Origin: Candidatus Omnitrophota bacterium
GTDB lineage: Bacteria > Omnitrophota > Gorgyraeia > Zapsychrales > Zapsychraceae
Assembly (NCBI GenBank): GCA_020632515.1
Contig: JACKFK010000011.1
Span: 1,284 to 65,283, forward strand
Reading direction: 5' to 3'
DNA: 64,000 bases
The notes below the pieces were generated by a model. That model made no database searches, was not told the origin of the DNA, and was given only the letters and a program-made list of their open reading frames with translations. Position numbers and translations under genes: made by a program. This document shows positions 1 to 64,000 of this stretch, one piece after another (within the stretch, counting starts at the first letter, position 1; each line of letters starts with the position of its first letter).

Positions 1-374
1 AGCTCATGCACGGTTCATTAATGTATCGAGATAAGAGATTTAGTGGATTTGATGCAGCCACAGCGATTGAAGTTATAGAACACTTGGATCCACCTCGTTT
101 GGCTGCTTTCGAAAGGGTATTATTTGAATTTGCAAAACCTAAGATGGCTGTCATTACCACTCCCAATGTCGAATATAATGTAATGTGGGAGAATTTACCC
201 GCTGGAAAGTTTAGGCATAACGATCATAGGTTTGAATGGACAAGAAAAGAATTTCAAGAATGGGCGTGTCGAGTGGCAGAGAAGTTTGGGTATGGTGTTA
301 AATACTTGCCTATTGGACCAGAAGATAAAAAAGTTGGTTCGCCAACACAAATGGCGATCTTTATAAAAGAATAA
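1..374 (+). CDS. hen1: Hen1 RNA 3'-terminal ribose 2'-O-methyltransferase, C-terminal part (5' end lies outside the window)
   Basis: The reading frame is open to the window edge. AIEVIEHLD and FRHNDHRFEWTR match the metal-binding E-x-x-E-H and H-R-F-E-W signatures of the bacterial Hen1 methyltransferase domain. The stop lies 2 nt before the pnkp start. Confidence 0.75.
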   Translation, partial: LMHGSLMYRDKRFSGFDAATAIEVIEHLDPPRLAAFERVLFEFAKPKMAVITTPNVEYNVMWENLPAGKFRHNDHRFEWTRKEFQEWACRVAEKFGYGVKYLPIGPEDKKVGSPTQMAIFIKE

Positions 375-375
375 G

Positions 376-3003
376 ATGGAAATTAAATTACCAAAATTAT
401 CATTAGTCGTATTAGTCGGGCCTTCGGGATCAGGAAAGTCGTCCTTTGCGAAAAAGCATTTTCTGCCAACCGAGATTCTGTCTTCAGATTATTGTCGTTC
501 GCTTGTTTCAGATGATGAGAATGATCAGAAAGTAACCTCAGAAGCCTTTGAAGTCTTGCATTTCATTGCTCGAAAAAGATTGGCAGCTGGTAAAATGACC
601 GTTATTGATGCGACAAATGTTCAGAAAGAAGCAAGAAAGCCATTAGTCGAATTAGCGAGAGAATTTCACTGTCTTCCTTGTGCTATCGTGTTTGACCTTC
701 CTCGCAGTGTTTGTCATGAAAGAAACAAAACCCGACCTGACCGTGATTTTGGACGACATGTCATTCAACAACAGATTTCACAAATGAAACGCAACATGCG
801 GAGTCTAAAATATGAAGGGTTCCGTCATATCTATCGTTTAAACTCTGAAGAGCAAGTTAATGAATCTTTTATTACTCGAACACCTTTATGGAATGATAAA
901 ACAGATGAAAAAGGGCCATTCGATATTATCGGCGACATTCATGGTTGTTGCGATGAGTTGGAAGAATTGTTGCAAAAACTTGGTTATGAAGTCAAAGGAC
1001 AGTCTGAGGGTGTGTTAGGGGGACCGATTTATTCTCATCCTGAAGGAAGAAAGGCTGTCTTCGTCGGTGATTTAGTTGATCGAGGTCCAAGAAACCTTGA
1101 TGCTATGAAGTTAGCCTATAACATGGTTAGTACAGAAAATGCTCTTTGTGTGCCTGGAAATCACGATATGAAGTTTATGCGCAAACTTCAGGGAAAAGAT
1201 GTTCAGATTACACATGGCTTAGCTGAAACATTGGCGGAAGTCGATGCTATTCCTGAAGAAACAAAAGCCGAATTTACGGAAGCAGCAAAGAAGTTTCTTT
1301 ATAGTTTGGTAAGCCATTATCTTCTTGACGGTGGAAAGTTAGTTGTATCTCATGCTGGATTAAAGCAAGAAATGCAAGGACGAGGTTCCGGAAAGGTTCG
1401 GGATTTTTGTCTTTATGGAGAGACAACAGGCGAAACCGATGAGTTTGGGTTGCCTGTTCGTTACAATTGGGCAGCGGAGTATCGAGGTCCAGCAATGGTT
1501 GTTTATGGCCATACTCCTGTTGTCGAGCCAGAGTGGTTAAATCGAACAGTCAACATTGACACAGGTTGTGTTTTTGGAGGCAAACTAACAGCCCTTCGTT
1601 ATCCTGAGAAAGAATTTGTAGAGGTTTCATCGAAGAAAATCTATTGTGAGCCTAAGAAGCCAATGGATTTTGACGATAAAGATAAACCAGTTTTAACTCA
1701 GCAACAGCATTTAGATGATCTATTGGATGCTGAAGATGTTATTGGCAAAAGGATCGTTTTAACTCGATTAAGATCAAACGTGACTATTCGAGAGGAGAAC
1801 GCTATTGCGGCATTAGAGGTTATGAGCAGATTTGCCATTAATCCTAAGTGGCTCATTTATTTGCCACCGACAATGTCACCTTCTGAAACAAGTCAAAAAG
1901 ATGGATATCTTGAATATCCTACAGAAGCATTTAGCTATTTTAGAAAGCTCGGTATCCCGAAAGTTATTTGTGAAGAGAAACATATGGGATCAAGAGCCGT
2001 TATTGTGATCTGTAAGGATGTGGATACATCAACGAAAAGGTTTGGAGTCGTTGAAAAAAAATTAGGCGTTATTTATACACGCACAGGCAGAAGTTTTTTT
2101 AATAATGATGAATTAGAACAACAATTTCTTGAGCGTTTAAAAGGCTCAATGGATAAGGCCAATTTTTGGGAGGAATTTGAAACAGACTGGGCGTGTTTTG
2201 ATTGCGAATTGATGCCCTGGTCTGAGAAAGCAAAGGAACTTTTAAAGACGCAATATGCAGCCGTCGGCTCAAGCGCTACGGCTTCATTAGCTGAGTCGGT
2301 CAAGCTTCTAAAAAAGACAGTTAAGCGAGGTGGCATCACAACAAAGAAATCTTCAAGAAGTGAGTCGTCGTTTGATACAGATATTAATCTGTTGATGGAT
2401 CGATTTGCTAATAGACAAGGGCTTATCAAGCAATATATATCCGCTTATCAACAATATTGTTGGCCTGTTCAGTCCATTGATGATTATAAATTAGCACCGT
2501 TTCATCTTTTGGCGACAGAAAAACAAGTTCATGTCGACAAGAATCATGAATGGCATATGAACACACTTGCTAAGATTTGTGAAAAAGATAAAAAAGTTTT
2601 GCTAGCAACTCCATTTAAGATTGTAGATGTTACCGACAAGGCTTCCGAAGATGAAGCTATTCAGTGGTGGATTCAACACACCAATAAGGGTGGTGAGGGA
2701 ATGGTTATTAAACCATTAGATTTTGTTGCTAAGGGAAAAAGAGGTTTAGTTCAGCCAGCATTAAAATGCCGAGGCAAAGAATATTTGAGAATCATTTATG
2801 GACCAGAATATTCGACGGATGAAAACCTTGAGCGACTGCGAAACAGAGGGCTTGGGACAAAACGTTCTTTGGCGATGCGTGAATTTGCTATTGGTATTGA
2901 AGGGTTGGAAAGATTTGTCAGAAAGGAACCATTAAGACGAGTCCATGAATGTACATTTGGTGTTTTAGCGCTTGAAAGCGAACCAGTTGATCCGAGGTTG
3001 TGA
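376..3003 (+). CDS. pnkp: Polynucleotide kinase-phosphatase (Pnkp): kinase + metallophosphoesterase + ligase-like adenylyltransferase
   Basis: 875 aa. P-loop GPSGSGKS at aa 15-22. Calcineurin-type phosphoesterase motifs GDIHGC, GDLVDRGP and GNHD. C-terminal module carries an EEKHMGSR lysine motif. Adjacent to hen1, as in the bacterial RNA repair cassette. Confidence 0.9.
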   Translation: MEIKLPKLSLVVLVGPSGSGKSSFAKKHFLPTEILSSDYCRSLVSDDENDQKVTSEAFEVLHFIARKRLAAGKMTVIDATNVQKEARKPLVELAREFHCLPCAIVFDLPRSVCHERNKTRPDRDFGRHVIQQQISQMKRNMRSLKYEGFRHIYRLNSEEQVNESFITRTPLWNDKTDEKGPFDIIGDIHGCCDELEELLQKLGYEVKGQSEGVLGGPIYSHPEGRKAVFVGDLVDRGPRNLDAMKLAYNMVSTENALCVPGNHDMKFMRKLQGKDVQITHGLAETLAEVDAIPEETKAEFTEAAKKFLYSLVSHYLLDGGKLVVSHAGLKQEMQGRGSGKVRDFCLYGETTGETDEFGLPVRYNWAAEYRGPAMVVYGHTPVVEPEWLNRTVNIDTGCVFGGKLTALRYPEKEFVEVSSKKIYCEPKKPMDFDDKDKPVLTQQQHLDDLLDAEDVIGKRIVLTRLRSNVTIREENAIAALEVMSRFAINPKWLIYLPPTMSPSETSQKDGYLEYPTEAFSYFRKLGIPKVICEEKHMGSRAVIVICKDVDTSTKRFGVVEKKLGVIYTRTGRSFFNNDELEQQFLERLKGSMDKANFWEEFETDWACFDCELMPWSEKAKELLKTQYAAVGSSATASLAESVKLLKKTVKRGGITTKKSSRSESSFDTDINLLMDRFANRQGLIKQYISAYQQYCWPVQSIDDYKLAPFHLLATEKQVHVDKNHEWHMNTLAKICEKDKKVLLATPFKIVDVTDKASEDEAIQWWIQHTNKGGEGMVIKPLDFVAKGKRGLVQPALKCRGKEYLRIIYGPEYSTDENLERLRNRGLGTKRSLAMREFAIGIEGLERFVRKEPLRRVHECTFGVLALESEPVDPRL

Positions 3004-4283
3004 TGAAAAGAAATACTTTAGAGAACTTTAAAAAGAAAGCTTATCTTGGGGATGTTAATGCAATGCTTGATTTAAGTTATTGTTATCATGACGGAGAAGT
3101 AGTTTCTAAAAATATGAGACGAGCTGTTTATTGGGCACGAAAAGCAGCAGAGATTGGAAATCCAACAGCTCAACGAAATGTTGGTGTTTCTTATTATTAT
3201 GGTGATGGTGTTCGTAAAGACGAAAAGAAATCTTTTAAATGGTTTAAGAAAGCAGCTTTAAATGGTGATATTTATGCGCAGTATTATTTAGCACGAGCCT
3301 ATGATTGGGGTGAAGGTACAAAGAAAAGTGTTAGTCAAGCTGTCGATTGGTATAAGAAGGCGGCTAAAAGTAAAAATGTTGATGCAATTGCTGCCCTTGC
3401 TGAATGTTATAATAATGGAAATGGTGTTACGAGAAGTTTGAAAAAATACGTTGAATTATATCAGCAAGCAGCTGATTTAGGTGATGATTCATGTCAAACG
3501 ACATTAGGTGTTATGTATAATGGGGGTGAATATTTTAAACAAGATTATAAGAAGTCGGTTGAGTATTATCGGAAAGCAACTCGACAAGATAATAAATATG
3601 CACAATCAAATTTAGGATTGTGTTACCGCTATGGCGATGGAGTAAAGCAAGATTATAAAAAGGCCTTTAAATGGTTTAAAAAAGCGGTGTCTAATGATAA
3701 CAAACGAGCACTTTATTATGTAGCACAGTGTTATCGTTATGGTGAAGGAATAAGAAAAAATAAAAAGAAAGCTTTTGAATTTTATAAAAAAGCTGCCGAA
3801 CATGATTTTGCTGATGCTATATATGAATTGGCTGAGTTTTATGATGATGGTGAGGTTGTAAAAAAGAATAAAAGAAAAGCCATTCAGTTGCTTAAGAAAT
3901 CAGTCAAGATGAAGAATTCTGATGCGCAATGTTTTTTAGGGGCTTGTTATCACAATGGTGATGGCGTAAGAAAGAGTTTTAGACAAAGCGTTGAATTGTA
4001 TAAAAAATCTGCTAAACAAGAGAATAGTACAGCGCAATGTAATTTGGGTCGATGTTATTTGGATGGGGAGGGTGTTAAGAAAGATCACAAAAAGGCCTAT
4101 GAATGGTTTAGAAAATCTGCTCTTGATAATGATGATGGGCAATACTATTTAGCAATTTGTTATTTGGAAGGCTGCGGGGTTCGAAAGAATTTAAAACTAG
4201 CGATTAAATGGTTAAAGAAATCCAGCGACGGTGGAAATAAAGATGCTATAAAGGAGTTAGATAGAATATTGAAAGAGAAGTAA
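3003..4283 (+). CDS. Sel1-like repeat (SLR/TPR-like) protein, about 11 repeats
   Basis: Recurrent ~36-aa units of the form A..W(F/Y)(K/R)KAA..G...AQ..LG.CY..G.GV.K(D/N). The ATG overlaps the pnkp stop (TGATG), which implies translational coupling. Confidence 0.85.
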   Translation: MKRNTLENFKKKAYLGDVNAMLDLSYCYHDGEVVSKNMRRAVYWARKAAEIGNPTAQRNVGVSYYYGDGVRKDEKKSFKWFKKAALNGDIYAQYYLARAYDWGEGTKKSVSQAVDWYKKAAKSKNVDAIAALAECYNNGNGVTRSLKKYVELYQQAADLGDDSCQTTLGVMYNGGEYFKQDYKKSVEYYRKATRQDNKYAQSNLGLCYRYGDGVKQDYKKAFKWFKKAVSNDNKRALYYVAQCYRYGEGIRKNKKKAFEFYKKAAEHDFADAIYELAEFYDDGEVVKKNKRKAIQLLKKSVKMKNSDAQCFLGACYHNGDGVRKSFRQSVELYKKSAKQENSTAQCNLGRCYLDGEGVKKDHKKAYEWFRKSALDNDDGQYYLAICYLEGCGVRKNLKLAIKWLKKSSDGGNKDAIKELDRILKEK

Positions 4284-4645
4284 TGAGAAAATTTATAATT
4301 GTGGTTTTGATTACATTATTTTTTAATTCGAACGCATTTAGCGTTCAGAATTTAAGTGAAGTATTTTCTTGAATTCAAATATAAAAAAGAAGAGTTGCAA
4401 GAAAAAGGTATTGCAAGACATTTAAAAAAAATAACAAAGGATCAGAAGAAATGTTCGGTTGGCGTTTAGGATATTAAAGTATTTTAGCCAAATGATGAGG
4501 CTTTTAAACGGTGGTTGGGGCGATATAAGGATACAGAAGTTAAGAGGATGGAATATAAAATTAGTAACCGTACCTATGAGTAGTAGTATATACGGGTTAA
4601 GAAAAAGAAGTTGGGTTGTTCACAACCGTTTAGAATTTCAAATAA

Positions 4646-5521
4646 ATGAGGCAGCTATTCATACCTATTCTATTTATTTTTTTATTGAGCGGATGTACAA
4701 CCTTAGGCTATGTTGAGAGACGATATAACAATATTTCATTCTCTGATGGAATCGATAAGAATGAAGCTAAGATAATTGCACAGCGTGAATGTCTTCAGAA
4801 TAACATCAGTGATAGTTATAAGATTAGAAGCGCTAAAGTATATGGTTCAGAAGAGGTATTAGGGTTAGACTCAGATAAAGCAGAGTTCGTCACTCATGAT
4901 AAGATTTATGAAGAATACAGACGAAAGCTTAAGTACGAAAATAGCTGGTTTGTTTCATTTAGACCTGGATTTTTGAGTTTCTTTAGCAATTATTATTTGG
5001 TCGTACTGGATAAAAAAGATGGTGAGATTCAATACATACATGATTCCAATAGCATTATCGCCATAGGGCAAGTGATGTTTGCTCATATTAAACTTAAATT
5101 GGTTAGCTCGATGCTAATAGGTAAGTATTATAGAGACAAAAATGAACTACCTGAAAATATCGAACAACTTAGAAGGTATTTATCAGAAAAATCGGAGGGT
5201 GAATCTAAAGAAGTAGAAACATTGAAAAGATATGAGATTCAAAAACTTTCAAATACAAGAGTTAAAGTAAAGTATGTGTCAGAAGAAGAAATGCAGGATA
5301 TTTGCAATGCTTTATCTGAGATTACGACAAATTTGACTCCAAAAGGTGAGTACGAGTTGGAGGTCAGTACGGAAGGGGATAAAACTATTCTCCAAATTTA
5401 TGGTGATATGGATATGAAATTTACATTAATGGATTTTGCGGTGTCTACAGGTGAGTCAAAGAATTTTTCCCTAGAAGATGTCGAATCAGTTGAAAAGAAT
5501 TTTGATAAGCTTATTGAATAA
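4646..5521 (+). CDS. Hypothetical lipoprotein
   Basis: N-terminal MRQLFIPILFIFLLSGCTT has a hydrophobic core and an L-S-G-C lipobox. I recognise no other motif. Confidence 0.6.
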   Translation: MRQLFIPILFIFLLSGCTTLGYVERRYNNISFSDGIDKNEAKIIAQRECLQNNISDSYKIRSAKVYGSEEVLGLDSDKAEFVTHDKIYEEYRRKLKYENSWFVSFRPGFLSFFSNYYLVVLDKKDGEIQYIHDSNSIIAIGQVMFAHIKLKLVSSMLIGKYYRDKNELPENIEQLRRYLSEKSEGESKEVETLKRYEIQKLSNTRVKVKYVSEEEMQDICNALSEITTNLTPKGEYELEVSTEGDKTILQIYGDMDMKFTLMDFAVSTGESKNFSLEDVESVEKNFDKLIE

Positions 5522-5653
5522 TATGACATATTATTCAATTTTGTGTTATATGTTGTTTCCAACATGACGGGCAAGGTTATGTTGAACGGTAAAATAGGAG
5601 GGGCATCATGAAAAGGCATATTAAAAACAAGAAATCGGAGTTTTTTCGAACCG

Positions 5654-5856
5654 ATGAGTAAACGAAGACGAGGATATCCTTCCGAGACGAATGTCAAAAA
5701 AAGGAACCAGAGTAGTTCATGGAAATAAGGAGTTGTTCGAGAAATTAGGACGTAACGACCCTTGTCCATGCGGTTCAGGGAGGTTATTTTAAACGGTGTT
5801 GCATGAAGTCAAAAAAGTATGACGGTGAATTGAGAAATTATTACTTTAGAGAATAA
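5654..5856 (+). pseudogene. Small SEC-C-motif (PCPCGSG..KRCC) protein gene broken by two frameshifts
   Basis: Three frames concatenate to [16 protein letters not shown] / [29 protein letters not shown] / KRCCMKSKKYDGELRNYYFRE. The breaks fall at an A-run (about 5694-5701) and a T-run (about 5786-5789). The C-x-C-G-S-G...C-C zinc motif is split across frames. Confidence 0.4.
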
Positions 5857-5877
5857 TGCAACAAATACATATACAGC

Positions 5878-5909
5878 GGGCCTGAAATTTTCAGGTCCGT
5901 TGTTGTTTT
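5878..5909 (+). terminator. Rho-independent terminator
   Basis: GGGCCTG-AAATTTT-CAGGTCC hairpin (7 bp, one G-U pair) followed by GTTGTTGTTTT. Confidence 0.55.
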
Positions 5910-5910
5910 C

Positions 5911-5933
5911 GGACAATATACGGACAATGGAAT
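5911..5933 (+). repeat. Left copy of a perfect 23-bp direct repeat, GGACAATATACGGACAATGGAAT
   Basis: An identical 23-mer recurs at 17862-17884. It contains an internal GGACAAT duplication with 11-bp spacing. Confidence 0.9.
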
Positions 5934-6040
5934 ACCCACAAATAGGGCAGAAAACGGTCTAACAAGAGAGAATAAAATTTTTCGTAAGTGTCAGCAGTAG
6001 ATAAGATTATAGAAAATCAGCGAATAACTAAAAATATCAA

Positions 6041-6080
6041 ACCTTCGCTCATAACCTGAAGGTCACAGGTTCTCCCGCAA
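6041..6080 (+). pseudogene. Decayed 3'-half remnant of an initiator tRNA-Met gene
   Basis: GCTCATAACCtGAAGGTCaCAGGTTC...tCCCGCAA compares with the E. coli tRNA-fMet sequence GCTCATAACCCGAAGGTCGTCGGTTCAAATCCGGCCCCCGCAA. The T-loop and half of the T-stem are deleted, the 5' half is absent, and there is no cloverleaf. Confidence 0.55.
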
Positions 6081-6153
6081 TTTCTTAAGGTTAAAAATTG
6101 GGGTATTTATGGTTCAATAAAGGGTATTTTCTGACAGATAAGTTGGCAATATA

Positions 6154-6182
6154 TTGACAGGTTATCCAACATATGCTATAGT
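6154..6182 (+). promoter_or_regulatory. Sigma70-type promoter for the XRE-Panacea operon
   Basis: TTGACA (6154-6159), a 17-nt spacer, then TATAGT (6177-6182). The AAAGGAG RBS sits 9 nt before the ATG at 6219. Confidence 0.55.
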
Positions 6183-6218
6183 CCTACTATTGAAACCTGT
6201 GAAAAAGGAGCAAAATCT

Positions 6219-7013
6219 ATGAGCGAGAATTTTAATAAAAAATTAGGTCAAAGAATTAGAGAATTAAGGGGCCAATATGGATTTAATCAGGAGAAGGTTG
6301 CAAAACATTTGGGGATTAAGCGTACATCATTTTCTCAAATTGAGATTGGTGAACGAAAAATTAGTGTTGAAGAAATTGCCAAACTTTCAAAATTGTTCAA
6401 TATTCCAACCGATTCGCTTTTAGATTTAAATGCAGAAATAAAAGTTGAATTAATGAAAGAGCCTCCAAAGAAAGAAAAACAGGAATTAAGAATTAGTGTT
6501 CCTCAAAATAGGATAGACAAATTCAAGGAAGTTTTACTTTATATTTTGGATAGAGTCGGCTCAAAATCTAATGTTGGAGAAACAGTAATTTATAAATTGT
6601 TATACTTTATTGATTTTGATTTTTATGAACTTTATGAAGAGCAATTAATTGGTGCATCTTATCAAAAAAATCATTATGGGCCAACTCCAGTTGAGTTTGC
6701 AAAGATAGTAAGCGATATGGAGCAAAGTGAAGAGGTAGTAAAAGTAAAAGAACAATACTATCAATTTCCACAAACAAAATATTTACCATTGAGAAAACCT
6801 GATTTAAGTAAATTAAAAGCTAATGAAATTAAATTAATCGACGAGGTTCTAGAGAAATTGTCAGATTATAATGCTAATAAGATAAGTGAGTATTCGCATG
6901 ATGACGTTCCCTGGATGACAACGGATGAAGGAGAAATTATAGATTATGAATCAGTATTTTATCGCACCAAGCCATATTCCGTGAGGTCATACAGTGAAGA
7001 AGAAGTTCAATGA
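6219..7013 (+). CDS. XRE-family HTH fused to a Panacea (DUF4065/SocA-like) antitoxin domain
   Basis: N-terminal LGQRIRELRGQYGFNQEKVAKHLGIKRTSFSQIEIGERKISVEE is a Cro/C1 HTH. The C-terminal half carries VIYKLLYFIDFDFY...Y.KNHYGPTP, typical of DUF4065. Confidence 0.75.
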   Translation: MSENFNKKLGQRIRELRGQYGFNQEKVAKHLGIKRTSFSQIEIGERKISVEEIAKLSKLFNIPTDSLLDLNAEIKVELMKEPPKKEKQELRISVPQNRIDKFKEVLLYILDRVGSKSNVGETVIYKLLYFIDFDFYELYEEQLIGASYQKNHYGPTPVEFAKIVSDMEQSEEVVKVKEQYYQFPQTKYLPLRKPDLSKLKANEIKLIDEVLEKLSDYNANKISEYSHDDVPWMTTDEGEIIDYESVFYRTKPYSVRSYSEEEVQ

Positions 7014-7371
7014 TATTAAAAGACTCACGGAATTTGATAAAGACTTTAAGAAATTGTTAAAGAAGTATCGTTCTTTAGAAGAAGATTTAGATGCATTTAT
7101 CGACAATCAGTTAGTTCTTTATCATAAATTAAACGTTGATAATAACGGTATATTTCAAATACCTAATTTAGGTTTTGAGGAACCCAAGATTTATAAAGCC
7201 AAGAAGTTTGCGTGTAAAGCTTTAAAAGGAAAGGGAGTTCAAAGTGGTATCCGAATCGTTTATGCTCATTATCCTGACGAGGATATGTTGGAATTTATAG
7301 AAATTTATCACAAGTCGGATAAGGAGAATGAAGATAGGGAGAGGATAAGGCGTTATTACGCCAAGAATTGA
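6994..7371 (+). CDS. RelE/ParE-superfamily toxin-like protein
   Basis: GTG start overlaps the upstream gene by 20 nt. FDKDFKKLLKKY...KGKGVQSGIRIVYAHYPDEDMLEFIEIYHKSDKEN fits the RelE/HigB-type pattern (F.K.lKKL...KGkSgGyRiiY...l..iY.Ksdk). Confidence 0.6.
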   Translation: MKKKFNDIKRLTEFDKDFKKLLKKYRSLEEDLDAFIDNQLVLYHKLNVDNNGIFQIPNLGFEEPKIYKAKKFACKALKGKGVQSGIRIVYAHYPDEDMLEFIEIYHKSDKENEDRERIRRYYAKN

Positions 7372-7413
7372 ATCTGCACTGTCGCCTATTATTTTAGGTA
7401 ATTAAGGTTGTTG

Positions 7414-8007
7414 ATGAAAAAAACATCTGTACAGAAAAGAGAATATGCTAGTGAGCATCATAATTGGGATATGACAATGAGGGCATCTTCCGATTTGCTT
7501 ACAATTGGAGAGTTGTCTAAAGGGGTATCGTATCGTTTTTCTGCATTTACTGGATCAATGCTTTTATCCATCAGTGCCTTGGAATCATTTTTAAATTCTT
7601 TTGCTTCTTTCTTCGAAAAAGGCGATAGTTTTTCTTGGGAGGAATATGAGAGAAAAAGCATTGAAGATAAATTAGAATTTTGTTTTCAGCGATATTCTTT
7701 AGAAATAAAAAAAGGTGAGAGGCCATTTCAAACGGTAAAGAAAGCAATCTCCTGGAGAAATAGTTTAATACATTATAAGCCAATTTATGTTGATCCTGTT
7801 GTTATTGCTTCTGATTATGATATTAAAAAATTACCACAAAGGTCTATTTCAAATAAGAAAAGTAAACCTTATGAGAATTTAGTGGATAGAAAATTTGCGA
7901 AACAATTTAATAATGACATTATTATGATTATCCAGGGCTTAATAAAAGTTAGTGGTATTAATCCAAGGGCACAGTGCTCTTATAAAGTATTAGATCAAAG
8001 CTTCTGA
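7414..8007 (+). CDS. Hypothetical protein, possible HEPN-type RNase
   Basis: 197 aa with predicted helical character and a W-R-N-S-L-I-H (R-x4-H) motif at nt 7753-7773. I recognise no other motif. Confidence 0.4.
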   Translation: MKKTSVQKREYASEHHNWDMTMRASSDLLTIGELSKGVSYRFSAFTGSMLLSISALESFLNSFASFFEKGDSFSWEEYERKSIEDKLEFCFQRYSLEIKKGERPFQTVKKAISWRNSLIHYKPIYVDPVVIASDYDIKKLPQRSISNKKSKPYENLVDRKFAKQFNNDIIMIIQGLIKVSGINPRAQCSYKVLDQSF

Positions 8008-8109
8008 TTGTGAACTGTATTTTTTTGAAGGTATTCCAATAAAAACTCCCTAATCATTCCCCCCCCATAATCGTTCCTCTCGCCAGGGGGCTGTGTTATA
8101 ATCGGATTT

Positions 8110-8313
8110 ATGCTCAAGAAAATGATTCCAGCGGCCACGTTCAGTGCTTTGGTTAAAGTTATCCGACGGGAGATTGAGGTATCCCGCACCCGGATTGAAC
8201 AGCAACCCGTGCTTACGTACTGGACGATCGGCGGCAATATCAATGCTTTCTTAAGCGACACAACGCGCCGGAGAAAAGTACAACCGCCGGACGCCGCGCC
8301 GCGGCCTGGGTAA
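8110..8313 (+). pseudogene. Fragment resembling the N-terminus of a DUF1016/YhcG-type PD-(D/E)xK nuclease
   Basis: IRREIEVSRTRIEQQPVLTYWTIGGNINAFL resembles the YhcG N-terminal pattern (I..AR......VN..LV.LYW.IG..I). The ORF is truncated and sits in a GC-rich patch. Confidence 0.3.
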
Positions 8314-8315
8314 CT

Positions 8316-8495
8316 GTGCGTTTGAAAGATTGCCAGTTTGTAGTGATCAAGACTTACAAAACAGATAAATATGCCAGGTATCTGGTGGATGTGTTTTATC
8401 AGTCGGGGGAAACGGATCCTAACGTGGTGGCGCGGGAAGGCGCGTATTTAAATTCCCAGCTGCTGGAAGAAGGCCTGGCGGTAAAATGGAGTTGA
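8316..8495 (+). pseudogene. C-terminal fragment of a thermonuclease (SNase-like) gene
   Basis: There is no start codon. KTDKYARYLVDVFYQSGETDPNVVAREGAYLNSQLLEEGLAVKW matches the SNase C-terminal pattern (D.YgR.La.v......N..Lv.eGlA). GC is well above the flanks. Confidence 0.4.
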
Positions 8496-8656
8496 ACGAG
8501 GTAAAGGAGAGATTGGTATGAGTGTCTCCTTAAAGGTGATGAATACTTATTTTACTTAATGCCGATTAAGCATGTGAATGTGGGGTCGAAGTTAGATAAG
8601 AAGGTGTTTGGTTTCAATAATGAAATATATAAAGTAACAGTAAATAATCTGAATAG

Positions 8657-8685
8657 TTGACAGGTGAATGGTTGAGTGGTATACT
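8657..8685 (+). promoter_or_regulatory. Promoter of the MarR-1 operon, with repeated RGTTRA units in the spacer
   Basis: TTGACA (8657-8662), a 17-nt spacer, then TATACT (8680-8685). The spacer reads GGTGAATGGTTGAGTGG, and AATAGTTGA sits immediately upstream. Confidence 0.6.
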
Positions 8686-8706
8686 ATTAAAAAATCAGGA
8701 GAGGCG

Positions 8707-9186
8707 ATGTTTGAATTAGAACAATATGGAATTGGTACAGGTGATAAGAAGAAGCATGAGGAGTTGGTTTACATGACAGCCCTCATCTATAATCTCCTTA
8801 ATAATGACATTACGTCATATCTTACCAAATATAATTTATCCCCTGGAAAGCTGAATATATTGGTTGCCATGCGTCATCATGGAGGCAATCAAGGTCTGGC
8901 ACAGATTGAGATTAGTCGCCATCTTATTGTTACTAAATCTAATATGACCAAGCATCTGGATAAACTTGAGAATGAAGGGATGATTACTCGATCTGCAAGA
9001 CCAGGAGATAAAAGAGTTAAGATTATTAAAATCACTAAAAAGGCAGAAGAATTATTAGATGCAATGTGGGATGAATATAATCAAAGGTTGGAATCGCTGA
9101 CATCGAGATTAAGTAAGGAGAAAAAAATACAATTATCTGAATTACTTTTTGAATGGTTTGGTACGTTAATACCAGGGGATAAATAA
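8707..9186 (+). CDS. MarR-family transcriptional regulator (paralog 1)
   Basis: The winged-HTH core ISRHLIVTKSNMTKHLDKLENEGMITRSARPGDKRVKIIKITKKAEELL is present. The start is moved to the ATG behind the AGGAGAGG RBS, because the ORF-track start lies inside the promoter. Confidence 0.85.
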   Translation: MFELEQYGIGTGDKKKHEELVYMTALIYNLLNNDITSYLTKYNLSPGKLNILVAMRHHGGNQGLAQIEISRHLIVTKSNMTKHLDKLENEGMITRSARPGDKRVKIIKITKKAEELLDAMWDEYNQRLESLTSRLSKEKKIQLSELLFEWFGTLIPGDK

Positions 9187-9187
9187 A

Positions 9188-10177
9188 ATGGTAAAACTTT
9201 TTAACAATTCTAAATATTTAGTTAGCAGTTGGTATGCTTTGATTCCTTCTAAGAAATTAAAAAAAAGAGAAGCTCAATCATTCAAACTTTTTGACAGGAA
9301 AATTGCACTTTATCGAGGTGATGATAACACGGTTAGAGCTCTCAATGCCAGATGCCCTCATTTGGGAACCGATCTAGGTCAAGGGTGTGTTGTTGGAAAT
9401 CAGTTACAATGTGCTTTTCATCACTGGAAGTTTGGTGACGATGGAAGCTGTACGCATATTCCTAATTCGGATGATATTCCTAAATTCGCAAAAACATTTT
9501 CATACCCATGCCAGGAGAAATTTGGTTTTATTTGGATTTTTAATGGAGAAAATCCAACATTCGATTTGCCTACCTTTGAGGAGTGGAAAATGGAGGAGTT
9601 GGAATGCATCGCTTTACCTGCTTCAAAATTAAATTGCCATCCACATCTCATTTCTAGTAATGGATTAGACATTGAACATATGAAAGCATTGCACAACATG
9701 GAATTTGTAGAAGAACCAGAGGTTGAGCAGTTTGATCATTATCGTATTCAAACAAGATTTAAGATTGCTGTTAAAGGTAATGGTTTTCGAGAGCGAATTA
9801 TAAAGGCAACATTAGGAAAAGAAGTTACGTTACATCTAACAACTTGGGGTGGAAACATGGCCGTTGGAGAGGCTATTCATAAAAACAATCCAGTTTTAAT
9901 TATTTTCGCCCATAATCCACAACTAGATGGAACCAGTGCTTGCCGTGGTTTTATTTTTCTTCCTAAACTTAATCGACTTGGTTTAAAAGTAAATTATCTC
10001 AAATTACCTCAAGTATTTGCAGCCTTACATTATATTCTTCATGCTGATCATGAAATATTAAACAATATAGAATTTCATCCTCGTCTTGTTGATAGTGATA
10101 GACCTATAAAACTCTTTATCGATCAAATAAACAAGATGGATTATTTTCCAAGAGAGGGAAGTAAGGAAGCTGTATGA
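9188..10177 (+). CDS. Rieske [2Fe-2S] non-heme-iron oxygenase, alpha-subunit-like
   Basis: Rieske motif C-P-H-x16-C-A-F-H (CPHLGTDL...CAFHHW), plus the mononuclear iron motif D-I-E-H-M-K-A-L-H (D-x2-H-x4-H). Confidence 0.8.
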   Translation: MVKLFNNSKYLVSSWYALIPSKKLKKREAQSFKLFDRKIALYRGDDNTVRALNARCPHLGTDLGQGCVVGNQLQCAFHHWKFGDDGSCTHIPNSDDIPKFAKTFSYPCQEKFGFIWIFNGENPTFDLPTFEEWKMEELECIALPASKLNCHPHLISSNGLDIEHMKALHNMEFVEEPEVEQFDHYRIQTRFKIAVKGNGFRERIIKATLGKEVTLHLTTWGGNMAVGEAIHKNNPVLIIFAHNPQLDGTSACRGFIFLPKLNRLGLKVNYLKLPQVFAALHYILHADHEILNNIEFHPRLVDSDRPIKLFIDQINKMDYFPREGSKEAV

Positions 10178-11538
10178 AAATTGCATTAATGGCACCAGCA
10201 GGTGCAATGCATAGATATAAGGGGAGTTTTGCCAAAGCACTTCATTATTCTCCTTTAACATTAACAACCTTGGCTGCATTAGTCCCACCTGAATTGGATG
10301 CAGAAATTGAAATCTATGATGAGACTGTTGAGTTTCTTCCAAAGAATCCAGATGCAGATTTAATTGGTATGACAGTTATTACAGGAACGAGTCAGCGTGC
10401 GTATGAATGGGCTGGGTACTATAGAAGTTTGGGTAAAACGGTTATTTTAGGGGGAGTTCATCCATCGTTTGTTCCGAATGAAGCTAAAGAACACGCAGAT
10501 GCGGTTGTTGTAGGTGCTGCAGAACAAACTTTTCCAGAGTTATTGATGGATTATAAAAAAGGGCAACTCAAACCATTTTATCATCAAGGCAGTAATTTTA
10601 CACTTGTAGGAAGACCGCAACCACGAAGAGATTTATTAAAAAAAGACAGATATATTACGACGAATACTATTGAAGCGACAAAAGGATGTATACATTCATG
10701 TCGATTTTGTGTAACACCAGCAATGACAGGTCAAAATGTTTCAACTCGACCTGTCAAAGAGGTGATTGCCGAGATTGAACAGTTACCAGGCAAAGAAATG
10801 GTTTTTGTTGATGTCAATTTAATAGCAAATCCTGGGTATGCTAAAGAATTATTTAGGGAGCTCATTCCTTTGAAGAAAATGTGGTTTGGTTTAGTGACTG
10901 TCAATATTGGTAAGAATAAGGAGTTATTTGATTTAATGGTTAAAAGTGGGTGCCGTGGAGTATTAATTGGATTTGAAGCTATCACATCCGATTCACTTAA
11001 AAGTATTGATAAAGGTTTTAATAGAGTCAGTGAATATGAATTGTTGGTCAAGAAATTACATGATGCAGGAATCATTATTAACGGAACTTTTGTACTTGGG
11101 ACGGATGGTGATGATAATTCAGTTTTTTCAAGAACATTTAATATGATCCAAAAACTTAAAATAGATCTACCAAGATTTTCTGTGATGACACCATTTCCAG
11201 GAACACCATTATATCGATCGTTAGAACAAGCAGGACGTATCATTGATCGTAATTGGGCAAATTATGATGTAGAGCATTGTGTTATTCAACCAAATCAAAT
11301 GACACCAGAAGAATTAGAAAAAGGATTAGAGTGGACTTGGAAGCAAACATATAAGTACTCATCAATTCTTCAAAGAATTGCGGGAATTAATTCTAGATTG
11401 ATGTTAAACGTTCCTGTTAATCTCGGTTATCGACAGTATGCCACCAAATTACCAAAGTTTCCTAAAGAAGTCATGATGGATAATTCGGATGTACCATATT
11501 ATGAAAAAAATAACATTTATATACCCAGCAGTAGGTAA
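10174..11538 (+). CDS. B12-binding-domain radical SAM enzyme (class B type)
   Basis: N-terminal Rossmann-like cobalamin-domain pattern (DLIGMTV...VILGGVHPS). Radical SAM cluster motif C-IHS-C-RF-C. ATGA start/stop overlap with the Rieske gene. Confidence 0.8.
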   Translation: MKIALMAPAGAMHRYKGSFAKALHYSPLTLTTLAALVPPELDAEIEIYDETVEFLPKNPDADLIGMTVITGTSQRAYEWAGYYRSLGKTVILGGVHPSFVPNEAKEHADAVVVGAAEQTFPELLMDYKKGQLKPFYHQGSNFTLVGRPQPRRDLLKKDRYITTNTIEATKGCIHSCRFCVTPAMTGQNVSTRPVKEVIAEIEQLPGKEMVFVDVNLIANPGYAKELFRELIPLKKMWFGLVTVNIGKNKELFDLMVKSGCRGVLIGFEAITSDSLKSIDKGFNRVSEYELLVKKLHDAGIIINGTFVLGTDGDDNSVFSRTFNMIQKLKIDLPRFSVMTPFPGTPLYRSLEQAGRIIDRNWANYDVEHCVIQPNQMTPEELEKGLEWTWKQTYKYSSILQRIAGINSRLMLNVPVNLGYRQYATKLPKFPKEVMMDNSDVPYYEKNNIYIPSSR

Positions 11539-12838
11539 AAAGCCAGGCACTAAGTATATTAGGACGTGGAAGATGGAACCTCTACCAATTGCAGCTTTGG
11601 CGTCGTTAACTCCTGATGATATTGAAACGGAATTCTTCGACGATCGATTAGAGCTTATTGATTACGAAACAGAAACGGATTTGGTCGCAATCACAGCGGA
11701 AACATATACTGCTATGAGAGCTTATGATATTGCCGATAAGTTTCGCAAAAGAGGTATTAAAGTAGTATTGGGAGGCTATCATCCAACACATTTACCAGAA
11801 GAGTCTGGAAAATATGCGGATAGTGTTGTCATAGGAAATGCAGAGAGTGTGTGGGAGCAGTTACTTAAAGATGCGAATAACGGTGGGCTTAAAAAAGTAT
11901 ACAAAGGAGTAGTAGGAGAATTCTCTGGATTACCAAATCGTGATATTTTTAAAGGGAAAAATTATGTAAAGCTCGGGTTAGTTGAAACAGGACGTGGGTG
12001 TCCTTTTAAATGTGAGTTTTGTCATATAACAACATATTATAATGCTAAATATTATTCTAGACCAATAAAGGATGTTGTTGAAGATATCAAACGTTCAGGA
12101 AAAAAATTATTCTTTTTTTGTGATGATAATTTTGTGGCTAATCCAAAGTATACAATTGAGTTATGCAAAGAGTTAGTAAAATTAAATATCAAATTTTCTG
12201 GGCAAGGAACCATTACAATGGCAAAAAATAAAGAACTGTTGTATTGGTTGAAAAAGGCTGGATGTGTACTGTTATTGATCGGCTTTGAATCTATGGAAGA
12301 TGAGAATCTAAAAAGAGTCAATAAGGATTGGATGAGTGAAGTTGGAGATCGAGGAGAGTTAGTTGATAATATTCATCGAGCAGGAATCAGTATCTATGCA
12401 ACGTTCATTTTTGGATTAGATCATGATACACAAGATACTTTTAAAAAAGCTATTGATTTTGCCCATGAAAAAGGATTTTATTATACCGCGTTTAATCATT
12501 TATTACCTTTTCCAGAAACGCCATTATACAGGCGGTTAGATAAAGAAAATCGATTGATTAATCGACACTGGTGGCTAGATAGGAATTATAAGTATGGGGA
12601 TATTGCGTATCAACCGATAAATATGACACCCCAGCAATTAACAGAAGGTTGCCTTAGTGCACGAAGAAAGTTTTTCTGTTATTCATCTATATTTAAAAGA
12701 GCTATTCGTCTTTTGAAAAGAAATCCTTCGTTATCGTTTCTTTACGTATTTTTACATTCAAATTTAAATTTAAAAGATGAAGTGGAAGGGAAATATAGTC
12801 TTCCCCTTGGGAGTGGTCTTGATGAATTGCCTAAGTAA
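11501..12838 (+). CDS. B12-binding-domain radical SAM enzyme (paralog of the previous gene)
   Basis: DLVAITA...VVLGGYHPT cobalamin-domain pattern and a C-PFK-C-EF-C cluster motif. Same architecture as 10174-11538. The start is ambiguous (11489 or 11501). Confidence 0.8.
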   Translation: MKKITFIYPAVGKKPGTKYIRTWKMEPLPIAALASLTPDDIETEFFDDRLELIDYETETDLVAITAETYTAMRAYDIADKFRKRGIKVVLGGYHPTHLPEESGKYADSVVIGNAESVWEQLLKDANNGGLKKVYKGVVGEFSGLPNRDIFKGKNYVKLGLVETGRGCPFKCEFCHITTYYNAKYYSRPIKDVVEDIKRSGKKLFFFCDDNFVANPKYTIELCKELVKLNIKFSGQGTITMAKNKELLYWLKKAGCVLLLIGFESMEDENLKRVNKDWMSEVGDRGELVDNIHRAGISIYATFIFGLDHDTQDTFKKAIDFAHEKGFYYTAFNHLLPFPETPLYRRLDKENRLINRHWWLDRNYKYGDIAYQPINMTPQQLTEGCLSARRKFFCYSSIFKRAIRLLKRNPSLSFLYVFLHSNLNLKDEVEGKYSLPLGSGLDELPK

Positions 12839-13931
12839 CAGATTTATAATAGAACCTGCTAAAGCATCAGATGGTCTTGAAATGCTTCAGTTATTAGAGC
12901 AAACGCCTTTTGAGGGCAAGGTGTCGTTATTATATACACGTCGACCAGATGCCTATCAATCTTTTCTATATGAGGGAAGAAATATGGAAGTATCTGTTTG
13001 CAGAGATCTTCAAGAAGGAAAGATTATTGCTATAGGGGCATATGTTATTCAAGTTGTTTATATCAACAATAAAGAGGAGCAGGTGGCGTATATATTTGGA
13101 TTGAAAGGGTATTCTGATTATTTAAAGTCACATCCTTTGTTGCATAGGTTTTATGCCTATCTGGAGGAGAATCTTAAAAGGAATAATATACGGTTTTGTT
13201 ATACGACTATTTTGGAAAGTAACCATTATGCACAAAGGTTATTGGAAAAGAAGAGAAGAATTATGCCACATTATGAAAAATTTGGGAGGTATGAAACATT
13301 TGCAATAAGGAATACATCAAGAAGAAAGAAACATAACGGTTATGTCTTTACGAAAGCCTCTAAAGAAGATCTTCCAGAAATGGTTCGATTCTTGAATCAA
13401 GAAGGATCTAAGTGTCAGTTCTTTCCTGTAGTTAAATTAGACGATATTTTAAGTGAAACATTTAAAGGGATAAATACTGATAGTTTTTATATTGTTAAGC
13501 AAGATGACAAAATTATAGCTGCGGGTGCTATTTGGGATCAGGGAGATTATAAACAATATATTGTTCAGCAATACTCAGGTTTCTTAAGAATCTTTAATAA
13601 GTTGCAACTATTGTCTGCACTATTTCAAATACCGTCTCTTCCTGATCCAGGACAAGCATTAAAATTTTATACATTGTCTCGCTGGGCTATTAAAGATAAT
13701 GATAAAACGATCTTCAATGTTTTCATGGATAATTTGAAAGATCATACCCAAGATTATCCATTTATGCTCATTGGAGTTCATGAAAGTCATCCTTTGAGAA
13801 ATGAGTTAATGAATCGTAAGCATATAAAATATAGTAGCAATGTCTATCTTGTTGATTGGGTTAAGAAGATAAGTCCCCTAACATTACTTAATACAGAGAT
13901 GTCATCTTATATTGAATGCGGAGCCTTATGA
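12822..13931 (+). CDS. Hypothetical protein, acyltransferase-like (tentative GNAT/FemAB-like fold)
   Basis: About 370 aa in two halves. Only the N-terminal half shows an acetyltransferase-like sequence segment (IIAIGAYVIQVVYINNKEE...AYIFGLKG). No named motif is recognised. The start is ambiguous (12777 or 12822). Confidence 0.35.
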   Translation: MNCLSNRFIIEPAKASDGLEMLQLLEQTPFEGKVSLLYTRRPDAYQSFLYEGRNMEVSVCRDLQEGKIIAIGAYVIQVVYINNKEEQVAYIFGLKGYSDYLKSHPLLHRFYAYLEENLKRNNIRFCYTTILESNHYAQRLLEKKRRIMPHYEKFGRYETFAIRNTSRRKKHNGYVFTKASKEDLPEMVRFLNQEGSKCQFFPVVKLDDILSETFKGINTDSFYIVKQDDKIIAAGAIWDQGDYKQYIVQQYSGFLRIFNKLQLLSALFQIPSLPDPGQALKFYTLSRWAIKDNDKTIFNVFMDNLKDHTQDYPFMLIGVHESHPLRNELMNRKHIKYSSNVYLVDWVKKISPLTLLNTEMSSYIECGAL

Positions 13932-14647
13932 TGCTGAGTAATCGAATAGTAAGAATTTATGAACTATCGCAATCTGAAATTGAGGTGATGTATCAATTGA
14001 TGAAGCAATATTACGATAATATTTTTCGAGATAAGTTTCTAAAGGATTTAAAAGAGAAGGAAGGCGTGCTCTTGGTACTTGATGGAAATCAAAATATATG
14101 TGGTTTCACGACGTATGATCTGTATCAAACAAATTTTCAGAACGAATGCATTAATGTTTTATATTCAGGAGATACGGTCATCAGGAAAGAATATTGGGGG
14201 CAAGTGAATACCAGTAAAATGTTTATGTCTTTGTTAATGAAGTGTAAAGAGGAATGCAATGGATTGTTATTCTGGTTTTTGATCACTAAAGGAATTCGAA
14301 CGTATCGTCTCCTACCGTTGTTTTTCAAAAATTACTATCCCAGTTATCACGTCGCTACACCCGAATATGAAAAAAATATCATTAAACATTTAGCAAGGTT
14401 GCAGTTTAAAGAATACTACATAATGGCTGAAGGAGTTATTCGGTTTGAAAAGGGAAGTGATTGTCTTAAAAATGAATTCTGCCATATAGATAAAAATAAG
14501 AAAATAAATCCACACATACAATATTTTCTCAAGGTTAATCCTGGGTATATTTCTGGTGACAATCTCCCGTGTATTGCCGAGATTGATTTAGATAATTTTA
14601 CTAATAGGGCTCTTAAGTTTATAGATAACGTTGTTGTTAAGGTTTAA
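13928..14647 (+). CDS. Hypothetical protein, possibly an acyltransferase
   Basis: The ATGA overlap with the upstream stop supports co-translation. Sequence ICGFTTYDLY...YSGDTVIRKEYWGQ...LITKGIRTYRLL. I cannot assign a family by eye. Confidence 0.3.
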   Translation: MMLSNRIVRIYELSQSEIEVMYQLMKQYYDNIFRDKFLKDLKEKEGVLLVLDGNQNICGFTTYDLYQTNFQNECINVLYSGDTVIRKEYWGQVNTSKMFMSLLMKCKEECNGLLFWFLITKGIRTYRLLPLFFKNYYPSYHVATPEYEKNIIKHLARLQFKEYYIMAEGVIRFEKGSDCLKNEFCHIDKNKKINPHIQYFLKVNPGYISGDNLPCIAEIDLDNFTNRALKFIDNVVVKV

Positions 14648-14649
14648 TT

Positions 14650-16260
14650 ATGAAGATAAATAGTCTAATGATAAATAAATTATGGCACATGAGTTGTATG
14701 CCTAAATATAAGTATTTCTTAACTAACATGGAGTATGCACGGAATGAACAAATAAAAATTCTATTAGAATTGATTAGGAAAAATGAAGACACTGTCTTTG
14801 GTAGAGAGCATAAATTTAAAGAAATAAACAATTATGATATGTATCAAAAGAATATACCTCTCATGAACTCTGATGAATATTTACCCTTTATGGATAAAAT
14901 TAGGAATGGTGAGAATAGCGTATTAACAAAAGAGAACGTTTTTTTATTAGAGCCTACAGGTGGTAGTAGTGGTGGAACAAAGCTTATTCCGTATACTTCT
15001 TCTTTGAGGAGAGAGTTTTTATTAGCTATCTGTCCGTGGGTGGTAAATATGATGAATAATTATCCAGGTCTTATGAAAGGGAGAAGTTATTGGACGATAA
15101 CACCTAAAATATCTAAAGAGGACGATGGAGAGAGTGAGATTCCAATCGGCTTTGATGATGATTTCGAATATTTTGGATCAATAGGAAAAATTCTTAGATT
15201 TAATTCTGTTATACCAAGCAAAATTAACGAATTGACTGAAATAAATCGTTTTAAACACATCACATCTTGTTGTTTATTATCTGCGAATGATCTCTCCTTT
15301 ATTTCCATCTGGAATCCATCGTTATTTTCTTTGTTCATAGATCATATTGAAAATTCAACACCTCAGCTCATAAAGGATATTCATGATGGAATAAAGGGTT
15401 TTGTTGAGTCTTCTCCTCAAAGAGCGAAAGAGATTGAAGAGTGTATGAAGTTAGACTTTTCACAGCGATATGAAGCCATTTGGAAGGAGCTATCTCTAAT
15501 TTCTTGTTGGATGGATGGAGCATCGAGCGTCCATGCTAACAGGTTGAAAGATTGTTTTCCTAATGTTCAATTTCAGAATAAAGGCTTATTAGCAACTGAA
15601 GGAGTTATTACAATTCCCTGGAAGGAATCTGGAGGAAACGTACCAGCTTATACATCTCACTTTTTTGAGTTTATTAATAAAAGTGGTTCTTTTAAATTGA
15701 TTGATGAGTTAAAAGAGCAAGAAGAATATACTGTTGTTATTACTACTGGATCTGGATTGTATCGGTATAATATGGGAGATAGGGTGAAAGTTGAGAGTTT
15801 TTATAATGGTTTACCTGTTCTTAAATTTATTGGGCGAGAAAAGCTATCAGATTTGGTAGGAGAGAAATTAGACGATGTATTTGTTTCACGGGCGATAGAG
15901 AATACAATAAAGGAAATGGGCATTGAAAGTGATTTCGTAATGTTAGCTCCTGAGATTAAGAGCAATGGAGGTCAGTATATTTTGTATATTCATTTAAACG
16001 GAAATAGTGAAAAATATAATTTATTGGATCTTAGAAGTAAATTGGAATTACGTTTGATGGATAATTTTCATTATAGACATGCTTTGGAGGTAGAGCAGTT
16101 AACACCTCTAAAGATATTCTTGATCAATAATGATGCTAAAAATGTTTATACTAATCGGTGTATTAGCGAAGGACAAAAATTAGGTGATGTAAAGTCTGCC
16201 TATTTAGATAATCGCCATGGATGGATAGATTATTTTCAAGGGGAGTTATTAAATATATAA
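14650..16260 (+). CDS. GH3-family acyl-acid amido synthetase (adenylating enzyme)
   Basis: LEPTGGSSGGTKLIPYT (GH3 nucleotide-binding motif) and GLYRYNMGDRVKV (GH3 motif 3-like). The length (536 aa) is typical of the family. Confidence 0.75.
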   Translation: MKINSLMINKLWHMSCMPKYKYFLTNMEYARNEQIKILLELIRKNEDTVFGREHKFKEINNYDMYQKNIPLMNSDEYLPFMDKIRNGENSVLTKENVFLLEPTGGSSGGTKLIPYTSSLRREFLLAICPWVVNMMNNYPGLMKGRSYWTITPKISKEDDGESEIPIGFDDDFEYFGSIGKILRFNSVIPSKINELTEINRFKHITSCCLLSANDLSFISIWNPSLFSLFIDHIENSTPQLIKDIHDGIKGFVESSPQRAKEIEECMKLDFSQRYEAIWKELSLISCWMDGASSVHANRLKDCFPNVQFQNKGLLATEGVITIPWKESGGNVPAYTSHFFEFINKSGSFKLIDELKEQEEYTVVITTGSGLYRYNMGDRVKVESFYNGLPVLKFIGREKLSDLVGEKLDDVFVSRAIENTIKEMGIESDFVMLAPEIKSNGGQYILYIHLNGNSEKYNLLDLRSKLELRLMDNFHYRHALEVEQLTPLKIFLINNDAKNVYTNRCISEGQKLGDVKSAYLDNRHGWIDYFQGELLNI

Positions 16261-16298
16261 TAAGTTTATCGTTGTAACCTTAACCAAGGGAGGAAGTG

Positions 16299-16913
16299 AT
16301 GAAAGAGAATGTAATTAAAAGAGTTTTGTACTTAGGCATATTATTAATACTGGGGTTTGTTTTTATTACGCCAAGTTTTGCTCAGGTTGATAGTGCAAGA
16401 GAAAAGGATCATCAAGAAATACGCCAATTACTTGCGGATGTAACTAATGCTATCAATACCGAAGACACAGATAATATTAGTAGCTTTTTTACAAAAGAAT
16501 ATATATACGTGGGTGCCGATCAATCAGTCATTACTCATCGGAAAGAATTTTTAGAGTATTATAATAAATTATTAGGTGGAGAAGATGCACTTCTTAAATC
16601 TCTTAATTTTAAACCAAAAGCATTAACGAAAACAAAATTTATTCAAGATAATGTTGGAATCGTTCATGGAGAGAGTGATGATACATATGTGTTAGCGAAT
16701 GGTCATAAAACAAACGTTCAATCAAAATGGTCAGCTACTCTTTTGAAAGAAGGTGGTAAGTGGAAAGTTGCATCGCTTCATAATGGAGTTAATTTTTATG
16801 ACAATCCAGAGATTGATAATTTTATTAATTTTTGGAAGATGATAGCTCTCGGGGCTTTAGTTGTCGGATTTATATTAGGATTTGTAGTTAAAGGAAAAGC
16901 AAAGTCAGCGTAG
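16299..16913 (+). CDS. Secreted, C-terminally anchored NTF2/SnoaL-like (DUF4440-like) protein
   Basis: Signal peptide ...ITPSFAQV. EIRQLLADVTNAINTEDTDNISSFFTKEY is typical of the SnoaL/DUF4440 N-terminus. C-terminal TM helix IALGALVVGFILGFVV. Confidence 0.5.
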   Translation: MKENVIKRVLYLGILLILGFVFITPSFAQVDSAREKDHQEIRQLLADVTNAINTEDTDNISSFFTKEYIYVGADQSVITHRKEFLEYYNKLLGGEDALLKSLNFKPKALTKTKFIQDNVGIVHGESDDTYVLANGHKTNVQSKWSATLLKEGGKWKVASLHNGVNFYDNPEIDNFINFWKMIALGALVVGFILGFVVKGKAKSA

Positions 16914-16921
16914 GTTATGCC

Positions 16922-17857
16922 ATGATTAAAGATGAAAAATACCCCATACCAGGAACATTGAATATTGTCATTTCGATTGTTCAGCTAACCTTATTATGTT
17001 CAATACTTATAGGTGTAAGTATGGTTCAGTCGTGGATGTCTATTTTCTGGTTGGCTATTTGCTACGGTATCGTGATGAATTCCAGCTATGCAATGGTTCA
17101 TGAAGCTGAGCATAATCTATTGCATCCTAATCGAAGAATTAATAATGCTTTTGGGGTAGTTCTGGCGCTTTTTTTTCCAGCTCCTTTTCACCTAATCCGC
17201 CAAGGGCACCTTGGTCATCATATGAGAAATCGTTCAGATGATGAGGCATTTGATATCTATTTTGAAGGAGACAATGTTGTCATAAAACAATTACAGTTTT
17301 ATGGAATTTTAACGGGTATGTTTTGGGTTATGATTCTGTTAAGCAATTTTATATCGGCATTCTATCCTCAAATGCTTTCTTCAAAATCAGTTTATAAGAA
17401 AAAGTTTGACCGACCTATGAATGCTTTGCTTGAGACATTAAATCCTAAATATCTCGTGCATATTCGATTAGAAGCGATGGCGATCTTTATATTGCATGGA
17501 AGTTTAATGTGGTTATTTCAAATGTCATTCTTGAAGTATATGGCTGTGATTTTTGGTTTTGGTTTTATGTGGTCTGCGATGCAGTATGTGCATCATTACG
17601 GAACAGAAAGAGATGTTCAAAAAGGGGCGTTGAATTTAAAGACATTTGCTTTATTAGATTTTATTTGGCTTAACCATAATTGGCATTTAAGACATCATTT
17701 AAATCCAACGATATCCTGGATATATTTACCTAAAATTTATGAGGGTAAAAAAGAGAGCCGAGATAATATGTTTGTGACTTATTTTAAAATGTGGAAGGGT
17801 GCTCAAAAGTCGGATGAGCATGTTATGAATCAATATTCAGGGAGAGTTATAAGATGA
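16922..17857 (+). CDS. Membrane fatty-acid desaturase family protein
   Basis: Three histidine boxes (HEAEH, HLGHH, HLRHH) separated by hydrophobic spans. Confidence 0.8.
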   Translation: MIKDEKYPIPGTLNIVISIVQLTLLCSILIGVSMVQSWMSIFWLAICYGIVMNSSYAMVHEAEHNLLHPNRRINNAFGVVLALFFPAPFHLIRQGHLGHHMRNRSDDEAFDIYFEGDNVVIKQLQFYGILTGMFWVMILLSNFISAFYPQMLSSKSVYKKKFDRPMNALLETLNPKYLVHIRLEAMAIFILHGSLMWLFQMSFLKYMAVIFGFGFMWSAMQYVHHYGTERDVQKGALNLKTFALLDFIWLNHNWHLRHHLNPTISWIYLPKIYEGKKESRDNMFVTYFKMWKGAQKSDEHVMNQYSGRVIR

Positions 17858-17861
17858 TCTT

Positions 17862-17884
17862 GGACAATATACGGACAATGGAAT
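17862..17884 (+). repeat. Right copy of the perfect 23-bp direct repeat, GGACAATATACGGACAATGGAAT
   Basis: Identical to 5911-5933. It begins 5 nt after the desaturase stop codon. Confidence 0.9.
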
Positions 17885-17988
17885 GTAAAAACTATATAGG
17901 GGTGAAATGTTGGATGGGAAGATATTTCGTGTAGATAATGGAGTCCTATGCTCTATAAGGTATAGTTAAATGTTTTCTGTTATGATTA

Positions 17989-18080
17989 TATACCCATTTG
18001 GGTATAATATAATTAAATATATGCCTTTTAGGGTATAATAATTTATAAAAATATTGAAATTATACCCGATAGGTGGTATA
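17989..18080 (+). promoter_or_regulatory. hipBST promoter/operator region with three TATACCC-N-GGGTATA type inverted repeats
   Basis: TATACCC-ATTT-GGGTATA (17989-18006, perfect), TATATGCC-TTTTA-GGGTATA (18018-18037) and TATACCC-GATAGGT-GGTATA (18061-18080). TATAAT boxes at 18003-18008 and 18034-18039 overlap the first two operators. Confidence 0.6.
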
Positions 18081-18089
18081 TTAAAAGCA

Positions 18090-18371
18090 ATGAATAAGAT
18101 AAATGAACAAATAAAACGATTAAGAAAGAATTCGGGATTAACTCAAGTCGAATTTTCTAAACGATCTGGTGTAGGTTTAAGATTTCTTAGAGAGCTTGAA
18201 CAGGGGAAAACAACTGTGCGTTTGGATAAAGTAAACCAAGTGTTAGAATTTTTAGGTCACCATTTAGAAATAGGTAAAGATGATCGAAGAATGATAACAA
18301 AAGGTGTAACAGCTCATGAAGATAAAATTCCCGAGGGGAGTGCTATATTTAAAGAAATACCAGAAAAATAA
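18090..18371 (+). CDS. hipB: HipB-like XRE-family HTH protein
   Basis: IKRLRKNSGLTQVEFSKRSGVGLRFLRELEQGKTTVRLDKVNQVLEFLG is a Cro/C1 HTH. The start is moved to 18090 because the ORF-track start covers the third operator. Confidence 0.75.
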   Translation: MNKINEQIKRLRKNSGLTQVEFSKRSGVGLRFLRELEQGKTTVRLDKVNQVLEFLGHHLEIGKDDRRMITKGVTAHEDKIPEGSAIFKEIPEK

Positions 18372-18376
18372 TAATT

Positions 18377-18727
18377 ATGAATAAAGAGAAGATTTATAGA
18401 AGTGCAAAAGTTTATTATAAAGATGAATTCGCGGGAGTCTTAAAAGAAGCAGAGAAAGGGTATATTTTTCAATATGATAAAGATTTCATGAAAAAAAATA
18501 TATCGATATCTGTAACGCTGCCTGTTCAAGAGGAGCCTTTTGAGTCAGAAAAATTATTTCCATTTTTTCGAGGGTTACTTCCTGAAGGTTGGTATTTGAA
18601 TATTGTTAGTACAACACAGCATGTTGATACTAAAGATTGGTTTGGAGTGCTCTTAGCAACTACAAGTGTAGATACAATTGGTGCAGTTACTGTACGTAAA
18701 GATACTCATAATAAAAATAATGGATAA
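18377..18727 (+). CDS. hipS: HipS-like protein (stand-alone HipA N-terminal subdomain)
   Basis: 116 aa. YKDEFAGVL...YIFQYDKDF...ISVTLP...PFFRGLLPEGW matches the HipA N-terminal 'couple_hipA' pattern. Confidence 0.7.
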   Translation: MNKEKIYRSAKVYYKDEFAGVLKEAEKGYIFQYDKDFMKKNISISVTLPVQEEPFESEKLFPFFRGLLPEGWYLNIVSTTQHVDTKDWFGVLLATTSVDTIGAVTVRKDTHNKNNG

Positions 18728-19586
18728 CGCTAAATTATTAAAGAAAATTTTTAACATACCTAAATGGCCTAGTATTGATTTCAGCTTATCAGAGGTTTCA
18801 TTAGAAGCTCAGGAGTTGGCAGGAAAGCTATCTATATCAGGAGTGCAGCCAAAATTGTCTGTAAAATTGGATAGAAGGAAAAATGCGTTGATTTCAACAA
18901 TCAAAGGGGGAGAATTTATTTTAAAGCCTCAAACATCAGTTTATCCGAATATACCAGAAAATGAGCAATGTTGTATGGATATGGCAGCGGCGTTGGGTAT
19001 TGCTGTACCTGATCATTGCTTATTACCTCTGAAAGATAATAGTTTGGCTTATATTGTAAAGAGGTATGACAGAAATAAGGTGGATAAATATAACCAAGAA
19101 GATTTTCAGCAAATATTAGAAAAAGACGACAAATATATGGGTTCTGTTGAAGAAATTTGCCGCGCAATTAATTCGATTTCAGCAGTTCCCGGTTTGGATG
19201 TTCAACTTTTATACGAGCGGGTAATTTTTAATTTTATAATAGGTAATGGCGATGCGCATTTTAAGAATTACTCTATGATTACATATAATGATATCGATAG
19301 GCGATTAGCTCCCGCCTATGATTTAGTGTGTTCAAAATTAATTATCCCTAAAGGAAAAGATTCCGCCTTAGCTATTAATGGAAAGCAAAATAATCTTAAA
19401 CGGAAAGATTTTGATATATTGGGCGACTATTGTAAGATTCCTGAAAAAATAAGATATGAGAAATTTGATCAGAAATTCGATATTATGAGAAAAATGATAG
19501 AATCCTCTCAAGTAGATCAAGAGAAGAAAAAAAATTTCATTGAAATAATAAAGGAACGATTACATCGGTTAAAGTTGTCAGAATAA
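18720..19586 (+). CDS. hipT: HipT-like Ser/Thr kinase toxin (HipA kinase core lacking N-subdomain 1)
   Basis: SISGVQPKLSV (Gly-rich loop region), GNGDAHFKNYS (catalytic D-x-H-x-K-N) and APAYDLV are present. The ATG overlaps the hipS stop by 8 nt. Confidence 0.75.
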   Translation: MDNAKLLKKIFNIPKWPSIDFSLSEVSLEAQELAGKLSISGVQPKLSVKLDRRKNALISTIKGGEFILKPQTSVYPNIPENEQCCMDMAAALGIAVPDHCLLPLKDNSLAYIVKRYDRNKVDKYNQEDFQQILEKDDKYMGSVEEICRAINSISAVPGLDVQLLYERVIFNFIIGNGDAHFKNYSMITYNDIDRRLAPAYDLVCSKLIIPKGKDSALAINGKQNNLKRKDFDILGDYCKIPEKIRYEKFDQKFDIMRKMIESSQVDQEKKKNFIEIIKERLHRLKLSE

Positions 19587-19626
19587 ATAATATTTTGGAT
19601 GCCCAATTTGAACGGAAAAAGGGTGT

Positions 19627-20583
19627 CTACTCCCACCATCCCTGGGCGAGAATTTCCTGGGCTAAAAGATTTTGTCCTTTATGTGTTAGGTGAGGATCAT
19701 TGTCGTAGTAAAGATCATATTGATCATGTGTTTTCAAGATGGGCAGCATGTCTAGGTAGGGAACGTTCATTTGCGTTACCAGTGTTTTGATGCGGTCTTG
19801 GGGGCCGGTGAGTTGATCGGTTGCCGGGATCATATTGTATCCAGTATCGATATACAGTTTTTGATACCGATCAGAAACCTGAATATGTTCCGGGATGATA
19901 ACAATGGCTAACGGGTTGTTATGCCGTCGGGAAAAATTAATAAACTGCTTTGTAAAGTCTGCGAATAATTTCCACTTTCCTTGATAGATTCCTTTATCTA
20001 CCAGCAAATTATCAATAACAATATCAGGATTTGCGGCTGAACGCCGGGATAAAAGCGGGTTAAGGATATTTGTTTCTTTGCTTTCCTTTAATAATTCTTT
20101 TTTCCTTTTGGTGTATTTTACATTCACCCAGGCCCAGCGGAGCATATGATATGAAAAAAAACGGCTGCCCAGAAACATCTTAATTTTTTCTCTGCGGTTA
20201 TTGTGATAATCTTCGTCCAGGTTAAGAATGTCGTTGCCGACAAAGATCGATAAGATGACAAATTGAGGAGAGGGTTCAATTTTCTGAGCAAGTTTAACGT
20301 TCATTAAATAATGCTCAGGGCCGAATCCGTTTTCAGAGATGTTTAAAATATTTACCTTCCCTTTAAAGTGCTTGGCCAAAACAAAAGGAAAAGAACCGCC
20401 GATGGCGGCAAAGGAATCACCGATTACAACTACAGTTTCCTTGTCGGAATCAAACTGGTTAACACTGTATTTATTAATAAACGTCTTTTTGGCCAGCATT
20501 TCCAGTAAAACAAAGAATAGCAGACCATAAACCAGCGTCAACAAAGAGTATTTCAATAAGGGATGTTTGTTTCTGAAAGGCAT
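19627..20583 (-). CDS. Membrane-anchored SGNH/GDSL-family hydrolase
   Basis: N-terminal TM helix, block I VVVIGDSFAA and block V DNDPHLTHKG (D-x-x-H). Confidence 0.6.
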   Translation of the reverse strand: MPFRNKHPLLKYSLLTLVYGLLFFVLLEMLAKKTFINKYSVNQFDSDKETVVVIGDSFAAIGGSFPFVLAKHFKGKVNILNISENGFGPEHYLMNVKLAQKIEPSPQFVILSIFVGNDILNLDEDYHNNRREKIKMFLGSRFFSYHMLRWAWVNVKYTKRKKELLKESKETNILNPLLSRRSAANPDIVIDNLLVDKGIYQGKWKLFADFTKQFINFSRRHNNPLAIVIIPEHIQVSDRYQKLYIDTGYNMIPATDQLTGPQDRIKTLVTQMNVPYLDMLPILKTHDQYDLYYDNDPHLTHKGQNLLAQEILAQGWWE

Positions 20584-20714
20584 AAATTTTTCTCAAGCAC
20601 GGTACTGTTGGAAACAGCTTATTTGGTACAGACATTTTAGCATAAAATGAAAGACGATCAGGTGTTTTTCGGGATATATAGATATGATATATCTTTTATT
20701 TTTTTATAAAAACG

Positions 20715-20752
20715 TTGACAATATATTAGAATATGCTTATATTCTAATATAT
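20715..20752 (+). promoter_or_regulatory. Promoter -35 box plus a perfect 14-4-14 palindromic operator upstream of the ArsR gene
   Basis: TTGACA (20715-20720) is followed directly by ATATATTAGAATAT-GCTT-ATATTCTAATATAT (20721-20752). The GGAGGTGA RBS follows. Confidence 0.7.
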
Positions 20753-20763
20753 GGAGGTGAGAT

Positions 20764-21069
20764 ATGAAAAAGGATAACGAGATGAGGGTGTTTGCTCTGG
20801 CGGCAAGAATGTTAAAGTCGGTGGCACACCCGGTTAGGATTGAAATCATTAACTATTTAATCAAGATGCAGAAGGTTTCTGTCAATGATTTAAAGGATAA
20901 GTTGAAAATAACTCAGTCAATGACCTCTCAACATTTAGCCGTTCTTAAGAATGTAGGGATTGTAGATTGCGATAAGCAAGCAAATGTTTGCTATTATTTT
21001 ATCCGTAATAAGAACATTTTAAAGTTGCTTGATTGCGTTGAACGTTGCGCTAAAGAACATCTAATCTAA
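20764..21069 (+). CDS. ArsR/SmtB-family transcriptional regulator
   Basis: LKSVAHPVRIEIINYL...VSVNDLKDKLKITQSMTSQHLAVLKNVGIV is the ArsR winged HTH. Confidence 0.8.
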   Translation: MKKDNEMRVFALAARMLKSVAHPVRIEIINYLIKMQKVSVNDLKDKLKITQSMTSQHLAVLKNVGIVDCDKQANVCYYFIRNKNILKLLDCVERCAKEHLI

Positions 21070-21078
21070 GGAGGGGGT

Positions 21079-23409
21079 ATGATTAAAAGATCAATTATAT
21101 ATTCTTTAAATCATCCAAAGACGATCGTTGGATTTAGTATTTTCTTTCTTATTTTTGCCCTTACGCAGTTGTCGAGAATTGAGATTGATACAGATCCAGA
21201 AAATATGCTTCCCGCTGACGCCCCAGTACGTATTTTTCATCACCAAACCAAAGAAGAGTTCTCTCTTTATGATTTTATTGTTCTTGGGATCGTCAATGAG
21301 AAAAATGTGGATGGAGTTTTTAATCCTGGAACGCTAAAAATAATCTACGACTTAACAGAGGAAATTAAGAAAGTTGATGGTGTTATCGCGCATGAAATTG
21401 TCGCCCCTTCTACGAAAGATAATATAGAGCAGGCTGATTTAGGTAGTGTGCGGTTTCAATGGTTAATGGAGGAGCCGCCGTCAACACAAGAACAGGCTTT
21501 AAAAATACGTGATGAAGCTATGGATCATCCAATGTTTAAGGGAAGTGTTGTTTCTGATGATGGAAAGGCCTTGGCTCTATATATTCCGCTTGCGAGAAAA
21601 GATATAAGTTATGAAGTTGCCAATGAAATAAGAAAAATTACCCAAAGATATTCTGGTGATGAAGATTATTACATTACCGGCCTTCCTGTTGCCGAGGATC
21701 AGTTTGGGGTAGAGATGTTTAAGCAAATGGCTGTTTCAGCACCTCTAGCTGGTTTAATTATATTTCTCTTAATGTTATTTTTTTTTCGTTCAGTTAAATT
21801 GGTTGTCGCTCCGATGATTGTTGCTGTGTTGACTGTTATTCTGACGATGGGGTTGTTGATAGGTCTGGGATATCCGGTGCATATAATGAGTTCAATGATT
21901 CCGATATTTTTAATGCCTATCGCAGTTTTAGATTCTGTGCACATTTTAAGTGAGTTTTTTGATAAATATAAACAGTTTAATGATCGTAAGAAGACGATTG
22001 TTTTTGTTTTAGATGAACTATTTAAACCTATGCTTTTTACATCTTTGACATCTGCGGTTGGATTTTTTTCTCTCTCGTTTTCTCCGATACCGCCGGTGCA
22101 GGTATTTGGGGTTTTTGTCGCTGTGGGCGTTATGCTGGCATGGGTTCTAACGATTCTTTTGATTCCCGCTTATATCATGCTTTTAAATGAGAAAAGTTTT
22201 AAAGATTTTGGTCATACTTCAAAAGAAGGCGAATCTCATTTTATTGATAAAATGCTTACAGGTGTTCGTGAAGCTTGCCTAAAACATTTTAAATTAATTT
22301 TAGCTGTTACGGTTTGTCTTGTTATTGTTTCTGTTTATGGAATCAGCCATATTCGTGTTAACGATAATCCGGTTCGTTGGTTTTCGTTGAATCATCCAAT
22401 CCGTATTGCTGATCGAATTCTTAACGCGCATTTTTCCGGGACCTATGAGGCTTATTTAGTATTAGAAGCCCGGAACACAAAGGATGAAGTATTTATGCAT
22501 CCTGATATGCTAAAGTACGTTGAGAAATTGCAAACAGAATTAATTAGAAGTCCGTATGTTGGAAAAACAACATCATTAGCGGACATTGTTAAGAAAGTTT
22601 ACTATGAATTATTAGGCGGGGATAAAGTAAATAATGTTATTCCAACTACGAAGGCCGCAGTTGCGCAAAGCCTTATTTCATTTGAGAATTCACATAAACC
22701 AGACGATCTTTGGCATTTAACAACGCCGGATTATTCGAAGGTAAATATTTGGCTGCAGCTTAAGAGCGGAGATAATAAAGACATGAGTGAGGTTGTTGAT
22801 TTTGTTGACACGTATATTAAAGGAAATCCACCGCCATTAATGTTGAAATATAATTGGGCGGGTTTATCGTATATCAATGTTGTTTGGCAGAATAACATGG
22901 TTATGGGGATGTTGCGTAATTTTCTTGGGTCGTTTGTTATTGTTTTTTTTATGATGATTTTTTTGTTTCGGTCTTTAATCAAGGCTGTTATTTCTATGAT
23001 TCCATTAACAGTGACAATCTTATTTATTTATAGTCTTCTGGGGTTTGTCGGTAAAGATTACGATATGCCTGTGGCGGTTTTATCTGCGTTGACTTTAGGG
23101 TTGTCGATTGATTTTGCTATACATTTTATTCAGCGCTCCATTGAGGTTCAACATAAACAAAGAGACTGGCAGAAAACAATTGTTGAAATGTTTAAAGGAC
23201 CAGGGAGGGCTATCGTGCGTAATGCGCTTGTGGTTGCTATCGGATTTTTACCGCTATTAGCAGCGCCGTTAATACCATATAAAACTGTAGGTTTTTTTAT
23301 GTTCATGATCATGAGCGTGTCAAGTGTTGCGACGTTAATGATTATTCCTGCAATAATTTCAGTTAATCCAAAGAAATTTTTTATGTGCAAAAACGGAGGG
23401 GGAAAATGA
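21079..23409 (+). CDS. RND-superfamily (MMPL/HpnN-like) exporter
   Basis: 776 aa. Two repeated halves, each with one N-terminal TM helix, a soluble loop and a five-helix hydrophobic bundle (about aa 215-370 and 620-760). Confidence 0.7.
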   Translation: MIKRSIIYSLNHPKTIVGFSIFFLIFALTQLSRIEIDTDPENMLPADAPVRIFHHQTKEEFSLYDFIVLGIVNEKNVDGVFNPGTLKIIYDLTEEIKKVDGVIAHEIVAPSTKDNIEQADLGSVRFQWLMEEPPSTQEQALKIRDEAMDHPMFKGSVVSDDGKALALYIPLARKDISYEVANEIRKITQRYSGDEDYYITGLPVAEDQFGVEMFKQMAVSAPLAGLIIFLLMLFFFRSVKLVVAPMIVAVLTVILTMGLLIGLGYPVHIMSSMIPIFLMPIAVLDSVHILSEFFDKYKQFNDRKKTIVFVLDELFKPMLFTSLTSAVGFFSLSFSPIPPVQVFGVFVAVGVMLAWVLTILLIPAYIMLLNEKSFKDFGHTSKEGESHFIDKMLTGVREACLKHFKLILAVTVCLVIVSVYGISHIRVNDNPVRWFSLNHPIRIADRILNAHFSGTYEAYLVLEARNTKDEVFMHPDMLKYVEKLQTELIRSPYVGKTTSLADIVKKVYYELLGGDKVNNVIPTTKAAVAQSLISFENSHKPDDLWHLTTPDYSKVNIWLQLKSGDNKDMSEVVDFVDTYIKGNPPPLMLKYNWAGLSYINVVWQNNMVMGMLRNFLGSFVIVFFMMIFLFRSLIKAVISMIPLTVTILFIYSLLGFVGKDYDMPVAVLSALTLGLSIDFAIHFIQRSIEVQHKQRDWQKTIVEMFKGPGRAIVRNALVVAIGFLPLLAAPLIPYKTVGFFMFMIMSVSSVATLMIIPAIISVNPKKFFMCKNGGGK

Positions 23410-24191
23410 AAAGAATCATTTTAATTGTATTTTGTGCTTTTGGTATTCTTGGTGATGTTCAGGCTCAAGAATTATCTGTTGAAGAAATCGTTCGGAAAGC
23501 TAACGCAGTTGCTTATTATTCCGGCGAAGATGGTTTGTCTGATGTTAAGATGACAATTATTGATTCACAAGAAAGAGAACGTATTCGTGAATTCAGAATT
23601 ATGCGTTTTGATGTGCAGGATGGCGGGGATCAGAAGTTTTATGTTTATTTTAAGAAACCTGCGGATGTATCGAAGATGGTTTATATGGTGTGGAAACATT
23701 TAGGTGCCGATGATGACAGGTGGCTTTATCTACCAGCTCTTGATTTGGTTAAAAGGATCGCCGCTAGTGATAAACGCTCAAGTTTTGTGGGTTCTCATTT
23801 TGTGTATGAGGATGTTTCCGGACGTAATATTGAGGCTGATGAGCACATTATTGATGAAACAACGGAGCGGTTTTATAAACTTAAAAATGTTCCTAAAGAT
23901 ATATCCGGATTAGAATTTGCTTATTATATGATTTGGGTGGATAAGGTTAATTTTTTACCTATGAGAGCCGAATATTATGATAATGAAAATAAATTAATCC
24001 GTTCTATTGAAGCGTTAGAAGTTGAAGACATTCAAGGCCATCCAACAGTGAAGAAGTCTGTTGCCCGTGATCTAAATCGTGGTGGGAAGACGGTGATGGA
24101 GTTCTCAAATGTGCAATACGATGTTGGATTAACAGAAAATATTTTCGCGGAACGATATTTGAGAAAAGCTCCTATAGAATGGTTAAAATGA
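23406..24191 (+). CDS. LolA-like outer-membrane lipoprotein-sorting family protein
   Basis: ATGA overlap with the RND stop, and a signal peptide. LSVEEIVRKANAVAYYSGEDGLSDVKMTIIDSQERERIREFRIMRFD matches the LolA-like family often paired with MMPL exporters. Confidence 0.5.
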   Translation: MKRIILIVFCAFGILGDVQAQELSVEEIVRKANAVAYYSGEDGLSDVKMTIIDSQERERIREFRIMRFDVQDGGDQKFYVYFKKPADVSKMVYMVWKHLGADDDRWLYLPALDLVKRIAASDKRSSFVGSHFVYEDVSGRNIEADEHIIDETTERFYKLKNVPKDISGLEFAYYMIWVDKVNFLPMRAEYYDNENKLIRSIEALEVEDIQGHPTVKKSVARDLNRGGKTVMEFSNVQYDVGLTENIFAERYLRKAPIEWLK

Positions 24192-25468
24192 AGAAAATAT
24201 TTATACATTTGGTAATTTTAATGTTAAACGTCGGGGGGAATCCTCAGCTTGCTAAAGCGGCTTTTCCTGAAGTTCATGGATTTACAGAGTTTGATTTTGG
24301 GGCTAAGGTTAGCGATGATAACACAAAGAATGATAGTTACAATCTGTTTGAACAGCGTTTGCAGCTTAAGTCGACATATTTTTTTGAAGGAGATAATTAT
24401 TTCTCTAATAAAAGCGCATCATTTTATTTCAAAGGTGACTTTTTAGTTGATGAATATTTTAATGGAAAAACAGATTTTGATTTAAGAGAATTAAATTTAT
24501 CTTTGACGCCTTATGATTTTATGGATCTAAAGCTTGGTCGTCAGATATTGACATGGGGAACCGGTGATTATTTGTTTGTGAATGATTTTTTTCCAAAAGA
24601 TTATGTTTCGTTTTTTGCGGGGCGCGCGGATGAATATTTAAAGAAACCATCGGACGCTGTTAAAATGTCATTTTATCCTAAGTGGGGTAATATAGATTTT
24701 ATTATTTCAGTATTTGAAGCTAACACGCAAGCTAAAGGGGATCGACTGTCTTTTTTTGATTTATTTCAAGGGGAAATCGCAGGGCGAAATTCAGATCGGG
24801 ATTTGTTGGAGCCTCCCTTACAGTTGTCTAATAATGAATATTATGTGCGTTATTATCGGAATTTTGGAAGTAATGAGCTTGCATTTTATTATTTTCGTGG
24901 ATTTGACAAGAATGCGATTAGTGTAAAGAGTGAAATGGATAGGCAATTATATTATCGGCGATTAGATGTTTATGGATGGAGCGTTCGTGGACCTATTGCC
25001 ACTGGAATCGGAAATTTAGAATTTGGTTATTATAATTCCCGTGAAGATTCCAACGGAAGTGATCGTTTAATTGAGAATTCAATGGTGAAGGTTTTAACAG
25101 GATATGAGAAAGATTTAGGGGATGATTTCAAAGTAGGGTTTCAGTATTTGTATGAACAGAGGCTTAATTATGACAGGTATAGCGCGAATTTATTGCCAAC
25201 AGATTTTATTTTTGATGAATTTAGGCATTTATTGACGCAAAGAATTACAAAGCAGTATAAGAATCAAACGATTGCGGTTTCTTTGTTTAATTTTTATTCG
25301 CCGTCAGATAATGATGGATATGTCCGGCCAAGCATTAGTTTTGATTTGACAGATCAGTGGAGACTGGTGGTGGGGGCGAATATCCCTTGGGGGGAAGATG
25401 ATAGTACAGAATTTGGTCAAATGAAAAAGAATAAAAATGTTTATGTGCGAGTAAGATATAGTTTTTAA
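24188..25468 (+). CDS. Outer-membrane beta-barrel protein
   Basis: ATGA overlap with the upstream stop, a signal peptide, alternating amphipathic strands, and a C-terminal ...VRVRYSF beta-signal. Confidence 0.6.
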   Translation: MKKIFIHLVILMLNVGGNPQLAKAAFPEVHGFTEFDFGAKVSDDNTKNDSYNLFEQRLQLKSTYFFEGDNYFSNKSASFYFKGDFLVDEYFNGKTDFDLRELNLSLTPYDFMDLKLGRQILTWGTGDYLFVNDFFPKDYVSFFAGRADEYLKKPSDAVKMSFYPKWGNIDFIISVFEANTQAKGDRLSFFDLFQGEIAGRNSDRDLLEPPLQLSNNEYYVRYYRNFGSNELAFYYFRGFDKNAISVKSEMDRQLYYRRLDVYGWSVRGPIATGIGNLEFGYYNSREDSNGSDRLIENSMVKVLTGYEKDLGDDFKVGFQYLYEQRLNYDRYSANLLPTDFIFDEFRHLLTQRITKQYKNQTIAVSLFNFYSPSDNDGYVRPSISFDLTDQWRLVVGANIPWGEDDSTEFGQMKKNKNVYVRVRYSF

Positions 25469-25482
25469 AAAGGAGGGATAGA

Positions 25483-25662
25483 ATGGAAAGGATGCTAAGA
25501 GGAATCGCTGGAATATTTATTGTATTCAGTTTAGTAATGGCGCAGTATGTTCATTCAGGATGGTTATGGTTTACACTTTTTATTGGTTTGAATTTATTGC
25601 AGTCAGCCTTCACGAACTGGTGTCCGATGATGTGGATTTTGAGAAAAAATGGAATTAAATAA
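25483..25662 (+). CDS. DUF2892 (YgaP-like) small membrane protein; not in the ORF track (59 aa)
   Basis: AGGAGGG RBS 5 nt upstream. MERMLRGIAGIFIVFSLVMAQYVHSGWLWFTLFIGLNLLQSAFTNWCPMMWILRKNGIK shows the R..G...two TM...Q.a.T.wCP pattern of DUF2892. Confidence 0.6.
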   Translation: MERMLRGIAGIFIVFSLVMAQYVHSGWLWFTLFIGLNLLQSAFTNWCPMMWILRKNGIK

Positions 25663-25723
25663 AGAATATTACAGAAAGAGATAGTTGGTATTTAACATGT
25701 ATTTTTATTCAGTTTAAGGATTT

Positions 25724-26515
25724 ATGAAATTGAATCCTGTCGATATTTTACCTTTTATCGGGGTGTTGGGTATCGGATTTTTTTTAATTATTGAAACAAG
25801 AATCCCTCAACGCATGTGGCATATGTCCCGATGGAAACATTGTTTTGTTAATTTATCCTTAAGTTTTTGTAATCTTATTATTGTCGACACGTTTTTTGTC
25901 ACTCTTTTGCAAAAGAGCGTGGTATTTGATCATTTAAAAATAATTAATATTTTTGAGCTGTTGGGATTAAATGCTTTTTTGCGAATTGCTCTATGTATTA
26001 TTCTTTTTGATATGATGATGTATTTTTGGCATCGGCTTAATCATAAGGTGCCTCTGTTATGGCGGTTTCATCGTGTTCATCATACGGATATGGATTTAGA
26101 TGTAACGTCGGCCAGTCGTTTTCATTTTGGTGAAACAACTATGGCTGCTGTTCTAACTTATACGTTGATGCTTTCATTGGGGGCTTCACTCTTTGAAGTG
26201 CGTATTTTTAAGTTAATTTTTGTCTTAATGACAGAGTTTCAACACAGTAATATTGCTATGAGCAAATCGTTAGAAAAATATATTTGGTTGATATTTGTGC
26301 CTCCGGCAATGCATCGCGTGCATCATTCAGATATTAAAAAACAAACAGATTCAAACTATGGAGCGATTTTTTCTGTTTGGGATCGAATGTTTAAGACATT
26401 ATGCCGTGTCGAAGATGAAGATAAGATTATTTTTGGTCTTAAAGAATATAGAGATCCTAAGGAATTAACAGTTTTTAAATTACTTGCGTTGCCTTTTCGC
26501 AAAGAAAAAAAGTAA
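25724..26515 (+). CDS. Fatty acid hydroxylase/sterol desaturase superfamily protein
   Basis: Histidine boxes HRLNH, HRVHH and HRVHHSD within a four-TM protein. Confidence 0.75.
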   Translation: MKLNPVDILPFIGVLGIGFFLIIETRIPQRMWHMSRWKHCFVNLSLSFCNLIIVDTFFVTLLQKSVVFDHLKIINIFELLGLNAFLRIALCIILFDMMMYFWHRLNHKVPLLWRFHRVHHTDMDLDVTSASRFHFGETTMAAVLTYTLMLSLGASLFEVRIFKLIFVLMTEFQHSNIAMSKSLEKYIWLIFVPPAMHRVHHSDIKKQTDSNYGAIFSVWDRMFKTLCRVEDEDKIIFGLKEYRDPKELTVFKLLALPFRKEKK

Positions 26516-26733
26516 AGGTGCAGTTTTTTTGTTGTCTATTGTTCGTTTTTTAAAAGAAGTTATCTTTCCATTATTTTTATCTTTTTAAAAGATGTATATA
26601 TTGTCTTTACTTTTCTCATAGATAAGATGTTTTTTATTTTTTTAATTGAAATTTATTGATTTGTTTTAGAATTGTAGATAAAATTATCCATAATAATGAG
26701 ATTAACTAAAATATAATTTTATTAGTGGATATT

Positions 26734-27273
26734 ATGACGGCAGAAAATAAAAAAAGAAATGTGATGGCTGGTGTGGTTGTCATCCTTTTAGGAGTTTTCT
26801 TAGGTTTGGGGGCTTTTACGTTTCATTATGGAGAAGGTCTTTCGTACTTTAGTAAAGATCCAAAAGCGTGCGTGAATTGTCATATTATGCAGCCGCAGTT
26901 TGATTCTTGGCAGAAGGCGAGTCATCATGCTGTTGCCAGTTGTGTTGAGTGCCATTTGCCGCACAGTTTTGTTCCGAAATGGATCGCTAAAGGAGAAAAC
27001 GGATTTTTACATTCTAAAGGATTTACTATGCAGAATTTTCATGAACCGATTTTTATTCGTGAAAATAATATGAAAATCCTTCAGGAGAATTGTCTGCATT
27101 GTCATAAAGATTTTATTCACGATATCCTGCCTGTGTCTTCACAGCCTGAATCAATTCGCTGCGTTCATTGTCATCGTTCCGTTGGTCATGGTGAAACAGT
27201 GGGGTTGGGAAAATATGAACCGGTTAAAAATATGACATCATATAAAGAGAGGAGCAAATATGAGGCTCAATAA
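26734..27273 (+). CDS. nrfH: NrfH, membrane-anchored tetraheme cytochrome c (NapC/NirT family)
   Basis: One TM helix and four CXXCH motifs (CVNCH, CVECH, CLHCH, CVHCH). Overlaps the nrfA start. Confidence 0.85.
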
Positions 27274-28693
27274 AAAAGCGAATGTTTATGTTTTTGTGAT
27301 TATTTTGATCGCGGTTGCGGTGTTTCTGGTAGCGGGGTTACTGATGAGTATTCAGGAACGCAAAAGCGAAGCTAAAGACCGCTATGTTCGTCTTGTCGAG
27401 GTGACTGAGGATGATACTGATCCAAAATTGTGGGGTACCAATTGGCCTAAACAGTATGAATCATATCTATTAACGTCTTTATCAACAAAAACACGTTTCG
27501 GTGGGCATGGCGGGAGTGAAGCTTTGCCGGAAGAAAAAATTGAGCGGGATCCGTGGTTGAAACGGATGTTTCTTGGTTACGCGTTTTCTATTGATTATCG
27601 CGACCGAAGAGGTCACGCGTATATGTTGCAAGATCAGGAAGAAACTCAACGTCAGACAAAACCGCAGTCTGGTTCATGTTTGCATTGTCACGCGTCGGTC
27701 ATGCCGTTATACCGTAAATTAGGTGATGGCGATGCAATGGCTGGATTTAAGGAAACTCATAAGATTCCTTATAAGGAATTGAATGCTATGTTGCATGAAA
27801 TGGAAGGCGGAGCTCATCCGGTTTCTTGTGTGGATTGTCATGATCCAAATACGATGCAATTGCGTGTCACACGGCCTGGTTTTATTAACGGGATTCAGGC
27901 TTTAGCGAAGTCTAACGTGTCGTTGCCGCAAATGCCGTCGATTGAACGTTGGCGTGAATCAAAGCAGGAAGGAAAATATGATCCGAACACGATGGCCTCA
28001 CGTACAGAAATGCGTTCATTTGTCTGCGCGCAGTGTCATGTGGAATACTATTGCAGTAGTGCGTTTCCTTTAACGTTTCCGTGGGGTGAAGGGTTAAAGG
28101 TCGAGGAGCAGGAACGTTTTTGGAATAATACCAAGCTGCCTGATGGTAAAAGATTTTTCGATTACAAACATGCTGAAAGCGGAGCGGAGATTTTAAAAGC
28201 GCAGCATCCAGAGTTTGAGCTTTGGTCGCAGGGGATTCATGCGCGATCTGGTGTCGCATGCGCGGATTGTCATATGCCTTATCAGCGTGACGGCGCAACA
28301 AAAGTTTCCGATCATTGGGTGCGCAGCCCGCTTCTAAATGTTAATCGCGCGTGTCAAACCTGCCATCATATCGAGGAGAAAGAAATTTTAGCAAGGGTAG
28401 ATGCGATTCAGGATCGGAATTATCAATTGTTACAGCGGGGAGGTCAGGCTATTACCGATCTATTGGATGCGGTGAAAGCGGCCAAAGAACAAGGCGCTTC
28501 ACCAGAACAGTTAAATGACGCGCTTGAGTTGCAGCGAAAAGCGCAATGGCGGTTGGATTTTATTGCAGCGGAGAATTCTATGGGTTTTCACGCACCGCAA
28601 GAAGCTGCGCGGATTTTAGGCGAAGCGATTGATTATGCCCGGCAAGGACAAATCGCAGCGCAGAGTATTTTTAGTTCTAAGTCAGAGAAATAA
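27260..28693 (+). CDS. nrfA: NrfA, pentaheme cytochrome c nitrite reductase
   Basis: Five heme motifs (CLHCH, CVDCH, CAQCH, CADCH, CQTCH), including the NrfA-typical CAQCHVEYY. The first site is CXXCH rather than CXXCK. Confidence 0.85.
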
Positions 28694-28720
28694 TTAAGAA
28701 GATAGTGTTAGAAAAAGTAA

Positions 28721-28758
28721 GGGGATGGTTTCAAAACGGAACCATCCCCTTTTGTTTG
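28721..28758 (+). terminator. Rho-independent terminator after nrfA
   Basis: GGGGATGGTT-loop-AACCATCCCC followed by TTTTGTTTG. Confidence 0.8.
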
Positions 28759-28881
28759 ACAACTTGCTTCCATGAATTATAATAAATCGTTTATTATAGA
28801 AGCTATTCTAAGGGTTTTATTACAAATTTAAGATATAAAAATAAGTATAAATGCATTCGAAATCTCCCTTTTAAAGGTTTT

Positions 28882-29544
28882 ATGGCAAAGCAAAATAAAG
28901 TGAAAGAGGTTGTACGTAACTTACGTCGTGCGTTGAATTATTCTGGATTGAACGAAGATAAAGCTTCTTTGGATCCGTTTGAACAATTTGAGGCTTGGAT
29001 GAAAGACGCGGTGGAGAAAGAATCGTTTGAGCCTAATGCCATGACTTTAGCCACTGCTTCAAAAAAAGGCATCCCGACGGCGCGTACAGTTTTATTGAAA
29101 GATTATGGACCGGAGGGGTTTGTGTTTTTCACGAACTTTAACAGTCGTAAAGGTAAAAATCTGACAGAAAATTCTCAGGCGAGTTTAGTTTTTTATTGGG
29201 GAATTTTAAGTCGACAGGTTTTAATTGATGGTGAAGTAATAAAAACAAACCGTGAGGGATCGGTTGAATATTTTCATTCCCGGCCGCGTAAAAGCCAAAT
29301 TGCAGCTTATATTTCCAGCCAAAGTGAAGTGGTGGCCAGCCGTCAACAGCTTGAAACGCAAATGAAAGCGGCTGAGGCGCAGTTTAAGGGAAAGGATATT
29401 CCTTGTCCGGAGCATTGGGGTGGCTTTTGTTTAGTTCCGCGAAGGATTGAATTCTGGCAAGGCCGGCCTGATCGCTTGCATGATCGCTTATGTTACACTA
29501 AAGTGGATGCGCAGAATTGGAAGCGGGAACGTCTTGCGCCGTGA
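28882..29544 (+). CDS. pdxH: Pyridoxamine 5'-phosphate oxidase
   Basis: MTLATASKKGIPTARTVLLKDY...FFTNFNSRKG...RIEFWQGRPDRLHDR is the canonical PdxH pattern. Confidence 0.85.
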   Translation: MAKQNKVKEVVRNLRRALNYSGLNEDKASLDPFEQFEAWMKDAVEKESFEPNAMTLATASKKGIPTARTVLLKDYGPEGFVFFTNFNSRKGKNLTENSQASLVFYWGILSRQVLIDGEVIKTNREGSVEYFHSRPRKSQIAAYISSQSEVVASRQQLETQMKAAEAQFKGKDIPCPEHWGGFCLVPRRIEFWQGRPDRLHDRLCYTKVDAQNWKRERLAP

Positions 29545-29596
29545 AGAAATAATGGATTAAAAGATTAACATTTAATTTAGTTTGGAAAGGGTCTCA

Positions 29597-31486
29597 ATGG
29601 CAAATCAAAATATTATTTCCTGGGAGGATATGAATTTATCGGAGGAGCTAAGAAAGGTTTTATCTTCTGCTAAGAAAGTTCATGTCCCTAAAAATAAAGA
29701 TGAACTAGTTGAATTATCTATGGGCAGCAACGGAGCGGAGACATTTGAAGTTGCCTATGATATTGACGGTAAGCAACGGATTATTGAAGCTCATGTGAAT
29801 CGCTGCCGTAACGGGGTATCTGTTAACTATACCGAAAGTTATATGCGTCGGCGAGATCCTAACAGTATGGTGATTGCTGATGATAAACCCACGGATAAGC
29901 CAAAATATGCAAAACGTTTTCAGAAACCTTTTATTGATTTACGTAAAGAAATATTTGACTGGCTGGGCAAACAGGAATTAGTTGTTCTTCCTTTTTATGC
30001 AGGTAGTCAAGATTTGAATTATTCTGCGTTGTTGGTCGGGCCGGCGAACGCGTCTTTCTTTGCCGCGGCCTTGGCGGAACTGCAGGGTATGGTTTTTCCT
30101 GATCAATTTAAAAAAGGTTTTTCACCAAAAGCGATAATTTATTTAGCCCCGACATTTCGTCATACGCATTGCGATGGGAAGCAGGTGGTAGTTCATAATC
30201 GCGCGGATGATTGTCATGAGATTTTTTCGTTAAATCTTTATCCAGGCCCGAGTGCGAAAAAAGGGATTTACGGGGTTCTGTTGGATTTTGGCGAGAAAGA
30301 AGGGTGGGTTACGGCGCATGGTTCAGCTGTGCTTGTTACAACGCCGTATGACAATGAGTTTGTCATTATGCATGAAGGAGCAAGCGGTGGTGGAAAGAGT
30401 GAGATGCTGCAGTATCCTCATCGTGAACCCGACGGGCGTTTGTTAATTGGCGAAAATATTCTGACCAAAAAAAGCCGATATATTCCACTTTTTCAAGGGT
30501 GTGCATTAAATCCGATTACAGACGATATGGCATTATGTCATAATGGCATTCAAAATGACAGCGGACGACTAGTAATTAAAGATGCAGAAAAAGGATGGTT
30601 CGTTCGTGTAAATCATATTGATCATTATGGGATTGATCGTTATTTAGAGGAGTTATGCACAAATCCACCGGAACCATTAGTGTTTTTGAATCTTTATTCG
30701 GTGGCTAAGGCTACTTGTCTGATTTGGGAGCATACGGAAGATAGTCCTGGTGAACCGTGCCCGAATCCTCGTGTTATTCTTCCTCGGAATATTGTTCCAG
30801 GGATTGTGAGTGATCCTGTGGAAGTTAATGTGCGAAGTTTTGGTGTGAGAACTCCTCCATGTACGAAAGAAGCTCCAACCTATGGGATTATCGGAATGCT
30901 GCATATTTTACCGCCGGCGCTGGCCTGGTTGTGGCGATTGGTTTCGCCCCGAGGTCATGCTAATCCAAGCATTACTGAAACAACAGGAATGTCTAGTGAA
31001 GGTGTTGGATCATATTGGCCGTTTGCCACGGGCCGTCGGGTGGATCAGGCAAATTTACTGTTGCGGCAAATTTTAAAAACGCCACGTACAAGGTTTACTT
31101 TGTCACCGAATCAATATATTGGTTCTTGGAAAGTTGGGTTTATGCCACAGTGGGTGGCTCGCGAATATTTATCCAGACGAGGAAGCGCGAAATTTAAATC
31201 CAGTCAGATTGAGCCTGCACGTTGTCCATTGCTGGGATACGCTATTCATTCTATGCAGATTGAAGGGTTCTTTATCAATAAAGAGTTTTTGCAAGTTGAA
31301 TCTCAGCCGGAAGTTGGCGAGGAGGCGTACGATAAAGGCGCAAAAATCTTAGCAGATTTCTTTAAAAAAGAATTGGAACAATATCTTAAAGAAAAAGATT
31401 TAGATCCTGCCGGACGTGAAATTATCGAATGCTGTATGCGTGACGGCAGTTTAGACGACTATCAAAATTTGATTAAAGAAGATTGA
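29597..31486 (+). CDS. Large P-loop protein of unknown function (HprK/PEPCK-like Walker motif; resembles the DUF4914 family)
   Basis: 630 aa. HEGASGGGKSEML resembles the G-x-S-G-x-G-K-S-E loop of HPr kinase/PEPCK-fold enzymes. I cannot place anything else. Confidence 0.4.
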   Translation: MANQNIISWEDMNLSEELRKVLSSAKKVHVPKNKDELVELSMGSNGAETFEVAYDIDGKQRIIEAHVNRCRNGVSVNYTESYMRRRDPNSMVIADDKPTDKPKYAKRFQKPFIDLRKEIFDWLGKQELVVLPFYAGSQDLNYSALLVGPANASFFAAALAELQGMVFPDQFKKGFSPKAIIYLAPTFRHTHCDGKQVVVHNRADDCHEIFSLNLYPGPSAKKGIYGVLLDFGEKEGWVTAHGSAVLVTTPYDNEFVIMHEGASGGGKSEMLQYPHREPDGRLLIGENILTKKSRYIPLFQGCALNPITDDMALCHNGIQNDSGRLVIKDAEKGWFVRVNHIDHYGIDRYLEELCTNPPEPLVFLNLYSVAKATCLIWEHTEDSPGEPCPNPRVILPRNIVPGIVSDPVEVNVRSFGVRTPPCTKEAPTYGIIGMLHILPPALAWLWRLVSPRGHANPSITETTGMSSEGVGSYWPFATGRRVDQANLLLRQILKTPRTRFTLSPNQYIGSWKVGFMPQWVAREYLSRRGSAKFKSSQIEPARCPLLGYAIHSMQIEGFFINKEFLQVESQPEVGEEAYDKGAKILADFFKKELEQYLKEKDLDPAGREIIECCMRDGSLDDYQNLIKED

Positions 31487-31507
31487 GAAAATCAATAGGA
31501 GAAAATC

Positions 31508-32101
31508 ATGAAAAGAATGAATTTATTTTTAATTGTGATTCTTTTTGGAAGTTTGACATTTCAGGTATCTTTAGTTCAGGCTGATGATGTGTTGGATGCG
31601 GCGGAAGAAGCAATTAAATTATATAAAGAAGGAAAATATTCAGAAGCGGCTGGAAATTTTGAATATGCCGGACAGCTTGCCCGACAGAAACGCAGCGGAC
31701 AGCTTTCTGATTATTTACCAGCCGCGCTTGATGGATGGGAAGCTGAAGAGGTGGAAACACAGGCTGTGGCTGCAGGAATGTTTGGTGTTACGTCAGCGGA
31801 ACGGACTTATACAAAAGGCGATTCTTCGATAACAGTGAGTATTATGGCGGATTCTCCGATGATTCAAGGAATGATTATGATGTTACAAAATCCAATGATT
31901 GCAGCTTCTCAAGGAGGAGAGTTAATCAAAGTAGACGGCCGAAAAGCGCTATTGCAATATGATGCGGCGAACAAAAGTGGACAGGTTCAGCTGGTGGCTG
32001 CGAATCAATATTTTATTCAAGTGGAGGGTTCTCAGGCTGAGAAAGAGGATGTTTTAAAGTATGCCGTTGGTGTTAATTATGGCGGTTTAGAAGAAAAATG
32101 A
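31508..32101 (+). CDS. Secreted hypothetical protein
   Basis: Signal peptide MKRMNLFLIVILFGSLTFQVSLVQA and a GGAG RBS. No recognisable motif. Confidence 0.55.
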   Translation: MKRMNLFLIVILFGSLTFQVSLVQADDVLDAAEEAIKLYKEGKYSEAAGNFEYAGQLARQKRSGQLSDYLPAALDGWEAEEVETQAVAAGMFGVTSAERTYTKGDSSITVSIMADSPMIQGMIMMLQNPMIAASQGGELIKVDGRKALLQYDAANKSGQVQLVAANQYFIQVEGSQAEKEDVLKYAVGVNYGGLEEK

Positions 32102-32114
32102 AATAGGAGATTTC

Positions 32115-32687
32115 GTGGATAAGAATCGGATGGAGGCTTTCAGCGATGGGGTGATTGCAATTATTATCACCATCATGGTGTTAGAGATGAAGGCTCCGCA
32201 CGGCACCAGCTGGAAATCGTTGGAGCCTGTTTTTCCGGCTTTTTTAAGTTATATTCTCAGTTTTACTTATTTGGCTATTTATTGGAATAATCACCATCAT
32301 CTTTTAAAAGCAGTGAAAGAAGTTGACGGACGCGTATTATGGGCGAATCTTCATTTACTGTTTTGGCTTTCCTTAATTCCGTTTGCCAGCGCCTGGATGG
32401 GTGAAAATCACTTTGCGCAAATTCCGGTTATTCTTTATGGAATCGATTTATTGTGCGCAGCAGTAAGCTATCAATTGCTTGTTCAAGCGCTATTGGCTCG
32501 GCATGGACGTGAATCTCTTTTAGCTAAAGCGATTGGGAAGGATGTTAAGGGAAAGATTTCAATTGTAATTTATATTTTGGCAATCGGAGTATCTTTTCTT
32601 CATCCGCTATGGGCGTGTTTTTTATATGCGTTAGTTGCGGTGATGTGGATTGTTCCGGATCAAAGAATCGAACGGGTTTTGAAGTAA
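32115..32687 (+). CDS. TMEM175/DUF1211-family potassium channel-like membrane protein
   Basis: RMEAFSDGVIAIIITIMVLE is the family signature (R.eaFSDGV.AI..T). Six TM spans. GTG start. Confidence 0.75.
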   Translation: MDKNRMEAFSDGVIAIIITIMVLEMKAPHGTSWKSLEPVFPAFLSYILSFTYLAIYWNNHHHLLKAVKEVDGRVLWANLHLLFWLSLIPFASAWMGENHFAQIPVILYGIDLLCAAVSYQLLVQALLARHGRESLLAKAIGKDVKGKISIVIYILAIGVSFLHPLWACFLYALVAVMWIVPDQRIERVLK

Positions 32688-32744
32688 ATTATATTTGAGG
32701 TAATAATTAGTAAAAATTAATTTTTACTTTCTTTGATTTTAAAA

Positions 32745-32777
32745 GAGATTGACAATCATTATTCGATTGGATAATAT
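32745..32777 (+). promoter_or_regulatory. Sigma70-type promoter overlapped by a Fur-box-like sequence
   Basis: TTGACA (32749-32754), a 17-nt spacer, then TAATAT (32772-32777). GAGATTGACAATCATTATT (32745-32763) matches 15 of 19 positions of the Fur consensus GATAATGATAATCATTATC. Confidence 0.55.
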
Positions 32778-32783
32778 TTAGAA

Positions 32784-32960
32784 AAATTTAAAAGGACTGA
32801 TGTTTTCCTTGATCTCTCCAGAATTTCTCAGATTTATGTGAGGGGCAAAGCCGGGTAATGTGTCATTACAGGCTTTAAGGAAAAATAATAATAATGCATG
32901 TGTGTCAAATGGGCTCTTCTGTGGAAGAGTTTTCTTATTGAGCATACATGCGTTTTTTTG
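32784..32960 (+). ncRNA. Candidate Fur-controlled small RNA or terminated leader (about 175 nt)
   Basis: Lies downstream of the promoter above. Hairpin GCCGGGTAATG-TGT-CATTACAGGC. Terminal structure GCATGTGTG(32896-32904)...CTCTTC-TGTG-GAAGAG...CATACATGC(32943-32951) followed by GTTTTTTT. Only ORFs without recognisable motifs or an RBS lie inside. Confidence 0.45.
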
Positions 32961-32971
32961 TAGAGGTATAA

Positions 32972-33592
32972 ATGCTTATAGAAATTTATCGATATATGCA
33001 AGTAATATGGTCGGGGAGGAATTGTCAGAAAAACCAATTGATAAAAATTTGGCGTTTAGCAGGTGTTTATTTTAAACTAGATAATCATATAAAAAGATTC
33101 CGACGGAAGACTAATATCAATTGTTTGAAAGGTTGTGGAAAGTGCTGTGAACGTGTGTATGTGGAGACCGCTCCTTTGGAAATGATTCCTTTGGCAGCCA
33201 TTATTCTAAAAAGGGCTAAAAGCGGATTGTGGATTCGTAAGTTGATGAATGTCTCTGTTGAAGGCCGATGTATGTTTTATCGTAAATTGAAAGACGTTCC
33301 AGGTAAAGGTCGTTGTCTAATTTATCCTTTGCGACCGCTCACATGTCGGCTTTTTGGGTTTGCCGCGAAGAAAAATAAGAATGGACAAAAGCAGTGGGTG
33401 ACTTGTTCATTGTTAAAAATGTTAGCGGGTTCCAATCAAGTAGAGATTACAGTAGAAATTAATAAAGGATTGTCAATCCCCGTAGCTGGTTCTTATCGTT
33501 GGTTAGTGCATGACATAGGTTCTTCTGCAGAAAGTCGTTTATTGCCGCTTCCCTTTGCTTTATATGAGGCGATGGCGATTCTTTCCCGATAA
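32972..33592 (+). CDS. YkgJ-family (CxxCxxCC) cysteine-cluster protein
   Basis: The C-LKG-C-GK-C-C motif followed by further Cys residues (RCMFY, RCLIYPLRPLTCRLFG) is typical of UPF0153/YkgJ. The exact start is uncertain. Confidence 0.6.
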   Translation: MLIEIYRYMQVIWSGRNCQKNQLIKIWRLAGVYFKLDNHIKRFRRKTNINCLKGCGKCCERVYVETAPLEMIPLAAIILKRAKSGLWIRKLMNVSVEGRCMFYRKLKDVPGKGRCLIYPLRPLTCRLFGFAAKKNKNGQKQWVTCSLLKMLAGSNQVEITVEINKGLSIPVAGSYRWLVHDIGSSAESRLLPLPFALYEAMAILSR

Positions 33593-33687
33593 AAGGTGCT
33601 ATTTTGTTATACGGATGCTATTCATAATGAAATATCACTTTTTTTTTATTGTCACTGGTTGTAAAATAAAACAAAAAGGAGATAAAT

Positions 33688-34194
33688 ATGCTAACGAAAA
33701 AAATTGAAAAAGCGTTAAATGATCAAATTGTATTAGAAGCTTATGCGTCCAATTCTTATTTAGCTATGGCCAGCTGGTGTGAAGGTAAAGGTTTGCGAGG
33801 GGCGACAAAATTCTACTACGCGCAATCCGACGAGGAAAGGGTTCATATGTTGAAACTCGTTAAATATGTGAATGCATCCGGTGGAAGCGCGAATATTACA
33901 GCGGTCAAGTCTCCGGAAAGCAGTTATAAAACCCTGCAGGAAACATTTGAGGCGGCGTTAAAACAAGAAAAAGCTGTAAGTCAGTCGATTAATCAATTAG
34001 TGGAACTAACTTTTAATGATAAAGATTATACAACGCATAATTTTCTGCAATGGTATGTTCAGGAACAGCATGAAGAAGAAGCTTTATTTCGATCAATCTT
34101 AGACTTGTTTGCCTTGGCCGATAAAGACGGAAAAAGTCTGATTATTATTGATAATGAAATTATGAAAATTCGGAATGAAGTTGAAGCTGGGTGA
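33688..34194 (+). CDS. ftn: Non-heme ferritin
   Basis: LNDQIVLEAYASNSYLAMASWC...AQSDEERVHMLKLVKYV...QWYVQEQHEEE carries the ferroxidase-centre residues (E, E-x-x-H, E, Q/E). Confidence 0.85.
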   Translation: MLTKKIEKALNDQIVLEAYASNSYLAMASWCEGKGLRGATKFYYAQSDEERVHMLKLVKYVNASGGSANITAVKSPESSYKTLQETFEAALKQEKAVSQSINQLVELTFNDKDYTTHNFLQWYVQEQHEEEALFRSILDLFALADKDGKSLIIIDNEIMKIRNEVEAG

Positions 34195-34204
34195 ATAATT
34201 TGTA

Positions 34205-35032
34205 ATGAATAATCCATTTTTCAGCGTTATTATTCCAACTTATAATCGACGAAATTTCTTGAAAAAGGCGGTTGATTCTGTTTTAGCGCAAACGTCTCGC
34301 AATTTTGAATTGATTGTTGTGGATGATGGTTCAACCGATGGAACGGATCAGCTTATTCGTACATATCAAGATTCGCGTATTCTTTATTTACATCAGGAGA
34401 ATAAAGGTGTGGCAGCGGCTCGTAATTATGGTTTGGCTAAGGCGCAAGCCCAATGGATTGCCTTTTTAGATTCCGATGACTGGTGGTTGCCGCGGAAATT
34501 AGAAACCGGGAAAAAGTTTATTCAAAGAAATTCAAAAATTGAAATTCTTCATACGCAGGAAAAATGGCTTCGCGCTGGAATTCGTGCACAGCAGAAAGCA
34601 AAACATCGAAATCCTTGCGGTTATGTTTACGCGAAAGTGATTAAAGTTTGTTGTGTTTCAATATCGACGGCAATTATTAATAAGAGTGTTTTTGACGCGA
34701 TCGGCGCTTTTGATGAATCTTTCCCAGCCTGCGAAGATTATGATTTTTGGTTAAGGGCAGCGTATCAATATGAAATCCATTTGATACCGGAATATTTGAC
34801 AGTCAAAGAAGGAGGTCGAGAAGATCAGTTGTCTGCTCAATGGGGATTAGATAAATTTCGGGCTCAAGCGCTACGTAAAATTTTATTGTCGGGTAAACTT
34901 GATCAGGCGGCATATGATCTTACATTTCAGGAATTAGAGAAAAAAGTGAAGATTTATGCGCATGGGGCTGAGAAGAGAGGTCGGATTGAAGAGGCGGCGA
35001 GTTGGCGGGAAATGTTAGAGGTGTCCGGATGA
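34205..35032 (+). CDS. Family 2 glycosyltransferase
   Basis: FSVIIPTYNRRNFLKKAVDSVLAQT, VVDDGSTD, and a DSDD (DxD) motif. Confidence 0.8.
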   Translation: MNNPFFSVIIPTYNRRNFLKKAVDSVLAQTSRNFELIVVDDGSTDGTDQLIRTYQDSRILYLHQENKGVAAARNYGLAKAQAQWIAFLDSDDWWLPRKLETGKKFIQRNSKIEILHTQEKWLRAGIRAQQKAKHRNPCGYVYAKVIKVCCVSISTAIINKSVFDAIGAFDESFPACEDYDFWLRAAYQYEIHLIPEYLTVKEGGREDQLSAQWGLDKFRAQALRKILLSGKLDQAAYDLTFQELEKKVKIYAHGAEKRGRIEEAASWREMLEVSG

Positions 35033-36213
35033 AAATTAATAAAAATATTTTTCCTAAAAGTATTTTCTTTTATTTTTTCTTAATGCTTCTTTTCAGTATG
35101 TGTTTTATTTTTTTTGCCGGACAATTGAAACTGGCCGCGGAAAAACACTTTTGGCTAGATGAAGAATATGGGATGAGAACCTCGATGAAGGATCATTCTT
35201 ATTTTGATATTTTACTTCATGGCGCGAAAGGTCAGGGCAGTCCGGCTCCATTGGATTATCTGGTTGGTAAATTGTTTATTGATGTGAAGCAGGCGTTTAA
35301 TATTCACCTTCAAGATGAAGTTTATTTTCGGTTGTGGCCGATTAGTGTGACGGTTTTGAATGTATTCTTTATTGCTATTTTATTTTTAAAGAATATTGCA
35401 GACAAGTCGTTATCTTTGCCTGTAGAAGCTTTATTGATGGCGATGGTGGTGATGGCGGGATACGCGTATTTATTCAGCCGCATGGTTTATTATTATGCGA
35501 TAGAAACGCGTCCTTACGCGTTATGGAACGCGTTATGGATGCTATCTTTAGGTATAAGCTTATTGAATCGAAAAACTAATCGTTTATTAGTGACAATTTT
35601 AGTATTGTTAGCGTTGTCTGCCACAGCATCCCTTTTTCAATTGGGGATGATGGCGGTGGCATTTTTTTTCTTAGAATGGAAGAGACAGTCTTCGTTATCG
35701 AAAGGAATTTTTTCAACAGTTAGGGTTTTTATTCTTCCTTTACTTGTATCCTTTTATTATTGCTTGCAAGCGGGAGAGTGGAGTGTGCGCGGGGCTGGCG
35801 GAACCTTTGATGGATTTATGGATTTTTGGATGAATAAAGCTGTGTTGATTCCGCTGATGGGATCTGCTTTGGTAATGTGTTTTGTTCGATTAGAAAATCG
35901 ACAATATGCATTGGCACCGCTTAGTGCTTTATTATTATTTTTAATTGGCCCAATGATTTTTTATATCACAAAATTAAAAGGTTTTTTCTATGTTGAGCGG
36001 CAGTTTATTTATTATGAAATGACCAATGCTGTATTTTTGTTGACGATTGTGCAGTGTTTGCCTGCTTTACTGAAGAATTTAAAATTAGGAAAAGTGATGT
36101 ACAGCATATTAGCGATTATTTTTATTATTTCTTTCAATCTTACTTTTCGATCAAAATTGAATAATAAATTTATTCAATCCATAGCGAAAACATACGAAAT
36201 TATAAAAAATTAA
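35029..36213 (+). CDS. Polytopic membrane protein, possible GT-C-type glycosyltransferase
   Basis: ATGA overlap with the GT2 stop. About 11 hydrophobic spans. I cannot name a motif. Confidence 0.35.
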   Translation: MKINKNIFPKSIFFYFFLMLLFSMCFIFFAGQLKLAAEKHFWLDEEYGMRTSMKDHSYFDILLHGAKGQGSPAPLDYLVGKLFIDVKQAFNIHLQDEVYFRLWPISVTVLNVFFIAILFLKNIADKSLSLPVEALLMAMVVMAGYAYLFSRMVYYYAIETRPYALWNALWMLSLGISLLNRKTNRLLVTILVLLALSATASLFQLGMMAVAFFFLEWKRQSSLSKGIFSTVRVFILPLLVSFYYCLQAGEWSVRGAGGTFDGFMDFWMNKAVLIPLMGSALVMCFVRLENRQYALAPLSALLLFLIGPMIFYITKLKGFFYVERQFIYYEMTNAVFLLTIVQCLPALLKNLKLGKVMYSILAIIFIISFNLTFRSKLNNKFIQSIAKTYEIIKN

Positions 36214-36383
36214 TAAGAATTGGATTTCTTGTCGTCGGGAAATATTATGTGTGTACTAACCTGTGTGTAGATATAAAATATTTCTATAAAGTGTTGCTAT
36301 TGAATGATTTCGCTTTACAATAAATATAATTATAAAAATTGATAGAAATTTTTAAATAAATCTAAATTTAAAAAGGGGGCAAA

Positions 36384-37628
36384 ATGAAACGCATCATCGG
36401 TCTCACAAGTTTTATTTTAATGGTAGTTTGTAGTATAAGCGTAAACTCAGCTTTTGCTGGAGAGTCTCTCAAAGATGCTCTTATGGAAGGGAAGCCTTAC
36501 GCAGATGTTCGTTATCGGTATGAGTATGTTGATCAAAAGAATGTAAACGAAAATGCTAAGGCGAGCACCTTACGTACACGCTTAGGGTATAAATCTGGAA
36601 AATGGTATGATTTTGTTGGTGTTATTGAAGGAGAGAATGTCTCTTATATAGGAAGCGATGATTACAATGATACGGTTAATAGACGAACAGATCACCCCGT
36701 TGTTGCTGATCCGGAAAATACACAGATTAATCAGGCTTATTTAGAGTATTCAGGAATTCCAAATACAATAATTAAAGGCGGACGTCAAGTGATTGCTTTA
36801 GATGATCATCGTTTTATCGGTCATGTTGGCTGGCGGCAAAATAATCAGGTCTTTGACGCAGGGGTGTTGACAAATAATTCTATTGAAAATACCACTGTGA
36901 TGTATGGATTTATTTATAATGTGAACCGTATTTTTGGTGAACAATCTGCTGCTGGAGATTGGAAATCGCAAAGCCATTTTTATAATATATCTAATACTAG
37001 TTTACCAATAGGTAAAATTACTACTTATGGATATATTTTAGACTTTGGGGATGATTCTTCAGCAAATTCAAGTGCAACATTTGGTCTTAGTTTGTCAGGT
37101 AAAAAGGCCTTAAATGATGAGATTAATTTAAAATATTATGGGGCGTATGCAAATCAATCTGATTTTGCGAGTAATGCAACTGATTATAATGCGAATTATT
37201 ATCATATTGCGCCGGCACTCGAATGGAAAGGGTTAACAACCACGGTAGGATATGAGGTTTTAGGGAGTGATAGTAGTAAATTTGGTTTTGCGACTCCTTT
37301 AGCAACGCTTCACAAATTTAATGGTTGGGCGGATAAATTTCTTTCAACTCCTGCCACTGGGCTTGAAGATTTTTATGTTGATTTGGGTTACAAAGTAGCT
37401 GGTTTAGAAGGAAATTTAGAGTTTTTTAATGGATTATTAGCTAAATTTCAATATCATGATTTTCAAGCCGAAGATGGTGGGGCTGATTATGGTAATGAAT
37501 GGGGTATTTATCTAAAACATCCCATAAAGAAAAATATGTATGTAGAAACAAAATATGCTGATTACAATGCAGATTCCTTTTCAACAGATACAAAGAAATG
37601 GATTCTTGGGTTTGGTTTGACCTATTAG
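36384..37628 (+). CDS. Outer-membrane beta-barrel (porin-like) protein
   Basis: Signal peptide ...VNSAFAGE, amphipathic beta pattern, and C-terminal ...ILGFGLTY. Confidence 0.6.
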   Translation: MKRIIGLTSFILMVVCSISVNSAFAGESLKDALMEGKPYADVRYRYEYVDQKNVNENAKASTLRTRLGYKSGKWYDFVGVIEGENVSYIGSDDYNDTVNRRTDHPVVADPENTQINQAYLEYSGIPNTIIKGGRQVIALDDHRFIGHVGWRQNNQVFDAGVLTNNSIENTTVMYGFIYNVNRIFGEQSAAGDWKSQSHFYNISNTSLPIGKITTYGYILDFGDDSSANSSATFGLSLSGKKALNDEINLKYYGAYANQSDFASNATDYNANYYHIAPALEWKGLTTTVGYEVLGSDSSKFGFATPLATLHKFNGWADKFLSTPATGLEDFYVDLGYKVAGLEGNLEFFNGLLAKFQYHDFQAEDGGADYGNEWGIYLKHPIKKNMYVETKYADYNADSFSTDTKKWILGFGLTY

Positions 37629-37647
37629 AAAGTCAATTTGATTTAAG

Positions 37648-37682
37648 GGGCTGACAAATTATATTTTGTCAGCCCTTTTTTA
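37648..37682 (+). terminator. Rho-independent terminator
   Basis: GGGCTGACAAA-loop-TTTGTCAGCCC followed by TTTTTT. Confidence 0.8.
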
Positions 37683-37687
37683 ATGCG

Positions 37688-37715
37688 TTGACAGTCGATT
37701 AGATCTTAGTATAAT
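37688..37715 (+). promoter_or_regulatory. Promoter of radC
   Basis: TTGACA (37688-37693), a 16-nt spacer, then TATAAT (37710-37715). Confidence 0.6.
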
Positions 37716-37768
37716 CATATTAATCTTCATCCCCCTTTCGGCTCTTCTTAAAATGAAAGGGGTTTTTT

Positions 37769-38461
37769 ATGCGCTATGCAAAATCAATTTGTCACTGGCC
37801 TCGTGATGATCGCCCGCGGGAAAAGCTTGCCAAATACGGAGAACAATCTTTAAATAACTCTGAGCTTCTTGCCATTTTATTACGAACAGGTATTAAAGGT
37901 GAAAGTGCTGTTGACTTAGCCCGACGTATTCTACAGAAATTTAAAACATTTCGTGAAATGAGTGCTGCTGGGCCGGAGTTTTGGATGAATATTAAAGGCC
38001 TGGGACCAGCTAAAATTGCGCAGATTAAAGCTGCGCTTGAAATTGGCCGACGTTTCCGGGAGGATGAGCATTTACAACAATCATTTCAAATCAAAAATGC
38101 AGAAGATGCTGTGAAGATTTTAATGCCGCAGATGCGGGATTTGAAAAAGGAGATTTTCAAGACGATTTATTTGGATGGTTCGCATCGGGTTATTCAAATT
38201 ATTACGGAAGCTCAAGGGACGGTTAATTTTGCTAATCCTATCATTCGCGAAATCTTGCAAAAAGCGTTACAATTTTGCGCGGTCGCCATTATTTGTGCGC
38301 ATAACCATCCTTCAGGTGATATTTCGCCAAGTTCGGAAGATCGCCAGTTTACGCGGCGGTTGGCTGATGCGGGACGTATAATGCAAGTTACATTACTTGA
38401 TCATATTATTATTGGAGATAATCAGTCTTATAGTTTTGCGGATCAAGGAGAAATGAAATGA
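37769..38461 (+). CDS. radC: RadC-like JAB/MPN domain protein
   Basis: N-terminal DRPREKL...LSNSELLAILLRTG and the JAMM motif HNHPSGDISPSSED. Confidence 0.85.
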   Translation: MRYAKSICHWPRDDRPREKLAKYGEQSLNNSELLAILLRTGIKGESAVDLARRILQKFKTFREMSAAGPEFWMNIKGLGPAKIAQIKAALEIGRRFREDEHLQQSFQIKNAEDAVKILMPQMRDLKKEIFKTIYLDGSHRVIQIITEAQGTVNFANPIIREILQKALQFCAVAIICAHNHPSGDISPSSEDRQFTRRLADAGRIMQVTLLDHIIIGDNQSYSFADQGEMK

Positions 38462-38597
38462 AGGAAAATGATGATTAGGGCGGTATCTATTAGAAAATTA
38501 AGAGGTTTTGTGCTTATATAACGTTAATTTTAAGATTTAGATTTCCACATCTATTTGCTATATAATATGTTAAGATAAAAATAGTTTATTTTCATCC

Positions 38598-38625
38598 TTG
38601 ACAATCGTTTACCATATGGTAATCT
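38598..38625 (+). promoter_or_regulatory. Promoter driving the riboswitch leader
   Basis: TTGACA (38598-38603), a 16-nt spacer, then TAATCT (38620-38625). Confidence 0.5.
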
Positions 38626-38649
38626 TAAAAAGTCTGAGTTCTTTTATAT

Positions 38650-38815
38650 AGTCTTTTGAAAAAGGCAAACTATCCGAAAGGATAATCCAAAGATTTTTTT
38701 GGATCATCAATAAGTATTATTGGTGGGGCGCAAAGCTAATAGAACCTTAATTTTCTTTAAGTATATTTTAGAGAAAATATGGTAGTCAGCTGCCAATGAG
38801 TCGATTTTTAGACTT
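38650..38815 (+). promoter_or_regulatory. c-di-GMP-I (GEMM-I)-like riboswitch aptamer with an inserted pair of hairpins
   Basis: GGCAAAC-TATCC-GAAA-GGATA (38664-38685), GGGGCGCAAAGC (38725-38736) and GGTAGTCAGCTGCC (38781-38794) parallel GGCAAACC..CGAAAG..GGGACGCAAAGCC...GGUAGGUAGCGGGG of the Vc2 GEMM-I RNA. The closing helix is AGTCT/AAAAA (38650-38663) with TTTTT/AGACT (38805-38814). Confidence 0.6.
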
Positions 38816-38818
38816 TTT

Positions 38819-38848
38819 AGCCCATCAAAATTTTTGATGGGCTTTTTT
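38819..38848 (+). terminator. Intrinsic terminator forming the riboswitch expression platform
   Basis: AGCCCATCAAAA-TT-TTTGATGGGCT followed by TTTTTT, about 100 nt upstream of the 38953 start. Confidence 0.75.
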
Positions 38849-38952
38849 ATTTGATGCCCTATTTAAGGAAGGGTGAATTATCTTTTAATTTAGGAAGAGT
38901 TTAAGTAGTTAAAATTTATAAAATTGGTGAAGTAAAAAATTAGGAGAAAAAA

Positions 38953-40872
38953 ATGAAATTATTAAACAATCAAAGAAAATTAATAACTTTTCTTACTGTT
39001 GGTGCTTTTGTTGTTTTTTCTTTTCCCTTAAATGTATTTGCTCAGGCGCAATTTGGAGCAGATAATTTTGTTGAAGGTGTGGGAGTTCCAGAAGGAGAGT
39101 TTGTTGAAGGGGCAGAAGTTCCAGAAGGAGAATTTGTCGAAGGGGCTGGTTCTCCAGAGGGAGAGTTTGTTGAAGGTGCTGAAGTTCCAGAGGGAGAATT
39201 CGTTGAAGGGGCAGAAGTTCCAGAAGGAGAGTTTGTCGAAGGCGCAGAAGTTCCAGAAGGAGAATTTGTCGAAGGTGCTGGTGCTCCAGAGGGAGAATTC
39301 GTTGAAGGGGCAGAAGTTCCAGAAGGAGAGTTTGTTGAAGGGGCAGAAGTTCCAGAAGGAGAATTCGTTGAAGGTGCAGAAGTTCCGGAAGGAGAATTTG
39401 TCGAAGGGGCTGTTGAAGGTGAAGAGCTTGTTGGAAAAAATGATAGTGTGAACAAATCAAATATACCAAATACACAACAAGCAAAACAATTAACTATTGA
39501 TCAGTCAAAAGAATTAATTGCTTTGCCTCAATCTGAAATGAAAGAATTACAACGGGCTTTGGCAGAAATGGCAAGAGATTCGTCGCAGAAAGATTTGTAT
39601 CAAGAGTTAGGAGGTATTTTAGCTGCCGAAGTACAACTTGTCATTGAACCAGAGGCATTATCAAAGAATGATGGGGTAAAGGGAATTAATCCTGCAAATG
39701 AAAATGGATTTCAAGGGCCTGGACCAAATGGAGAGATGCTAGTAGATGCTCCTCAACAGGGAACAGGAGCTCCAATGCCCGGTGAAATGGCTTTAGGTCC
39801 ACAAGGTCCATTGATGGGAGGCGGAGTAGGTCCTGAAGGTATTATGGGCGCACCAGGCGAGCAGGGGGTAATGATGATGGGGATGGATGGTGGTGTTAGG
39901 CCAGGGATGGAAGGACCCCGTATCATGGATTTTGGTGAATTTATGCAAGGTGTTCAAATGCAATCTATGGGATTGGAAATGGAAAAGCATGGGATGTCTA
40001 AAGAAAAAGTAAATGAATTAATGGATAAGGGAATGGATATGTTAGCCCAAGCTAATGGAAATCAAAATGTTTTTGGTGAAATTGTTCAGCTAGCCATGAA
40101 TTTCTCACAAGGCCCTCAAGGACCGATGGGACCAGCTCCTGATGGTAATATGGGGCCGCCTATACCAGGACAAGATGGTATGATGGGGCCAGGGCCGATG
40201 ATGGGACAAGATGGTATGATAGGACCGGGACCAGGTGGAGAAATGGGGATGTTTGATATGCAGGGTTTTGCTCAAGCCTTAGGATTTGATCCAAATGGAA
40301 TGGGACCTGCAGGACCTAATGGTCCAAATGAATTTGGTCCCCATGATGGTGTTATGGGACCGGCACCGGGAGAATTTTTTGGACCCGGACCAGGAGATGG
40401 ATTTTTTGGACCAGCGCCAGGAGAGTTTTTTGGACCAGAAGGTGATTTTATAGGGCCTCCTCCTGGAGAATTTGAGTTTGTAGAGCCTCCAGAGTTTGAT
40501 CCTGATAATCCTCCTGGACCCCCGCCAGGATGTGATAGTGCTTGTCTTTTTGAAACAGCGTTAAATGAAGCGCGGGTGGTGGCCACTATTGTAGGTTTTA
40601 ATCCCGCAGATAATGGAATTACTAATAGAAATTTAGAAAATCCAGCAACAAATTATGTAGTTAATTTAGCTGGAATTGCAAATGCTGATTTAACAAATAA
40701 ATATGCTCAATTGAATCCAGGGATTCAGCAGCAAATATATTTAGAATCACTATTTGATCAATATAGTGCTTCTGATGAAGCTAGAAAAGATGCTATTTGT
40801 GATTTGAATCATGATCATGGGCATTCTCATACGAGTTTGACAGAACAATGTCATACTGATGGGAATAATTAA
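38953..40872 (+). CDS. Secreted repeat protein: 11-aa acidic tandem repeats, a Gly/Pro/Met-rich low-complexity region, and a Cys/His-containing C-terminal domain
   Basis: GGAGAAAAAA RBS and signal peptide ...FPLNVFAQA. Contains (FVEGAEVPEGE)x10, a long G/P/M-rich segment with recurring GEF(F) units, and a C-terminal DLNHDHGHSHTSLTEQCHTDGNN. Confidence 0.7.
   Translation: MKLLNNQRKLITFLTVGAFVVFSFPLNVFAQAQFGADNFVEGVGVPEGEFVEGAEVPEGEFVEGAGSPEGEFVEGAEVPEGEFVEGAEVPEGEFVEGAEVPEGEFVEGAGAPEGEFVEGAEVPEGEFVEGAEVPEGEFVEGAEVPEGEFVEGAVEGEELVGKNDSVNKSNIPNTQQAKQLTIDQSKELIALPQSEMKELQRALAEMARDSSQKDLYQELGGILAAEVQLVIEPEALSKNDGVKGINPANENGFQGPGPNGEMLVDAPQQGTGAPMPGEMALGPQGPLMGGGVGPEGIMGAPGEQGVMMMGMDGGVRPGMEGPRIMDFGEFMQGVQMQSMGLEMEKHGMSKEKVNELMDKGMDMLAQANGNQNVFGEIVQLAMNFSQGPQGPMGPAPDGNMGPPIPGQDGMMGPGPMMGQDGMIGPGPGGEMGMFDMQGFAQALGFDPNGMGPAGPNGPNEFGPHDGVMGPAPGEFFGPGPGDGFFGPAPGEFFGPEGDFIGPPPGEFEFVEPPEFDPDNPPGPPPGCDSACLFETALNEARVVATIVGFNPADNGITNRNLENPATNYVVNLAGIANADLTNKYAQLNPGIQQQIYLESLFDQYSASDEARKDAICDLNHDHGHSHTSLTEQCHTDGNN
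39067..39415 (+). repeat. In-frame 33-nt tandem repeat, about 10.5 copies
   Basis: The unit is TTT GTT GAA GGN GCA GAA GTT CCA GAA GGA GAR. Most differences between copies are third-position synonymous changes; units 1, 3 and 7 also carry amino-acid replacements (VG, GS, GA for AEV). Confidence 0.95.
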
Positions 40873-40900
40873 GAAGAGTTTTGATTGTATTGAAATTAAA

Positions 40901-40932
40901 AAGGCCTTCGAGAGAATATTCTCGAAGGCCTT
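40901..40932. terminator. Bidirectional terminator between convergent genes
   Basis: Perfect 13-bp stem AAGGCCTTCGAGA-GAATAT-TCTCGAAGGCCTT, flanked by an A-run upstream and T-rich sequence downstream. Confidence 0.8.
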
Positions 40933-40951
40933 CTTAATTTCTAAGTTTATT

Positions 40952-42079
40952 TTAAAAGTTTAAAGTAAAACCCATTTTATTGGTAAAGTCTTCAAAATTT
41001 CCAGTTCCTGCATTTGAACTAGATTTCTTATGTGTAAACGTATAATTTAATTTGGAATATTTGTTAAGTGTATAATTTGCGCTTAACCGATGGGAGAGGG
41101 CTTGATCCCAGCGAGCTGTAGAAGCGGCAACTCGGGCGAAATATTGTTTGACTTCAAAATCAGTAGTATAACTTAAATATAGTTTATTTTGTTCAAGAAA
41201 ACCTGCAGACAAAGTTATTTCGCCTTTATGGGCATCATAATCATTGAAATCTTGGTACTCGTCATTTGATTTGTTTCTATAAGATTTTCCTTTTACTTTT
41301 ATACTGTATTTTCCAATGAATCGTTTAATCCAAAGTTCGCCAGTATGGCGCGTATCGTTACGTATTAAATCTTTAATATCCGTCTGGCTGCTGTTGCGGG
41401 CGAGATCATGATCATAATCTTTTGATGTATATTCATATTTTCCTCCCCAATTCCATTTTGATGTAAAGTAGTGTGTGAATTGAAGAAAATATTTTGATTG
41501 TTCGTAGCTGGAATCTTCGGCTTTGGGATAGATTAACCATTGATAGGATGTTCCAGGTGTAATGGCCAGTTTGCCGTTAAGCAATCGATAGGTAATGTCT
41601 CCAGATATGGTGTAATCACGAGTGCTTAATGTTTTATTGTTATCATAATCAAAATTGATAAGACTGAAACCAGCATTTCCGCTTAAATTAGGGGTAAATT
41701 TTGGGGTCCAATTAAGATTGAGGGTTTCTTCGAAGGCAAAGTCATCTTTGGCTGATCCCTGAACGGCGCTTGTGGGATTCGTTTCTACTTGATAGGTAAA
41801 ACCTGTGGAGATGCGTGTCTGAAGAAGTTCACGTCTACGTTTTTCAGCGCGGCGTTCTTCGGCTCGTTTTTTCAGCATATCAAGTACTTCTTCAGCTGTT
41901 TTTGGTTTCTCCTGCAAACGGCGCATTTCTTCAAGTTCTTCTTTTCGGCGTTCACGTTCTAGTTCAATTTGTTCTCGGGCTTCTTCAGCGGCTGTTTGCG
42001 CATAGGTCAAGGAAGGATAGACAAAGAGTAAGGAAAATAAAAAGAATAAGAGTGAAGGTGCTTTTATGTAAAATTTCAT
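40952..42079 (-). CDS. Outer-membrane beta-barrel protein with an N-terminal charged coiled-coil segment
   Basis: Signal peptide ...SLTYAQT, an E/R/K-rich helix (aa 30-85), beta-strand pattern, and C-terminal ...MGFTLNF. Confidence 0.6.
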   Translation of the reverse strand: MKFYIKAPSLLFFLFSLLFVYPSLTYAQTAAEEAREQIELERERRKEELEEMRRLQEKPKTAEEVLDMLKKRAEERRAEKRRRELLQTRISTGFTYQVETNPTSAVQGSAKDDFAFEETLNLNWTPKFTPNLSGNAGFSLINFDYDNNKTLSTRDYTISGDITYRLLNGKLAITPGTSYQWLIYPKAEDSSYEQSKYFLQFTHYFTSKWNWGGKYEYTSKDYDHDLARNSSQTDIKDLIRNDTRHTGELWIKRFIGKYSIKVKGKSYRNKSNDEYQDFNDYDAHKGEITLSAGFLEQNKLYLSYTTDFEVKQYFARVAASTARWDQALSHRLSANYTLNKYSKLNYTFTHKKSSSNAGTGNFEDFTNKMGFTLNF

Positions 42080-42195
42080 TTATATATTCCATTTCTATAA
42101 TGGTTTCAAGTAGTTATATAATATAATTTTTATTTTATTAGAATTTTATTTCGATGCTATCTTTTTTTTCTTTTTTTTGTTAAAGTGATTTCAAT

Positions 42196-42744
42196 ATGTT
42201 GAATTTTAGAGCGAGTATTTTTTTAAATAAAAGAAAAATTATAAAAATTTGTTTAGTAGGTGTAATTTTTTTTATAGTGCATTCGGAACCTATTCTTATA
42301 AAGAAAGCAATGGGTGAAGAGAATCTTTCCAATAATAATTCTCAAAAACCTTCATTAATTGATCAGCTCGCTCCTAATTTTTTATTAACAACACTTAATG
42401 GAGAAACGTTTAATTTATCTGAGGTTATTAAGAATCGAAGGGCGATGATTTATTTTTGGGCTACGTGGTGTCCAAATTGTCTTAAGAAGTTACAATATTT
42501 CAGTGAGTCAGCAGAAATGTTTGAGCAACAGAATATAGCTTTGGTGATTATAAATTACGGAGAGGAAAAAGAACGCGTTGTAGAATATATTAATCAATAT
42601 AATATTGATCTAAACATTGTATTGGATCAAGAAAAGTCATTGCAAAAATCTTATGATTTGAATTCTTTGCCAACGTTGATTTTTATTAATTCAGAAGGAC
42701 TTATAAAGAATATAAAACATGATCTTGATTTGCATAATTTATAA
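42196..42744 (+). CDS. TlpA/redoxin-like thiol:disulfide oxidoreductase, membrane-anchored
   Basis: N-terminal TM helix and a W-C-P-N-C thioredoxin-fold active site (FWATWCPNC). Confidence 0.75.
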   Translation: MLNFRASIFLNKRKIIKICLVGVIFFIVHSEPILIKKAMGEENLSNNNSQKPSLIDQLAPNFLLTTLNGETFNLSEVIKNRRAMIYFWATWCPNCLKKLQYFSESAEMFEQQNIALVIINYGEEKERVVEYINQYNIDLNIVLDQEKSLQKSYDLNSLPTLIFINSEGLIKNIKHDLDLHNL

Positions 42745-42752
42745 CTTTGGTT

Positions 42753-43577
42753 ATGACCGATAGTGAATTTCAACATAAAATTAGTGAAAAGTTGCTCGCT
42801 GCAGTTGTTCGTTTTTCTCAAGATTCAATTATTATTACTTCCATTGATTTAGATTCTCCGGGTCCGCGTATTATTTATGTGAATCCTGGGTTTACTCAAA
42901 TGACCGGATATTCTCCCGAAGAAGTGTTAGGTAAAACGCCGCGGATTCTTCAAGGGCCTAAAACTGACAGTGAGGTGTTGAGACGGCTGCGAAAGGCGTT
43001 AGAGTCGCAAGAAGTGTTTTATGGTCAAGCTATTAATTATCGAAAGGATGGTACAGAGTTCTGGAATGAATGGCATATTGAGCCAATTCGAGATGACGAT
43101 GGTAATTTGACGCATTACCTTGCAATCCAACGGGATGTTACTCAGCGTAAGATGGCAGAGCAGGCCTTGGAGCAAAAAAATGTGGCTTTAAAGGAGGTGT
43201 TAGAGCAAATTGAGATTGAAAAAAAGAAGATCAGAGATGATGTGGTTCTCAATGTTGAGGAGGTTTTGCTCCCTGTGTTTCAGAAATTGCGCCGTAAAGG
43301 AAACTCCATGGATCGCAAGTATTTAGATATATTAGAGCAAAATTTGAAGGATTTAACTTCTTCTTTTGGGATGAGCGTGTCTGAGAAAAAGTTTAAGTTG
43401 TCCCCAAGGGAGGTTGAAATTGCTAATTTGATAAAAAGTGGGTTAACAGGCAAGGAGATATGTGGTATACTTCACATATCATTTAAGACTGTTGAAACTC
43501 ACCGTAATAAAATTCGGAAAAAACTAGGCATCTTAAATAAAGACATCAATTTAACTACTTATTTACAAAGTATTTAA
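42753..43577 (+). CDS. LOV-like PAS domain (lacking the adduct-forming Cys) + coiled-coil linker + LuxR-type HTH
   Basis: GFTQMTGYSPEEVLGKTPRILQGPKTD...NYRKDGTEFWN...LAIQRDVT aligns to the LOV consensus GF..LTGY..eEvlGrNCRFLQGp.TD...NYrKdG..FWN...Q.DvT. Thr-Pro replaces Asn-Cys. C-terminal LSPREVEIANLIKSGLTGKEICGILHISFKTVETHRNKIRKKLG. Confidence 0.7.
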   Translation: MTDSEFQHKISEKLLAAVVRFSQDSIIITSIDLDSPGPRIIYVNPGFTQMTGYSPEEVLGKTPRILQGPKTDSEVLRRLRKALESQEVFYGQAINYRKDGTEFWNEWHIEPIRDDDGNLTHYLAIQRDVTQRKMAEQALEQKNVALKEVLEQIEIEKKKIRDDVVLNVEEVLLPVFQKLRRKGNSMDRKYLDILEQNLKDLTSSFGMSVSEKKFKLSPREVEIANLIKSGLTGKEICGILHISFKTVETHRNKIRKKLGILNKDINLTTYLQSI

Positions 43578-43598
43578 GGATTTTTACGACTTTCTTTA

Positions 43599-43622
43599 AT
43601 CATGTATTATAATATACATGAT
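43599..43622 (+). promoter_or_regulatory. Inverted repeat bracketing a TATAAT box
   Basis: ATCATGTAT-TATAAT-ATACATGAT (9-6-9, arms perfect), located between the LOV-LuxR gene and the chalcone-isomerase-like gene. Confidence 0.5.
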
Positions 43623-43682
43623 ATATGGGGTATAAATTAGCGTTGATCTTTATTTTCATTCTGGTATCATAGAAAGTAAGGA

Positions 43683-44321
43683 ATGAAAAATAAGATGAAA
43701 GAACAGACAAAAATTTATATGAAAACAAAAATACTTCAAATGCTGATCATTCTTGGGTTAAGCAGTTTTCTGGCTAACTATGGAAATGCTGCTGAAATTT
43801 CAGGTAGCCAATTTCTTCCTAAATATAAAGATGGTGCTGTTGAGATGAATTTACAAGGGATAGGTAGTAAATCGGTTTTATTTATGAAGGCTTTTGTAGC
43901 CGCTTTTTATATAGAAGAGGGAATGGCTGAGAATCCAATGGCAAATATTCCCAAACATCTTGAGGTTGAATATTTTGTCAGAATTCCTGCTAAAAAATTA
44001 AACAATTATACTGTTGAACGAATGGCGGAAAATATTTCTCAAGAAGAAATGGCTGCGTTGAATAAAGAGATTGAATTGATGGGGCAGTATTTTGTAGATT
44101 TAGCTCCGGGTGATCGTTTTGCATTAACGTATATACCTGATTTGGGAACGAAATTTACTCACAATGATCAATTGGTTGGAGTTGTTCAAGGAGCACAATT
44201 TGCTAAGGCGCTGTTTTCCGTGTGGATCGGAGAAAAGCCTTTCGATGAAAGGTTAAAAAATCAAATTCTTGGGCTTGAAAATATAGAAGTTCATGATAAT
44301 CTGGTATTAAGTATTAAATAA
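43683..44321 (+). CDS. Secreted chalcone-isomerase-like (fatty-acid-binding fold) protein
   Basis: Signal peptide. LQGIGSKSVLFMKAFVAAFYIEEG matches the l.G.G.R.k..fkvY.aaLY pattern of the bacterial chalcone_3 family. Confidence 0.55.
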   Translation: MKNKMKEQTKIYMKTKILQMLIILGLSSFLANYGNAAEISGSQFLPKYKDGAVEMNLQGIGSKSVLFMKAFVAAFYIEEGMAENPMANIPKHLEVEYFVRIPAKKLNNYTVERMAENISQEEMAALNKEIELMGQYFVDLAPGDRFALTYIPDLGTKFTHNDQLVGVVQGAQFAKALFSVWIGEKPFDERLKNQILGLENIEVHDNLVLSIK

Positions 44322-44399
44322 TAATTTCCTTCCTAAATAAGATTTTCATCACAATTTAAATTTAATTTAAAATGGTTATTTTAAAGTAAGAGTATAAGC

Positions 44400-44729
44400 G
44401 TGAAGACGATTATTCTCTTGGTAATTTCTAATATTTTTATGACGTTTGCCTGGTATGGGCATTTACGCTTTAAAAGCGCCCCGTTGTTTAACGTTATTGT
44501 GATTAGCTGGTTAATAGCTTTTTTAGAATATTGTTTTCAAGTTCCAGCAAATCGTATAGGTCATGGGATGTTTACGGCTGCGCAGTTAAAGACTATTCAA
44601 GAAGTGATTACATTGTTGGTTTTTTGTTTTTTTTCGATTTTTTATTTAAAAGAGGAGTTGAGATGGAATTATTTGGTAGGTTTTGCATTAATGATAGGTG
44701 CTGTATTCTTTATTTTTAAAAAATGGTAA
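44400..44729 (+). CDS. DMT-superfamily small membrane protein (DUF486)
   Basis: MKTIILLVISNIFMTFAWYGHLRF is the DUF486 signature. Four TM spans. GTG start. Confidence 0.65.
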   Translation: MKTIILLVISNIFMTFAWYGHLRFKSAPLFNVIVISWLIAFLEYCFQVPANRIGHGMFTAAQLKTIQEVITLLVFCFFSIFYLKEELRWNYLVGFALMIGAVFFIFKKW

Positions 44730-44748
44730 TGTTTGAAAGGAGTTTATT

Positions 44749-45177
44749 TTGAAGAAAAAAGTATTGTTTGTTTGTATTCATAATTCAGCGCGAAGTCAGA
44801 TGGCTGAGGAGATGTTAAGAAAACTTGGTGGAGAAGATTTTTTTACAGAAAGCGCGGGTATTGAACCTGGCCAGTTGAATCCTATTGTCGTCAAGGTTTT
44901 GCAGGAAGAAGGGATTAATATAGCTGGTAAAAAAACGCAGGCTGTGGCGGATTTAATTCAGGAAAAGCGGCAGTATGATTATGTGATTACGGTTTGTGAT
45001 GAAACGTCTGCTGAACGTTGTCCGATGTTTCCCGGGAAGCATCAACGGATTCATTGGAGTTTTACTGACCCCTCTCAATTTGTCGGTACGGATGAAGAGA
45101 AGATGGAAAAGGTGCGTGTGGTAAAGGGGGAGATTGAAGCAAAACTGAAAAGTTGGCTGACATCCTTAGCAAAATAA
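44749..45177 (+). CDS. arsC: Arsenate reductase / low-molecular-weight phosphatase family protein
   Basis: VLFVCIHNSARSQMAE carries the C-x5-R-S P-loop. The downstream CDE..ERCP region is consistent with thioredoxin-coupled ArsC. TTG start. Confidence 0.7.
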   Translation: MKKKVLFVCIHNSARSQMAEEMLRKLGGEDFFTESAGIEPGQLNPIVVKVLQEEGINIAGKKTQAVADLIQEKRQYDYVITVCDETSAERCPMFPGKHQRIHWSFTDPSQFVGTDEEKMEKVRVVKGEIEAKLKSWLTSLAK

Positions 45178-45178
45178 A

Positions 45179-45556
45179 ATGTTTACGCAGATTACAGAGG
45201 ATTCTATTAAAGTACTTGTCGATGAATTTTATACGAGGGTGCGGGCGGATCAGCAATTAGCGCCGATTTTTGAACAAGCGATCGGAGAGCATTGGAATCA
45301 GCATCTGCCTAAGATGTATGATTTTTGGTCGTCGATTATGTTAGCCACTGGACGGTATAAAGATAATCCAGTACAAAAACATCGGGATTTGCCTTATTTC
45401 TCTCCAGCACTTTTTGATCAATGGCTTTATTTATTCGCTCAGACAGCAGACGAAGTTTTTAATAAAGACTGTTCTGAAAAGTTTAAATATAAAGCTGAAA
45501 ATATCGCCAGAAGTTTGAAATATATGTTGTATGAATATCCGACCACTAATAAATAG
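45179..45556 (+). CDS. Group III truncated hemoglobin
   Basis: FYTRVRADQQLAPIFEQAIGEHWNQHLPKMYDFWSSIMLATGRYKDNPVQKH closely parallels the Campylobacter Ctb-type trHb pattern. The start lies 2 nt after the arsC stop. Confidence 0.65.
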   Translation: MFTQITEDSIKVLVDEFYTRVRADQQLAPIFEQAIGEHWNQHLPKMYDFWSSIMLATGRYKDNPVQKHRDLPYFSPALFDQWLYLFAQTADEVFNKDCSEKFKYKAENIARSLKYMLYEYPTTNK

Positions 45557-45665
45557 ATTTAAGGCTTTTCCTATCTTGATATTTCTTTACAGCATTTTAA
45601 TTGTCTGTTATAAGTAGAGCATTAATCATTGAAGTCTATTATCCTCTCAGTCTATTGATATTTCT

Positions 45666-46604
45666 ATGAGCAAAAATCAGCTGCTTTCCATTATCCTGCC
45701 AATTCATAATGAAGAGGAAAATATTGAGCCTCTTTATGAACGTCTTGCCAAGGTTTGTCAAAAAAATCAAATTAATTATGAAATTATTTTCGTCAATGAC
45801 GGTAGTAATGATCAAGGGTTGCAGAGAGTGCTTCATTTGCAGAAGAAAGATTCTCGTGTTAAAGCTATAGATTTTTCAAGGAACTTTGGTCATCAGATTG
45901 CCATTAGCGCAGGGATGGAGTTTGCCAAAGGCGCTGCAGTATTGGTGATGGATGCGGATTTACAAGATCCTCCGGAGATGATTCCTAAATTTGTTGAAAA
46001 ATGGAAACAGGGTTTTGATGTGGTCTACGCGATTCGTAAGAATCGAAAGGGGAGCCCTTTAAAACGAATTATGTATAAATTGTATTATCGTATTTTAAAT
46101 AAATTGGCTGATTTAGATATGCCTCTTGATTCGGGAGATTTTCGATTGTTTAGTCGCAGGGCAGTGGATCGTATTATTCAATTTGGTGAGAAGCGTCGTT
46201 ATTTACGCGGGCTTTCCAGTTTGATTGGATTTGATCAGATTGGAATTGAATATGACCGGCCACAACGTCGGGCGGGAAAGACAAAATATTCTTATCGTAA
46301 ATTATTTAATTTGGCTTGGGAAGGTGTTACAGCGTTGAGTATTAAACCTCTTCGTGTGGCGACTTATTTAGGAGTTACGGTAGCATTCATCGCGGTTGCT
46401 TATATGATACGTGTTTTTTATATGCGTCTTTTTACAGATACGTATATTCCAGGATGGTCCTCGCTTATGACGGTGTTATTACTGTTAGGATCGGTGCAAT
46501 TAATTTGTATAGGAATTATTGGGGAGTATATTGGGCGAACGGCTGAAGAGGTGCGCGATCGACCATTATATATTATCCGAAAAATATACGAGAAAGAATC
46601 ATGA
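45666..46604 (+). CDS. Polyprenyl-phosphate glycosyltransferase (GT2, ArnC/GtrB/DPM1-like)
   Basis: LSIILPIHNEEENI, VNDGSND, DADLQDPPE, and two C-terminal TM helices. Confidence 0.8.
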   Translation: MSKNQLLSIILPIHNEEENIEPLYERLAKVCQKNQINYEIIFVNDGSNDQGLQRVLHLQKKDSRVKAIDFSRNFGHQIAISAGMEFAKGAAVLVMDADLQDPPEMIPKFVEKWKQGFDVVYAIRKNRKGSPLKRIMYKLYYRILNKLADLDMPLDSGDFRLFSRRAVDRIIQFGEKRRYLRGLSSLIGFDQIGIEYDRPQRRAGKTKYSYRKLFNLAWEGVTALSIKPLRVATYLGVTVAFIAVAYMIRVFYMRLFTDTYIPGWSSLMTVLLLLGSVQLICIGIIGEYIGRTAEEVRDRPLYIIRKIYEKES

Positions 46605-47617
46605 CGTCAAAACAGATGTTTTTCATTGTTGGTCGTGGCCGTTCAGGTACGTCGCTGTTGCAGACAATTTTAAATCAGCATCCGCACATCGCAGTGGCGC
46701 CGGAAGCTCAGTTTGTTATGCTTTTATATCGGAAGTATCGAAGGCGGAAATTTGATGAGAAAGTTATATTGAATTTTTATCAGGATTTATTTTTGGAGGC
46801 TAGACTGAAGAATTGGAAAATCGATAAAACTCTACTTAAAAAAGAGTTATTAGCTATTGATAAACCAGATTTTTCTAAATTAACGCACTGTGTGTATGCT
46901 CATTATGGACATCAGCGAGGAAAGATAAAACCGTTGATTTTGGGAGATAAAAATCCGCATTATGCTCTTTTCGTTAAAGATTTGATTCAAATTTTTCCCA
47001 AAGCAAAATTTATTCATCTTATAAGGGACGCGCGCGATAACGTTCTTTCTTATCGAAATGTTTCTTTTGATATGAAATCCACGACTGCTTTGGCTTATCG
47101 GTGGAATTTTTATCATAAAGAAATTCTTAAGGTAAGTGAACAGTATAATGCGCAGTTTACACGATTGTATTTTGAGCAATTAATTGAATCTCCAGAGAAA
47201 GAACTACGACGTATTTGTCGATTTCTTGGTGTTGGCTATAATCCGGGGATGCTTCAATTCTATCAATCTGTGGAATGGGATACGCCATGGCGGAGAAATT
47301 TATATAAACCGTTAGATAGAAACTTGCCGCAAAATTGGCGGCAAAAGATGTCGCAAGAGGATATTGGTGCTGTTGAGTGTGTTTGTGGAAAGTTATTATC
47401 TAAATTTTCTTATTCAGTAAGTTTAAGCAATGTTACACCAATAAAATATTACTTTATTAAAATTTTTGGTTTTTTTTGTGCAGGTATTTATACTTGCTTG
47501 GAGAAGGTTATTTATTATTTCCCCATTAGATTTGTTGCGTGGTTTTTGATCGGTTATCGTAAATTAACAGGAACGTGGATTACCGAGGAGAAATCAACGG
47601 CAGGCGTGCATGCGTAG
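46601..47617 (+). CDS. Sulfotransferase with a C-terminal membrane anchor
   Basis: 5'-PSB-like IVGRGRSGTSLL and 3'-PB-like LIRDARDNVLSY. The hydrophobic tail is IKIFGFFCAGIYTCL...FVAWFLIGY. ATGA overlap with the GT2 gene. Confidence 0.7.
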   Translation: MTSKQMFFIVGRGRSGTSLLQTILNQHPHIAVAPEAQFVMLLYRKYRRRKFDEKVILNFYQDLFLEARLKNWKIDKTLLKKELLAIDKPDFSKLTHCVYAHYGHQRGKIKPLILGDKNPHYALFVKDLIQIFPKAKFIHLIRDARDNVLSYRNVSFDMKSTTALAYRWNFYHKEILKVSEQYNAQFTRLYFEQLIESPEKELRRICRFLGVGYNPGMLQFYQSVEWDTPWRRNLYKPLDRNLPQNWRQKMSQEDIGAVECVCGKLLSKFSYSVSLSNVTPIKYYFIKIFGFFCAGIYTCLEKVIYYFPIRFVAWFLIGYRKLTGTWITEEKSTAGVHA

Positions 47618-49418
47618 AAAAATCAGCAGGCAAGAGGGGTCCCTTTCGAATAAATTTTTCTTTCCTGGGGTTATTTCTTTAGTTTTCTTTTATTATAGTT
47701 TTTATTTTTGGGCAGAATTTTTTATCAAATATTTTTTTGATCAAGGCCGCTTTGATTTGCTAAATGTGTGGTCAGGGGCACTGCAGAATTATCCGTTGGA
47801 TTATTATCTTGGTCAGATAGAAAATCGTTTTTTTGGTCCTGGTAAGATGATTTTAAGCGGCGGAGCATTTATGGCAATTGCCTGGAGGTATTTGAAAACT
47901 AGAAGTCTTTGGATGTATATGTTGGCGGTGTTTTTATATTTTTTAGTTACACGTCCAGAGGTCTTGATGTATCCCCCATTTGGAGAATCAGTAACTGCTC
48001 CGTATGCGGAGGCAGTTTGGCTTGTACGAAATTCTTTAAACTATTTTGAGTTGCAGCAACAGTTGCCCAAGACTTTAGGTGGGATGTTGTATTATCCGTT
48101 CTCCATTTATTCCTTTCTCGCAGCTGTATTTTTAAAATTCTTACCGGGTGCTATTGTTTTTAATCTGACAATGCATGTAATAACTTTCTTAATGTCAGCC
48201 AGTATTGTGGCTGTTTTAAGAGAAATTTTACGACAGTATTTCAATGATGAAATAGCGTTATTAGGATCTTTCTTATTATTATCACTGCCGATTTATCAGT
48301 GTATGACAGAAATGATTAATATGGAAATGTCTTTAGTTTTTTTTGCTGTTTTTAGTTTCTATTATTTAATTAAAAATAGAATGATCCAAGCTTTTGTGTT
48401 TGCTGTTTTATCGATGCTAATTAAGCTCCCAGGAGCTATAGCATGTGGGGCTGTTTTTATTTATAGTTTCTTTTTAGCAGCGCAGAAAAACATTAAATCA
48501 GAAAGAATTAAAATTGTTTTTTTAGGCGTGTTAGCTGTTCTTTTGACGGGAGGGAAGCTAGTGTTAAGGTTAATCTTTCGGCAAGGGCAGACAAAGCAAA
48601 ATACAATTAATTTTTTAAATGGGTTGTCAAATATAATCATTATGCCGGAATTTTGGATGTTTTGTGCTATTTCGATAATATTTTTTTTGCAATTTATAGT
48701 AAAACTTTTAAGAAAAGAAAACCTTTCTAAAGAAGTTTTACGAAAACATACTGTTTTATGGTTGTCTTGGTTTATGTCACTGGTATGGTTTGGGTTATAT
48801 GCAAATTTTTCTGTTATGGGGCCGCGGTATAAATTGCTGCTTTATCCTTTTTTGATTATTGTTTTGACTGTTTGTTTACATAGACTTTTTTTGATAAAGA
48901 AAAATGTTTTGAAAGTGATTTTTTCAGTAATGATACTGTGGAATTTAATTGGGTCTTTTGGCTGGCCAACAACAGACTATGTGGCATCGGGGGTCTATGG
49001 ATTTAATTCTTTAGAGAGGTCGTTAGAATATCGTAATATGCTGAAATTGCAAATAAAATTATCGGCATTGATTGAAGAGAAATATTCTGATTTTATTATC
49101 GGAGCCCCGCATGTTATTGCACAGGCGTTGCATTTTAAGGAATTGGGATATGTATCTAAAGAGATGGAGGTGGTTGTTTACGGGATGAATCCAACACATG
49201 GGTTAAGACCTGTTCCTCCAATGACGACATATACGCTTTTGAATATGCGTTGGATTGCTTTTGATACAAGTTCTAATCCACGGATTCCCTTTCCGTATCC
49301 GATGGATCCTAAAGATGTTGTTTTGGATCATTTATGGGTGGGAGATCGGCATATTTATATTTTTCAGGGTGGATTTGCGATTGAGAAAATGCGTGAAATT
49401 ATTTCCAGAATGGATTAA
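47610..49418 (+). CDS. Large polytopic membrane protein, putative GT-C (ArnT/PMT-like) glycosyltransferase
   Basis: 602 aa with more than 12 hydrophobic spans and a C-terminal soluble domain. Overlaps the sulfotransferase stop by 8 nt. The family assignment is inferred from context. Confidence 0.4.
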   Translation: MRRKISRQEGSLSNKFFFPGVISLVFFYYSFYFWAEFFIKYFFDQGRFDLLNVWSGALQNYPLDYYLGQIENRFFGPGKMILSGGAFMAIAWRYLKTRSLWMYMLAVFLYFLVTRPEVLMYPPFGESVTAPYAEAVWLVRNSLNYFELQQQLPKTLGGMLYYPFSIYSFLAAVFLKFLPGAIVFNLTMHVITFLMSASIVAVLREILRQYFNDEIALLGSFLLLSLPIYQCMTEMINMEMSLVFFAVFSFYYLIKNRMIQAFVFAVLSMLIKLPGAIACGAVFIYSFFLAAQKNIKSERIKIVFLGVLAVLLTGGKLVLRLIFRQGQTKQNTINFLNGLSNIIIMPEFWMFCAISIIFFLQFIVKLLRKENLSKEVLRKHTVLWLSWFMSLVWFGLYANFSVMGPRYKLLLYPFLIIVLTVCLHRLFLIKKNVLKVIFSVMILWNLIGSFGWPTTDYVASGVYGFNSLERSLEYRNMLKLQIKLSALIEEKYSDFIIGAPHVIAQALHFKELGYVSKEMEVVVYGMNPTHGLRPVPPMTTYTLLNMRWIAFDTSSNPRIPFPYPMDPKDVVLDHLWVGDRHIYIFQGGFAIEKMREIISRMD

Positions 49419-49496
49419 GAAAGTTTAGCGAATATATAAAAGAGAAAGTAGCTATTTAATTGATTTTTATATTGGTCTTTAATTCGAAGATATATA

Positions 49497-49525
49497 TTGA
49501 CAAGTTAATAGTTGAATGGTAAACT
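49497..49525 (+). promoter_or_regulatory. Promoter of MarR-2 carrying the TAATAGTTGAATGGT motif in its spacer
   Basis: TTGACA (49497-49502), the 17-nt spacer AGTTAATAGTTGAATGG, then TAAACT (49520-49525). Confidence 0.6.
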
Positions 49526-49545
49526 TTCTAAAAAAGGAGGATGAG

Positions 49546-50010
49546 ATGAAGGATTTAAAGACATTCGGGATTAATAAAGGAGCAGGAAAGCATCATGAGG
49601 AAATCATTTATAGTTTGGCTCTTCTCTATAATATTATCAGTAATGATATTGAAAACTATTTGAAAGATTATGATTTGACGATTGGTAAGTTGAATATTCT
49701 TCTGGCTATTCAGCATCAGGGAGGACAAGACGGGCTGCGCCAAGTTCAAATCAGCAAACATTTAATTGTAACGCCTTCTAATATGACAAAAATGATTGAT
49801 AAATTGGAGAACGAAGGTTTTGTTTCACGAAGCGATTTAGAGGGTGATCGAAGGGTGAATATTGTGCGAATAACTAAAAAGGGAACAGAATTGTTAGATA
49901 AGGTTTGGGAGGGATATAATCAGAAATTAAAGAACGCGATTGGATGTTTAAAAAAAGATCAACAGAAACAATTGGCGGAACTTTTAACGCAATGGTTTGA
50001 AAAGATTTAA
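49546..50010 (+). CDS. MarR-family transcriptional regulator (paralog 2)
   Basis: Aligns along its length with MarR-1 (for example ISKHLIVTPSNMTKMIDKLENEGFVSRS vs ISRHLIVTKSNMTKHLDKLENEGMITRS). The AAGGAGG RBS lies before the ATG at 49546. Confidence 0.85.
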   Translation: MKDLKTFGINKGAGKHHEEIIYSLALLYNIISNDIENYLKDYDLTIGKLNILLAIQHQGGQDGLRQVQISKHLIVTPSNMTKMIDKLENEGFVSRSDLEGDRRVNIVRITKKGTELLDKVWEGYNQKLKNAIGCLKKDQQKQLAELLTQWFEKI

Positions 50011-50022
50011 ATTTTTTTAGGA

Positions 50023-50041
50023 TAATAGTTGAATGGTTAAC
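50023..50041 (+). promoter_or_regulatory. Second copy of the TAATAGTTGAATGGT motif (putative MarR operator)
   Basis: A 15-nt exact match to 49506-49520, followed by TAAC, 23 nt upstream of the 50064 start. Confidence 0.5.
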
Positions 50042-50063
50042 ATTCTTATGAGGAGAAAGTACA

Positions 50064-53000
50064 ATGGAACGAAAAACAAACGGTAAAGGATTTAGGGCGT
50101 TATTAACGACGCAGTTTTTAGGAGCGTTTAACGATAATGCTTTTAAATTTGTAATCGCTGCGCTTATTATTGATTCAATTGATCAATCTTCTGGTGAGAC
50201 GTTATTTTTGGCCTTATCGGGTGCAGTTTTTATTTTACCTTTTATTGTCTTTTCCACACTTGCCGGATTTTTAGCAGATCGATTCAGCAAGCGTCGTGTA
50301 ATTATCGGTGCGAAAATTTTAGAGCTCGTAGTTATGGGGGCTGGTTTGGCTGCGCTTATAAGCGGGCACATTGTACCGATGTTGGTTGTTTTATTTTTTA
50401 TGGGTTTACAAAGCGCGTTATTGAGTCCATCGAAATATGGCATTTTACCGGAAATATTAAATGATCAGGAACTATCCGAGGGGAATGGTCAGATTCAGAT
50501 GTGGACATATGTCGCGATTCTTTTAGGGCAAACATGCTATGGATTTATTATGCATTATACCTCACCTCATCCCTATAAAGCTGCCTATGTCTTCATTGCT
50601 GTTTCCATCTTAGGAATTTTTACAAGTTTATTTATTACGAAAGTTAAACCTTCCGGAAGTGTAAGGCCGTTGGAGATTAATGTTTTCAAAGAGATTGCGG
50701 CTAATATTCAATGGATTAAACAGGATCGAAGTATCTTTTTGTCAATTATCGGATTAATGTATTTTGGATTCTTGGGTGGATTGTTTCAGCCGAATGTTCT
50801 TTTATATGCCAGACAATTGCTGCAAATTAATCATTTGCAGACGGGATTTTTGATTTCATCCATGACAGTTGGTATTGGTTTGGGATGCATTCTGGCTGGA
50901 AAGTTGTCGGATAAGAAGGTGGAATTAGGATTAGTTCCCTTGGGATCTATTGGATTGAGTTTTTTTGCGATTCTTATGGGTTTTTCCGCGCATTCATTTG
51001 TGATGGCGGTGAGTGTGATCTTTCTGTTGGGCTTATCATGTGGATTCTACATTGTGCCGTTAAATACGCTTATTCAACAGGGGAGTCCGCGCGACCGCCG
51101 TGGCCAGGTTTTAGCGACGAATACATTTTTGTCTTTCACGGCTATTTTAACAGGGTCGCTTTTTCTATATGTGTTACGGGATATCTTCCATTTAAATGCC
51201 GCACAGATTTTTATATTTATTGGATGTCTGACGATTGGCGGAACAATTTATATTACTTCCTTATTGCCGTATGCATTTGTTCGTTTTTTAATTTGGATGT
51301 TTACGCATTCGATTTATAAAATCCGGACACGCGGCCTTGAAAATGTTCCTGAAAAGGGCGGCGCGCTTTTGGTTTGTAATCATATTTCCTATATCGATGC
51401 TTTAATGCTGGTTGTTACCGTGCAGCGTCCGATCCGTTTTATGGTCTATAAAAATATTTATGAAATGAAAACATTTAATCCAATTTTACGACTGGCTAAA
51501 GCTATTCCTATTTCTGGTAAAGATAATCCTAAAGAATTAATTCGATCGATTAATCGGGCCAAACAAGCCTTGCGAGATGGTGAATTGGTATGTATTTTTC
51601 CGGAAGGACAGTTGACGCGGACAGGAAATATGTTGAAATTTAATAGAGGGATGGAACGGATTATGCAAGGTGTTTCGGTGCCAATTGTTCCGGTTAATTT
51701 GGATCGTGTTTGGGGAAGTATTTTTAGTTACGAACGTGGACGGTATTTTATGAAATGGCCGAAAACAATTCCGTATCCCATTACGGTTTCTTACGGGCCG
51801 CCAATGCCGTCGGATTCATCAGCTTTTGCTGTTCGCAATCAGATTATGGAGTTGAGTGCGGATTCCTTTTGTCACCGTTTAGACGAAAAGCTGACTTTGC
51901 CAGAGGCTTTTTGGCAGGAAGCAAGAAAACATCCCTTTCGATTTTGTATGGCAGACTCTAATGGAAAGTCATTAAATTATCTACAAACATTAATAACAGC
52001 AGTGACTTTATCAAAAAGTTTAAAGAAAAGAATGGGTGGAGAAGAAAAGATAGGGGTTTTGCTGCCGCCAACCATAGTAGGGGTGTTAACAAATATCACG
52101 TTGGCTATTCTCAATAAAGTTCCAGTAAATCTAAATTACACAGCTTCGAAAGAAGCTTTAGTTTCAACCATTCATCAATGCGGGATGAAAAATATTATTT
52201 CTTCGCGAATTTTTTTGGAGAAAACAAAGATTGCGCTGACAGAAAATGTAATTTATATTGAAGATCTAATAAAAAATGTTTCTGCTTTGGATAAAATAAA
52301 AGGTCTTATTCAATCAATATTGTTTCCTTCCCGTTTTTCTTATTTATTTATTTTTGGAAAACGATCCCAGCGTTCTATGGATCAATTAGCAACGGTTATG
52401 TTTACCTCTGGAAGTACAGGTGACCCGAAAGGTGTTAAGCTAACGCACGCCAATATTATCTCTAATCTAGAGGGGCTTTATCAGGTTTTTCATGTGAATA
52501 AGAAAGATTGTGTTATGGGGGTTCTTCCGTTGTTTCATTCGTTTGGTTTTACGGCGACCATGTGGTTTCCTTTAATCAGTGGAATTGGTGTTGTTTATCA
52601 TGCTAATCCGCTGGATGCGAAAATGATAAGTAAATTGGTTCAACGGTATCGGGCAACAATCCTTATGGCTACACCGACATTTCTAAACGCGTATATTCGA
52701 CGATGTGAGAAAGAACAGTTTCAAAGTTTACGGCTTGTTGTTGTCGGTGCGGAAAAAATGAAAGAGCAGACGGCGCAAGCTTTTAAAGATAAATTTGGTC
52801 TTGAACCGATGGAAGGATATGGATGCACGGAGTTATCGCCGATTGTTTCTTTAAATCTTCCTGATTATCGTGAAAACGGTGTTAAGCAAAAGGCTTATAA
52901 ACCTGGAAAAATTGGTTTGCCGCTGCCAGGGATTGCCGTCAGAATTGTTCATCAGGAGACTATGCAGCCGGCTGGGGCTAATGAAAACGGATTGCTTTAT

Positions 53001-53462
53001 ATTAAAGGACCGAATGTAATGCAAGGATATTTGAACAAAGAGGCGTTGACGAATGAAGTTCTTATAGATGGATGGTATAAAACTGGAGACATTGCTAATT
53101 TAGATGAAGACGGATTTTTAATGATCACCGATCGTCTAAGTCGTTTTAGTAAAATTGCGGGAGAAATGGTTCCGCATGTTAAGATTGAAGAAACAATTCA
53201 GGAGATTTTAAATGCGTCGGAGCAGGTTTGTGCTGTGACATCTGTTCCAGATGAAAAGAAAGGGGAGCAGTTGGCGGTATTATGTTTAAAGGATATCGAC
53301 ACGGTTGGATTAGTTGATGAATTAAGGCGGTATGGATTGCCTAATTTGTGGATTCCGGATGCGCAGAATTTTATTAAAATTGATGCGATTCCGTTGTTAG
53401 GATCAGGCAAAATGGATTTAGGAAAGATAAAACAAATTGCTAAACAATGTTTATTGGGTTAA
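50064..53462 (+). CDS. Tri-domain fusion: MFS lysophospholipid transporter (LplT-like) + PlsC-type acyltransferase + acyl-ACP/CoA synthetase (Aas-like)
   Basis: 1132 aa. 12-TM MFS N-terminus, H-x4-D acyltransferase motif CNHISYID, and AMP-binding motifs MFTSGSTGDPKGV and YKTGD. Confidence 0.8.
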   Translation: MERKTNGKGFRALLTTQFLGAFNDNAFKFVIAALIIDSIDQSSGETLFLALSGAVFILPFIVFSTLAGFLADRFSKRRVIIGAKILELVVMGAGLAALISGHIVPMLVVLFFMGLQSALLSPSKYGILPEILNDQELSEGNGQIQMWTYVAILLGQTCYGFIMHYTSPHPYKAAYVFIAVSILGIFTSLFITKVKPSGSVRPLEINVFKEIAANIQWIKQDRSIFLSIIGLMYFGFLGGLFQPNVLLYARQLLQINHLQTGFLISSMTVGIGLGCILAGKLSDKKVELGLVPLGSIGLSFFAILMGFSAHSFVMAVSVIFLLGLSCGFYIVPLNTLIQQGSPRDRRGQVLATNTFLSFTAILTGSLFLYVLRDIFHLNAAQIFIFIGCLTIGGTIYITSLLPYAFVRFLIWMFTHSIYKIRTRGLENVPEKGGALLVCNHISYIDALMLVVTVQRPIRFMVYKNIYEMKTFNPILRLAKAIPISGKDNPKELIRSINRAKQALRDGELVCIFPEGQLTRTGNMLKFNRGMERIMQGVSVPIVPVNLDRVWGSIFSYERGRYFMKWPKTIPYPITVSYGPPMPSDSSAFAVRNQIMELSADSFCHRLDEKLTLPEAFWQEARKHPFRFCMADSNGKSLNYLQTLITAVTLSKSLKKRMGGEEKIGVLLPPTIVGVLTNITLAILNKVPVNLNYTASKEALVSTIHQCGMKNIISSRIFLEKTKIALTENVIYIEDLIKNVSALDKIKGLIQSILFPSRFSYLFIFGKRSQRSMDQLATVMFTSGSTGDPKGVKLTHANIISNLEGLYQVFHVNKKDCVMGVLPLFHSFGFTATMWFPLISGIGVVYHANPLDAKMISKLVQRYRATILMATPTFLNAYIRRCEKEQFQSLRLVVVGAEKMKEQTAQAFKDKFGLEPMEGYGCTELSPIVSLNLPDYRENGVKQKAYKPGKIGLPLPGIAVRIVHQETMQPAGANENGLLYIKGPNVMQGYLNKEALTNEVLIDGWYKTGDIANLDEDGFLMITDRLSRFSKIAGEMVPHVKIEETIQEILNASEQVCAVTSVPDEKKGEQLAVLCLKDIDTVGLVDELRRYGLPNLWIPDAQNFIKIDAIPLLGSGKMDLGKIKQIAKQCLLG

Positions 53463-53542
53463 ATTTTTGGATATGCAGTTATTTAATCTTGTTTATGATT
53501 TTTCCTTTATGGGGAAAACTGAATCAGGTAGAAGGAGAAGAA

Positions 53543-54862
53543 ATGTTTTTCCATAAACCGAAGCATGTTATTTTTCTTATTCATGGAATCGGCGGCGATA
53601 AGACCCATTTTGGGTATATGTCCAAAGCCTTACCTAAGATTTTGAATGAAAAAGATCCGTCGACTAAATATCTTGTAAAAAGTATTGAATATGATACAGG
53701 TCATGATGAGAAAACGCCGTATGAATTTGCTCAAGATATTAATTTAGTCATTCAAAGAACAACAGCCTCGGGGAAGTTTCGAAAAGAAGATAAGATTTCG
53801 CTGATTATGCATTCTCAAGGAGGTTTGGTGGGTGCAATCTGGGTCATGCAGTCATTGATGGGATCGCCGGGGTATAGTTCGCCAGCGACGATTAAACATC
53901 TAAATGCCTTTATTACTTTAGGAGCGCCGTTTTGGGGGGCCAAGACAGCGCAATGGGGCAGTGAGATTAAGGCCTTAACAAATCGTTTAGGCGTAAAGGT
54001 GGCTTTACCTTATGGGAAGAGGGAATTGGAGCAGATGTCTTTTGGGAGTGACTTGATTTTTGATTTTCGTATGGCCATGATTGATCCACAGTATCAGCCG
54101 TATATTAACCATTTGCGGGAGAATGTCAGATTCTTAAATATTGTCGGTGTCGCTGACTTATTAAATCCTTTAGGGATTTTTGTTTCCGGATCTGATAAGT
54201 ACGAAGACGATGGTGCAGTTCCATTAGCCAGCGCACGTTTTAATTTTTTGTATATTCAATCTTTGAAAAATAGTTATGACGATGATGATCTCGTCTTATT
54301 AGAAGAAGTTCGTGAGGTTGATATGGCTCCTTATGTGGTGGTCAACGCGATGCATCGTTCGCCTTTGCCGGAATTGGAAAATTTTGCGGGAATTGCGCAG
54401 ATTCCGAAAAAATGTATTAGAGATAAAAATTGTCTTCATCCAACCTTTCCTTATTTGTGGAATCATATTTTAGGGAACCCCGTTCAGCAGTTGGATCGGA
54501 ATTTGGGAGATTTCAAAACGTTTTTATTAGATTTAAATATTCGAATTGAAGCGGAGCAATATTATCATTGCAATGATATTCATCTTGATTTTCGTGATTT
54601 AGACGGAAAGCCGATTAATCAATCAAATATTGAAATAAAGAAGTTTTTTGAATTTTATGCTCATGGTAAGAAAAATTCGCAGAAATATCCTAATCATTGT
54701 CGATTTTATTTCACTGGAACAATTAAGCGGGTATTGCCAGGGCGAGATGAGGCTGTACGAATTAAGATTTTTGCCAAAGGGCTTAAGACAAGAGTTGTTG
54801 AAATGAAGTTGAGGGAAAGTTATTCTTCTTTTGTCGACGTTAATTTGATTCCGGCAAAGTAA
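53543..54862 (+). CDS. Alpha/beta-hydrolase lipase/esterase
   Basis: The AGGAG RBS lies before MFFHKPKHVIFLIHGIGGD. The nucleophile elbow is IMHSQGG. The ORF-track N-terminal extension is rejected. Confidence 0.65.
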   Translation: MFFHKPKHVIFLIHGIGGDKTHFGYMSKALPKILNEKDPSTKYLVKSIEYDTGHDEKTPYEFAQDINLVIQRTTASGKFRKEDKISLIMHSQGGLVGAIWVMQSLMGSPGYSSPATIKHLNAFITLGAPFWGAKTAQWGSEIKALTNRLGVKVALPYGKRELEQMSFGSDLIFDFRMAMIDPQYQPYINHLRENVRFLNIVGVADLLNPLGIFVSGSDKYEDDGAVPLASARFNFLYIQSLKNSYDDDDLVLLEEVREVDMAPYVVVNAMHRSPLPELENFAGIAQIPKKCIRDKNCLHPTFPYLWNHILGNPVQQLDRNLGDFKTFLLDLNIRIEAEQYYHCNDIHLDFRDLDGKPINQSNIEIKKFFEFYAHGKKNSQKYPNHCRFYFTGTIKRVLPGRDEAVRIKIFAKGLKTRVVEMKLRESYSSFVDVNLIPAK

Positions 54863-54872
54863 ATTACTCAAT

Positions 54873-54897
54873 ACAAATTCCAAGAGTATTTGTTTTT
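54873..54897 (+). terminator. Weak AT-rich terminator-like hairpin
   Basis: ACAAAT-TCCAAGAGT-ATTTGT followed by TTTT. Confidence 0.35.
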
Positions 54898-54942
54898 ATC
54901 TTATTTTATTGGTATGATGTCTCTCCAAAAAGGAGTGTGTGT

Positions 54943-55656
54943 ATGCTAAATCTAATTAATGGCGGTATTCAGCATTCAAACATTTTTCTGCATATGCCTT
55001 TATTTGATGAAATTTTTTATGAAGGTTATTTAGAAGGAAAGGTTCGAAAATATAAAGCTGTCCGTGAAGATCAGTCTTGTCGGTTTCTTGTATTGAATGT
55101 TATTCGTAAGGACGAATGTATAATCTGGGATGCGGTGCAAGATTTTCTCAAACGCAGTGTCATTGAGGCTGCGGTAAAAGTTCGAGGGGTATATGTTTTT
55201 GATTTATTGACAGTGGATATTCATAAGGAAATTAATACGTTTAATCTGAATGAATTGACAACAGTTATGATTAATCATTCACAAAAATGTCAGCCGGGGC
55301 AGCAGCGTTTAGTTAAATATTCATCAGTTTACGGATTGCTGCAAAAGATGGTTCATGAAGATTGGGGGAAGATTTCTCTAAAGACATCAGTTGAAGTTTT
55401 TAAAGATAAGCCGGTGTTTTTAGATTTGCTGGTAAAGCAGCTTATTAAAAATTTTGAATTTTCTCATGATCCAGGTATTTTGTTGTTAAATGATTTAAGT
55501 CAAAGTCCTCTATTTGATCCGCAGGATGCTCTGCAGCAAGAGCGCCTTCATAAAATGATTGAAGCGCAGATTCCAAAAGCGATTGAATTCCCTCCGGAAG
55601 TCTACATCCAAGATAAAAATGGGGTGCGGGAATTGTTGTCGCAAACAGTTATTTAG
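54943..55656 (+). CDS. Hypothetical protein
   Basis: 237-aa ORF with an AAAGGAG RBS. No motif recognised. Confidence 0.5.
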   Translation: MLNLINGGIQHSNIFLHMPLFDEIFYEGYLEGKVRKYKAVREDQSCRFLVLNVIRKDECIIWDAVQDFLKRSVIEAAVKVRGVYVFDLLTVDIHKEINTFNLNELTTVMINHSQKCQPGQQRLVKYSSVYGLLQKMVHEDWGKISLKTSVEVFKDKPVFLDLLVKQLIKNFEFSHDPGILLLNDLSQSPLFDPQDALQQERLHKMIEAQIPKAIEFPPEVYIQDKNGVRELLSQTVI

Positions 55657-55735
55657 TTAATCTGTTTTAGACAATTCTCATAACATTATATTTTATAAAT
55701 ATTTATGAGTTTTTGTGATGTTTTTAATAAATTAT

Positions 55736-55764
55736 TTGACATATCAAATTTTGATATGTTAATC
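55736..55764 (+). promoter_or_regulatory. Promoter of MarR-3 overlapped by a perfect 10-1-10 palindrome
   Basis: TTGACA (55736-55741). ACATATCAAA-T-TTTGATATGT (55739-55759) fills the spacer. A weak -10, TTAATC, follows. Confidence 0.6.
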
Positions 55765-55774
55765 TTATATTAAG

Positions 55775-56284
55775 ATGGAAAAAGTAAAGAGAATGAAAAA
55801 TTTTTATTTAGACACGGTCAAAGGGCGGCCCAGTGCGGAAGCATTTAATGGGATGCTTTGTGTCTATTCGCTATTACAGAGAAAGATGGATGAATACTTC
55901 AAACCGTATTCTTTAACACCGGTGAAATTTAATGCTTTGATGTTGATTAAGCATTTAGGTGAATCAGAAGGGATGAGTCAGAACGAAATTTGCCATCATC
56001 TTATTGTAAGTCCGTCCAATATTACTCGCTTGATTGACCGCTTAATTGCTGATGGTCTTGTTCAACGGATTGTTTCGGAAAAAGATAGAAGGATCAAGTT
56101 GATCAAAATTACAGCTAAAGGAGATGAGATTTTAAATCAGCTTTTTCATGGGTATGGTGAAATGATTCAGAAGTCCGTATATGTTTTAGAGCGGTCAGAG
56201 GTGGAAGATTTGGCGCGCTTACTCTTAAAATGGTTTATAAAGTTAAATGAAAATTCATTAAGCAAGGATGGTGGACATGAATAA
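55775..56284 (+). CDS. MarR-family transcriptional regulator (paralog 3)
   Basis: ICHHLIVSPSNITRLIDRLIADGLVQRIVSEKDRRIKLIKITAKGDEIL shows the same subfamily pattern as paralogs 1 and 2. Confidence 0.8.
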   Translation: MEKVKRMKNFYLDTVKGRPSAEAFNGMLCVYSLLQRKMDEYFKPYSLTPVKFNALMLIKHLGESEGMSQNEICHHLIVSPSNITRLIDRLIADGLVQRIVSEKDRRIKLIKITAKGDEILNQLFHGYGEMIQKSVYVLERSEVEDLARLLLKWFIKLNENSLSKDGGHE

Positions 56285-56627
56285 TAAATGGAATAAATTA
56301 GCGATGGTGGTGAGTCTGGGGATGTCTGTGTTTATGGTTGGGCTGGTTATTGTTACATCGTTACAAAGCAATTTGCTTGAGGCTCTTCCTCGGTTAAATC
56401 AAGAACCTTGGTTTGTTACAACAATTGTTGATTTTTATTTTAATATAGCTCTTATTTCATTTTGGATTTTGTATAAAGAGAAAAGTCCTTTTATCGCGCT
56501 GATCTGGATTTTTTCATTTATTTGTTTAGGTAGTATTACAACAGCTTTTTATGTTTTTCTTCAGTTTTTCAAAATGCGTAATGAAAAATCTTGCAATAGA
56601 GTTTTGTTGCGTGAAGGGAGCCTATGA
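56277..56627 (+). CDS. Small four-TM membrane protein
   Basis: Hydrophobic spans LAMVVSLGMSVFMVGLVIV, FVTTIVDFYFNIALISFWIL, FIALIWIFSFICLGSITTAFYVFL. Overlaps both neighbouring genes. Confidence 0.5.
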   Translation: MNNKWNKLAMVVSLGMSVFMVGLVIVTSLQSNLLEALPRLNQEPWFVTTIVDFYFNIALISFWILYKEKSPFIALIWIFSFICLGSITTAFYVFLQFFKMRNEKSCNRVLLREGSL

Positions 56628-57421
56628 TGTTTGAACTTGTTGCGTCCATGGTTTTAACAGGGGCGTTGAGTGTTATTGTGTTATTTTTTATTTTATGGAT
56701 TATTCATATTTTTCTCAATAACGCCGGAGTTGTCGATGTAGGGTGGGGGATGGGGTTTATTATTTTATCGGGGATTTATTCGTGGATGGGGCAAGGATTC
56801 AATTTCCGTAACACATTGTATTTTATTTTGGTAAGTTTGTGGGGCTTACGAATTGTCTTTTTTTTACTCAAGCGTTTAGTTAAAGAGGGTTATGAAGATC
56901 GCCGTTATCAAAAGATTCGTAAGGATTGGGGCGGTAATATGACTTTGAAGTTTTTTTTCTTTTTCGAATTTCAAGCTCTGCTTGAGGTGATTCTGGCCGT
57001 GCCGTTTCTTATCGTGAGTCTTAATCCATCAGATAATTTTACTATTATGGAATTTTTAGGATCTTTTATCTTTATCGGAGCGTTGTTAGGAGAGACGATA
57101 GCAGATGAACAGTTGCAGCGCTTCAAATCTGATGCTCGTAACAAAGGAAAAGTTTGTGATGTTGGATTGTGGCGTTTTTCACGTCATCCGAATTATTTTT
57201 TTGAATGGCTGATTTGGGTTGGATTTTTTATCTTTGCTTTAGGAAGTTCAATGGGGTGGTTGGGAATTATTAGTCCGGTGATTATGTATTATCTATTGAA
57301 TTATGTAAGTGGAGTTCCTTTAGCTGAAGAGCAGTCATTGCAGTCTCGAGGAGATGCTTATCGTCAATATCAGAAAAGAACAAGCGTGTTCTTTCCAATG
57401 CCGCCAAAGGAAAATATATGA
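56624..57421 (+). CDS. DUF1295 (steroid 5-alpha-reductase/ICMT-like) membrane protein
   Basis: GLWRFSRHPNYFFEWLIWVGFF is the family signature. ATGA overlaps at both ends. Confidence 0.75.
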   Translation: MMFELVASMVLTGALSVIVLFFILWIIHIFLNNAGVVDVGWGMGFIILSGIYSWMGQGFNFRNTLYFILVSLWGLRIVFFLLKRLVKEGYEDRRYQKIRKDWGGNMTLKFFFFFEFQALLEVILAVPFLIVSLNPSDNFTIMEFLGSFIFIGALLGETIADEQLQRFKSDARNKGKVCDVGLWRFSRHPNYFFEWLIWVGFFIFALGSSMGWLGIISPVIMYYLLNYVSGVPLAEEQSLQSRGDAYRQYQKRTSVFFPMPPKENI

Positions 57422-58467
57422 AGAAATTTTTAAATTTGTCCCAAAAGTTATTGGAAAAAGGGCTTATTCCCGATCCTTTGATTCGTATGGGGATTCGTGG
57501 ATTGTTAAGGGAAAAGCTAGAAGAAGAAAAAAAGGTTCTCAACAAATTAGGCGAAAAACGAAAGTATGATTTGATTGAACAGTTAAAAAATTCTCCAATT
57601 GCTGTCAATACGCAAGATGCAAATCAACAACATTATGAACTGCCGACCGAATTCTTTCAATTGATCATGGGGTCGAATATGAAATACAGTTGTGGCTATT
57701 GGAAAGACGGAGTAAATGATTTTAATCAGTCGGAAGCGGATATGCTGCAATTGACACTTGAGCGTAGTGAAATTCAAAATGGACAGAGTATTTTAGAGTT
57801 AGGCTGTGGATGGGGATCGTTGACGTTATTTATGGCTGAACATTTTCCTGAAAACAAAATTGTTGCTGTCTCAAATTCGCGGACACAAAAACAGTTTATT
57901 GATAGTCAAGCATGCCAGCGCGGGTTGAAAAATATTCGTGTTATTACGGCAGACATGAATACATTTTTCATTGACGAAAAGTTTGACCGTATTGTTTCAG
58001 TAGAAATGTTTGAACATATGCGTAATTACAGCCAACTTTTGAAAAAACTTTCCGAATTTATTAAGGAAGATGGGAAATTATTTATTCATATTTTCACACA
58101 TCGGGAGTTTGCGTATTTATATGATGAAAAAGATGAATCTGATTGGATCGCTAAATACTTTTTTACAGGCGGGATTATGCCATCGGATGATCTTTTACTA
58201 TCGTTTCAAGATGATTTCGAGATTGAAGAGCAGTGGCAGGTTAATGGAAAACATTATCAAAGAACATCGGAAGCATGGTTGTCAAATATGGATAAAAACA
58301 AAAATAAAATTATACCGATTTTAACGAAGACGTATGGAGAGAATCAATGTAAGAAGTGGTGGATGTATTGGAGAGTTTTTTTTATGTCTTGCGCGGAATT
58401 ATGGGGATATAAAAATGGAACGGAATGGATTGTTAGTCATTATCGTTTTAGAAAAAGGATTAGTTAA
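57418..58467 (+). CDS. Cyclopropane/mycolic-acid-synthase-family SAM-dependent methyltransferase
   Basis: HYELPTEFFQLIMGSNMKYSCGYW and the SAM motif ILELGCGWGSLTLFMAE. Confidence 0.8.
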   Translation: MKKFLNLSQKLLEKGLIPDPLIRMGIRGLLREKLEEEKKVLNKLGEKRKYDLIEQLKNSPIAVNTQDANQQHYELPTEFFQLIMGSNMKYSCGYWKDGVNDFNQSEADMLQLTLERSEIQNGQSILELGCGWGSLTLFMAEHFPENKIVAVSNSRTQKQFIDSQACQRGLKNIRVITADMNTFFIDEKFDRIVSVEMFEHMRNYSQLLKKLSEFIKEDGKLFIHIFTHREFAYLYDEKDESDWIAKYFFTGGIMPSDDLLLSFQDDFEIEEQWQVNGKHYQRTSEAWLSNMDKNKNKIIPILTKTYGENQCKKWWMYWRVFFMSCAELWGYKNGTEWIVSHYRFRKRIS

Positions 58468-59717
58468 TGCAGAAAATTGCAATCATTGGAACTGGTATTG
58501 CCGGTATGGGCGCTGGGTATTTTCTTAAAGATAAATTTGATATTACTTTTTTTGAAAAAAATAGTTATCCCGGTGGGCATACAAATACATTAAGTGTTGA
58601 CGAGGAGGGGGAGCCTATATATATCGATTCGGCCTTTATGGTTTACAACGAAATTACGTATCCTAATTTAGTCAGGTTATTTAACGAATTGGATGTAAAG
58701 ACTAAGCCAACAGATATGTCCTTTAGCGTTCAACACTTACCTAGTGGGTTGGAATATTGCGGAACAGGGCTCAATGGGCTCTTCGCACAAAGAAGGAATT
58801 TATTTAATGTCAATCATTGGAAGATGCTTTTGGAGATGGATCGATTTAATAAAGAATCTTTAGAAGTATTAGAGGGGGATCAATTTTTAACTTATTCGTT
58901 GAGTGATTATGTTAAAGAGAAAAATTATAGTGAAGATTTTTTTCATAAATTTCTTATTCCAATCAGTTCAGCTGTTTGGTCAACCCCGCCTGATTTGATG
59001 TTAGAATTCTCTGTTGTTACACTGGTGCGTTTCTTTAAAAATCATGGTTTTTTAGGGTTGCATGGGCATTATCAATGGAGAACCGTTGTCGATGGTAGTC
59101 AAAGGTACCGGGATAAAATTCTTCAGTTTTTCAAAGGTAAGATTTTGTTGAATCAATCTCTTAAGACGGTTATCCGTCAGGAAAATAAAGTTATTTTGGT
59201 GGATAAACAAGGTCGGAAACAAGAATTTGATAAAGTGATAATGGCTTGTCATGCTGATCAAGCATTAGCGTTATTAGAGCGTCCGACGATTTTAGAAAAA
59301 GGATTGTTGGAGAAATATAAATATCACCGCAATCGTGCGACGTTACATACAGATGAAACAGTTATGCCAAAAACTCGTTTGGCTTGGTCATCTTGGAATT
59401 ATCGAATCAATGACCGTTATCCAGCGACAATTTATTGGATGAATAACCTGCAGCATGTATCAAAGAGAAATAATTATTTTGTTTCAATTAATGATGATGG
59501 AGTTGTTAACTCCTCTAAGATTTTATGGGATTCGGAATATACTCATCCAATTTTTGATGTTGCCGCTATTAAAGAGCAGCCACGACTACCTTCATTAAAT
59601 AATACTGGGCCGATTTATTTTTGTGGTGCTTATTTTAAATATGGTTTTCATGAAGATGCTTTGACGTCAGGGTTGCAGGTAGCCAGAGTGATTTCAGGGG
59701 AAAATTTATGGGATTGA
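58467..59717 (+). CDS. FAD-dependent oxidoreductase (amine-oxidase/phytoene-desaturase-like)
   Basis: N-terminal dinucleotide fold KIAIIGTGIAGMGAGYFL...FEKNSYPGGH. Confidence 0.75.
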   Translation: MQKIAIIGTGIAGMGAGYFLKDKFDITFFEKNSYPGGHTNTLSVDEEGEPIYIDSAFMVYNEITYPNLVRLFNELDVKTKPTDMSFSVQHLPSGLEYCGTGLNGLFAQRRNLFNVNHWKMLLEMDRFNKESLEVLEGDQFLTYSLSDYVKEKNYSEDFFHKFLIPISSAVWSTPPDLMLEFSVVTLVRFFKNHGFLGLHGHYQWRTVVDGSQRYRDKILQFFKGKILLNQSLKTVIRQENKVILVDKQGRKQEFDKVIMACHADQALALLERPTILEKGLLEKYKYHRNRATLHTDETVMPKTRLAWSSWNYRINDRYPATIYWMNNLQHVSKRNNYFVSINDDGVVNSSKILWDSEYTHPIFDVAAIKEQPRLPSLNNTGPIYFCGAYFKYGFHEDALTSGLQVARVISGENLWD

Positions 59718-60493
59718 ATTCATGCCTTTATGAAACGCTTGTTATGCATTGCCGGATTCGGCCTAAACGATATCGGTTTGTGCATAAAATCTTTATGTTT
59801 TATTTAGACTTGGATGAGTTGAATGTTATTACAAAAAATATTTTTCTGATTAGTCACAATAAAAGGAATATTTATAATTTTAGGGATAAGGATCATTTTG
59901 ATTTAGATGGGAAAAATATTAAGGAGAAAGTTATTGCCTTCCTGCAATCAAAGGGAGTTTATTTTAATAAAGGCAAGATTATGCTTTTAACGAATTTACG
60001 GACATTCGGATATTTGTTTAATCCTGTTTCATTTTACTTTTGTTTTGACGAAAGAGATGTTCCTATTTGTGTTATTCCGGAGATTGGTAATACTTTCGGC
60101 GAAATAAAACCTTTTTTGATTGATTCTGCTTCATTCCATAATGGAAAATTTGTTAGTCAACAAAAGAAATTTTTTTATATTTCGCCTTTTATTGATCTGG
60201 ATATTCCGTTAGATTTTCAATTACATGTTCCTGATGACCGGTTGAATATTCAAATTGATGATTTTGATAAGGAGGGAAAATTTTTATATGCAACTATGTC
60301 AGGAAAAAGAAAAGAATTGAATAATAGAAATTTATTTTGGCATACTATGAGATATCCGTTTATAACATTGAAAGTTATTGTTTTAATTCATTATCATGCT
60401 CTTCGTCTTTGGATGAAAAAAGTACCGTATAATGAAAAGACAAACAATTCTCATTTACAAAGGGAGGTTTATCGTGGATGGAATAAAAATTAA
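59708..60493 (+). CDS. DUF1365 family protein
   Basis: LYETLVMHCRIRPKRYRFVHKIFMFYLDLDEL matches the DUF1365 N-terminal pattern (G.V.H.R..P..H.F.Y.vf...lDLdel). Confidence 0.7.
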   Translation: MGLNSCLYETLVMHCRIRPKRYRFVHKIFMFYLDLDELNVITKNIFLISHNKRNIYNFRDKDHFDLDGKNIKEKVIAFLQSKGVYFNKGKIMLLTNLRTFGYLFNPVSFYFCFDERDVPICVIPEIGNTFGEIKPFLIDSASFHNGKFVSQQKKFFYISPFIDLDIPLDFQLHVPDDRLNIQIDDFDKEGKFLYATMSGKRKELNNRNLFWHTMRYPFITLKVIVLIHYHALRLWMKKVPYNEKTNNSHLQREVYRGWNKN

Positions 60494-61739
60494 ACAAAAA
60501 GATTCTATTCATATAAAAAAAAATAAGTTAAATCTTTATCAGAAGATTATTGATTATGTATTTCGACCTATGCGTTTGGGCCGTCTCACGATGCGTTTGC
60601 CTGATGGGAGGTTTTTAATTTATGGCAATGGTAAAGATGGGGTTGAAGCAGAAATTACAATACGGAACAATAATTTTTTTAAGAAATGTGTTTTTTTTGG
60701 AGATGTTGGATTTGGTGAGTCTTATGTTGATGGAGATTGGGACACCGAAGATATTACAAAGGTGATTGAATGGATGATTATCAATGTAGAACATCATCCA
60801 ACATTGATGTCAGATAAGAAAAAACGAGCGCCCGTTAATTGGTTAAAGGTAATTAATAATTTGATTAGTCTTGTCCGGAAAAATTCTCTCAATGGTAGTC
60901 GTAAGAATATTTATGAACATTATGATTTAGGAAATGATTTCTTCAAGCTGTTTCTGGATCCTTCTATGACATATTCATCAGCTTATTTTAAAAATGAACA
61001 GATGTCGCTTGAACAGGCACAATATCAGAAGTACGAACAGTTTTGTCAGAAAATCCGTTTAAGACATACGGATCATTTGTTAGAGATTGGTAGTGGTTGG
61101 GGTGGTTTTGCGATGTATGCGGTCAAAAATTTTGGTTGTCAGGTAACAACAATAACAGTTTCTAAAGAACAGCATGATTTTGTGGAGAAAAGAATTAAAG
61201 AGGAGGGTTTAGTGGATAAGATTAATGTTAAGCTTACAGATTACCGAAAGATCAAAGGAGTATATGATAAAATTGTTTCTATTGAAATGTTGGAGGCTGT
61301 CGGTCATGAATATTATGAAGAATATTTTCGGCAATGTCATAATCTTTTAAAGAAAGATGGAATAATGGCATTGCAGGTAATTTTATCACCGGATAATCGT
61401 TATGAAAGTTTTCGTAAAAATGTTGACTGGATTGAGAAACATATTTTTCCAGGGAGTTTATTGCCATCCACAGCGGTTCTGCTTAAAAATGTAAACAAAT
61501 CAGGGGATTTAGGTCTGTTCGATTTTGAGGATATAACACCTCACTATGTAAAGACGTTAGATTTATGGTGCCGGAATTTTAATCAGCAATTAGCGTCAAT
61601 TAAAGCTATGCGCTTTGATGAATCTTTTATTCGTCAATGGAATTATTATTGGTGTTATTGTAAAGCTGCTTTTCAAACGCGTAATATTAGTGTGGCGCAA
61701 ATGGTTTTCAGCCGGCCGAATAATTTAACACTTTCATAG
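60432..61739 (+). CDS. cfa: Cyclopropane-fatty-acyl-phospholipid synthase family methyltransferase
   Basis: HYDLGNDFFKLFLDPSMTYSSAYF, SAM motif LLEIGSGWGGFAMYA, and IEMLEAVGHEY. The start is uncertain (ATG 60432, or a GTG near 60473). Confidence 0.8.
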   Translation: MKRQTILIYKGRFIVDGIKIKQKDSIHIKKNKLNLYQKIIDYVFRPMRLGRLTMRLPDGRFLIYGNGKDGVEAEITIRNNNFFKKCVFFGDVGFGESYVDGDWDTEDITKVIEWMIINVEHHPTLMSDKKKRAPVNWLKVINNLISLVRKNSLNGSRKNIYEHYDLGNDFFKLFLDPSMTYSSAYFKNEQMSLEQAQYQKYEQFCQKIRLRHTDHLLEIGSGWGGFAMYAVKNFGCQVTTITVSKEQHDFVEKRIKEEGLVDKINVKLTDYRKIKGVYDKIVSIEMLEAVGHEYYEEYFRQCHNLLKKDGIMALQVILSPDNRYESFRKNVDWIEKHIFPGSLLPSTAVLLKNVNKSGDLGLFDFEDITPHYVKTLDLWCRNFNQQLASIKAMRFDESFIRQWNYYWCYCKAAFQTRNISVAQMVFSRPNNLTLS

Positions 61740-61789
61740 GTTATTTTAAAAAAAATCTTGACAATTAGTTTAATTAGTTATATTTTGGA

Positions 61790-61884
61790 ACTTAAATAAG
61801 TTTATAGTTAACTTATTTAAATGAGCGGCACGAGATCAGATGAATCCAAAGCCCAATTCTTTTTGTAATGAGTTGGGTTTTTTA
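61790..61884 (+). ncRNA. Candidate small RNA A (promoter at 61758, two hairpins, intrinsic terminator)
   Basis: TTGACA at 61758-61763, with TATATT or TATTTT 15-17 nt downstream. Hairpin TTAAATAAGTT...AACTTATTTAA. Terminator CCCAATTC-loop-GAGTTGGG followed by TTTTTTATTT. No ORF. Confidence 0.45.
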
Positions 61885-61974
61885 TTTAAACGGATTTTGA
61901 TAAAGGCTTGAAAGCCTATATTTTTCAATAGTTTAAATGGTTGAATAGTTGCTTAGTATTAGGATTCAACTATA

Positions 61975-62053
61975 CAACATTTAGAGGACAGAGATCAACG
62001 CATCCAGAGCCCATTTTCCTATCGAAGTTAATAGGGAGTGGGTTTCTTTTTTT
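61975..62053 (+). ncRNA. Candidate small RNA B (paralog of A)
   Basis: The core GAGGACAGAGATCAACGCATCCAGAGCCCATTT aligns with GAGCGGCACGAGATCAGATGAATCCAAAGCCCAATT of element A. It has a 12-bp terminator stem (62010-62042) followed by TTTCTTTTTTT. Confidence 0.4.
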
Positions 62054-62072
62054 CGGTTATAAAACGACTTGT

Positions 62073-62606
62073 TTATTTGACATTATTATAGAGGGAAGAT
62101 TTGAGGCCGTGTTGATGAACCAGTTTTCCTCCATAATGCGCGGTATTGATGACCAGGATCAGGGAGTATCCATAGAAGGCGAGGAATAGGCAAGAAGCGA
62201 TGATCCAAAAAGGTTGTTTTAGTTTTTTGAGGGATTTATGAAAAAATGAGTAAAGAGTAAAGCAAACAGTCAAAATGATAAAGTTTAATTTAAGGGATTC
62301 AGCCCCTTTATCATGTTGTTCTAAAGTAGCTAAAGTTTCGGGATTAATTTTTCCCAGAGCATCAGCAGCCTTTTCCCCAGCTTCAAATGCTAAAAGTAAG
62401 GTGATGGTGCCAATGATCAATAGAATTAATGCGCTCAAATGAAAACATTGTTTATGTTTTGGGAGAATTAAGCCAAGGATAACAAAGAGTGGAGTGACAA
62501 ATAAAAGTCCGATAGGAAAATGAACAAGAGCAGGGTGAAGGCTTCCTAAATCTTGCAAACCGGAATTTGCGATCTTTGAAATAATATTTAATAAATCGGT
62601 ATTCAT
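62073..62606 (-). CDS. DUF2231 membrane protein
   Basis: LHPALVHFPIGLLFVTPLF is the DUF2231 signature. Four TM spans. Confidence 0.65.
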   Translation of the reverse strand: MNTDLLNIISKIANSGLQDLGSLHPALVHFPIGLLFVTPLFVILGLILPKHKQCFHLSALILLIIGTITLLLAFEAGEKAADALGKINPETLATLEQHDKGAESLKLNFIILTVCFTLYSFFHKSLKKLKQPFWIIASCLFLAFYGYSLILVINTAHYGGKLVHQHGLKSSLYNNVK

Positions 62607-62691
62607 TACTAGAAAACTATAGTTAAAAATTTAAGTGAAGTCAATAAAGGACAATTTTTTTATTAACTGTAATTATTAAGGAGGAAGATGT

Positions 62692-64000
62692 ATGAAGTTA
62701 AAACATTGGATGGGCAGTATTTTGCTCGTATTATTTTTGGCAGTAAAGCCAGCGGCTGCAGATGAAATTTCAGATCTTAAAGCCATGGTTTTACAAATGC
62801 GAGAAGATTATGAAGAAAAGATTGAAATGTTAGAAGGGCGCATTCAACAATTGGAACAAGGTCGAGATCGTATGGTTTCCGAACGCGTGGCTGAAATTAA
62901 GAAAGATTTAAAAGAGGAGATTAAAAAGGAATCTATCAATGTTGAATATGCTGGACGACATAATGCGCCTGTTGGAGATGGGGGTGTTGTGGTTGAGAAT
63001 CCATTTGGTTTAAGCAGCGTTTCCTTAGGTGGATATGCGGATATGGAATATCATGATTTGAATAATGCGGAGTCGACATTTCGTCAACATCGATTTGTCT
63101 TGAATCTTGCGGCACAGATTAATGAGCGCTTAAGATTTAATTCCGAATATGAAATTGAATATGGTGGACCAAGCTCTGAAGGTGGTGATGGGGAGGCTAA
63201 AGTAGAGCAGGCCTACATTGATTATTTGATTAATGACAAGATCAATTTAAGAGGTGGAGCGATTTTGGTTCCATTTGGCCGATACAATCTTTACCATGAT
63301 TCTGACCTTCAAGATTTAACATTAAGACCGTTAGTTGCACGGGATATTGTGCCAACGACATGGACGGAGGCTGGTTATGGATTTTTTGGTGAGTTTGATC
63401 CTGTTTTTGGTGATTATGAAGATATGACTGTTAAATATGAAGTTTATGGGGTTAATGGTCTTGATGGCGGTTTTTCAGATACTGGATTGGGCGGCGCGCG
63501 TAACAGTTTAAAAACCGATAATAATGACGGTAAAGCGGTTGTTGGCCGTCTGGCCGTAAGTCCGTTCTTAGGACATGAAATTGGCTTCAGTGGTTATTGG
63601 GGTGAATATGCTGACGACGGCGATGCGATTAAAGGTGGAGCATTGGACACCTTTAATACATTTGGTCCATTTGAATTAATCACCGAGTATGCTTACTTTG
63701 ATGTTGAAGAATCGCCGACATTATTAACAGATCGTGCGAATTTCTTCCAAGGAGCTTACGCTCAATTAAATTATCATTTTTGGCCTGAGTTTTTAAGCGA
63801 TACATTTTTGGGGCGAGGTTTCGATAACCCAACGTTTACTTTGGTTGGCCGATATGATTGGGCACGGATTCATGATGATATTGATTCTGGAACTGGAGAT
63901 AATGAAGAAGAGCGATATACAATTGGTTTGAATTATCGCCCTGTTGATAATTTTGTGATAAAGTTCGAGTATATATTTAGTGATACCGATAATGAAAGCC
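62692..64000 (+). CDS. Porin-like outer-membrane protein with an N-terminal coiled coil (3' end outside the window; not in the ORF track)
   Basis: AAGGAGGAAG RBS and signal peptide MKLKHWMGSILLVLFLAVKPAAA. A heptad-like segment (LKAMVLQMREDYEEKIEMLEGRIQQLEQ) is followed by a beta-strand-rich region. The frame is open to the window end. Confidence 0.65.
   Translation, partial: MKLKHWMGSILLVLFLAVKPAAADEISDLKAMVLQMREDYEEKIEMLEGRIQQLEQGRDRMVSERVAEIKKDLKEEIKKESINVEYAGRHNAPVGDGGVVVENPFGLSSVSLGGYADMEYHDLNNAESTFRQHRFVLNLAAQINERLRFNSEYEIEYGGPSSEGGDGEAKVEQAYIDYLINDKINLRGGAILVPFGRYNLYHDSDLQDLTLRPLVARDIVPTTWTEAGYGFFGEFDPVFGDYEDMTVKYEVYGVNGLDGGFSDTGLGGARNSLKTDNNDGKAVVGRLAVSPFLGHEIGFSGYWGEYADDGDAIKGGALDTFNTFGPFELITEYAYFDVEESPTLLTDRANFFQGAYAQLNYHFWPEFLSDTFLGRGFDNPTFTLVGRYDWARIHDDIDSGTGDNEEERYTIGLNYRPVDNFVIKFEYIFSDTDNES

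What the first reader, a model, noticed from the sequence alone, without database searches (positions are those of the whole stretch)
5911..17884. Perfect 23-bp direct repeats bracket a roughly 12-kb AT-rich segment that has no recombinase
GGACAATATACGGACAATGGAAT occurs at 5911-5933, immediately after a terminator, and again at 17862-17884, 5 nt after the desaturase stop. I did not notice a third copy. A chance 23-mer match within 64 kb is very unlikely, on the order of 1e-5 by a simple 4^23 estimate.

The bracketed DNA contains a tRNA-fMet remnant, a toxin-antitoxin pair, a possible HEPN gene, GC-rich nuclease pseudogene debris, and the orphan nine-gene operon. There is no integrase or transposase.

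Possible interpretations:
- attL/attR cores of an immobilised genomic island
- a duplicated target from an old insertion
- a duplicated regulatory or iteron-like site (the repeat itself contains GGACAAT twice at 11-bp spacing)
Basis: partly seen in the sequence, partly recalled or inferred. Interest (0 to 1): 0.65.

Follow-up and report, generated by a model that had tools for sequence, protein, structure and literature searches.

The report
Possible recombination scar around accessory genes
Two identical 23-base sequences really do bracket about 12 kb of accessory genes in an uncultured Omnitrophota genome, most likely the scar of an old insertion of a circular DNA element, but no empty site, excised circle or recombinase could be found, so this stays an unproven example of a known kind.

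Summary
GGACAATATACGGACAATGGAAT occurs exactly twice, at 5911-5933 and 17862-17884 on the same strand. There is no near-copy elsewhere in the window. Three independent assemblies of the same Candidatus Omnitrophota strain carry both junctions.

All four flanks are unrelated, both copies are intergenic, and the sequence is unstructured. The right copy starts where similarity to the two nearest copies of the biosynthetic operon stops.

The bracket holds a tRNA-fMet 3' half, a Panacea-type toxin-antitoxin pair, a HEPN-like gene, a foreign GC-rich nuclease pseudogene and a MarR-led operon. No recombinase was found anywhere in the window.

A second repeat of about 107 nt lies upstream of Hen1 (outside the window) and upstream of MarR. 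It interleaves with the 23-mer in the order A-D-A-D. That layout is what integration of one circular element at the 23-mer, next to a related resident element, would give.

The best reading (confidence about 0.4) is an attL/attR-like scar of a recombinase-less island. It is unproven:
- No empty site or circle junction was recovered.
- Base composition is not distinctive.
- Exact intergenic repeats of 20 nt or more are fairly common in Omnitrophota loci.

The descriptions "AT-rich" and "orphan operon" are not supported. Interest is low to moderate.

The parts
5873..5909 (+). Intrinsic terminator (14-bp stem plus T-run) ending the small SEC-C-motif ORF, immediately before the left repeat
   Evidence: Terminator scan. 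SEC-C motif found in the six-frame Pfam scan. Frames read.
5911..5933 (+). Left copy (D1) of the 23-mer GGACAATATACGGACAATGGAAT; putative attL-like junction
   Evidence: Exact match. Spanned by independent contigs L002, L047 and L048. Unstructured at 0 kcal/mol.
6046..6080 (+). Degenerate 3' half of a tRNA-fMet (anticodon loop to acceptor end, with a T-loop deletion); no 5' half and no functional tRNA
   Evidence: Local alignment score 38 against a shuffle maximum of 23. ARAGORN finds no tRNA. No Rfam hit.
6154..6182 (+). Strong sigma-70-like promoter (TTGACA-17-TATAGT with TG) for the antitoxin gene
   Evidence: Promoter scan, 11 of 12 matches.
6219..7013 (+). Xre-HTH plus SocA/Panacea-domain antitoxin
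   Evidence: Pfam PF13274 at 8e-18 and HTH_19/HTH_3. PADLOC HTH and DarG-like hits.
6994..7371 (+). 125-aa putative toxin partner, RelE/ParE-like C-terminus by eye, overlapping the antitoxin stop
   Evidence: Translation. No Pfam or NCBIfam hit. The function is inferred from position.
7408..8007 (+). 199-aa protein with an RNSLIH (Rx4H) motif; possible HEPN nuclease
   Evidence: Translation. No family hit. Based on the motif only.
8111..8495 (+). GC-rich (about 49-51%) DUF1016_N-SNase nuclease pseudogene. The window carries a deletion of about 600 bp relative to the MAG copy.
   Evidence: Sequence comparison of the window with L002 and L044. Homologues carry PF17761 plus PF00565. PADLOC PDC-S02. 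GC content.
8505..8611 (+). Element A2: about 107 nt, 90% identical to a sequence 40 nt upstream of the Hen1 start codon (A1; L001:1-105, 1066-1170 nt before window position 1). It folds well.
   Evidence: BLAST. Alignment. Fold z-score -4.2. Logan contigs L001 and L045 both start with the same 30-mer here.
8668..9186 (+). MarR-family regulator, first gene of the cargo operon
   Evidence: Pfam MarR at 3.5e-11.
9188..17857 (+). Eight-gene biosynthetic operon: Rieske oxygenase, two B12-binding radical SAM enzymes, two unknown proteins, a GH3-family ligase, a DUF4440/SnoaL protein and a fatty-acid-desaturase-family protein
   Evidence: Pfam and NCBIfam. Related clusters occur in other phyla.
17862..17884 (+). 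Right copy (D2) of the 23-mer; putative attR-like junction. It starts where similarity to the nearest operon copies ends.
   Evidence: Exact match. Spanned by L044, L045 and L046. Homology to L055 and L049 ends at the stop codon or the first base of the repeat.
18054..19586 (+). Right flank outside the bracket: a module laid out like a tripartite HipBST system (HTH HipB, 116-aa HipA-N-like protein, HipA_C kinase), with repeated GGGTATAAT operator-like sites upstream
   Evidence: Pfam. Repeated 9-mers. Promoter scan.

Best explanation
The two 23-mers are most likely the junction repeats (attL-like and attR-like) left when a circular DNA element of about 11.95 kb recombined with an identical 23-bp site. 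That site lay between the terminator of the small SEC-C gene and the HipB-led toxin-antitoxin module.

The inserted unit would be, in order: 23-mer, tRNA-fMet fragment, Panacea toxin-antitoxin pair, HEPN-like gene, DUF1016-SNase nuclease, element A, MarR operon.

Element A also lies upstream of Hen1-Pnkp, the gene block that ends at the left 23-mer. The simplest history is therefore tandem accretion of two related elements at one site. Each would have a backbone ending in element A, followed by a different cargo operon that abuts the 23-mer.

The recombinase is either outside the window (upstream of Hen1), supplied in trans, or lost. In that case the bracket is now a recombinase-less, cis-mobilizable-type or dead island.

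Shown by the data: the repeats, their sharp edges, the gene content, the A-D-A-D order and the absence of a recombinase in the window.

Inferred: that recombination happened at the 23-mer, that it was site-specific rather than short-homology recombination, and that two related elements are involved.
For: - The repeat is exact, has only two copies and is sharply bounded, with four unrelated flanks.
- Both junctions are verified in independent assemblies.
- Both copies are intergenic and sit at the 3' boundary of a gene block.
- The right copy begins within 0-5 nt of where nucleotide similarity to the nearest operon copies stops. L055 is 82% identical and L049 is 72% identical. Those copies are followed by different genes: HSP20/HtrA-like and an HD domain protein.
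- The bracket content is accessory or foreign: a toxin-antitoxin pair, a defence-type nuclease at about 50% GC in a 36% GC genome, and a tRNA-fMet 3' half 113 nt inside the left repeat.
- Nothing upstream of ArsR-MMPL is syntenic in 39 other Omnitrophota genomes.
- The only two sequences shared between the Hen1 block and the MarR block are element A at the head and the 23-mer at the tail. They have the same order and orientation. This is the layout expected from a single crossover at the 23-mer.
- Recombinase-less islands that keep attL and attR, and tandem accretion at one att site, are documented (PMC5704250, read).
Against: - No integrase, transposase or remnant of one was found in any window ORF or in the six-frame translation next to the left repeat.
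- No empty-site or circle-junction contig exists among the contigs recovered for this strain.
- The exact 23-mer is absent from the genome, metagenome and viral collections, so neither the copy number nor an attB could be tested.
- GC content and tetranucleotide usage show no boundary at the repeats.
- The right repeat abuts a stop codon, and no arm-type repeats were found.
- The 23-mer has no dyad symmetry.
- Exact intergenic repeats of 20 nt or more are not rare in Omnitrophota loci, and some are just duplicated terminators or promoters.
- Element A may simply be a dispersed repeat, which would make the A-D-A-D order uninformative.
Confidence: 0.4

Rival explanations
1. The 23-mer is a protein-binding DNA site: two 7-bp half-sites (GGACAAT) one helical turn apart plus GGAAT. 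It would be present at two places because both are controlled, insulated or marked by the same factor, and it would have nothing to do with insertion.
For: - The 7-bp direct repeat with a 4-bp AT-rich spacer has the layout of winged-helix response-regulator boxes such as the Pho box (general knowledge).
- The sequence is unstructured, so any function would be on duplex DNA.
- Both copies lie upstream of Xre-HTH-led toxin-antitoxin operons.
Against: - The copies lie 221 and 170 nt upstream of the nearest predicted promoters, and the distances differ.
- No OmpR/PhoB-type regulator is encoded in the window.
- The sub-motifs occur at chance frequency in 0.61 Mb of related genomes.
- There are no degenerate copies in the window.
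- Identity is perfect across the spacer and tail, with abrupt loss outside. That pattern suggests common descent rather than selection on contact bases.
Confidence: 0.2
2. The 23-mer is a fragment of a small intergenic repeat or duplicated untranslated segment. It would have spread by ordinary duplication or short-homology recombination, like the duplicated promoters and terminators seen in other Omnitrophota loci. The bracketing of 12 kb would then be incidental.
For: - Nine exact repeats of 20 nt or more lie outside long ORFs in 1.6 Mb of comparison loci, seven of them in Omnitrophota.
- The L030 22-mer is half of a duplicated terminator.
- L023 carries a perfect 178-nt promoter-bearing repeat and a 22-mer interleaved around unrelated genes.
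- Element A in this genome is another such repeat.
Against: - The 23-mer is not a hairpin or a recognisable promoter or terminator part.
- Both copies sit exactly at gene-block ends.
- The A-D-A-D order and the match with the operon homology boundary would be coincidences.
Confidence: 0.2
3. The repeats are a target-site duplication made by a transposon that has since lost its transposase.
For: Direct repeats flank a segment of accessory genes.
Against: - No terminal inverted repeats lie inside the repeats, and the inner ends are unrelated.
- There is no inverted GGACAAT anywhere in the window.
- No transposase or remnant was found.
- 23 bp exceeds the 2-15 bp typical of DDE transposases (general knowledge).
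Confidence: 0.03
4. The match is a chance coincidence or an assembly artefact.
For: None beyond the modest internal redundancy of the 23-mer.
Against: - 0 of 100 shuffles gave two matches.
- The junctions are reproduced in a MAG and in k=31 Logan assemblies from several runs.
Confidence: 0.01

Closest known systems
Cis-mobilizable elements (CIMEs) and tandem accretion of integrative elements at one att site (Streptococcus thermophilus ICESt1/ICESt3 family; reviewed in PMC5704250)
   Same: A block of accessory genes is flanked by identical direct repeats with no integration or transfer genes inside. A neighbouring block shares a conserved segment. [quoted passage not shown]
   Different: - In CIMEs the repeats contain the 3' end of a conserved target gene, and related ICEs with the cognate integrase are known.
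- Here the site is intergenic.
- No related autonomous element, integrase, attB or excision product is known.
Pseudo-SCC elements and composite SCC arrays in staphylococci (from general knowledge)
   Same: Recombinase-less cargo blocks are bounded by short direct repeats of the integration-site sequence. They are arranged in tandem with related elements.
   Different: - SCC repeats lie in the 3' end of orfX/rlmH and are recognised by Ccr serine recombinases.
- Neither a conserved target gene nor such a recombinase is present here.
tRNA or tmRNA-targeting genomic islands with direct repeats, for example the Dehalococcoides ssrA islands (PMC3146451, seen by abstract only)
   Same: Accessory operons sit in tandem islands bounded by direct repeats of about 20 bp. 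A tRNA 3' fragment is present in this locus too.
   Different: - The 23-mer is not derived from the tRNA.
- The tRNA-fMet fragment is a single fossil 113 nt inside the left repeat.
- No intact tRNA gene lies in the window.
Pho-box-type response-regulator sites (7-bp direct repeats, 4-bp spacer; general knowledge)
   Same: GGACAAT-ATAC-GGACAAT has the same 7+4+7 geometry, with one helical turn between half-sites.
   Different: - It is not positioned at a -35 region.
- No cognate regulator was found.
- There are no degenerate copies.
- Identity extends through non-contact positions.

Membership tests
attL/attR of an integrated genomic island (including recombinase-less CIME-type islands) | Identical direct repeats flank the element, with unrelated sequence on all four sides | tested here: met
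   Exact 23/23 match with two copies. Flank alignments score no better than shuffles.
attL/attR of an integrated genomic island (including recombinase-less CIME-type islands) | A tyrosine or serine recombinase is encoded in or next to the element (not required for a CIME) | tested here: not met
   No recombinase family hit in any ORF of the window or in the six-frame translation of 5521-6220. The region upstream of Hen1 could not be retrieved.
attL/attR of an integrated genomic island (including recombinase-less CIME-type islands) | An empty site (attB with one repeat copy) exists in related genomes | tested here: inconclusive
   - The recovered same-strain contigs that span the repeat sites (L002, L047 and L048 on the left; L044, L045 and L046 on the right) carry the occupied junctions.
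- The nearest other genomes share only ArsR-MMPL-p268-p429.
- The 23-mer is absent from all three collections.
attL/attR of an integrated genomic island (including recombinase-less CIME-type islands) | An excised circular form (attP junction) is detectable | not testable with these tools
   Raw reads cannot be searched. No recovered contig joins the desaturase to the Panacea antitoxin.
attL/attR of an integrated genomic island (including recombinase-less CIME-type islands) | Accessory content with patchy distribution and different neighbours in relatives | tested here: met
   Toxin-antitoxin pair, defence-type nuclease and tRNA fragment. The operon has different downstream genes in L055 and L049. 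No synteny in 39 Omnitrophota loci.
attL/attR of an integrated genomic island (including recombinase-less CIME-type islands) | Atypical base composition with steps at the boundaries | tested here: not met
   34.2% against 36.2% GC. Tetranucleotide correlation changes gradually across 1-21 kb with no step at 5.9 or 17.9 kb.
Transposon with a target-site duplication | Terminal inverted repeats immediately inside the direct repeats, plus a transposase | tested here: not met
   The inner ends are unrelated. No ATTGTCC occurs in the window. No transposase was found.
Xer-exploiting element flanked by dif-like sites | A site of about 28 bp with two inverted 11-bp arms around a 6-bp centre | tested here: not met
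   The 23-mer consists of direct, not inverted, sub-repeats. It has no self-complementarity at 0 kcal/mol.
Integron cassette boundary (attC) | An imperfect palindrome that folds into a hairpin on one strand | tested here: not met
   There is no structure in the 23-mer and no shared structure with the flanks on either strand.
REP, MITE or other dispersed short repeat | Many copies across the genome, often palindromic | tested here: inconclusive
   Only two copies occur in the window plus 1.2 kb upstream, and the sequence is not palindromic. The rest of the genome is not available.
OmpR/PhoB-type response-regulator box | 7-bp direct repeats at 11-bp period, overlapping or adjacent to a -35 region, with a cognate regulator | tested here: not met
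   The geometry is met. However, the copies lie 221 and 170 nt from the predicted promoters, and no such regulator is encoded in the window.

The most novel reading that the evidence does not exclude
Element A (about 107 nt, structured) and the 23-mer could be the head and tail of a modular cassette system in Omnitrophota. In such a system, unrelated operons are swapped or stacked between the same two boundary sequences without a locally encoded recombinase. Here the two operons would be Hen1-Pnkp RNA repair and the MarR biosynthetic operon. A second, unrelated Omnitrophota genome (L023) shows the same A-X-D-s-A-Y-D layout, with perfect 178-nt and 22-nt repeats around a three-gene cassette and citrate synthase. 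This hints at a recurrent mechanism in the phylum rather than a one-off.
Probability: 0.1. Interest if true: 0.65.

Novelty: new member of a known kind. Interest (0 to 1): 0.3.

Why it matters
If confirmed, this would be a documented case of island integration or accretion in Candidatus Omnitrophota. This phylum is uncultured, and I know of no described integrative elements or att sites in it. The case would also show how a widely shared lipid-type biosynthetic operon and an RNA-repair module travel between lineages. As it stands it is a plausible but unproven recombination scar in a hypervariable defence and toxin-antitoxin neighbourhood. It is useful as a pointer for read-level checks and is not a surprise to specialists.

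Tried and rejected
- **Exact 23-mer scans.** Scans of genome contigs, metagenome contigs and viral contigs gave zero hits. Genome-wide copy number and attB could therefore not be tested.
- **Synteny search with MMPL.** In 185,579 species genomes, 39 Omnitrophota loci share only ArsR-MMPL-p268-p429.
- **Synteny search with Pnkp.** In JGI metagenomes, the 80 best loci kept share only Hen1-Pnkp.
- **Homologues of the 291-aa left-flank protein.** There are four, and they sit in unrelated contexts. The protein is a lipoprotein, not a hidden recombinase.
- **Exact-protein contig look-ups.** All 12 were used. They returned only occupied junctions, and no contig reaches upstream of Hen1.
- **Six-frame Pfam scan next to the left repeat.** It found only a SEC-C motif.
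- **Rfam.** Nothing was found at either repeat or at element A.
- **Arm-type repeats near the junctions.** None were convincing.
- **Plasmid and phage BLAST of 5500-8700.** Nothing relevant.
- **Sub-motif enrichment.** A 10-nt match (GGACAATGGA) next to the L023 22-mer looked suggestive. The sub-motifs occur at chance frequency in relatives, so I dropped it.
- **Direct repeats around related operons in other phyla.** None were found.
- **Leads from memory that I set aside.** A resemblance to Tn7 end sequences (CGGACAAT) fails because there is no inverted partner and no Tns genes. A CsrA-site idea (three GGA motifs) fails because copy 1 lies beyond a terminator.
Full report
**Observation**

The 23-mer GGACAATATACGGACAATGGAAT is present at 5911-5933 and 17862-17884 on the + strand.
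- No further copy exists with up to 3 mismatches, and none of 100 dinucleotide-preserving shuffles gave two matches.
- A wider scan found nothing with up to 5 mismatches on either strand. The reverse complement of GGACAAT does not occur in the window at all.
- The identity does not extend. Gapped local alignment of the left flanks and of the right flanks scores within the range of shuffled controls.
- Copy 1 follows a strong intrinsic terminator with its stem at 5873-5903.
- Copy 2 begins 4 nt after the TGA stop of the desaturase gene at 17855-17857.
- The 23-mer has no secondary structure, and there is no shared structure with its flanks.

**Source and reproducibility**

The MMPL protein at 21079-23409 has its relatives (57-78% identity) almost entirely in MAGs labelled Candidatus Omnitrophota or, in automated records, Planctomycetales. 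Porin, NrfA and Aas genes in the window fit a diderm bacterium.

The same strain is present in several assemblies at 99.8-100% identity:
- MAG GCA_020430025.1
- Logan assemblies of SRR14234113, SRR14234112, SRR12358675 and SRR12358676

Contigs L002, L047 and L048 span the left repeat with both flanks. L044, L045 and L046 span the right repeat. The repeat is therefore real and not an assembly join.

**Anatomy of the locus**

Left of the bracket:
- Hen1 C-terminus, Pnkp and a Sel1-repeat protein
- a 291-aa lipoprotein
- a small SEC-C-motif ORF broken by an extra T in a T-run

Inside the bracket:
- a degenerate 3' half of tRNA-fMet at 6046-6080
- an HTH-Panacea antitoxin with a 125-aa partner
- a 199-aa protein with an Rx4H motif
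- a DUF1016_N-SNase nuclease pseudogene at about 50% GC
- a MarR gene and eight biosynthetic genes

Right of the bracket:
- a module laid out like HipB, HipS and HipT
- an SGNH-like gene
- the conserved ArsR-MMPL operon

No integrase, transposase or resolvase family matched any ORF of at least 120 aa in the window. None matched the six-frame translation of 5521-6220 either.

- The bracket is 34.2% GC against 36.2% for the window.
- Tetranucleotide similarity to the rest of the window is mildly lower across the whole 1-21 kb region, with no step at either repeat.
- The operon is not orphan. The desaturase has more than 1,500 homologues. Clusters combining GH3, B12-radical-SAM, DUF4440, desaturase and Rieske genes occur in other lineages.

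**Comparative evidence**

No empty site could be found.
- The exact 23-mer is absent from the species-representative genomes, the JGI metagenomes and IMG/VR.
- In 39 Omnitrophota loci only ArsR-MMPL-p268-p429 is syntenic. Nothing from 1-20.6 kb recurs.
- The 80 kept Pnkp relatives share only Hen1.
- The 291-aa protein has four homologues, all in unrelated contexts.

The nearest copies of the operon are L055 (82% nucleotide identity) and L049 (72%). In both, similarity to the window stops at the desaturase stop codon or within a few bases of it, which is where the right 23-mer begins. The next genes there are different: HSP20 with an HtrA-like protease, and an HD-domain protein. Neither locus has the 23-mer. 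The right repeat therefore lies at a synteny breakpoint. However, intergenic DNA at this divergence would lose similarity anyway.

**A second repeat pair**

Window 8505-8611 (element A2) lies between the nuclease stop and the MarR promoter. It is 90% identical to L001:1-105 (A1). A1 lies 1066-1170 nt before window position 1, 40 nt upstream of the Hen1 start codon.
- Two Logan contigs from different runs start with the same 30-mer at this element. This is what a repeat continuing to the left would produce in a k=31 graph.
- Element A folds better than its shuffles, with a z-score of -4.2.
- Element A and the 23-mer are the only significant sequences shared between the Hen1 block and the MarR block. 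They come in the same order and orientation: A1, Hen1 block, D1, toxin-antitoxin and nuclease, A2, MarR operon, D2.

A single crossover at the 23-mer would give this order. It would join a chromosome carrying A-Y-D to a circle carrying D-s-A-X. That points to two related elements stacked at one site.

**Calibration**

Exact direct repeats are common in real genomes. In 1.6 Mb of comparison loci of at most 22 kb each, I found 55 exact direct repeats of 20 nt or more. Nine had both copies outside long ORFs, and seven of those nine were in 0.61 Mb of Omnitrophota loci.
- One of them (L030) is simply a duplicated terminator half.
- Another locus (L023) has a perfect 178-nt promoter-bearing repeat and a perfect 22-mer. 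They are interleaved around a three-gene cassette and citrate synthase, downstream of an HNH endonuclease. This is the same layout as in the window.

Such repeats are therefore not rare in this phylum, and they are not by themselves proof of an island.

**Alternatives**

- A target-site duplication is unlikely: no inverted ends, no transposase, and 23 bp is too long.
- dif-like and attC-like sites are excluded by the lack of dyad symmetry and structure.
- A regulator box is geometrically possible, because the 23-mer has a 7-4-7 layout like a Pho box. However, the copies lie 221 and 170 nt from the nearest predicted promoters. No matching regulator is encoded nearby. Sub-motifs are not enriched in relatives.
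- A fragment of a dispersed repeat cannot be excluded without the full genome.

**Verdict**

The island reading is the best supported at about 0.4, but it rests on context rather than on an empty site, a circle or a recombinase.

The closest known category is a recombinase-less island that retains attL and attR, possibly stacked with a related element (PMC5704250). Membership fails on the recombinase and composition criteria and is untested on attB and attP.

I rate it a probable new member of a known kind, with low to moderate interest (0.3). A less likely reading (about 0.1) is that head and tail repeats mark a recurrent cassette mechanism in Omnitrophota.

Noticed in passing
window 8505-8611 and L001:1-105 (1066-1170 nt before window position 1): An element of about 107 nt, 90% identical in two copies, lies just upstream of the Hen1-Pnkp operon and of the MarR operon. 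It folds into two hairpins (z-score -4.2) and has no Rfam match. Logan contigs break at it, so the repeat probably continues leftwards.
   Followed up: partly
window 8111-8495; L002:3521-4306 plus L044:1-233: The GC-rich DUF1016_N-SNase nuclease gene is inactivated differently in two assemblies of the same strain. The window has a deletion of about 600 bp between two near-identical 17-nt sequences (cgcgccgKgaaaagtac). The MAG has the full length but a nonsense codon at residue 32. The nearest homologues (at most 56% identity) are mostly in Omnitrophota and Rickettsiales-like MAGs. One of them lies in a 54% GC genome next to an IS element and toxin-antitoxin genes (L142).
   Followed up: partly
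window 5682-5846: A 54-aa SEC-C-motif ORF (…[13 protein letters not shown]…) is broken by one extra T in the run at 5787-5790. Logan contig L001 ends inside that run, which suggests length heterogeneity in the population or a homopolymer error.
   Followed up: no
window 8668-17857; L054:878-12271; L050 and L052: The MarR-led operon (Rieske SdmA-like oxygenase, two B12-radical-SAM enzymes, two unknown proteins, an OlsH-like GH3 ligase, DUF4440 and a desaturase-family protein) belongs to a widely distributed conserved cluster. The cluster looks lipid-modifying and has AurF-containing variants in other lineages. I did not look for a published function.
   Followed up: partly
window 18054-19586: The right-flank toxin-antitoxin module is split like the tripartite HipBST systems: an HTH protein, a 116-aa HipA-N-terminal-like protein and a HipA_C kinase. 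Three GGGTATAAT-type operator-like repeats lie upstream.
   Followed up: no
L023:1474-1651 and 4189-4366; L023:3967-3988 and 6018-6039: In another Omnitrophota genome, a perfect 178-nt repeat (hairpin plus a TATAAT-like end) and a perfect 22-mer are interleaved around a three-gene cassette of unknown function and citrate synthase. An HNH-SRA endonuclease and an S24 peptidase gene lie just upstream. The head and tail layout is the same as in the window.
   Followed up: partly
window 38654-38797 and 39017-39476: A c-di-GMP-I riboswitch (46.5 bits) precedes a 639-aa ORF. That ORF contains about ten tandem 33-nt repeats and has no Pfam match.
   Followed up: no
window 32614-32631 and 46410-46427: A second exact direct repeat of 18 nt (CGTGTTTTTTATATGCGT) has both copies inside ORFs (a TMEM175-like gene and a GT2 gene). 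It is borderline for chance.
   Followed up: no
window 8668-9186, 49516-50010, 55775-56284: Three MarR-family regulators each head a lipid-related gene block. The other two precede Aas and a block of cyclopropane-fatty-acid-synthase, DUF1295 and DUF1365 genes. A similar promoter-like sequence recurs at 49491 and 50008.
   Followed up: no

Follow-up and report, generated by a model that had tools for sequence, protein, structure and literature searches.

Three MarR-family regulators of a Candidatus Omnitrophota contig share a conserved promoter-operator arrangement and probably control their own lipid-related operons

Three marR genes located on a 64-kb Candidatus Omnitrophota MAG contig (hereafter the window, over which the host-genome motif scan was also run) each head an operon and are each preceded by a short, symmetric sequence module that is conserved with them in related genomes. 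Their products are probably autoregulating MarR repressors that would be released by a ligand from short symmetric operators, each switching a lipid operon. All features described below lie on the plus strand.

MarR-1 (8707-9186; 159 aa, with an AGGAG ribosome-binding site upstream), MarR-2 (49546-50010; 154 aa) and MarR-3 (169-aa ORF at 55775-56284, or from 55793 for the 163-aa database protein P0121, a 100% identical match) all give PF01047/PF12802 matches above the Pfam cut-off (43.5 bits for MarR-1) and contain the common core HLIV[TS]xSN[MI]T...D[KR]R, as the first-pass annotation of this DNA had read them. MarR-1 is 53% identical to MarR-2, and MarR-3 31% identical to MarR-1. MarR-2 is also 100% identical to a protein of a Ca. 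Omnitrophica MAG that carries a MarR family regulator annotation, and its AlphaFold model (pLDDT 84) has the MarR fold, with TM scores of 0.78-0.80 against MarR structures that include 8ylg (MftR, DNA complex) and apo and mutant forms of ST1710. Curated NCBIfam equivalog cut-offs are reached by none of the three. They are most likely paralogous winged-helix repressors, in a subfamily that is essentially one of Omnitrophota, with relatives in Melainabacteria. It is common for one genome to carry several marR paralogues that all have the same module, as in OY759724.1 (loci L026, L030 and L037) and in other MAGs with two or three. The recognition helix is nearly invariant inside the MarR-1/2 group. 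As for MarR-3, a Cys in helix alpha-1, kept in 84 of 94 homologues, is absent from MarR-1 and MarR-2.

The MarR-2 module, TTGACAAGTTAATAGTTGAATGGTAAACTTT (49497-49527), is identical to the consensus derived from 42 homologous promoters and scores the maximum of 46.5 bits. It comprises a TTGACA-N17-TAAACT promoter (49497-49525; -35 at 49497-49502, -10 TAAACT at 49520-49525), in which two proposed operator units of the form TTRA-N4-TYAA can be parsed at 49497-49508 and 49512-49523. The 15-mer TAATAGTTGAATGGT, reported earlier as identical at two places, is indeed exact at 49506-49520, inside the 17-bp spacer of this promoter, and at 50023-50037, inside the 53-bp gap 5' of the LplT-PlsC-Aas fusion gene. 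Since exact 15-mer pairs are not rare in the window (about 14 non-tandem pairs of at least 15 nt vs. about 6 in shuffles), its significance derives from its position and its conservation across genomes.

The MarR-1 module, TTGACAGGTGAATGGTTGAGTGGTATACTAT (8657-8687), reaches 32.3 bits with the full 29-bp matrix and contains TTGACA-N17-TATACT (8657-8685; -35 at 8657-8662, -10 TATACT at 8680-8685), with proposed operator units, parsed in the same way, at 8657-8668 and 8672-8683. This promoter is the top sigma-70-like match in its region, with TG 5' of the -10, and is a diverged version of the module found at MarR-2, in line with the related array first noticed there. Its specific variants, GG at positions 7-8, GAGT and TATACT, are also found in the orthologous promoters of loci L022 and L024.

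The comparison covered 44 Omnitrophota loci encoding homologues of MarR-1/2, which share 42-74% protein identity with MarR-2. In 42 of them, TTGACA-AGTTAATAGTTGAATGG-TAAACT was found upstream of marR, at a distance of 16-79 nt, mostly 20-33, from the gene start, and the flanks outside the 29-31-bp module are unalignable. Within these 42 promoters, the spacer positions A12, T16, T17, G18 and G23 vary hardly or not at all, a constancy beyond the needs of a sigma-70 spacer that counts for an operator; the conservation of T21 and G22 could reflect an extended -10 instead. In Melainabacteria, a module with TTGAAT as its -35 lies directly 3' of marR, where it serves the following gene as promoter. 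Related loci totalling about 780 kb contain 134 matrix matches, of which 121 are within 200 bp of marR, a zone that makes up 8% of this DNA. As far as the DNA covered here can show, the motif is not a dispersed repeat; a common repeat unrelated to promoters was what the first-pass annotation had named as its own refutation.

A second candidate operator, O2, is located between marR-2 and the fusion gene (50012-50044), with a T-run at 50012-50018, the 20-mer ATAGTTGAATGGTTAACATT at 50025-50044 and the core unit TTGAATGGTTAA at 50029-50040; the second copy of the 15-mer (50023-50037) also lies in this stretch. With a matrix built from the O2 sites of other genomes only, it scores 27.2 of a possible 29.4 bits. 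This matrix finds exactly four sites of at least 15 bits in the window, starting at 8653, 8668, 49508 and 50025, against 0.23 in shuffles: besides O2, these are one in the MarR-2 module (49508-49527, 25.3 bits) and two in the MarR-1 module (8653-8672, 18.7 bits; 8668-8687, 17.5 bits). The arrangement of a T-run, about 7 nt and ATAGTTGAATGGTTAACTAT is present 3' of the marR stop in 24 of the 44 loci. Its centre varies and its arms are symmetric (ATAGTTAActaaTTAACTAT in L004, ATAGTTAAacgcTTAACTAT in L005, ATAGTTGACCGGTTAACTAT in L025), which is a signature of dimer binding. The repeated motif, described at first as operator-like and tied to marR, is a real element of that kind, conserved over dozens of genomes exactly at marR promoters and just 3' of marR. 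A promoter role for O2 is doubtful given its poor -10 (TTAACA/TAACAT) and, in some loci, a position too near the ribosome-binding site for a normal leader.

The putative operator unit is better described as the 12-bp core TTRA-N4-TYAA than as the arrays of RGTTRA proposed initially. On the core reading, a pair of units spans the -35 and -10, and a single one lies 5' of the downstream gene; single R-type units 3' of marR in L036 (TTGATATATCAA) and L037 (TTGATATGTCAA) support a 12-bp unit. The motif is made up of phased GTTRAY-like units of about 7 bp, GTTAAC being self-complementary, and the same letters fit several parses that are not rigorously separable (two 12-bp units, a 20-bp palindrome over the -10, the 21-bp MarR-3 palindrome, direct repeats). 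Concerning the proteins, helices of the type SNMTK... pair with GTTAA-type units and SN[MI]TR... helices with (A/G)TCAA-type units, the latter set consisting of the MarR-3 family, L036, L037, L043 and L049. The counts are 12/14 vs. 2/44 (Fisher 8.5e-9, phylogeny ignored), and this covariation may represent just two or three evolutionary events.

The MarR-3 module, TTGACATATCAAATTTTGATATGTTAATCT (55736-55765), has its -35 at 55736-55741 and a -10-like TAATCT at 55760-55765, and both of its proposed operator units (55736-55747 and 55751-55762) match TTRA-N4-TYAA exactly. The palindrome ACATATCAAATTTTGATATGT is perfect at 55739-55759, with 10-bp arms around one central base; having been called private, it turns out to be of the same design and conserved, the module being kept upstream of the homologues in L077 and L079-L084 (L086 has the same sequence as L081). 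It represents the shared promoter-operator architecture in another sequence dialect.

An array at 61927-61951, proposed as a fourth related site, had to be rejected as an operator: it scores less than 9 bits with the O2 matrix and about 13 bits with the promoter-spacer matrix, for which 1.7 such matches are expected per shuffled window, and it has neither a TTRA-N4-TYAA unit nor promoter geometry. The intergenic region around it gave no significant match in the other loci compared, and no Rfam family was found there.

The MarR-1 operon (9188-17857) encodes a Rieske protein, two B12-binding radical SAM proteins, proteins of 384 and 243 aa of no assigned family, a GH3-family adenylating enzyme, a SnoaL/DUF4440 protein and a fatty-acid desaturase (Pfam). 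The order from MarR through the two radical SAM genes to those of the 384-aa and 243-aa proteins is kept in L022, L024, L036 and L037, with the GH3 gene in addition where the locus reaches it. Its NCBIfam similarities are lipid-flavoured and all far under the cut-off, so that the lipid assignment drawn from them is a weak one. The three genes of the MarR-2 operon (50064-55656) code for a 1132-aa LplT(MFS)-PlsC-Aas fusion with MFS, PlsC and AMP-binding domains (50064-53462), a DUF676 serine esterase (53447-54862) and a 239-aa protein of no assigned family (54937-55656), as analysed with Pfam. The fusion passes NCBIfam NF006386 (acyl-[ACP]--phospholipid O-acyltransferase) with 1352.6 bits vs. 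a cut-off of 1221, and is found 3' of a MarR-2 homologue in 17 Omnitrophota loci; other recurrent neighbours of the regulator are alpha/beta hydrolases, C92 amidase and patatin. The MarR-3 operon (56268-61739) carries DUF1475-like, DUF1295, CMAS methyltransferase, amine-oxidase-family flavoprotein, DUF1365 and CMAS/CFA-synthase-like genes (Pfam, NCBIfam). Its gene content is kept, in varying order, in L077-L084, and the DUF1295/CMAS/DUF1365 set lies 3' of all MarR-3 homologues with downstream DNA. Synteny thus supports a conserved link with membrane-lipid genes, and the earlier view that each MarR heads a lipid operon agrees with the gene contents, less firmly for MarR-1.

Each MarR would bind as a dimer to the 12-bp core and the AT-rich sequences on either side of it, which read ATAG...CTAT in the dialect of MarR-1/2. 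Every marR promoter would offer two units at a 15-bp interval, of which unit 1 starts with the -35 hexamer TTGACA, while the end of unit 2 forms the start of the -10 hexamer (TAAACT, TATACT or TAATCT); because the units overlap both hexamers, a bound regulator would cover both polymerase contacts and repress its own operon. In the case of MarR-2, the T-run before the extra unit, O2, occupies the -35 position, and O2 most likely gives separate control of the structural genes, as a weak internal promoter or an additional block. On a signal, the protein would leave the DNA and the operon would be switched on, that is, lysophospholipid re-acylation and esterase for MarR-2, the uncharacterised radical-SAM/GH3/desaturase cluster for MarR-1, and a UfaD/UfaO-type cluster resembling furan-fatty-acid synthesis for MarR-3. 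The gene context makes a lipid a plausible ligand; our guess would be that MarR-1/2 respond to a lipid-derived amphiphile and MarR-3 possibly to thiol oxidation.

The first-pass annotation went further and suggested a small network, possibly lipid-sensing, that coordinates membrane remodelling. In such a model, the three MarRs would sense fatty acids or lysolipids and cross-regulate one another's operons through shared operators. The near-identical recognition helices and related operators of MarR-1 and MarR-2, the frequency of same-module paralogues within a genome and the dominance of phospholipid-turnover enzymes among the regulated genes speak for such a network, which we nevertheless consider unlikely. 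The MarR-1 orthologues (window, L022 and L024) keep their own operator variants, and these conserved differences argue for partial insulation; the clearly different dialect and helix of MarR-3 likewise suggest insulation over cross-talk, its conserved Cys hints that it responds to another sort of signal, and the fourth node at 61927 fails.

It is less probable still that another factor binds the site, or that the MarR proteins act as activators or anti-silencers. Some MarR-family members (SlyA/RovA) do activate or counter-silence, and O2 is without a good -35, as is typical of activator-dependent promoters. However, the units at the marR promoters overlap both the -35 and the -10 of promoters close to consensus, as is classical for a repressor, and the motif co-occurs and covaries with the adjacent marR in two phyla, which favours the cognate protein as its binder.

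Very little, in our judgement, favours a housekeeping-type strong promoter kept for expression with no MarR bound, the second 15-mer copy being a chance or duplicated remnant. The MarR-1 and MarR-2 modules are both the best sigma-70-like matches regionally, with TG 5' of the -10, and repeated 15-mers are, as stated, not rare. Yet spacer bases unread by the polymerase are near-invariant across 42 genomes, the operator dialect shifts with the recognition helix, and matches are confined to marR neighbourhoods; O2, with its symmetric arms and variable centre, retains the spacer/-10 part, has a T-run in place of TTGACA and is still conserved in 24 loci. An action of O2 at the RNA level in the marR-fusion co-transcript (processing, translation control or termination) is equally improbable: it lies 13 nt 3' of the marR stop and about 20 nt 5' of the next start, and a U-run precedes it on the transcript, but no terminator hairpin was found before the T-run (25 sequences, mean z -0.45), no Rfam family matches, its sequence is that of a DNA element upstream of the transcription start at the marR promoter, and its conservation, with arms kept and centre free, obeys the logic of a DNA palindrome.

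Autoregulating repressors thus remain the preferred reading, and the closest system in layout is MepR of Staphylococcus aureus, the autoregulated first gene of mepRAB, with operators at its own promoter and before a downstream structural gene, short GTTAG-type signature repeats and a different number of dimers at the two sites. The first place in the operon, the two operator positions and the short repeats recur here, and the MepR-DNA structure 4lln is among the fold matches, with only about 21% identity; the operator is TTRA-N4-TYAA, and the targets are lipid enzymes where those of MepR include a MATE efflux pump. FabT of streptococci and enterococci is a MarR-family repressor of fatty-acid synthesis that binds a palindrome in its own operon's promoters, and sets a precedent for a lipid-derived co-regulator, acyl-ACP. 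It resembles the present proteins in family, membrane-lipid targets and palindrome, but orthology was rejected (NCBIfam FabT 27-42 bits vs. a cut-off of 200; PDB 6jbx, E about 1e-5), and lipid repair/modification genes, not fab genes, are the targets here. OhrR/MgrA-type regulators share the overlap of operator and promoter. For MarR-3 only, the N-terminal-helix Cys would be a putative equivalent of the OhrR sensing Cys, and its operon resembles one protecting membranes from oxidative damage; the proteins here score 20-33 bits with the NCBIfam OhrR model (cut-off 200), and MarR-1/2 have no conserved Cys.

On the enzyme side, the Rhodobacter furan fatty acid operon is under sigma-E/ChrR control, whereas a MarR heads the predicted enzymes of the MarR-3 operon. 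As in R. sphaeroides RSP1091-1087, a UfaD-like amine-oxidase-family gene adjoins DUF1365, with CFA-synthase-like methyltransferases in the operon. DUF1365 corresponds to the UfaO family; in Rhodobacter, the gene directly 5' of that for UfaO codes for UfaD, and chrR deletion raises fatty-acid accumulation (PMC7380195). The MarR-2 fusion has the domains of E. coli lplT-aas (MFS flippase, PlsC-type acyltransferase, acyl-ACP synthetase), here joined in one protein with a dedicated MarR upstream; LplT-PlsC-Aas type fusions have been mentioned as uncharacterised (PMC11416262), and a literature search that included this source found no MarR regulator of lplT-aas described.

As a whole, a self-controlled repressor layout at the three marR promoters appears well supported and is conventional in kind. 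The MarR operator/promoter arrangement is newly defined for Omnitrophota, its general kind being already known.

The 15-mer TAATAGTTGAATGGT, which the first-pass annotation had singled out, is indeed identical at 49506-49520 and 50023-50037. Yet the window contains about 14 exact non-tandem repeats of at least 15 nt, against about 6 in shuffled sequences, so that the pair is unremarkable on its own and its identity was rejected as sufficient evidence. The first copy lies within the 17-bp spacer of the near-consensus MarR-2 promoter (49497-49525; TTGACA-N17-TAAACT, with TG before the -10), and the MarR-1 promoter (8657-8685; TTGACA-N17-TATACT) has the same geometry.

A scan limited to one genome per species provided 76 loci encoding MarR-1/2 relatives. 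In the Omnitrophota, the block TTGACAAGTTAATAGTTGAATGGTAAACT precedes the start codon in 42 of the 44 loci, at a distance of 16-79 nt (mostly 20-33), while the proteins of the conserved loci share 42-74% identity with MarR-2 and the sequences flanking the module are not alignable. The information profile of this module is sharply bounded at positions 1 and 31, and the spacer positions A12, T16, T17, G18 and G23, none of which is required by a sigma-70 promoter, are near-invariant. As for the window itself, its MarR-2 promoter is the consensus of the homologous promoters and its MarR-1 promoter differs from that consensus at five places; three of these differences, namely G7, G20 and the TATACT -10, recur in the promoters of L022 and L024, the MarR-1 orthologues as defined by synteny. 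Of the 134 matrix matches in related loci totalling about 780 kb, 121 fall at most 200 bp from a marR gene, a zone representing 8% of that DNA; the motif is therefore not a dispersed repeat in the available sequence, an outcome that would have overturned the first-pass proposal. O2-type sites (O2 being the second copy, after the marR stop) were also seen away from marR in two loci, L001 (7132-7151, 25.5 bits) and L020 (9138-9157, 29.0 bits), each just 5' of a small related ORF (66-84 aa, cluster C17) whose product may be a further regulon member.

The second copy itself stands directly 3' of the marR stop in the window and in 24 of the 44 Omnitrophota loci; in it, a T-run of 6-8 nt and about 7 variable bases precede ATAGTTGAATGGTTAACTAT. 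In several genomes it forms clean inverted repeats with a free centre, e.g. ATAGTTAActaaTTAACTAT in L004, ATAGTTAAacgcTTAACTAT in L005 and ATAGTTGACCGGTTAACTAT in L025. A weight matrix built solely from O2 sites of foreign genomes returned exactly four sites of at least 15 bits in the window (8653, 8668, 49508 and 50025), vs. 0.23 in shuffled sequences. The T-run might be taken for a terminator tail, but folding of the 40 nt upstream in 25 sequences gave no consistent hairpin and this explanation was rejected. Since the run stands at the position of the -35 hexamer, O2 is better read as a second promoter-module copy in which the -35 is degenerate.

Concerning the operator unit, the motif was initially parsed as a 21-bp pseudo-palindrome, ACAAGTTAA-TAG-TTGAATGGT, centred in the spacer. 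This was dropped because the single O2 sites have a variable centre; single R-type units after marR in two other loci (L036, TTGATATATCAA; L037, TTGATATGTCAA) likewise favour a shorter unit. We infer a unit in which AT-rich arms flank a 12-bp core, TTRA-N4-TYAA. Two such units, 15 bp apart, would then be present in each marR promoter, the -35 hexamer opening the first and the second ending in the -10; O2 would be one lone unit, and the 21-bp palindrome would correspond to the junction of two units. The motif can also be read as GTTRAY-like units phased at about 7 bp, much as in the RGTTRA arrays first described, and the self-complementarity of GTTAAC leaves room for alternative parses; the 12-bp core is nevertheless the preferred unit.

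The MarR-3 element (55739-55759) has, as originally reported, 10-bp perfect arms around one central base. It is not private to this gene, as had been supposed. A metagenome scan for MarR-3 relatives yielded ten loci, adequate for an analysis of conservation and too few for statistics, and these loci have a like design, TTGACATATCAA-ATA-TTGATATGTTAA followed by the remainder of a -10-like hexamer. Furthermore, four more distant MarR-1/2-like loci (L036, L037, L043 and L049) bridge the GTTAA-type operators of MarR-1/2 and the (A/G)TCAA-type operators of MarR-3. Because the homologous loci repeat the design and the bridging loci link both dialects, the palindrome can be regarded as the MarR-3 version of a single architecture. 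At the protein level, a cysteine at residue 23 of the 163-aa MarR-3, in the N-terminal helix alpha-1, is kept in 84 of 94 homologues, and a second one at residue 67 in 57 of 94, whereas the MarR-1/2 family has no conserved cysteine. This hints that MarR-3, alone among the three, may rely on redox or thiol-based sensing.

All three proteins belong to the MarR family, with Pfam scores of 43-46 bits for PF01047 (cut-off 24.6) and 37-44.5 bits for PF12802 (cut-off 27). MarR-2 and MarR-3 each match, at 100% identity, a protein annotated from a Candidatus Omnitrophota (Omnitrophica) MAG, on a contig of 70,330 bp, and the window derives from a MAG of this group. MarR-1 shares 53% identity with MarR-2 and 31% with MarR-3; the core motif listed for the three was confirmed, and spans the recognition helix and the wing. 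The AlphaFold model of MarR-2 (pLDDT 84) has a canonical MarR fold, predicted as six helices with a beta-hairpin wing (strands E93-98 and E101-109), and its TM-scores to DNA-bound MftR (8ylg), ST1710 and 3bja range from 0.78 to 0.80.

None of the three reaches any cut-off of the NCBIfam equivalogs (FabT, OhrR, SlyA, MarR, BilQ and others), which implies that they have no characterised orthologue, and PDB sequence searches gave no named orthologue either. The name MhqR ('2-MHQ and catechol resistance regulon repressor') is given to some homologues by JGI, but orthology with the Bacillus/Staphylococcus protein was rejected, the match to S. aureus MhqR (PDB 9qdr) having an E-value of 3.5e-6 and 17% identity; that the genes regulated here are not quinone-detoxification genes also disfavours it. 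FabT (NF050133) was rejected on scores of 27.2, 39.5 and 41.6 bits vs. the 200 required. OhrR (NF052638) fared no better, with 20-33 bits vs. 200, and is absent among the best 60 of 68 PDB sequence matches. The subfamily is small, with 15 cluster representatives at E ≤ 1e-30 among 1.84 billion. Two or three paralogues per genome were observed in Omnitrophota such as OY759724.1 (L026, L030, L037), JAIORP01 (L017, L025, L036), CAYYRJ01 (L014, L020) and others, and most paralogues of these multi-copy genomes carry the module. In this phylum, the subfamily seems as a rule to have expanded into paralogues that share an operator code.

Within the MarR-1/2 group, the recognition helix hardly varies. 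Proteins with SNMTK pair with GTTAA-type units and those with SN[MI]TR with (A/G)TCAA-type units (12/14 vs. 2/44; Fisher 8.5e-9, by a test that ignores phylogeny; few events may underlie the association). In Melainabacteria, a module with TTGAAT as -35 lies directly 3' of marR, where it forms the promoter for the following gene. Together with the confinement of the motif to the vicinity of marR, this pairing and this relocated module point to the adjacent MarR as the protein binding the operator. The pseudo-palindromic operator predicted from sequence and from its conservation across genomes overlaps both the -35 and the -10 of the regulator's own promoter, the arrangement expected of MarR-family autoregulation, and this overlap with both hexamers argues for repression. 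Cross-regulation between MarR-1 and MarR-2 is possible but not indicated, and MarR-1-type operators keep conserved variants of their own. The operator module is also present in a second phylum, at the Melainabacteria/Gastranaerophilales loci L044-L073, positioned after marR, where the downstream genes encode small unknown proteins followed by gyrA, or a patatin, or a DUF2339 protein.

The MarR-2 gene (49546-50010) is followed by a 1132-aa fusion of MFS, PlsC and acyl-ACP synthetase and by a DUF676 esterase. The fusion passes NCBIfam NF006386 (acyl-[ACP]--phospholipid O-acyltransferase, LplT-Aas fusion type; 1352.6 vs. 1221 bits), the alignment spanning model positions 4-1144 of 1147. The regulator is paired with the LplT-PlsC-Aas fusion in 17 Omnitrophota loci, where alpha/beta hydrolases or a C92 amidase frequently lie between the two, and patatin and DUF2339 genes are found at the Melainabacterial MarR loci. 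Fused LplT-Aas genes have been mentioned as uncharacterised (PMC11416262).

MarR-3 (55775/55793-56284) heads an operon (56268-61739) of DUF1475-like, DUF1295, CMAS, amine-oxidase, DUF1365 and CMAS genes, a set which recurs in other MarR-3-type loci (L077-L084) in varying order. The furan-fatty-acid operon of Rhodobacter is under sigma-E/ChrR control, whereas a MarR heads the operon here. DUF1365 is the UfaO family, and Rhodobacter UfaD and UfaO make furan fatty acids (PMC7380195). In the window, the DUF1365 gene adjoins an amine-oxidase-family (UfaD-like) gene and is accompanied by a SAM methylase (UfaM-like), so that the operon, judged by domain content and adjacency, probably belongs to the UfaD/UfaO pathway. 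Its UfaD-like and UfaO-family genes and two CFA-synthase-like methyltransferases correspond to the bacterial furan-fatty-acid gene set (PMC7380195).

The MarR-1 cluster (regulator at 8707-9186) comprises Rieske, two B12-radical-SAM, GH3, SnoaL and desaturase genes. A core of the two radical-SAM genes with unk384 and unk243 is syntenic in four loci (L022, L024, L036 and L037), and GH3 comes next in all three that are long enough to show it. By similarity, the MarR-1 cluster is only weakly lipid-like.

A fourth array, placed by the first-pass annotation at 61927-61951, failed every test applied (two matrices, the 12-bp unit search, the promoter geometry and the conservation search) and was rejected as an operator. 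Two short units with terminator-like ends (61758-61885 and about 61900-62055) lie there between convergent genes, the first with a TTGACA-N17-TATTTT promoter (61758-61786); they have no Rfam family and no significant match in the related loci compared. Rfam searches of the whole window, and permissively of 61700-62100, assigned no family to O2 or to either of the putative small RNAs, and their single match was a c-di-GMP-I riboswitch (RF01051; 38654-38797, forward strand; 46.5 bits, gathering score 35) upstream of an ORF (38953-40872) with 33-bp tandem coding repeats at about 39084-39400. Elsewhere, a 23-bp exact direct repeat, GGACAATATACGGACAATGGAAT, at 5911-5933 and 17862-17884 brackets about 12 kb holding an antitoxin-type gene (HTH+Panacea, SocA-like; 6219-7013), unknown ORFs and the whole MarR-1 cluster, with HipB/HipA genes (18054-19586) beyond the second copy; the repeats may mark an island boundary or an attachment-site duplication.

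As a whole, these sequence comparisons support a real and strongly conserved promoter-operator system, belonging to a previously uncharacterised MarR subfamily that heads membrane-lipid operons, the probable mechanism being a conventional one; the general understanding of MarR regulators is unchanged. Literature searches on the motif and on Omnitrophota MarR regulators found nothing relevant. A broader scenario, which we consider unlikely as it stands, is that Omnitrophota (and Melainabacteria) maintain membrane-lipid homeostasis through expanded paralogous MarR sensors with TTRA-N4-TYAA as their common operator code. Here lysophospholipid or free fatty acid would be the signal for the MarR-2 type, which would induce lipases and the fused LplT-PlsC-Aas repair enzyme; MarR-3-type proteins would detect lipid peroxidation through a thiol and induce furan-fatty-acid synthesis; and paralogues with near-identical helices would bind each other's operators. 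If that were true, the lysophospholipid repair cycle would have its first described dedicated transcriptional sensor. Hardly any experimental genetics exists for the Omnitrophota, and in dozens of MAGs the promoter elements, the operator units and the target genes are legible directly from sequence, which gives this uncharacterised subfamily a sharply defined, testable operator and regulon, and its compact repressor/operator pairs, in two dialects, are suited to testing in a heterologous host. A dedicated regulator would thereby be tied to two lipid systems of poorly known control, fused LplT-Aas re-acylation and UfaD/UfaO-type fatty-acid modification.

Follow-up and report, generated by a model that had tools for sequence, protein, structure and literature searches.

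A terminated RNA leader upstream of ykgJ-like and ferritin genes in Candidatus Omnitrophota is a candidate transcription attenuator

RyhB (RF00057), PrrF, FsrA, IsrR, NrrF and IsaR1 are free-standing genes. Listeria SreA and SreB are products of SAM riboswitches that act in trans. In the bfd-bfr arrangement, bfd (bacterioferritin-associated ferredoxin) lies upstream of the bacterioferritin gene bfr and is repressed by Fur, without a long terminated leader. Our literature search found no published Omnitrophota small RNA or orphan riboswitch, apart from mentions of riboswitches in a paper on a c-di-NMP receptor. The element described here lies in a 284-nt intergenic region (32688-32971) of a 64,000-nt window, that is, the whole stretch of AT-rich DNA (32-43% GC) analysed from a Candidatus Omnitrophota MAG. 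Like RyhB and the other small RNAs named with it (about 90-200 nt), the element combines a similar length with a Fur-box-like sequence over the promoter, a terminator with a long U tail and iron-related neighbours; unlike them, it had no similarity to any Rfam family, its Fur box was marginal and it forms, physically, the leader of the gene that follows. As with SreA and SreB, the product of premature termination in a leader, at about 100-200 nt, could build up and take a second role in trans, but those two RNAs derive from known riboswitches with defined ligands, whereas no ligand or target could be assigned to the ykgJ leader. The locus shares with bfd-bfr a small Cys-cluster gene directly upstream of an iron-storage gene and a promoter with a Fur-like box, but the protein is a YkgJ (PF03692) and not a Bfd, and the pairing of YkgJ with ferritin was not conserved, since the YkgJ homologs adjoined SulP/CorA or other genes. 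A further comparison came from within the window, where a c-di-GMP-I riboswitch (38654-38848 with its terminator) has the same order of TTGACA promoter, 5' domain, terminator and gene, with expression only by read-through. This riboswitch precedes a 639-aa ORF (38953-40872) with no Pfam domain, and the distance from terminator to ATG is about 100 nt, compared with 12 nt in the ykgJ leader. The leader also differed from terminator-type riboswitches in that no recognised aptamer, antiterminator or conservation was found and its 5' domain was not significantly stable.

Several metagenome assemblies contained identical proteins and DNA, as did contig JAGQKR010000257 of assembly GCA_020430025.1. 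The genes around the leader were identified using Pfam (Table 1), with a GT2 glycosyltransferase gene next after the ferritin gene. The ferritin gene had no convincing promoter of its own, and it is probably co-transcribed with, or partly insulated from, the ykgJ-like gene, from which it is separated by a weak hairpin. The original prediction, which described a promoter-to-terminator unit of about 175 nt adjoining a CxxCxxCC/YkgJ gene and a ferritin gene, gained in-silico support, the neighbours being assigned by Pfam. Among genome representatives, the nearest relatives of the ferritin (33688-34194) belonged to Flavobacteriales/Bacteroidota (51-53% identity, versus 49% for Omnitrophota), an affinity that could reflect horizontal acquisition or poor sampling. 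Across the window (1-64000) there was a strong GC skew, positive throughout (0.15-0.33), and the + strand carried 57 of about 60 genes. Elsewhere in the window, a PNKP-type RNA repair enzyme (kinase-phosphatase-ligase, 376-3003) lay beside a methyltransferase fragment, the two together within 6-3003, a SocA/Panacea-HTH antitoxin-like gene was located at 6219-7013, and an HTH-HipA(N)-HipA(C) toxin-antitoxin module was located at 18054-19586.

Table 1. Positions of the leader, its parts and its neighbours in the 64,000-nt window
Feature	Positions	Strand	Details
TMEM175-type K+ channel gene	32115-32687		upstream of the intergenic region; Pfam
Perfect 20-nt AT-rich palindrome AGTAAAAATTAATTTTTACT, then TTCTTTGATTTT	32709-32728		between the TMEM175 stop and the promoter
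Fur-box-like sequence GAGATTGACAATCATTATT	32745-32763	+	15/19 positions of GATAATGATAATCATTATC; overlaps the -35 and the spacer
Sigma-70-type promoter	32749-32777	+	-35 TTGACA 32749-32754, 17-nt spacer, -10 TAATAT 32772-32777; 10/12 consensus positions
Single-stranded A/U-rich 5' tail (predicted)	32784-32802	+	unpaired probabilities 0.6-0.9; SD-like AAGGA 32792-32796, ATG 32800
Upstream ORF, 13 codons	32800-32841	+	ATG to TGA; encodes MFSLISPEFLRFM*; spans P1 and P2
Three-way junction (predicted)	32803-32884	+	P1 32803-32810/32877-32884, P2 32811-32845, P3 32847-32876; pair probabilities 0.5-1.0
Single-stranded A/U-rich linker	32885-32892	+	within AAAAAUAAUAAUAAU (repeated AAN triplets)
Intrinsic terminator	32893-32959	+	13-bp basal stem 32893-32905/32942-32954, apical hairpin 32911-32932, T7 32953-32959
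SD and start codon of the ykgJ-like gene	32962-32974	+	AGAGG 32962-32966; ATG 32972-32974
ykgJ-like gene (YkgJ-family CxxCxxCC Cys-cluster protein, 206 aa)	32972-33592	+	Pfam PF03692, E = 9e-10
AT-rich hairpin and T9 between ykgJ and ferritin	33593-33647	+	weak, terminator-like
Ferritin gene (168 aa)	33688-34194	+	Pfam PF00210, E = 8e-40
c-di-GMP-I riboswitch (RF01051)	38654-38797		46.5 bits; own TTGACA promoter 38598, terminator 38819-38848

The near-consensus promoter that had been predicted (TTGACA, 17 nt, TAATAT) was present at its expected position, from which we infer a transcription start at about 32784. A perfect TTGACA with at least 10 of 12 matching positions overall occurred at nine sites in the window, and eight of the nine were intergenic, which places such promoters above chance. 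Intergenic promoters at 28756, 37688 and 38598 were of one class with the leader promoter, and two other promoters of the class directly followed canonical GC-rich terminators (28719-28785 and 37645-37714). Since only a weak AT-rich hairpin followed the TMEM175 gene, the transcription unit appeared to start afresh at 32749. The 20-nt palindrome in this interval was a single copy in the window, where 0.05 matches were expected at up to 3 mismatches, and it may be either a weak TMEM175 terminator or an operator centred at about -65 from the inferred transcription start. Other promoters of the TTGACA type were found at the ends of two long intergenic regions, 5522-6218 (697 nt, promoter at 6154) and 8008-8667 (660 nt, 45% GC, promoter at 8657), neither of which contained a tRNA or an Rfam match. 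A TTGACA-17-TATTTT promoter at 61758 was followed by terminator-like hairpins with T-runs at about 61850-61883 and 62008-62053; the space between the hairpins held no ORF reaching 90 aa, and the region (61758-62053), flanked by a CMAS gene and a convergent DUF2231 gene, is a candidate small RNA or micropeptide unit.

The strongest structural signal in the leader was its terminator. The compound stem followed by GTTTTTTT at 32952-32959 that the original prediction described was confirmed, the stem spanning 32893-32954, with a free energy of -26.8 kcal/mol (z = -5.4), above chance, and none of 200 shuffled sequences folded as well. In a permissive scan that flagged many intragenic sites too, it had the lowest free energy among the T-run-adjacent hairpins in the 64 kb, where the c-di-GMP riboswitch terminator was its equal. 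Three G.U pairs made the structure specific for the + strand (-52.4 kcal/mol, versus -39.4 kcal/mol on the - strand). Prefix folding showed that the 5' domain and the terminator folded independently. Prefix folds, constrained folds and duplex searches revealed no antiterminator or mutually exclusive fold, the best rival structures reaching -13 to -16 kcal/mol versus -26.8 kcal/mol for the terminator, and termination looked constitutive because no antiterminator was found. A long-range anti-SD pairing (32812-32817/32962-32967) appeared in one minimum-free-energy fold with an ensemble probability of only about 0.15 and was rejected.

The position of the terminator relative to the ykgJ-like gene pointed to the function of the element. 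The T-run ended at 32959, 2 nt before the SD and 12 nt before the ATG. The ATG at 32972 was taken as the true start because the N-terminus of the protein (MLIEIYRYMQVIW...) is conserved, its alignment with homologs P0002 and P0003 (49% identity) beginning at residue 1. No other ykgJ promoter was found, there was no room for one between terminator and SD, and transcription from the weak promoter-like sequences inside the leader (32860-32892) would begin upstream of the 5' arm of the terminator or where that arm begins. Since no promoter fits between the terminator and the SD, every ykgJ transcript must read through the terminator; the RNA would thus be the 5' leader of ykgJ and the hairpin an attenuator, whatever the terminated product does. 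We give a probability of about one half to the attenuator reading, in which this cis-acting 5' leader attenuates transcription of the ykgJ-like gene and probably that of the ferritin gene too. An attenuating leader had been the fallback in the original prediction, and it became the best-supported reading. As in a riboswitch or attenuator, the leader separates a promoter from the first gene and bears its intrinsic terminator before the start codon. Leader terminators are in use elsewhere in this genome, in the c-di-GMP-I riboswitch, and a terminator-like hairpin adjoins the RadC ATG. Counted against the attenuator were the lack of an antiterminator, the weak folding of the 5' domain, the lack of an Rfam match, and the lack of homologs and of a conserved aptamer with covariation.

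In the mechanism that we propose, RNA polymerase would start at about 32784 from the TTGACA/TAATAT promoter and would transcribe the 19-nt open tail, the three-way-junction domain and the A/U-rich linker before meeting the very stable terminator, the U-run of which ends 2 nt before the SD. Most transcripts would end there as an RNA of about 175 nt, and ykgJ would be expressed only by read-through. Termination could be modulated by a factor bound to the 5' domain or by a general control of read-through, and a repressor, of the Fur family or another, may control the promoter from a site over the -35. If read-through is regulated, a simple RNA switch is less likely than a factor that targets the 5' domain or the polymerase; termination may also be simply constitutive and leaky. 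The terminated RNA of about 175 nt may accumulate and have a second role in trans as a 5'-UTR-derived small RNA.

The 5' domain gave a weaker signal than the terminator. The original prediction of a short structured RNA held for the strong terminator fold, but the 5' 109 nt alone were not significantly structured (z = -1.58; 11 of 200 shuffled sequences folded equally well), and several other terminator-bearing intergenic regions in the window reached similar or better z-scores. The hairpin placed at 32851-32875 exists and spans 32847-32876, with its core at 32850-32873, so that the original position was about 1 nt off. No IRE-like (aconitase-binding) loop was visible in the leader sequence. 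Rfam cmscan of the whole window at gathering thresholds, and of 32600-33750 at E <= 10, gave only chance-level matches in the region (E >= 3.6), so that the proposed covariance-model check matched no family even at E <= 10. The prediction that no ORF with a ribosome-binding site lay inside also stood only in part, since a 13-codon ORF with AAGGA was present, although with a poor spacing of 3 nt between the AAGGA and its ATG. Translation of this ORF might remodel P1 and P2 and so influence termination or ykgJ translation, or its product might be a functional micropeptide. Its start codon and the AAGGA fall within the one stretch of the leader that is strongly single-stranded, and the ORF spans both helices. 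Besides the short spacing, however, the ORF ends about 52 nt before the 5' arm of the terminator, so that a ribosome cannot reach the terminator, no antiterminator is present for leader-peptide attenuation, and the peptide contains no run of regulatory codons. The other small ORF in the leader (ATG 32895) is destroyed by a common allele, T32895C, its start being ACG in three of five assemblies, and it was rejected. Control by the upstream ORF is therefore highly improbable and the least likely of the readings considered. The first residues of the ORF (MFSLI...) resembled the N-terminus of homolog P0003 (MFSSI...) at four of five positions, with 8 nt shared, but this similarity was not relied on.

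The original prediction interpreted the element as a possible RyhB-like regulator. In this reading it would be a stand-alone small RNA repressed by Fur, made under iron limitation and pairing with mRNAs of iron-using or iron-storing proteins, and ykgJ would receive incidental read-through. The 15/19 match to the classical Fur box over the promoter was present as predicted. Among the nine intergenic TTGACA promoters it was the best match, the next reaching 13, and its chance was about 7.5e-4 per promoter window under a composition-based null. In the whole window, however, three matches of at least 15/19 were observed, versus 0.96 +/- 1.0 in shuffled sequences, and the other two were inside genes. 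In the 7-1-7 form of the Fur box the site scored 11/14, a score shared by the 11 others of the 12 sites listed. Of the 15 matching positions, six were supplied by TTGACAAT, an extended -35 present in four of the nine promoters examined, and ATTGACAA was also present in the ykgJ promoters of two homologous loci (L010 and L012), both without a Fur box. No Fur, Hfq or iron-uptake genes and no Fur regulon that could calibrate the motif were found in the 64-kb window. As judged from these matches, the Fur-box similarity of the leader is only marginally above chance, and Fur-family control of the promoter is possible, the match being suggestive only. The Fur-box-like sequence also holds an exact palindrome, GATTGACAATC (GATTGnCAATC; 32747-32757), on the -35. 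Only two exact copies of it occurred in the 64 kb; the second (33468-33478), 721 bp downstream, was inside ykgJ and coded for G-L-S-I. The pair may be a sign of a different regulator or a paired operator, or may be due to chance.

Other properties of the RNA would fit a small RNA that acts in trans. The unit from promoter to terminator is discrete, at about 175 nt; its layout is modular, with an open 5' tail, an A/U-rich linker of AAN repeats beside a terminator with U7, and an anti-SD-like CUCUCC; and termination looks constitutive, with no antiterminator. A ribosome-profiling study listed E. coli ykgJ among the genes repressed by RyhB (PMC4666370), which shows that YkgJ-type proteins can be iron-sparing targets elsewhere; the listing says nothing about the leader RNA itself. 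Against a free-standing small RNA, 12 nt separate the end of the terminator from the ykgJ ATG, and no other promoter was found for the gene. The predicted pairing with ferritin mRNA, which the original prediction had suggested as a check, was weak: with crude duplex energy models, the ferritin start region (-10.5 to -13.4 kcal/mol) was among the weakest predicted partners of the 53-59 start regions in the window, and iron proteins were not enriched, in a test of low power. A duplex match at the YkgJ start region proved to be self-complementarity with the terminator and was rejected, and beyond it no pairing of the leader RNA with the ferritin or ykgJ start regions was predicted. In addition, a promoter repressed by Fur that feeds an Fe-S-type protein and a ferritin would have the wrong sign unless termination is near-complete. 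With no Rfam match, no homolog or paralog, a marginal Fur box and poor ferritin pairing, the RyhB-like role was left unsupported, and a stand-alone Fur-repressed small RNA seems unlikely. The combined reading, in which one Omnitrophota lineage has a dual-function riboregulator with a Fur-family-controlled RNA acting in trans on the mRNAs of iron proteins and a ligand- or protein-gated three-way junction controlling read-through into the YkgJ-type Fe-S protein and ferritin, appears more doubtful still.

Comparative searches placed the leader in a single lineage. Among 5.8 billion proteins, no relative of the ykgJ product was found between 49% and 100% identity, and a metagenome scan returned only YkgJ relatives at 30-37%. 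The loci of the 49% homologs (L010, L012) had a 70-nt upstream region with a TTGACA promoter about 50 nt before the ATG and no leader, which indicated that ykgJ is normally the first gene of its own unit. The leader was absent upstream of the 49% (L010-L012) and 37% (L013, L033, L034) homologs examined, the upstream regions of L033 and L034 being short. Upstream of the 37%-identical homolog in L013, a small ORF (1925-2070) with a good SD encoded a Lys/Ala-rich peptide ending in HGCSCCCSE, a predicted Cys-rich micro-protein. The ferritin relatives, at most 53% identical and mostly from Bacteroidota, did not have the leader, and the TMEM175 relatives showed neither synteny nor a leader. Neither blastn nor nhmmer nor a covariance model built on the 5' domain detected paralogs in the window or homologs in up to 39 related loci, and the conservation and covariation that the original prediction had proposed to check in relatives did not appear within this scope. 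Five assemblies of the same species differed at one intergenic position, T32895C, which converts a U.G pair to C-G at the base of the terminator, keeping the pairing, and removes the ATG of the second small ORF. Population SNPs were rejected as evidence of constraint because diversity was too low, at about one SNP per 1-2 kb, which also makes the invariance of the rest of the leader uninformative.

Since the YkgJ homologs had no leader, the segment of about 172 nt appeared to be a lineage-specific addition between promoter and gene. It may accordingly be an insertion or relic with no dedicated regulation, its hairpin being a constitutive, leaky terminator or insulator that keeps expression low and also ends TMEM175 transcripts. 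The promoter-AAAGGA-ATG order of the homologs is mirrored by promoter-AAAGGA-ATG(32800) in the leader, where the upstream ORF stands in the same place relative to the promoter as the start of ykgJ does in L010 and L012; the pattern looks like the displacement of an original start. The weakly structured 5' domain and the lack of an alternative structure would agree with an insertion, as would the lack of a strong terminator for TMEM175. The 5' UTR of the RadC gene (37686-37771) also bears an apparently unconditional terminator-like hairpin: a TTGACA/TATAAT promoter is followed by the hairpin CCCCCTTTC...GAAAGGGGTTTTTT, which holds the SD and ends exactly at the ATG (37769), and it is a further leader of the window to carry a hairpin of the terminator-like or SD-sequestering kind. 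Searches of the window for a paralogous copy, a repeat or a mobile element were negative, however: the segment had no second copy there, and no hallmarks of a mobile element, such as terminal repeats or further copies, were identified. The five independent assemblies were identical except for the one pair-preserving SNP, although their diversity was too low for this to weigh much, and a hairpin of such extreme stability and + strand preference suggests that selection has acted on the RNA. An insertion with a leaky terminator is thus about as unlikely as the Fur-controlled small RNA, and the two readings rank together behind the attenuating leader.

The attenuating leader is an orphan, although its kind of feature is already known, and specialists would not be surprised by it. 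Its strong terminator is known from a single lineage and lacks comparative backing; at this stage the element is of value for annotation and as a candidate for metatranscriptome checks. If the dual-function reading were true, the RNA might be the first regulator of its kind, an iron-responsive RNA, to be reported from the uncultured Omnitrophota. Should iron or some other signal act through the leader to gate the Cys-cluster protein and ferritin, the element would offer a first handle on RNA regulation and iron homeostasis in Omnitrophota, a phylum without a cultured model.
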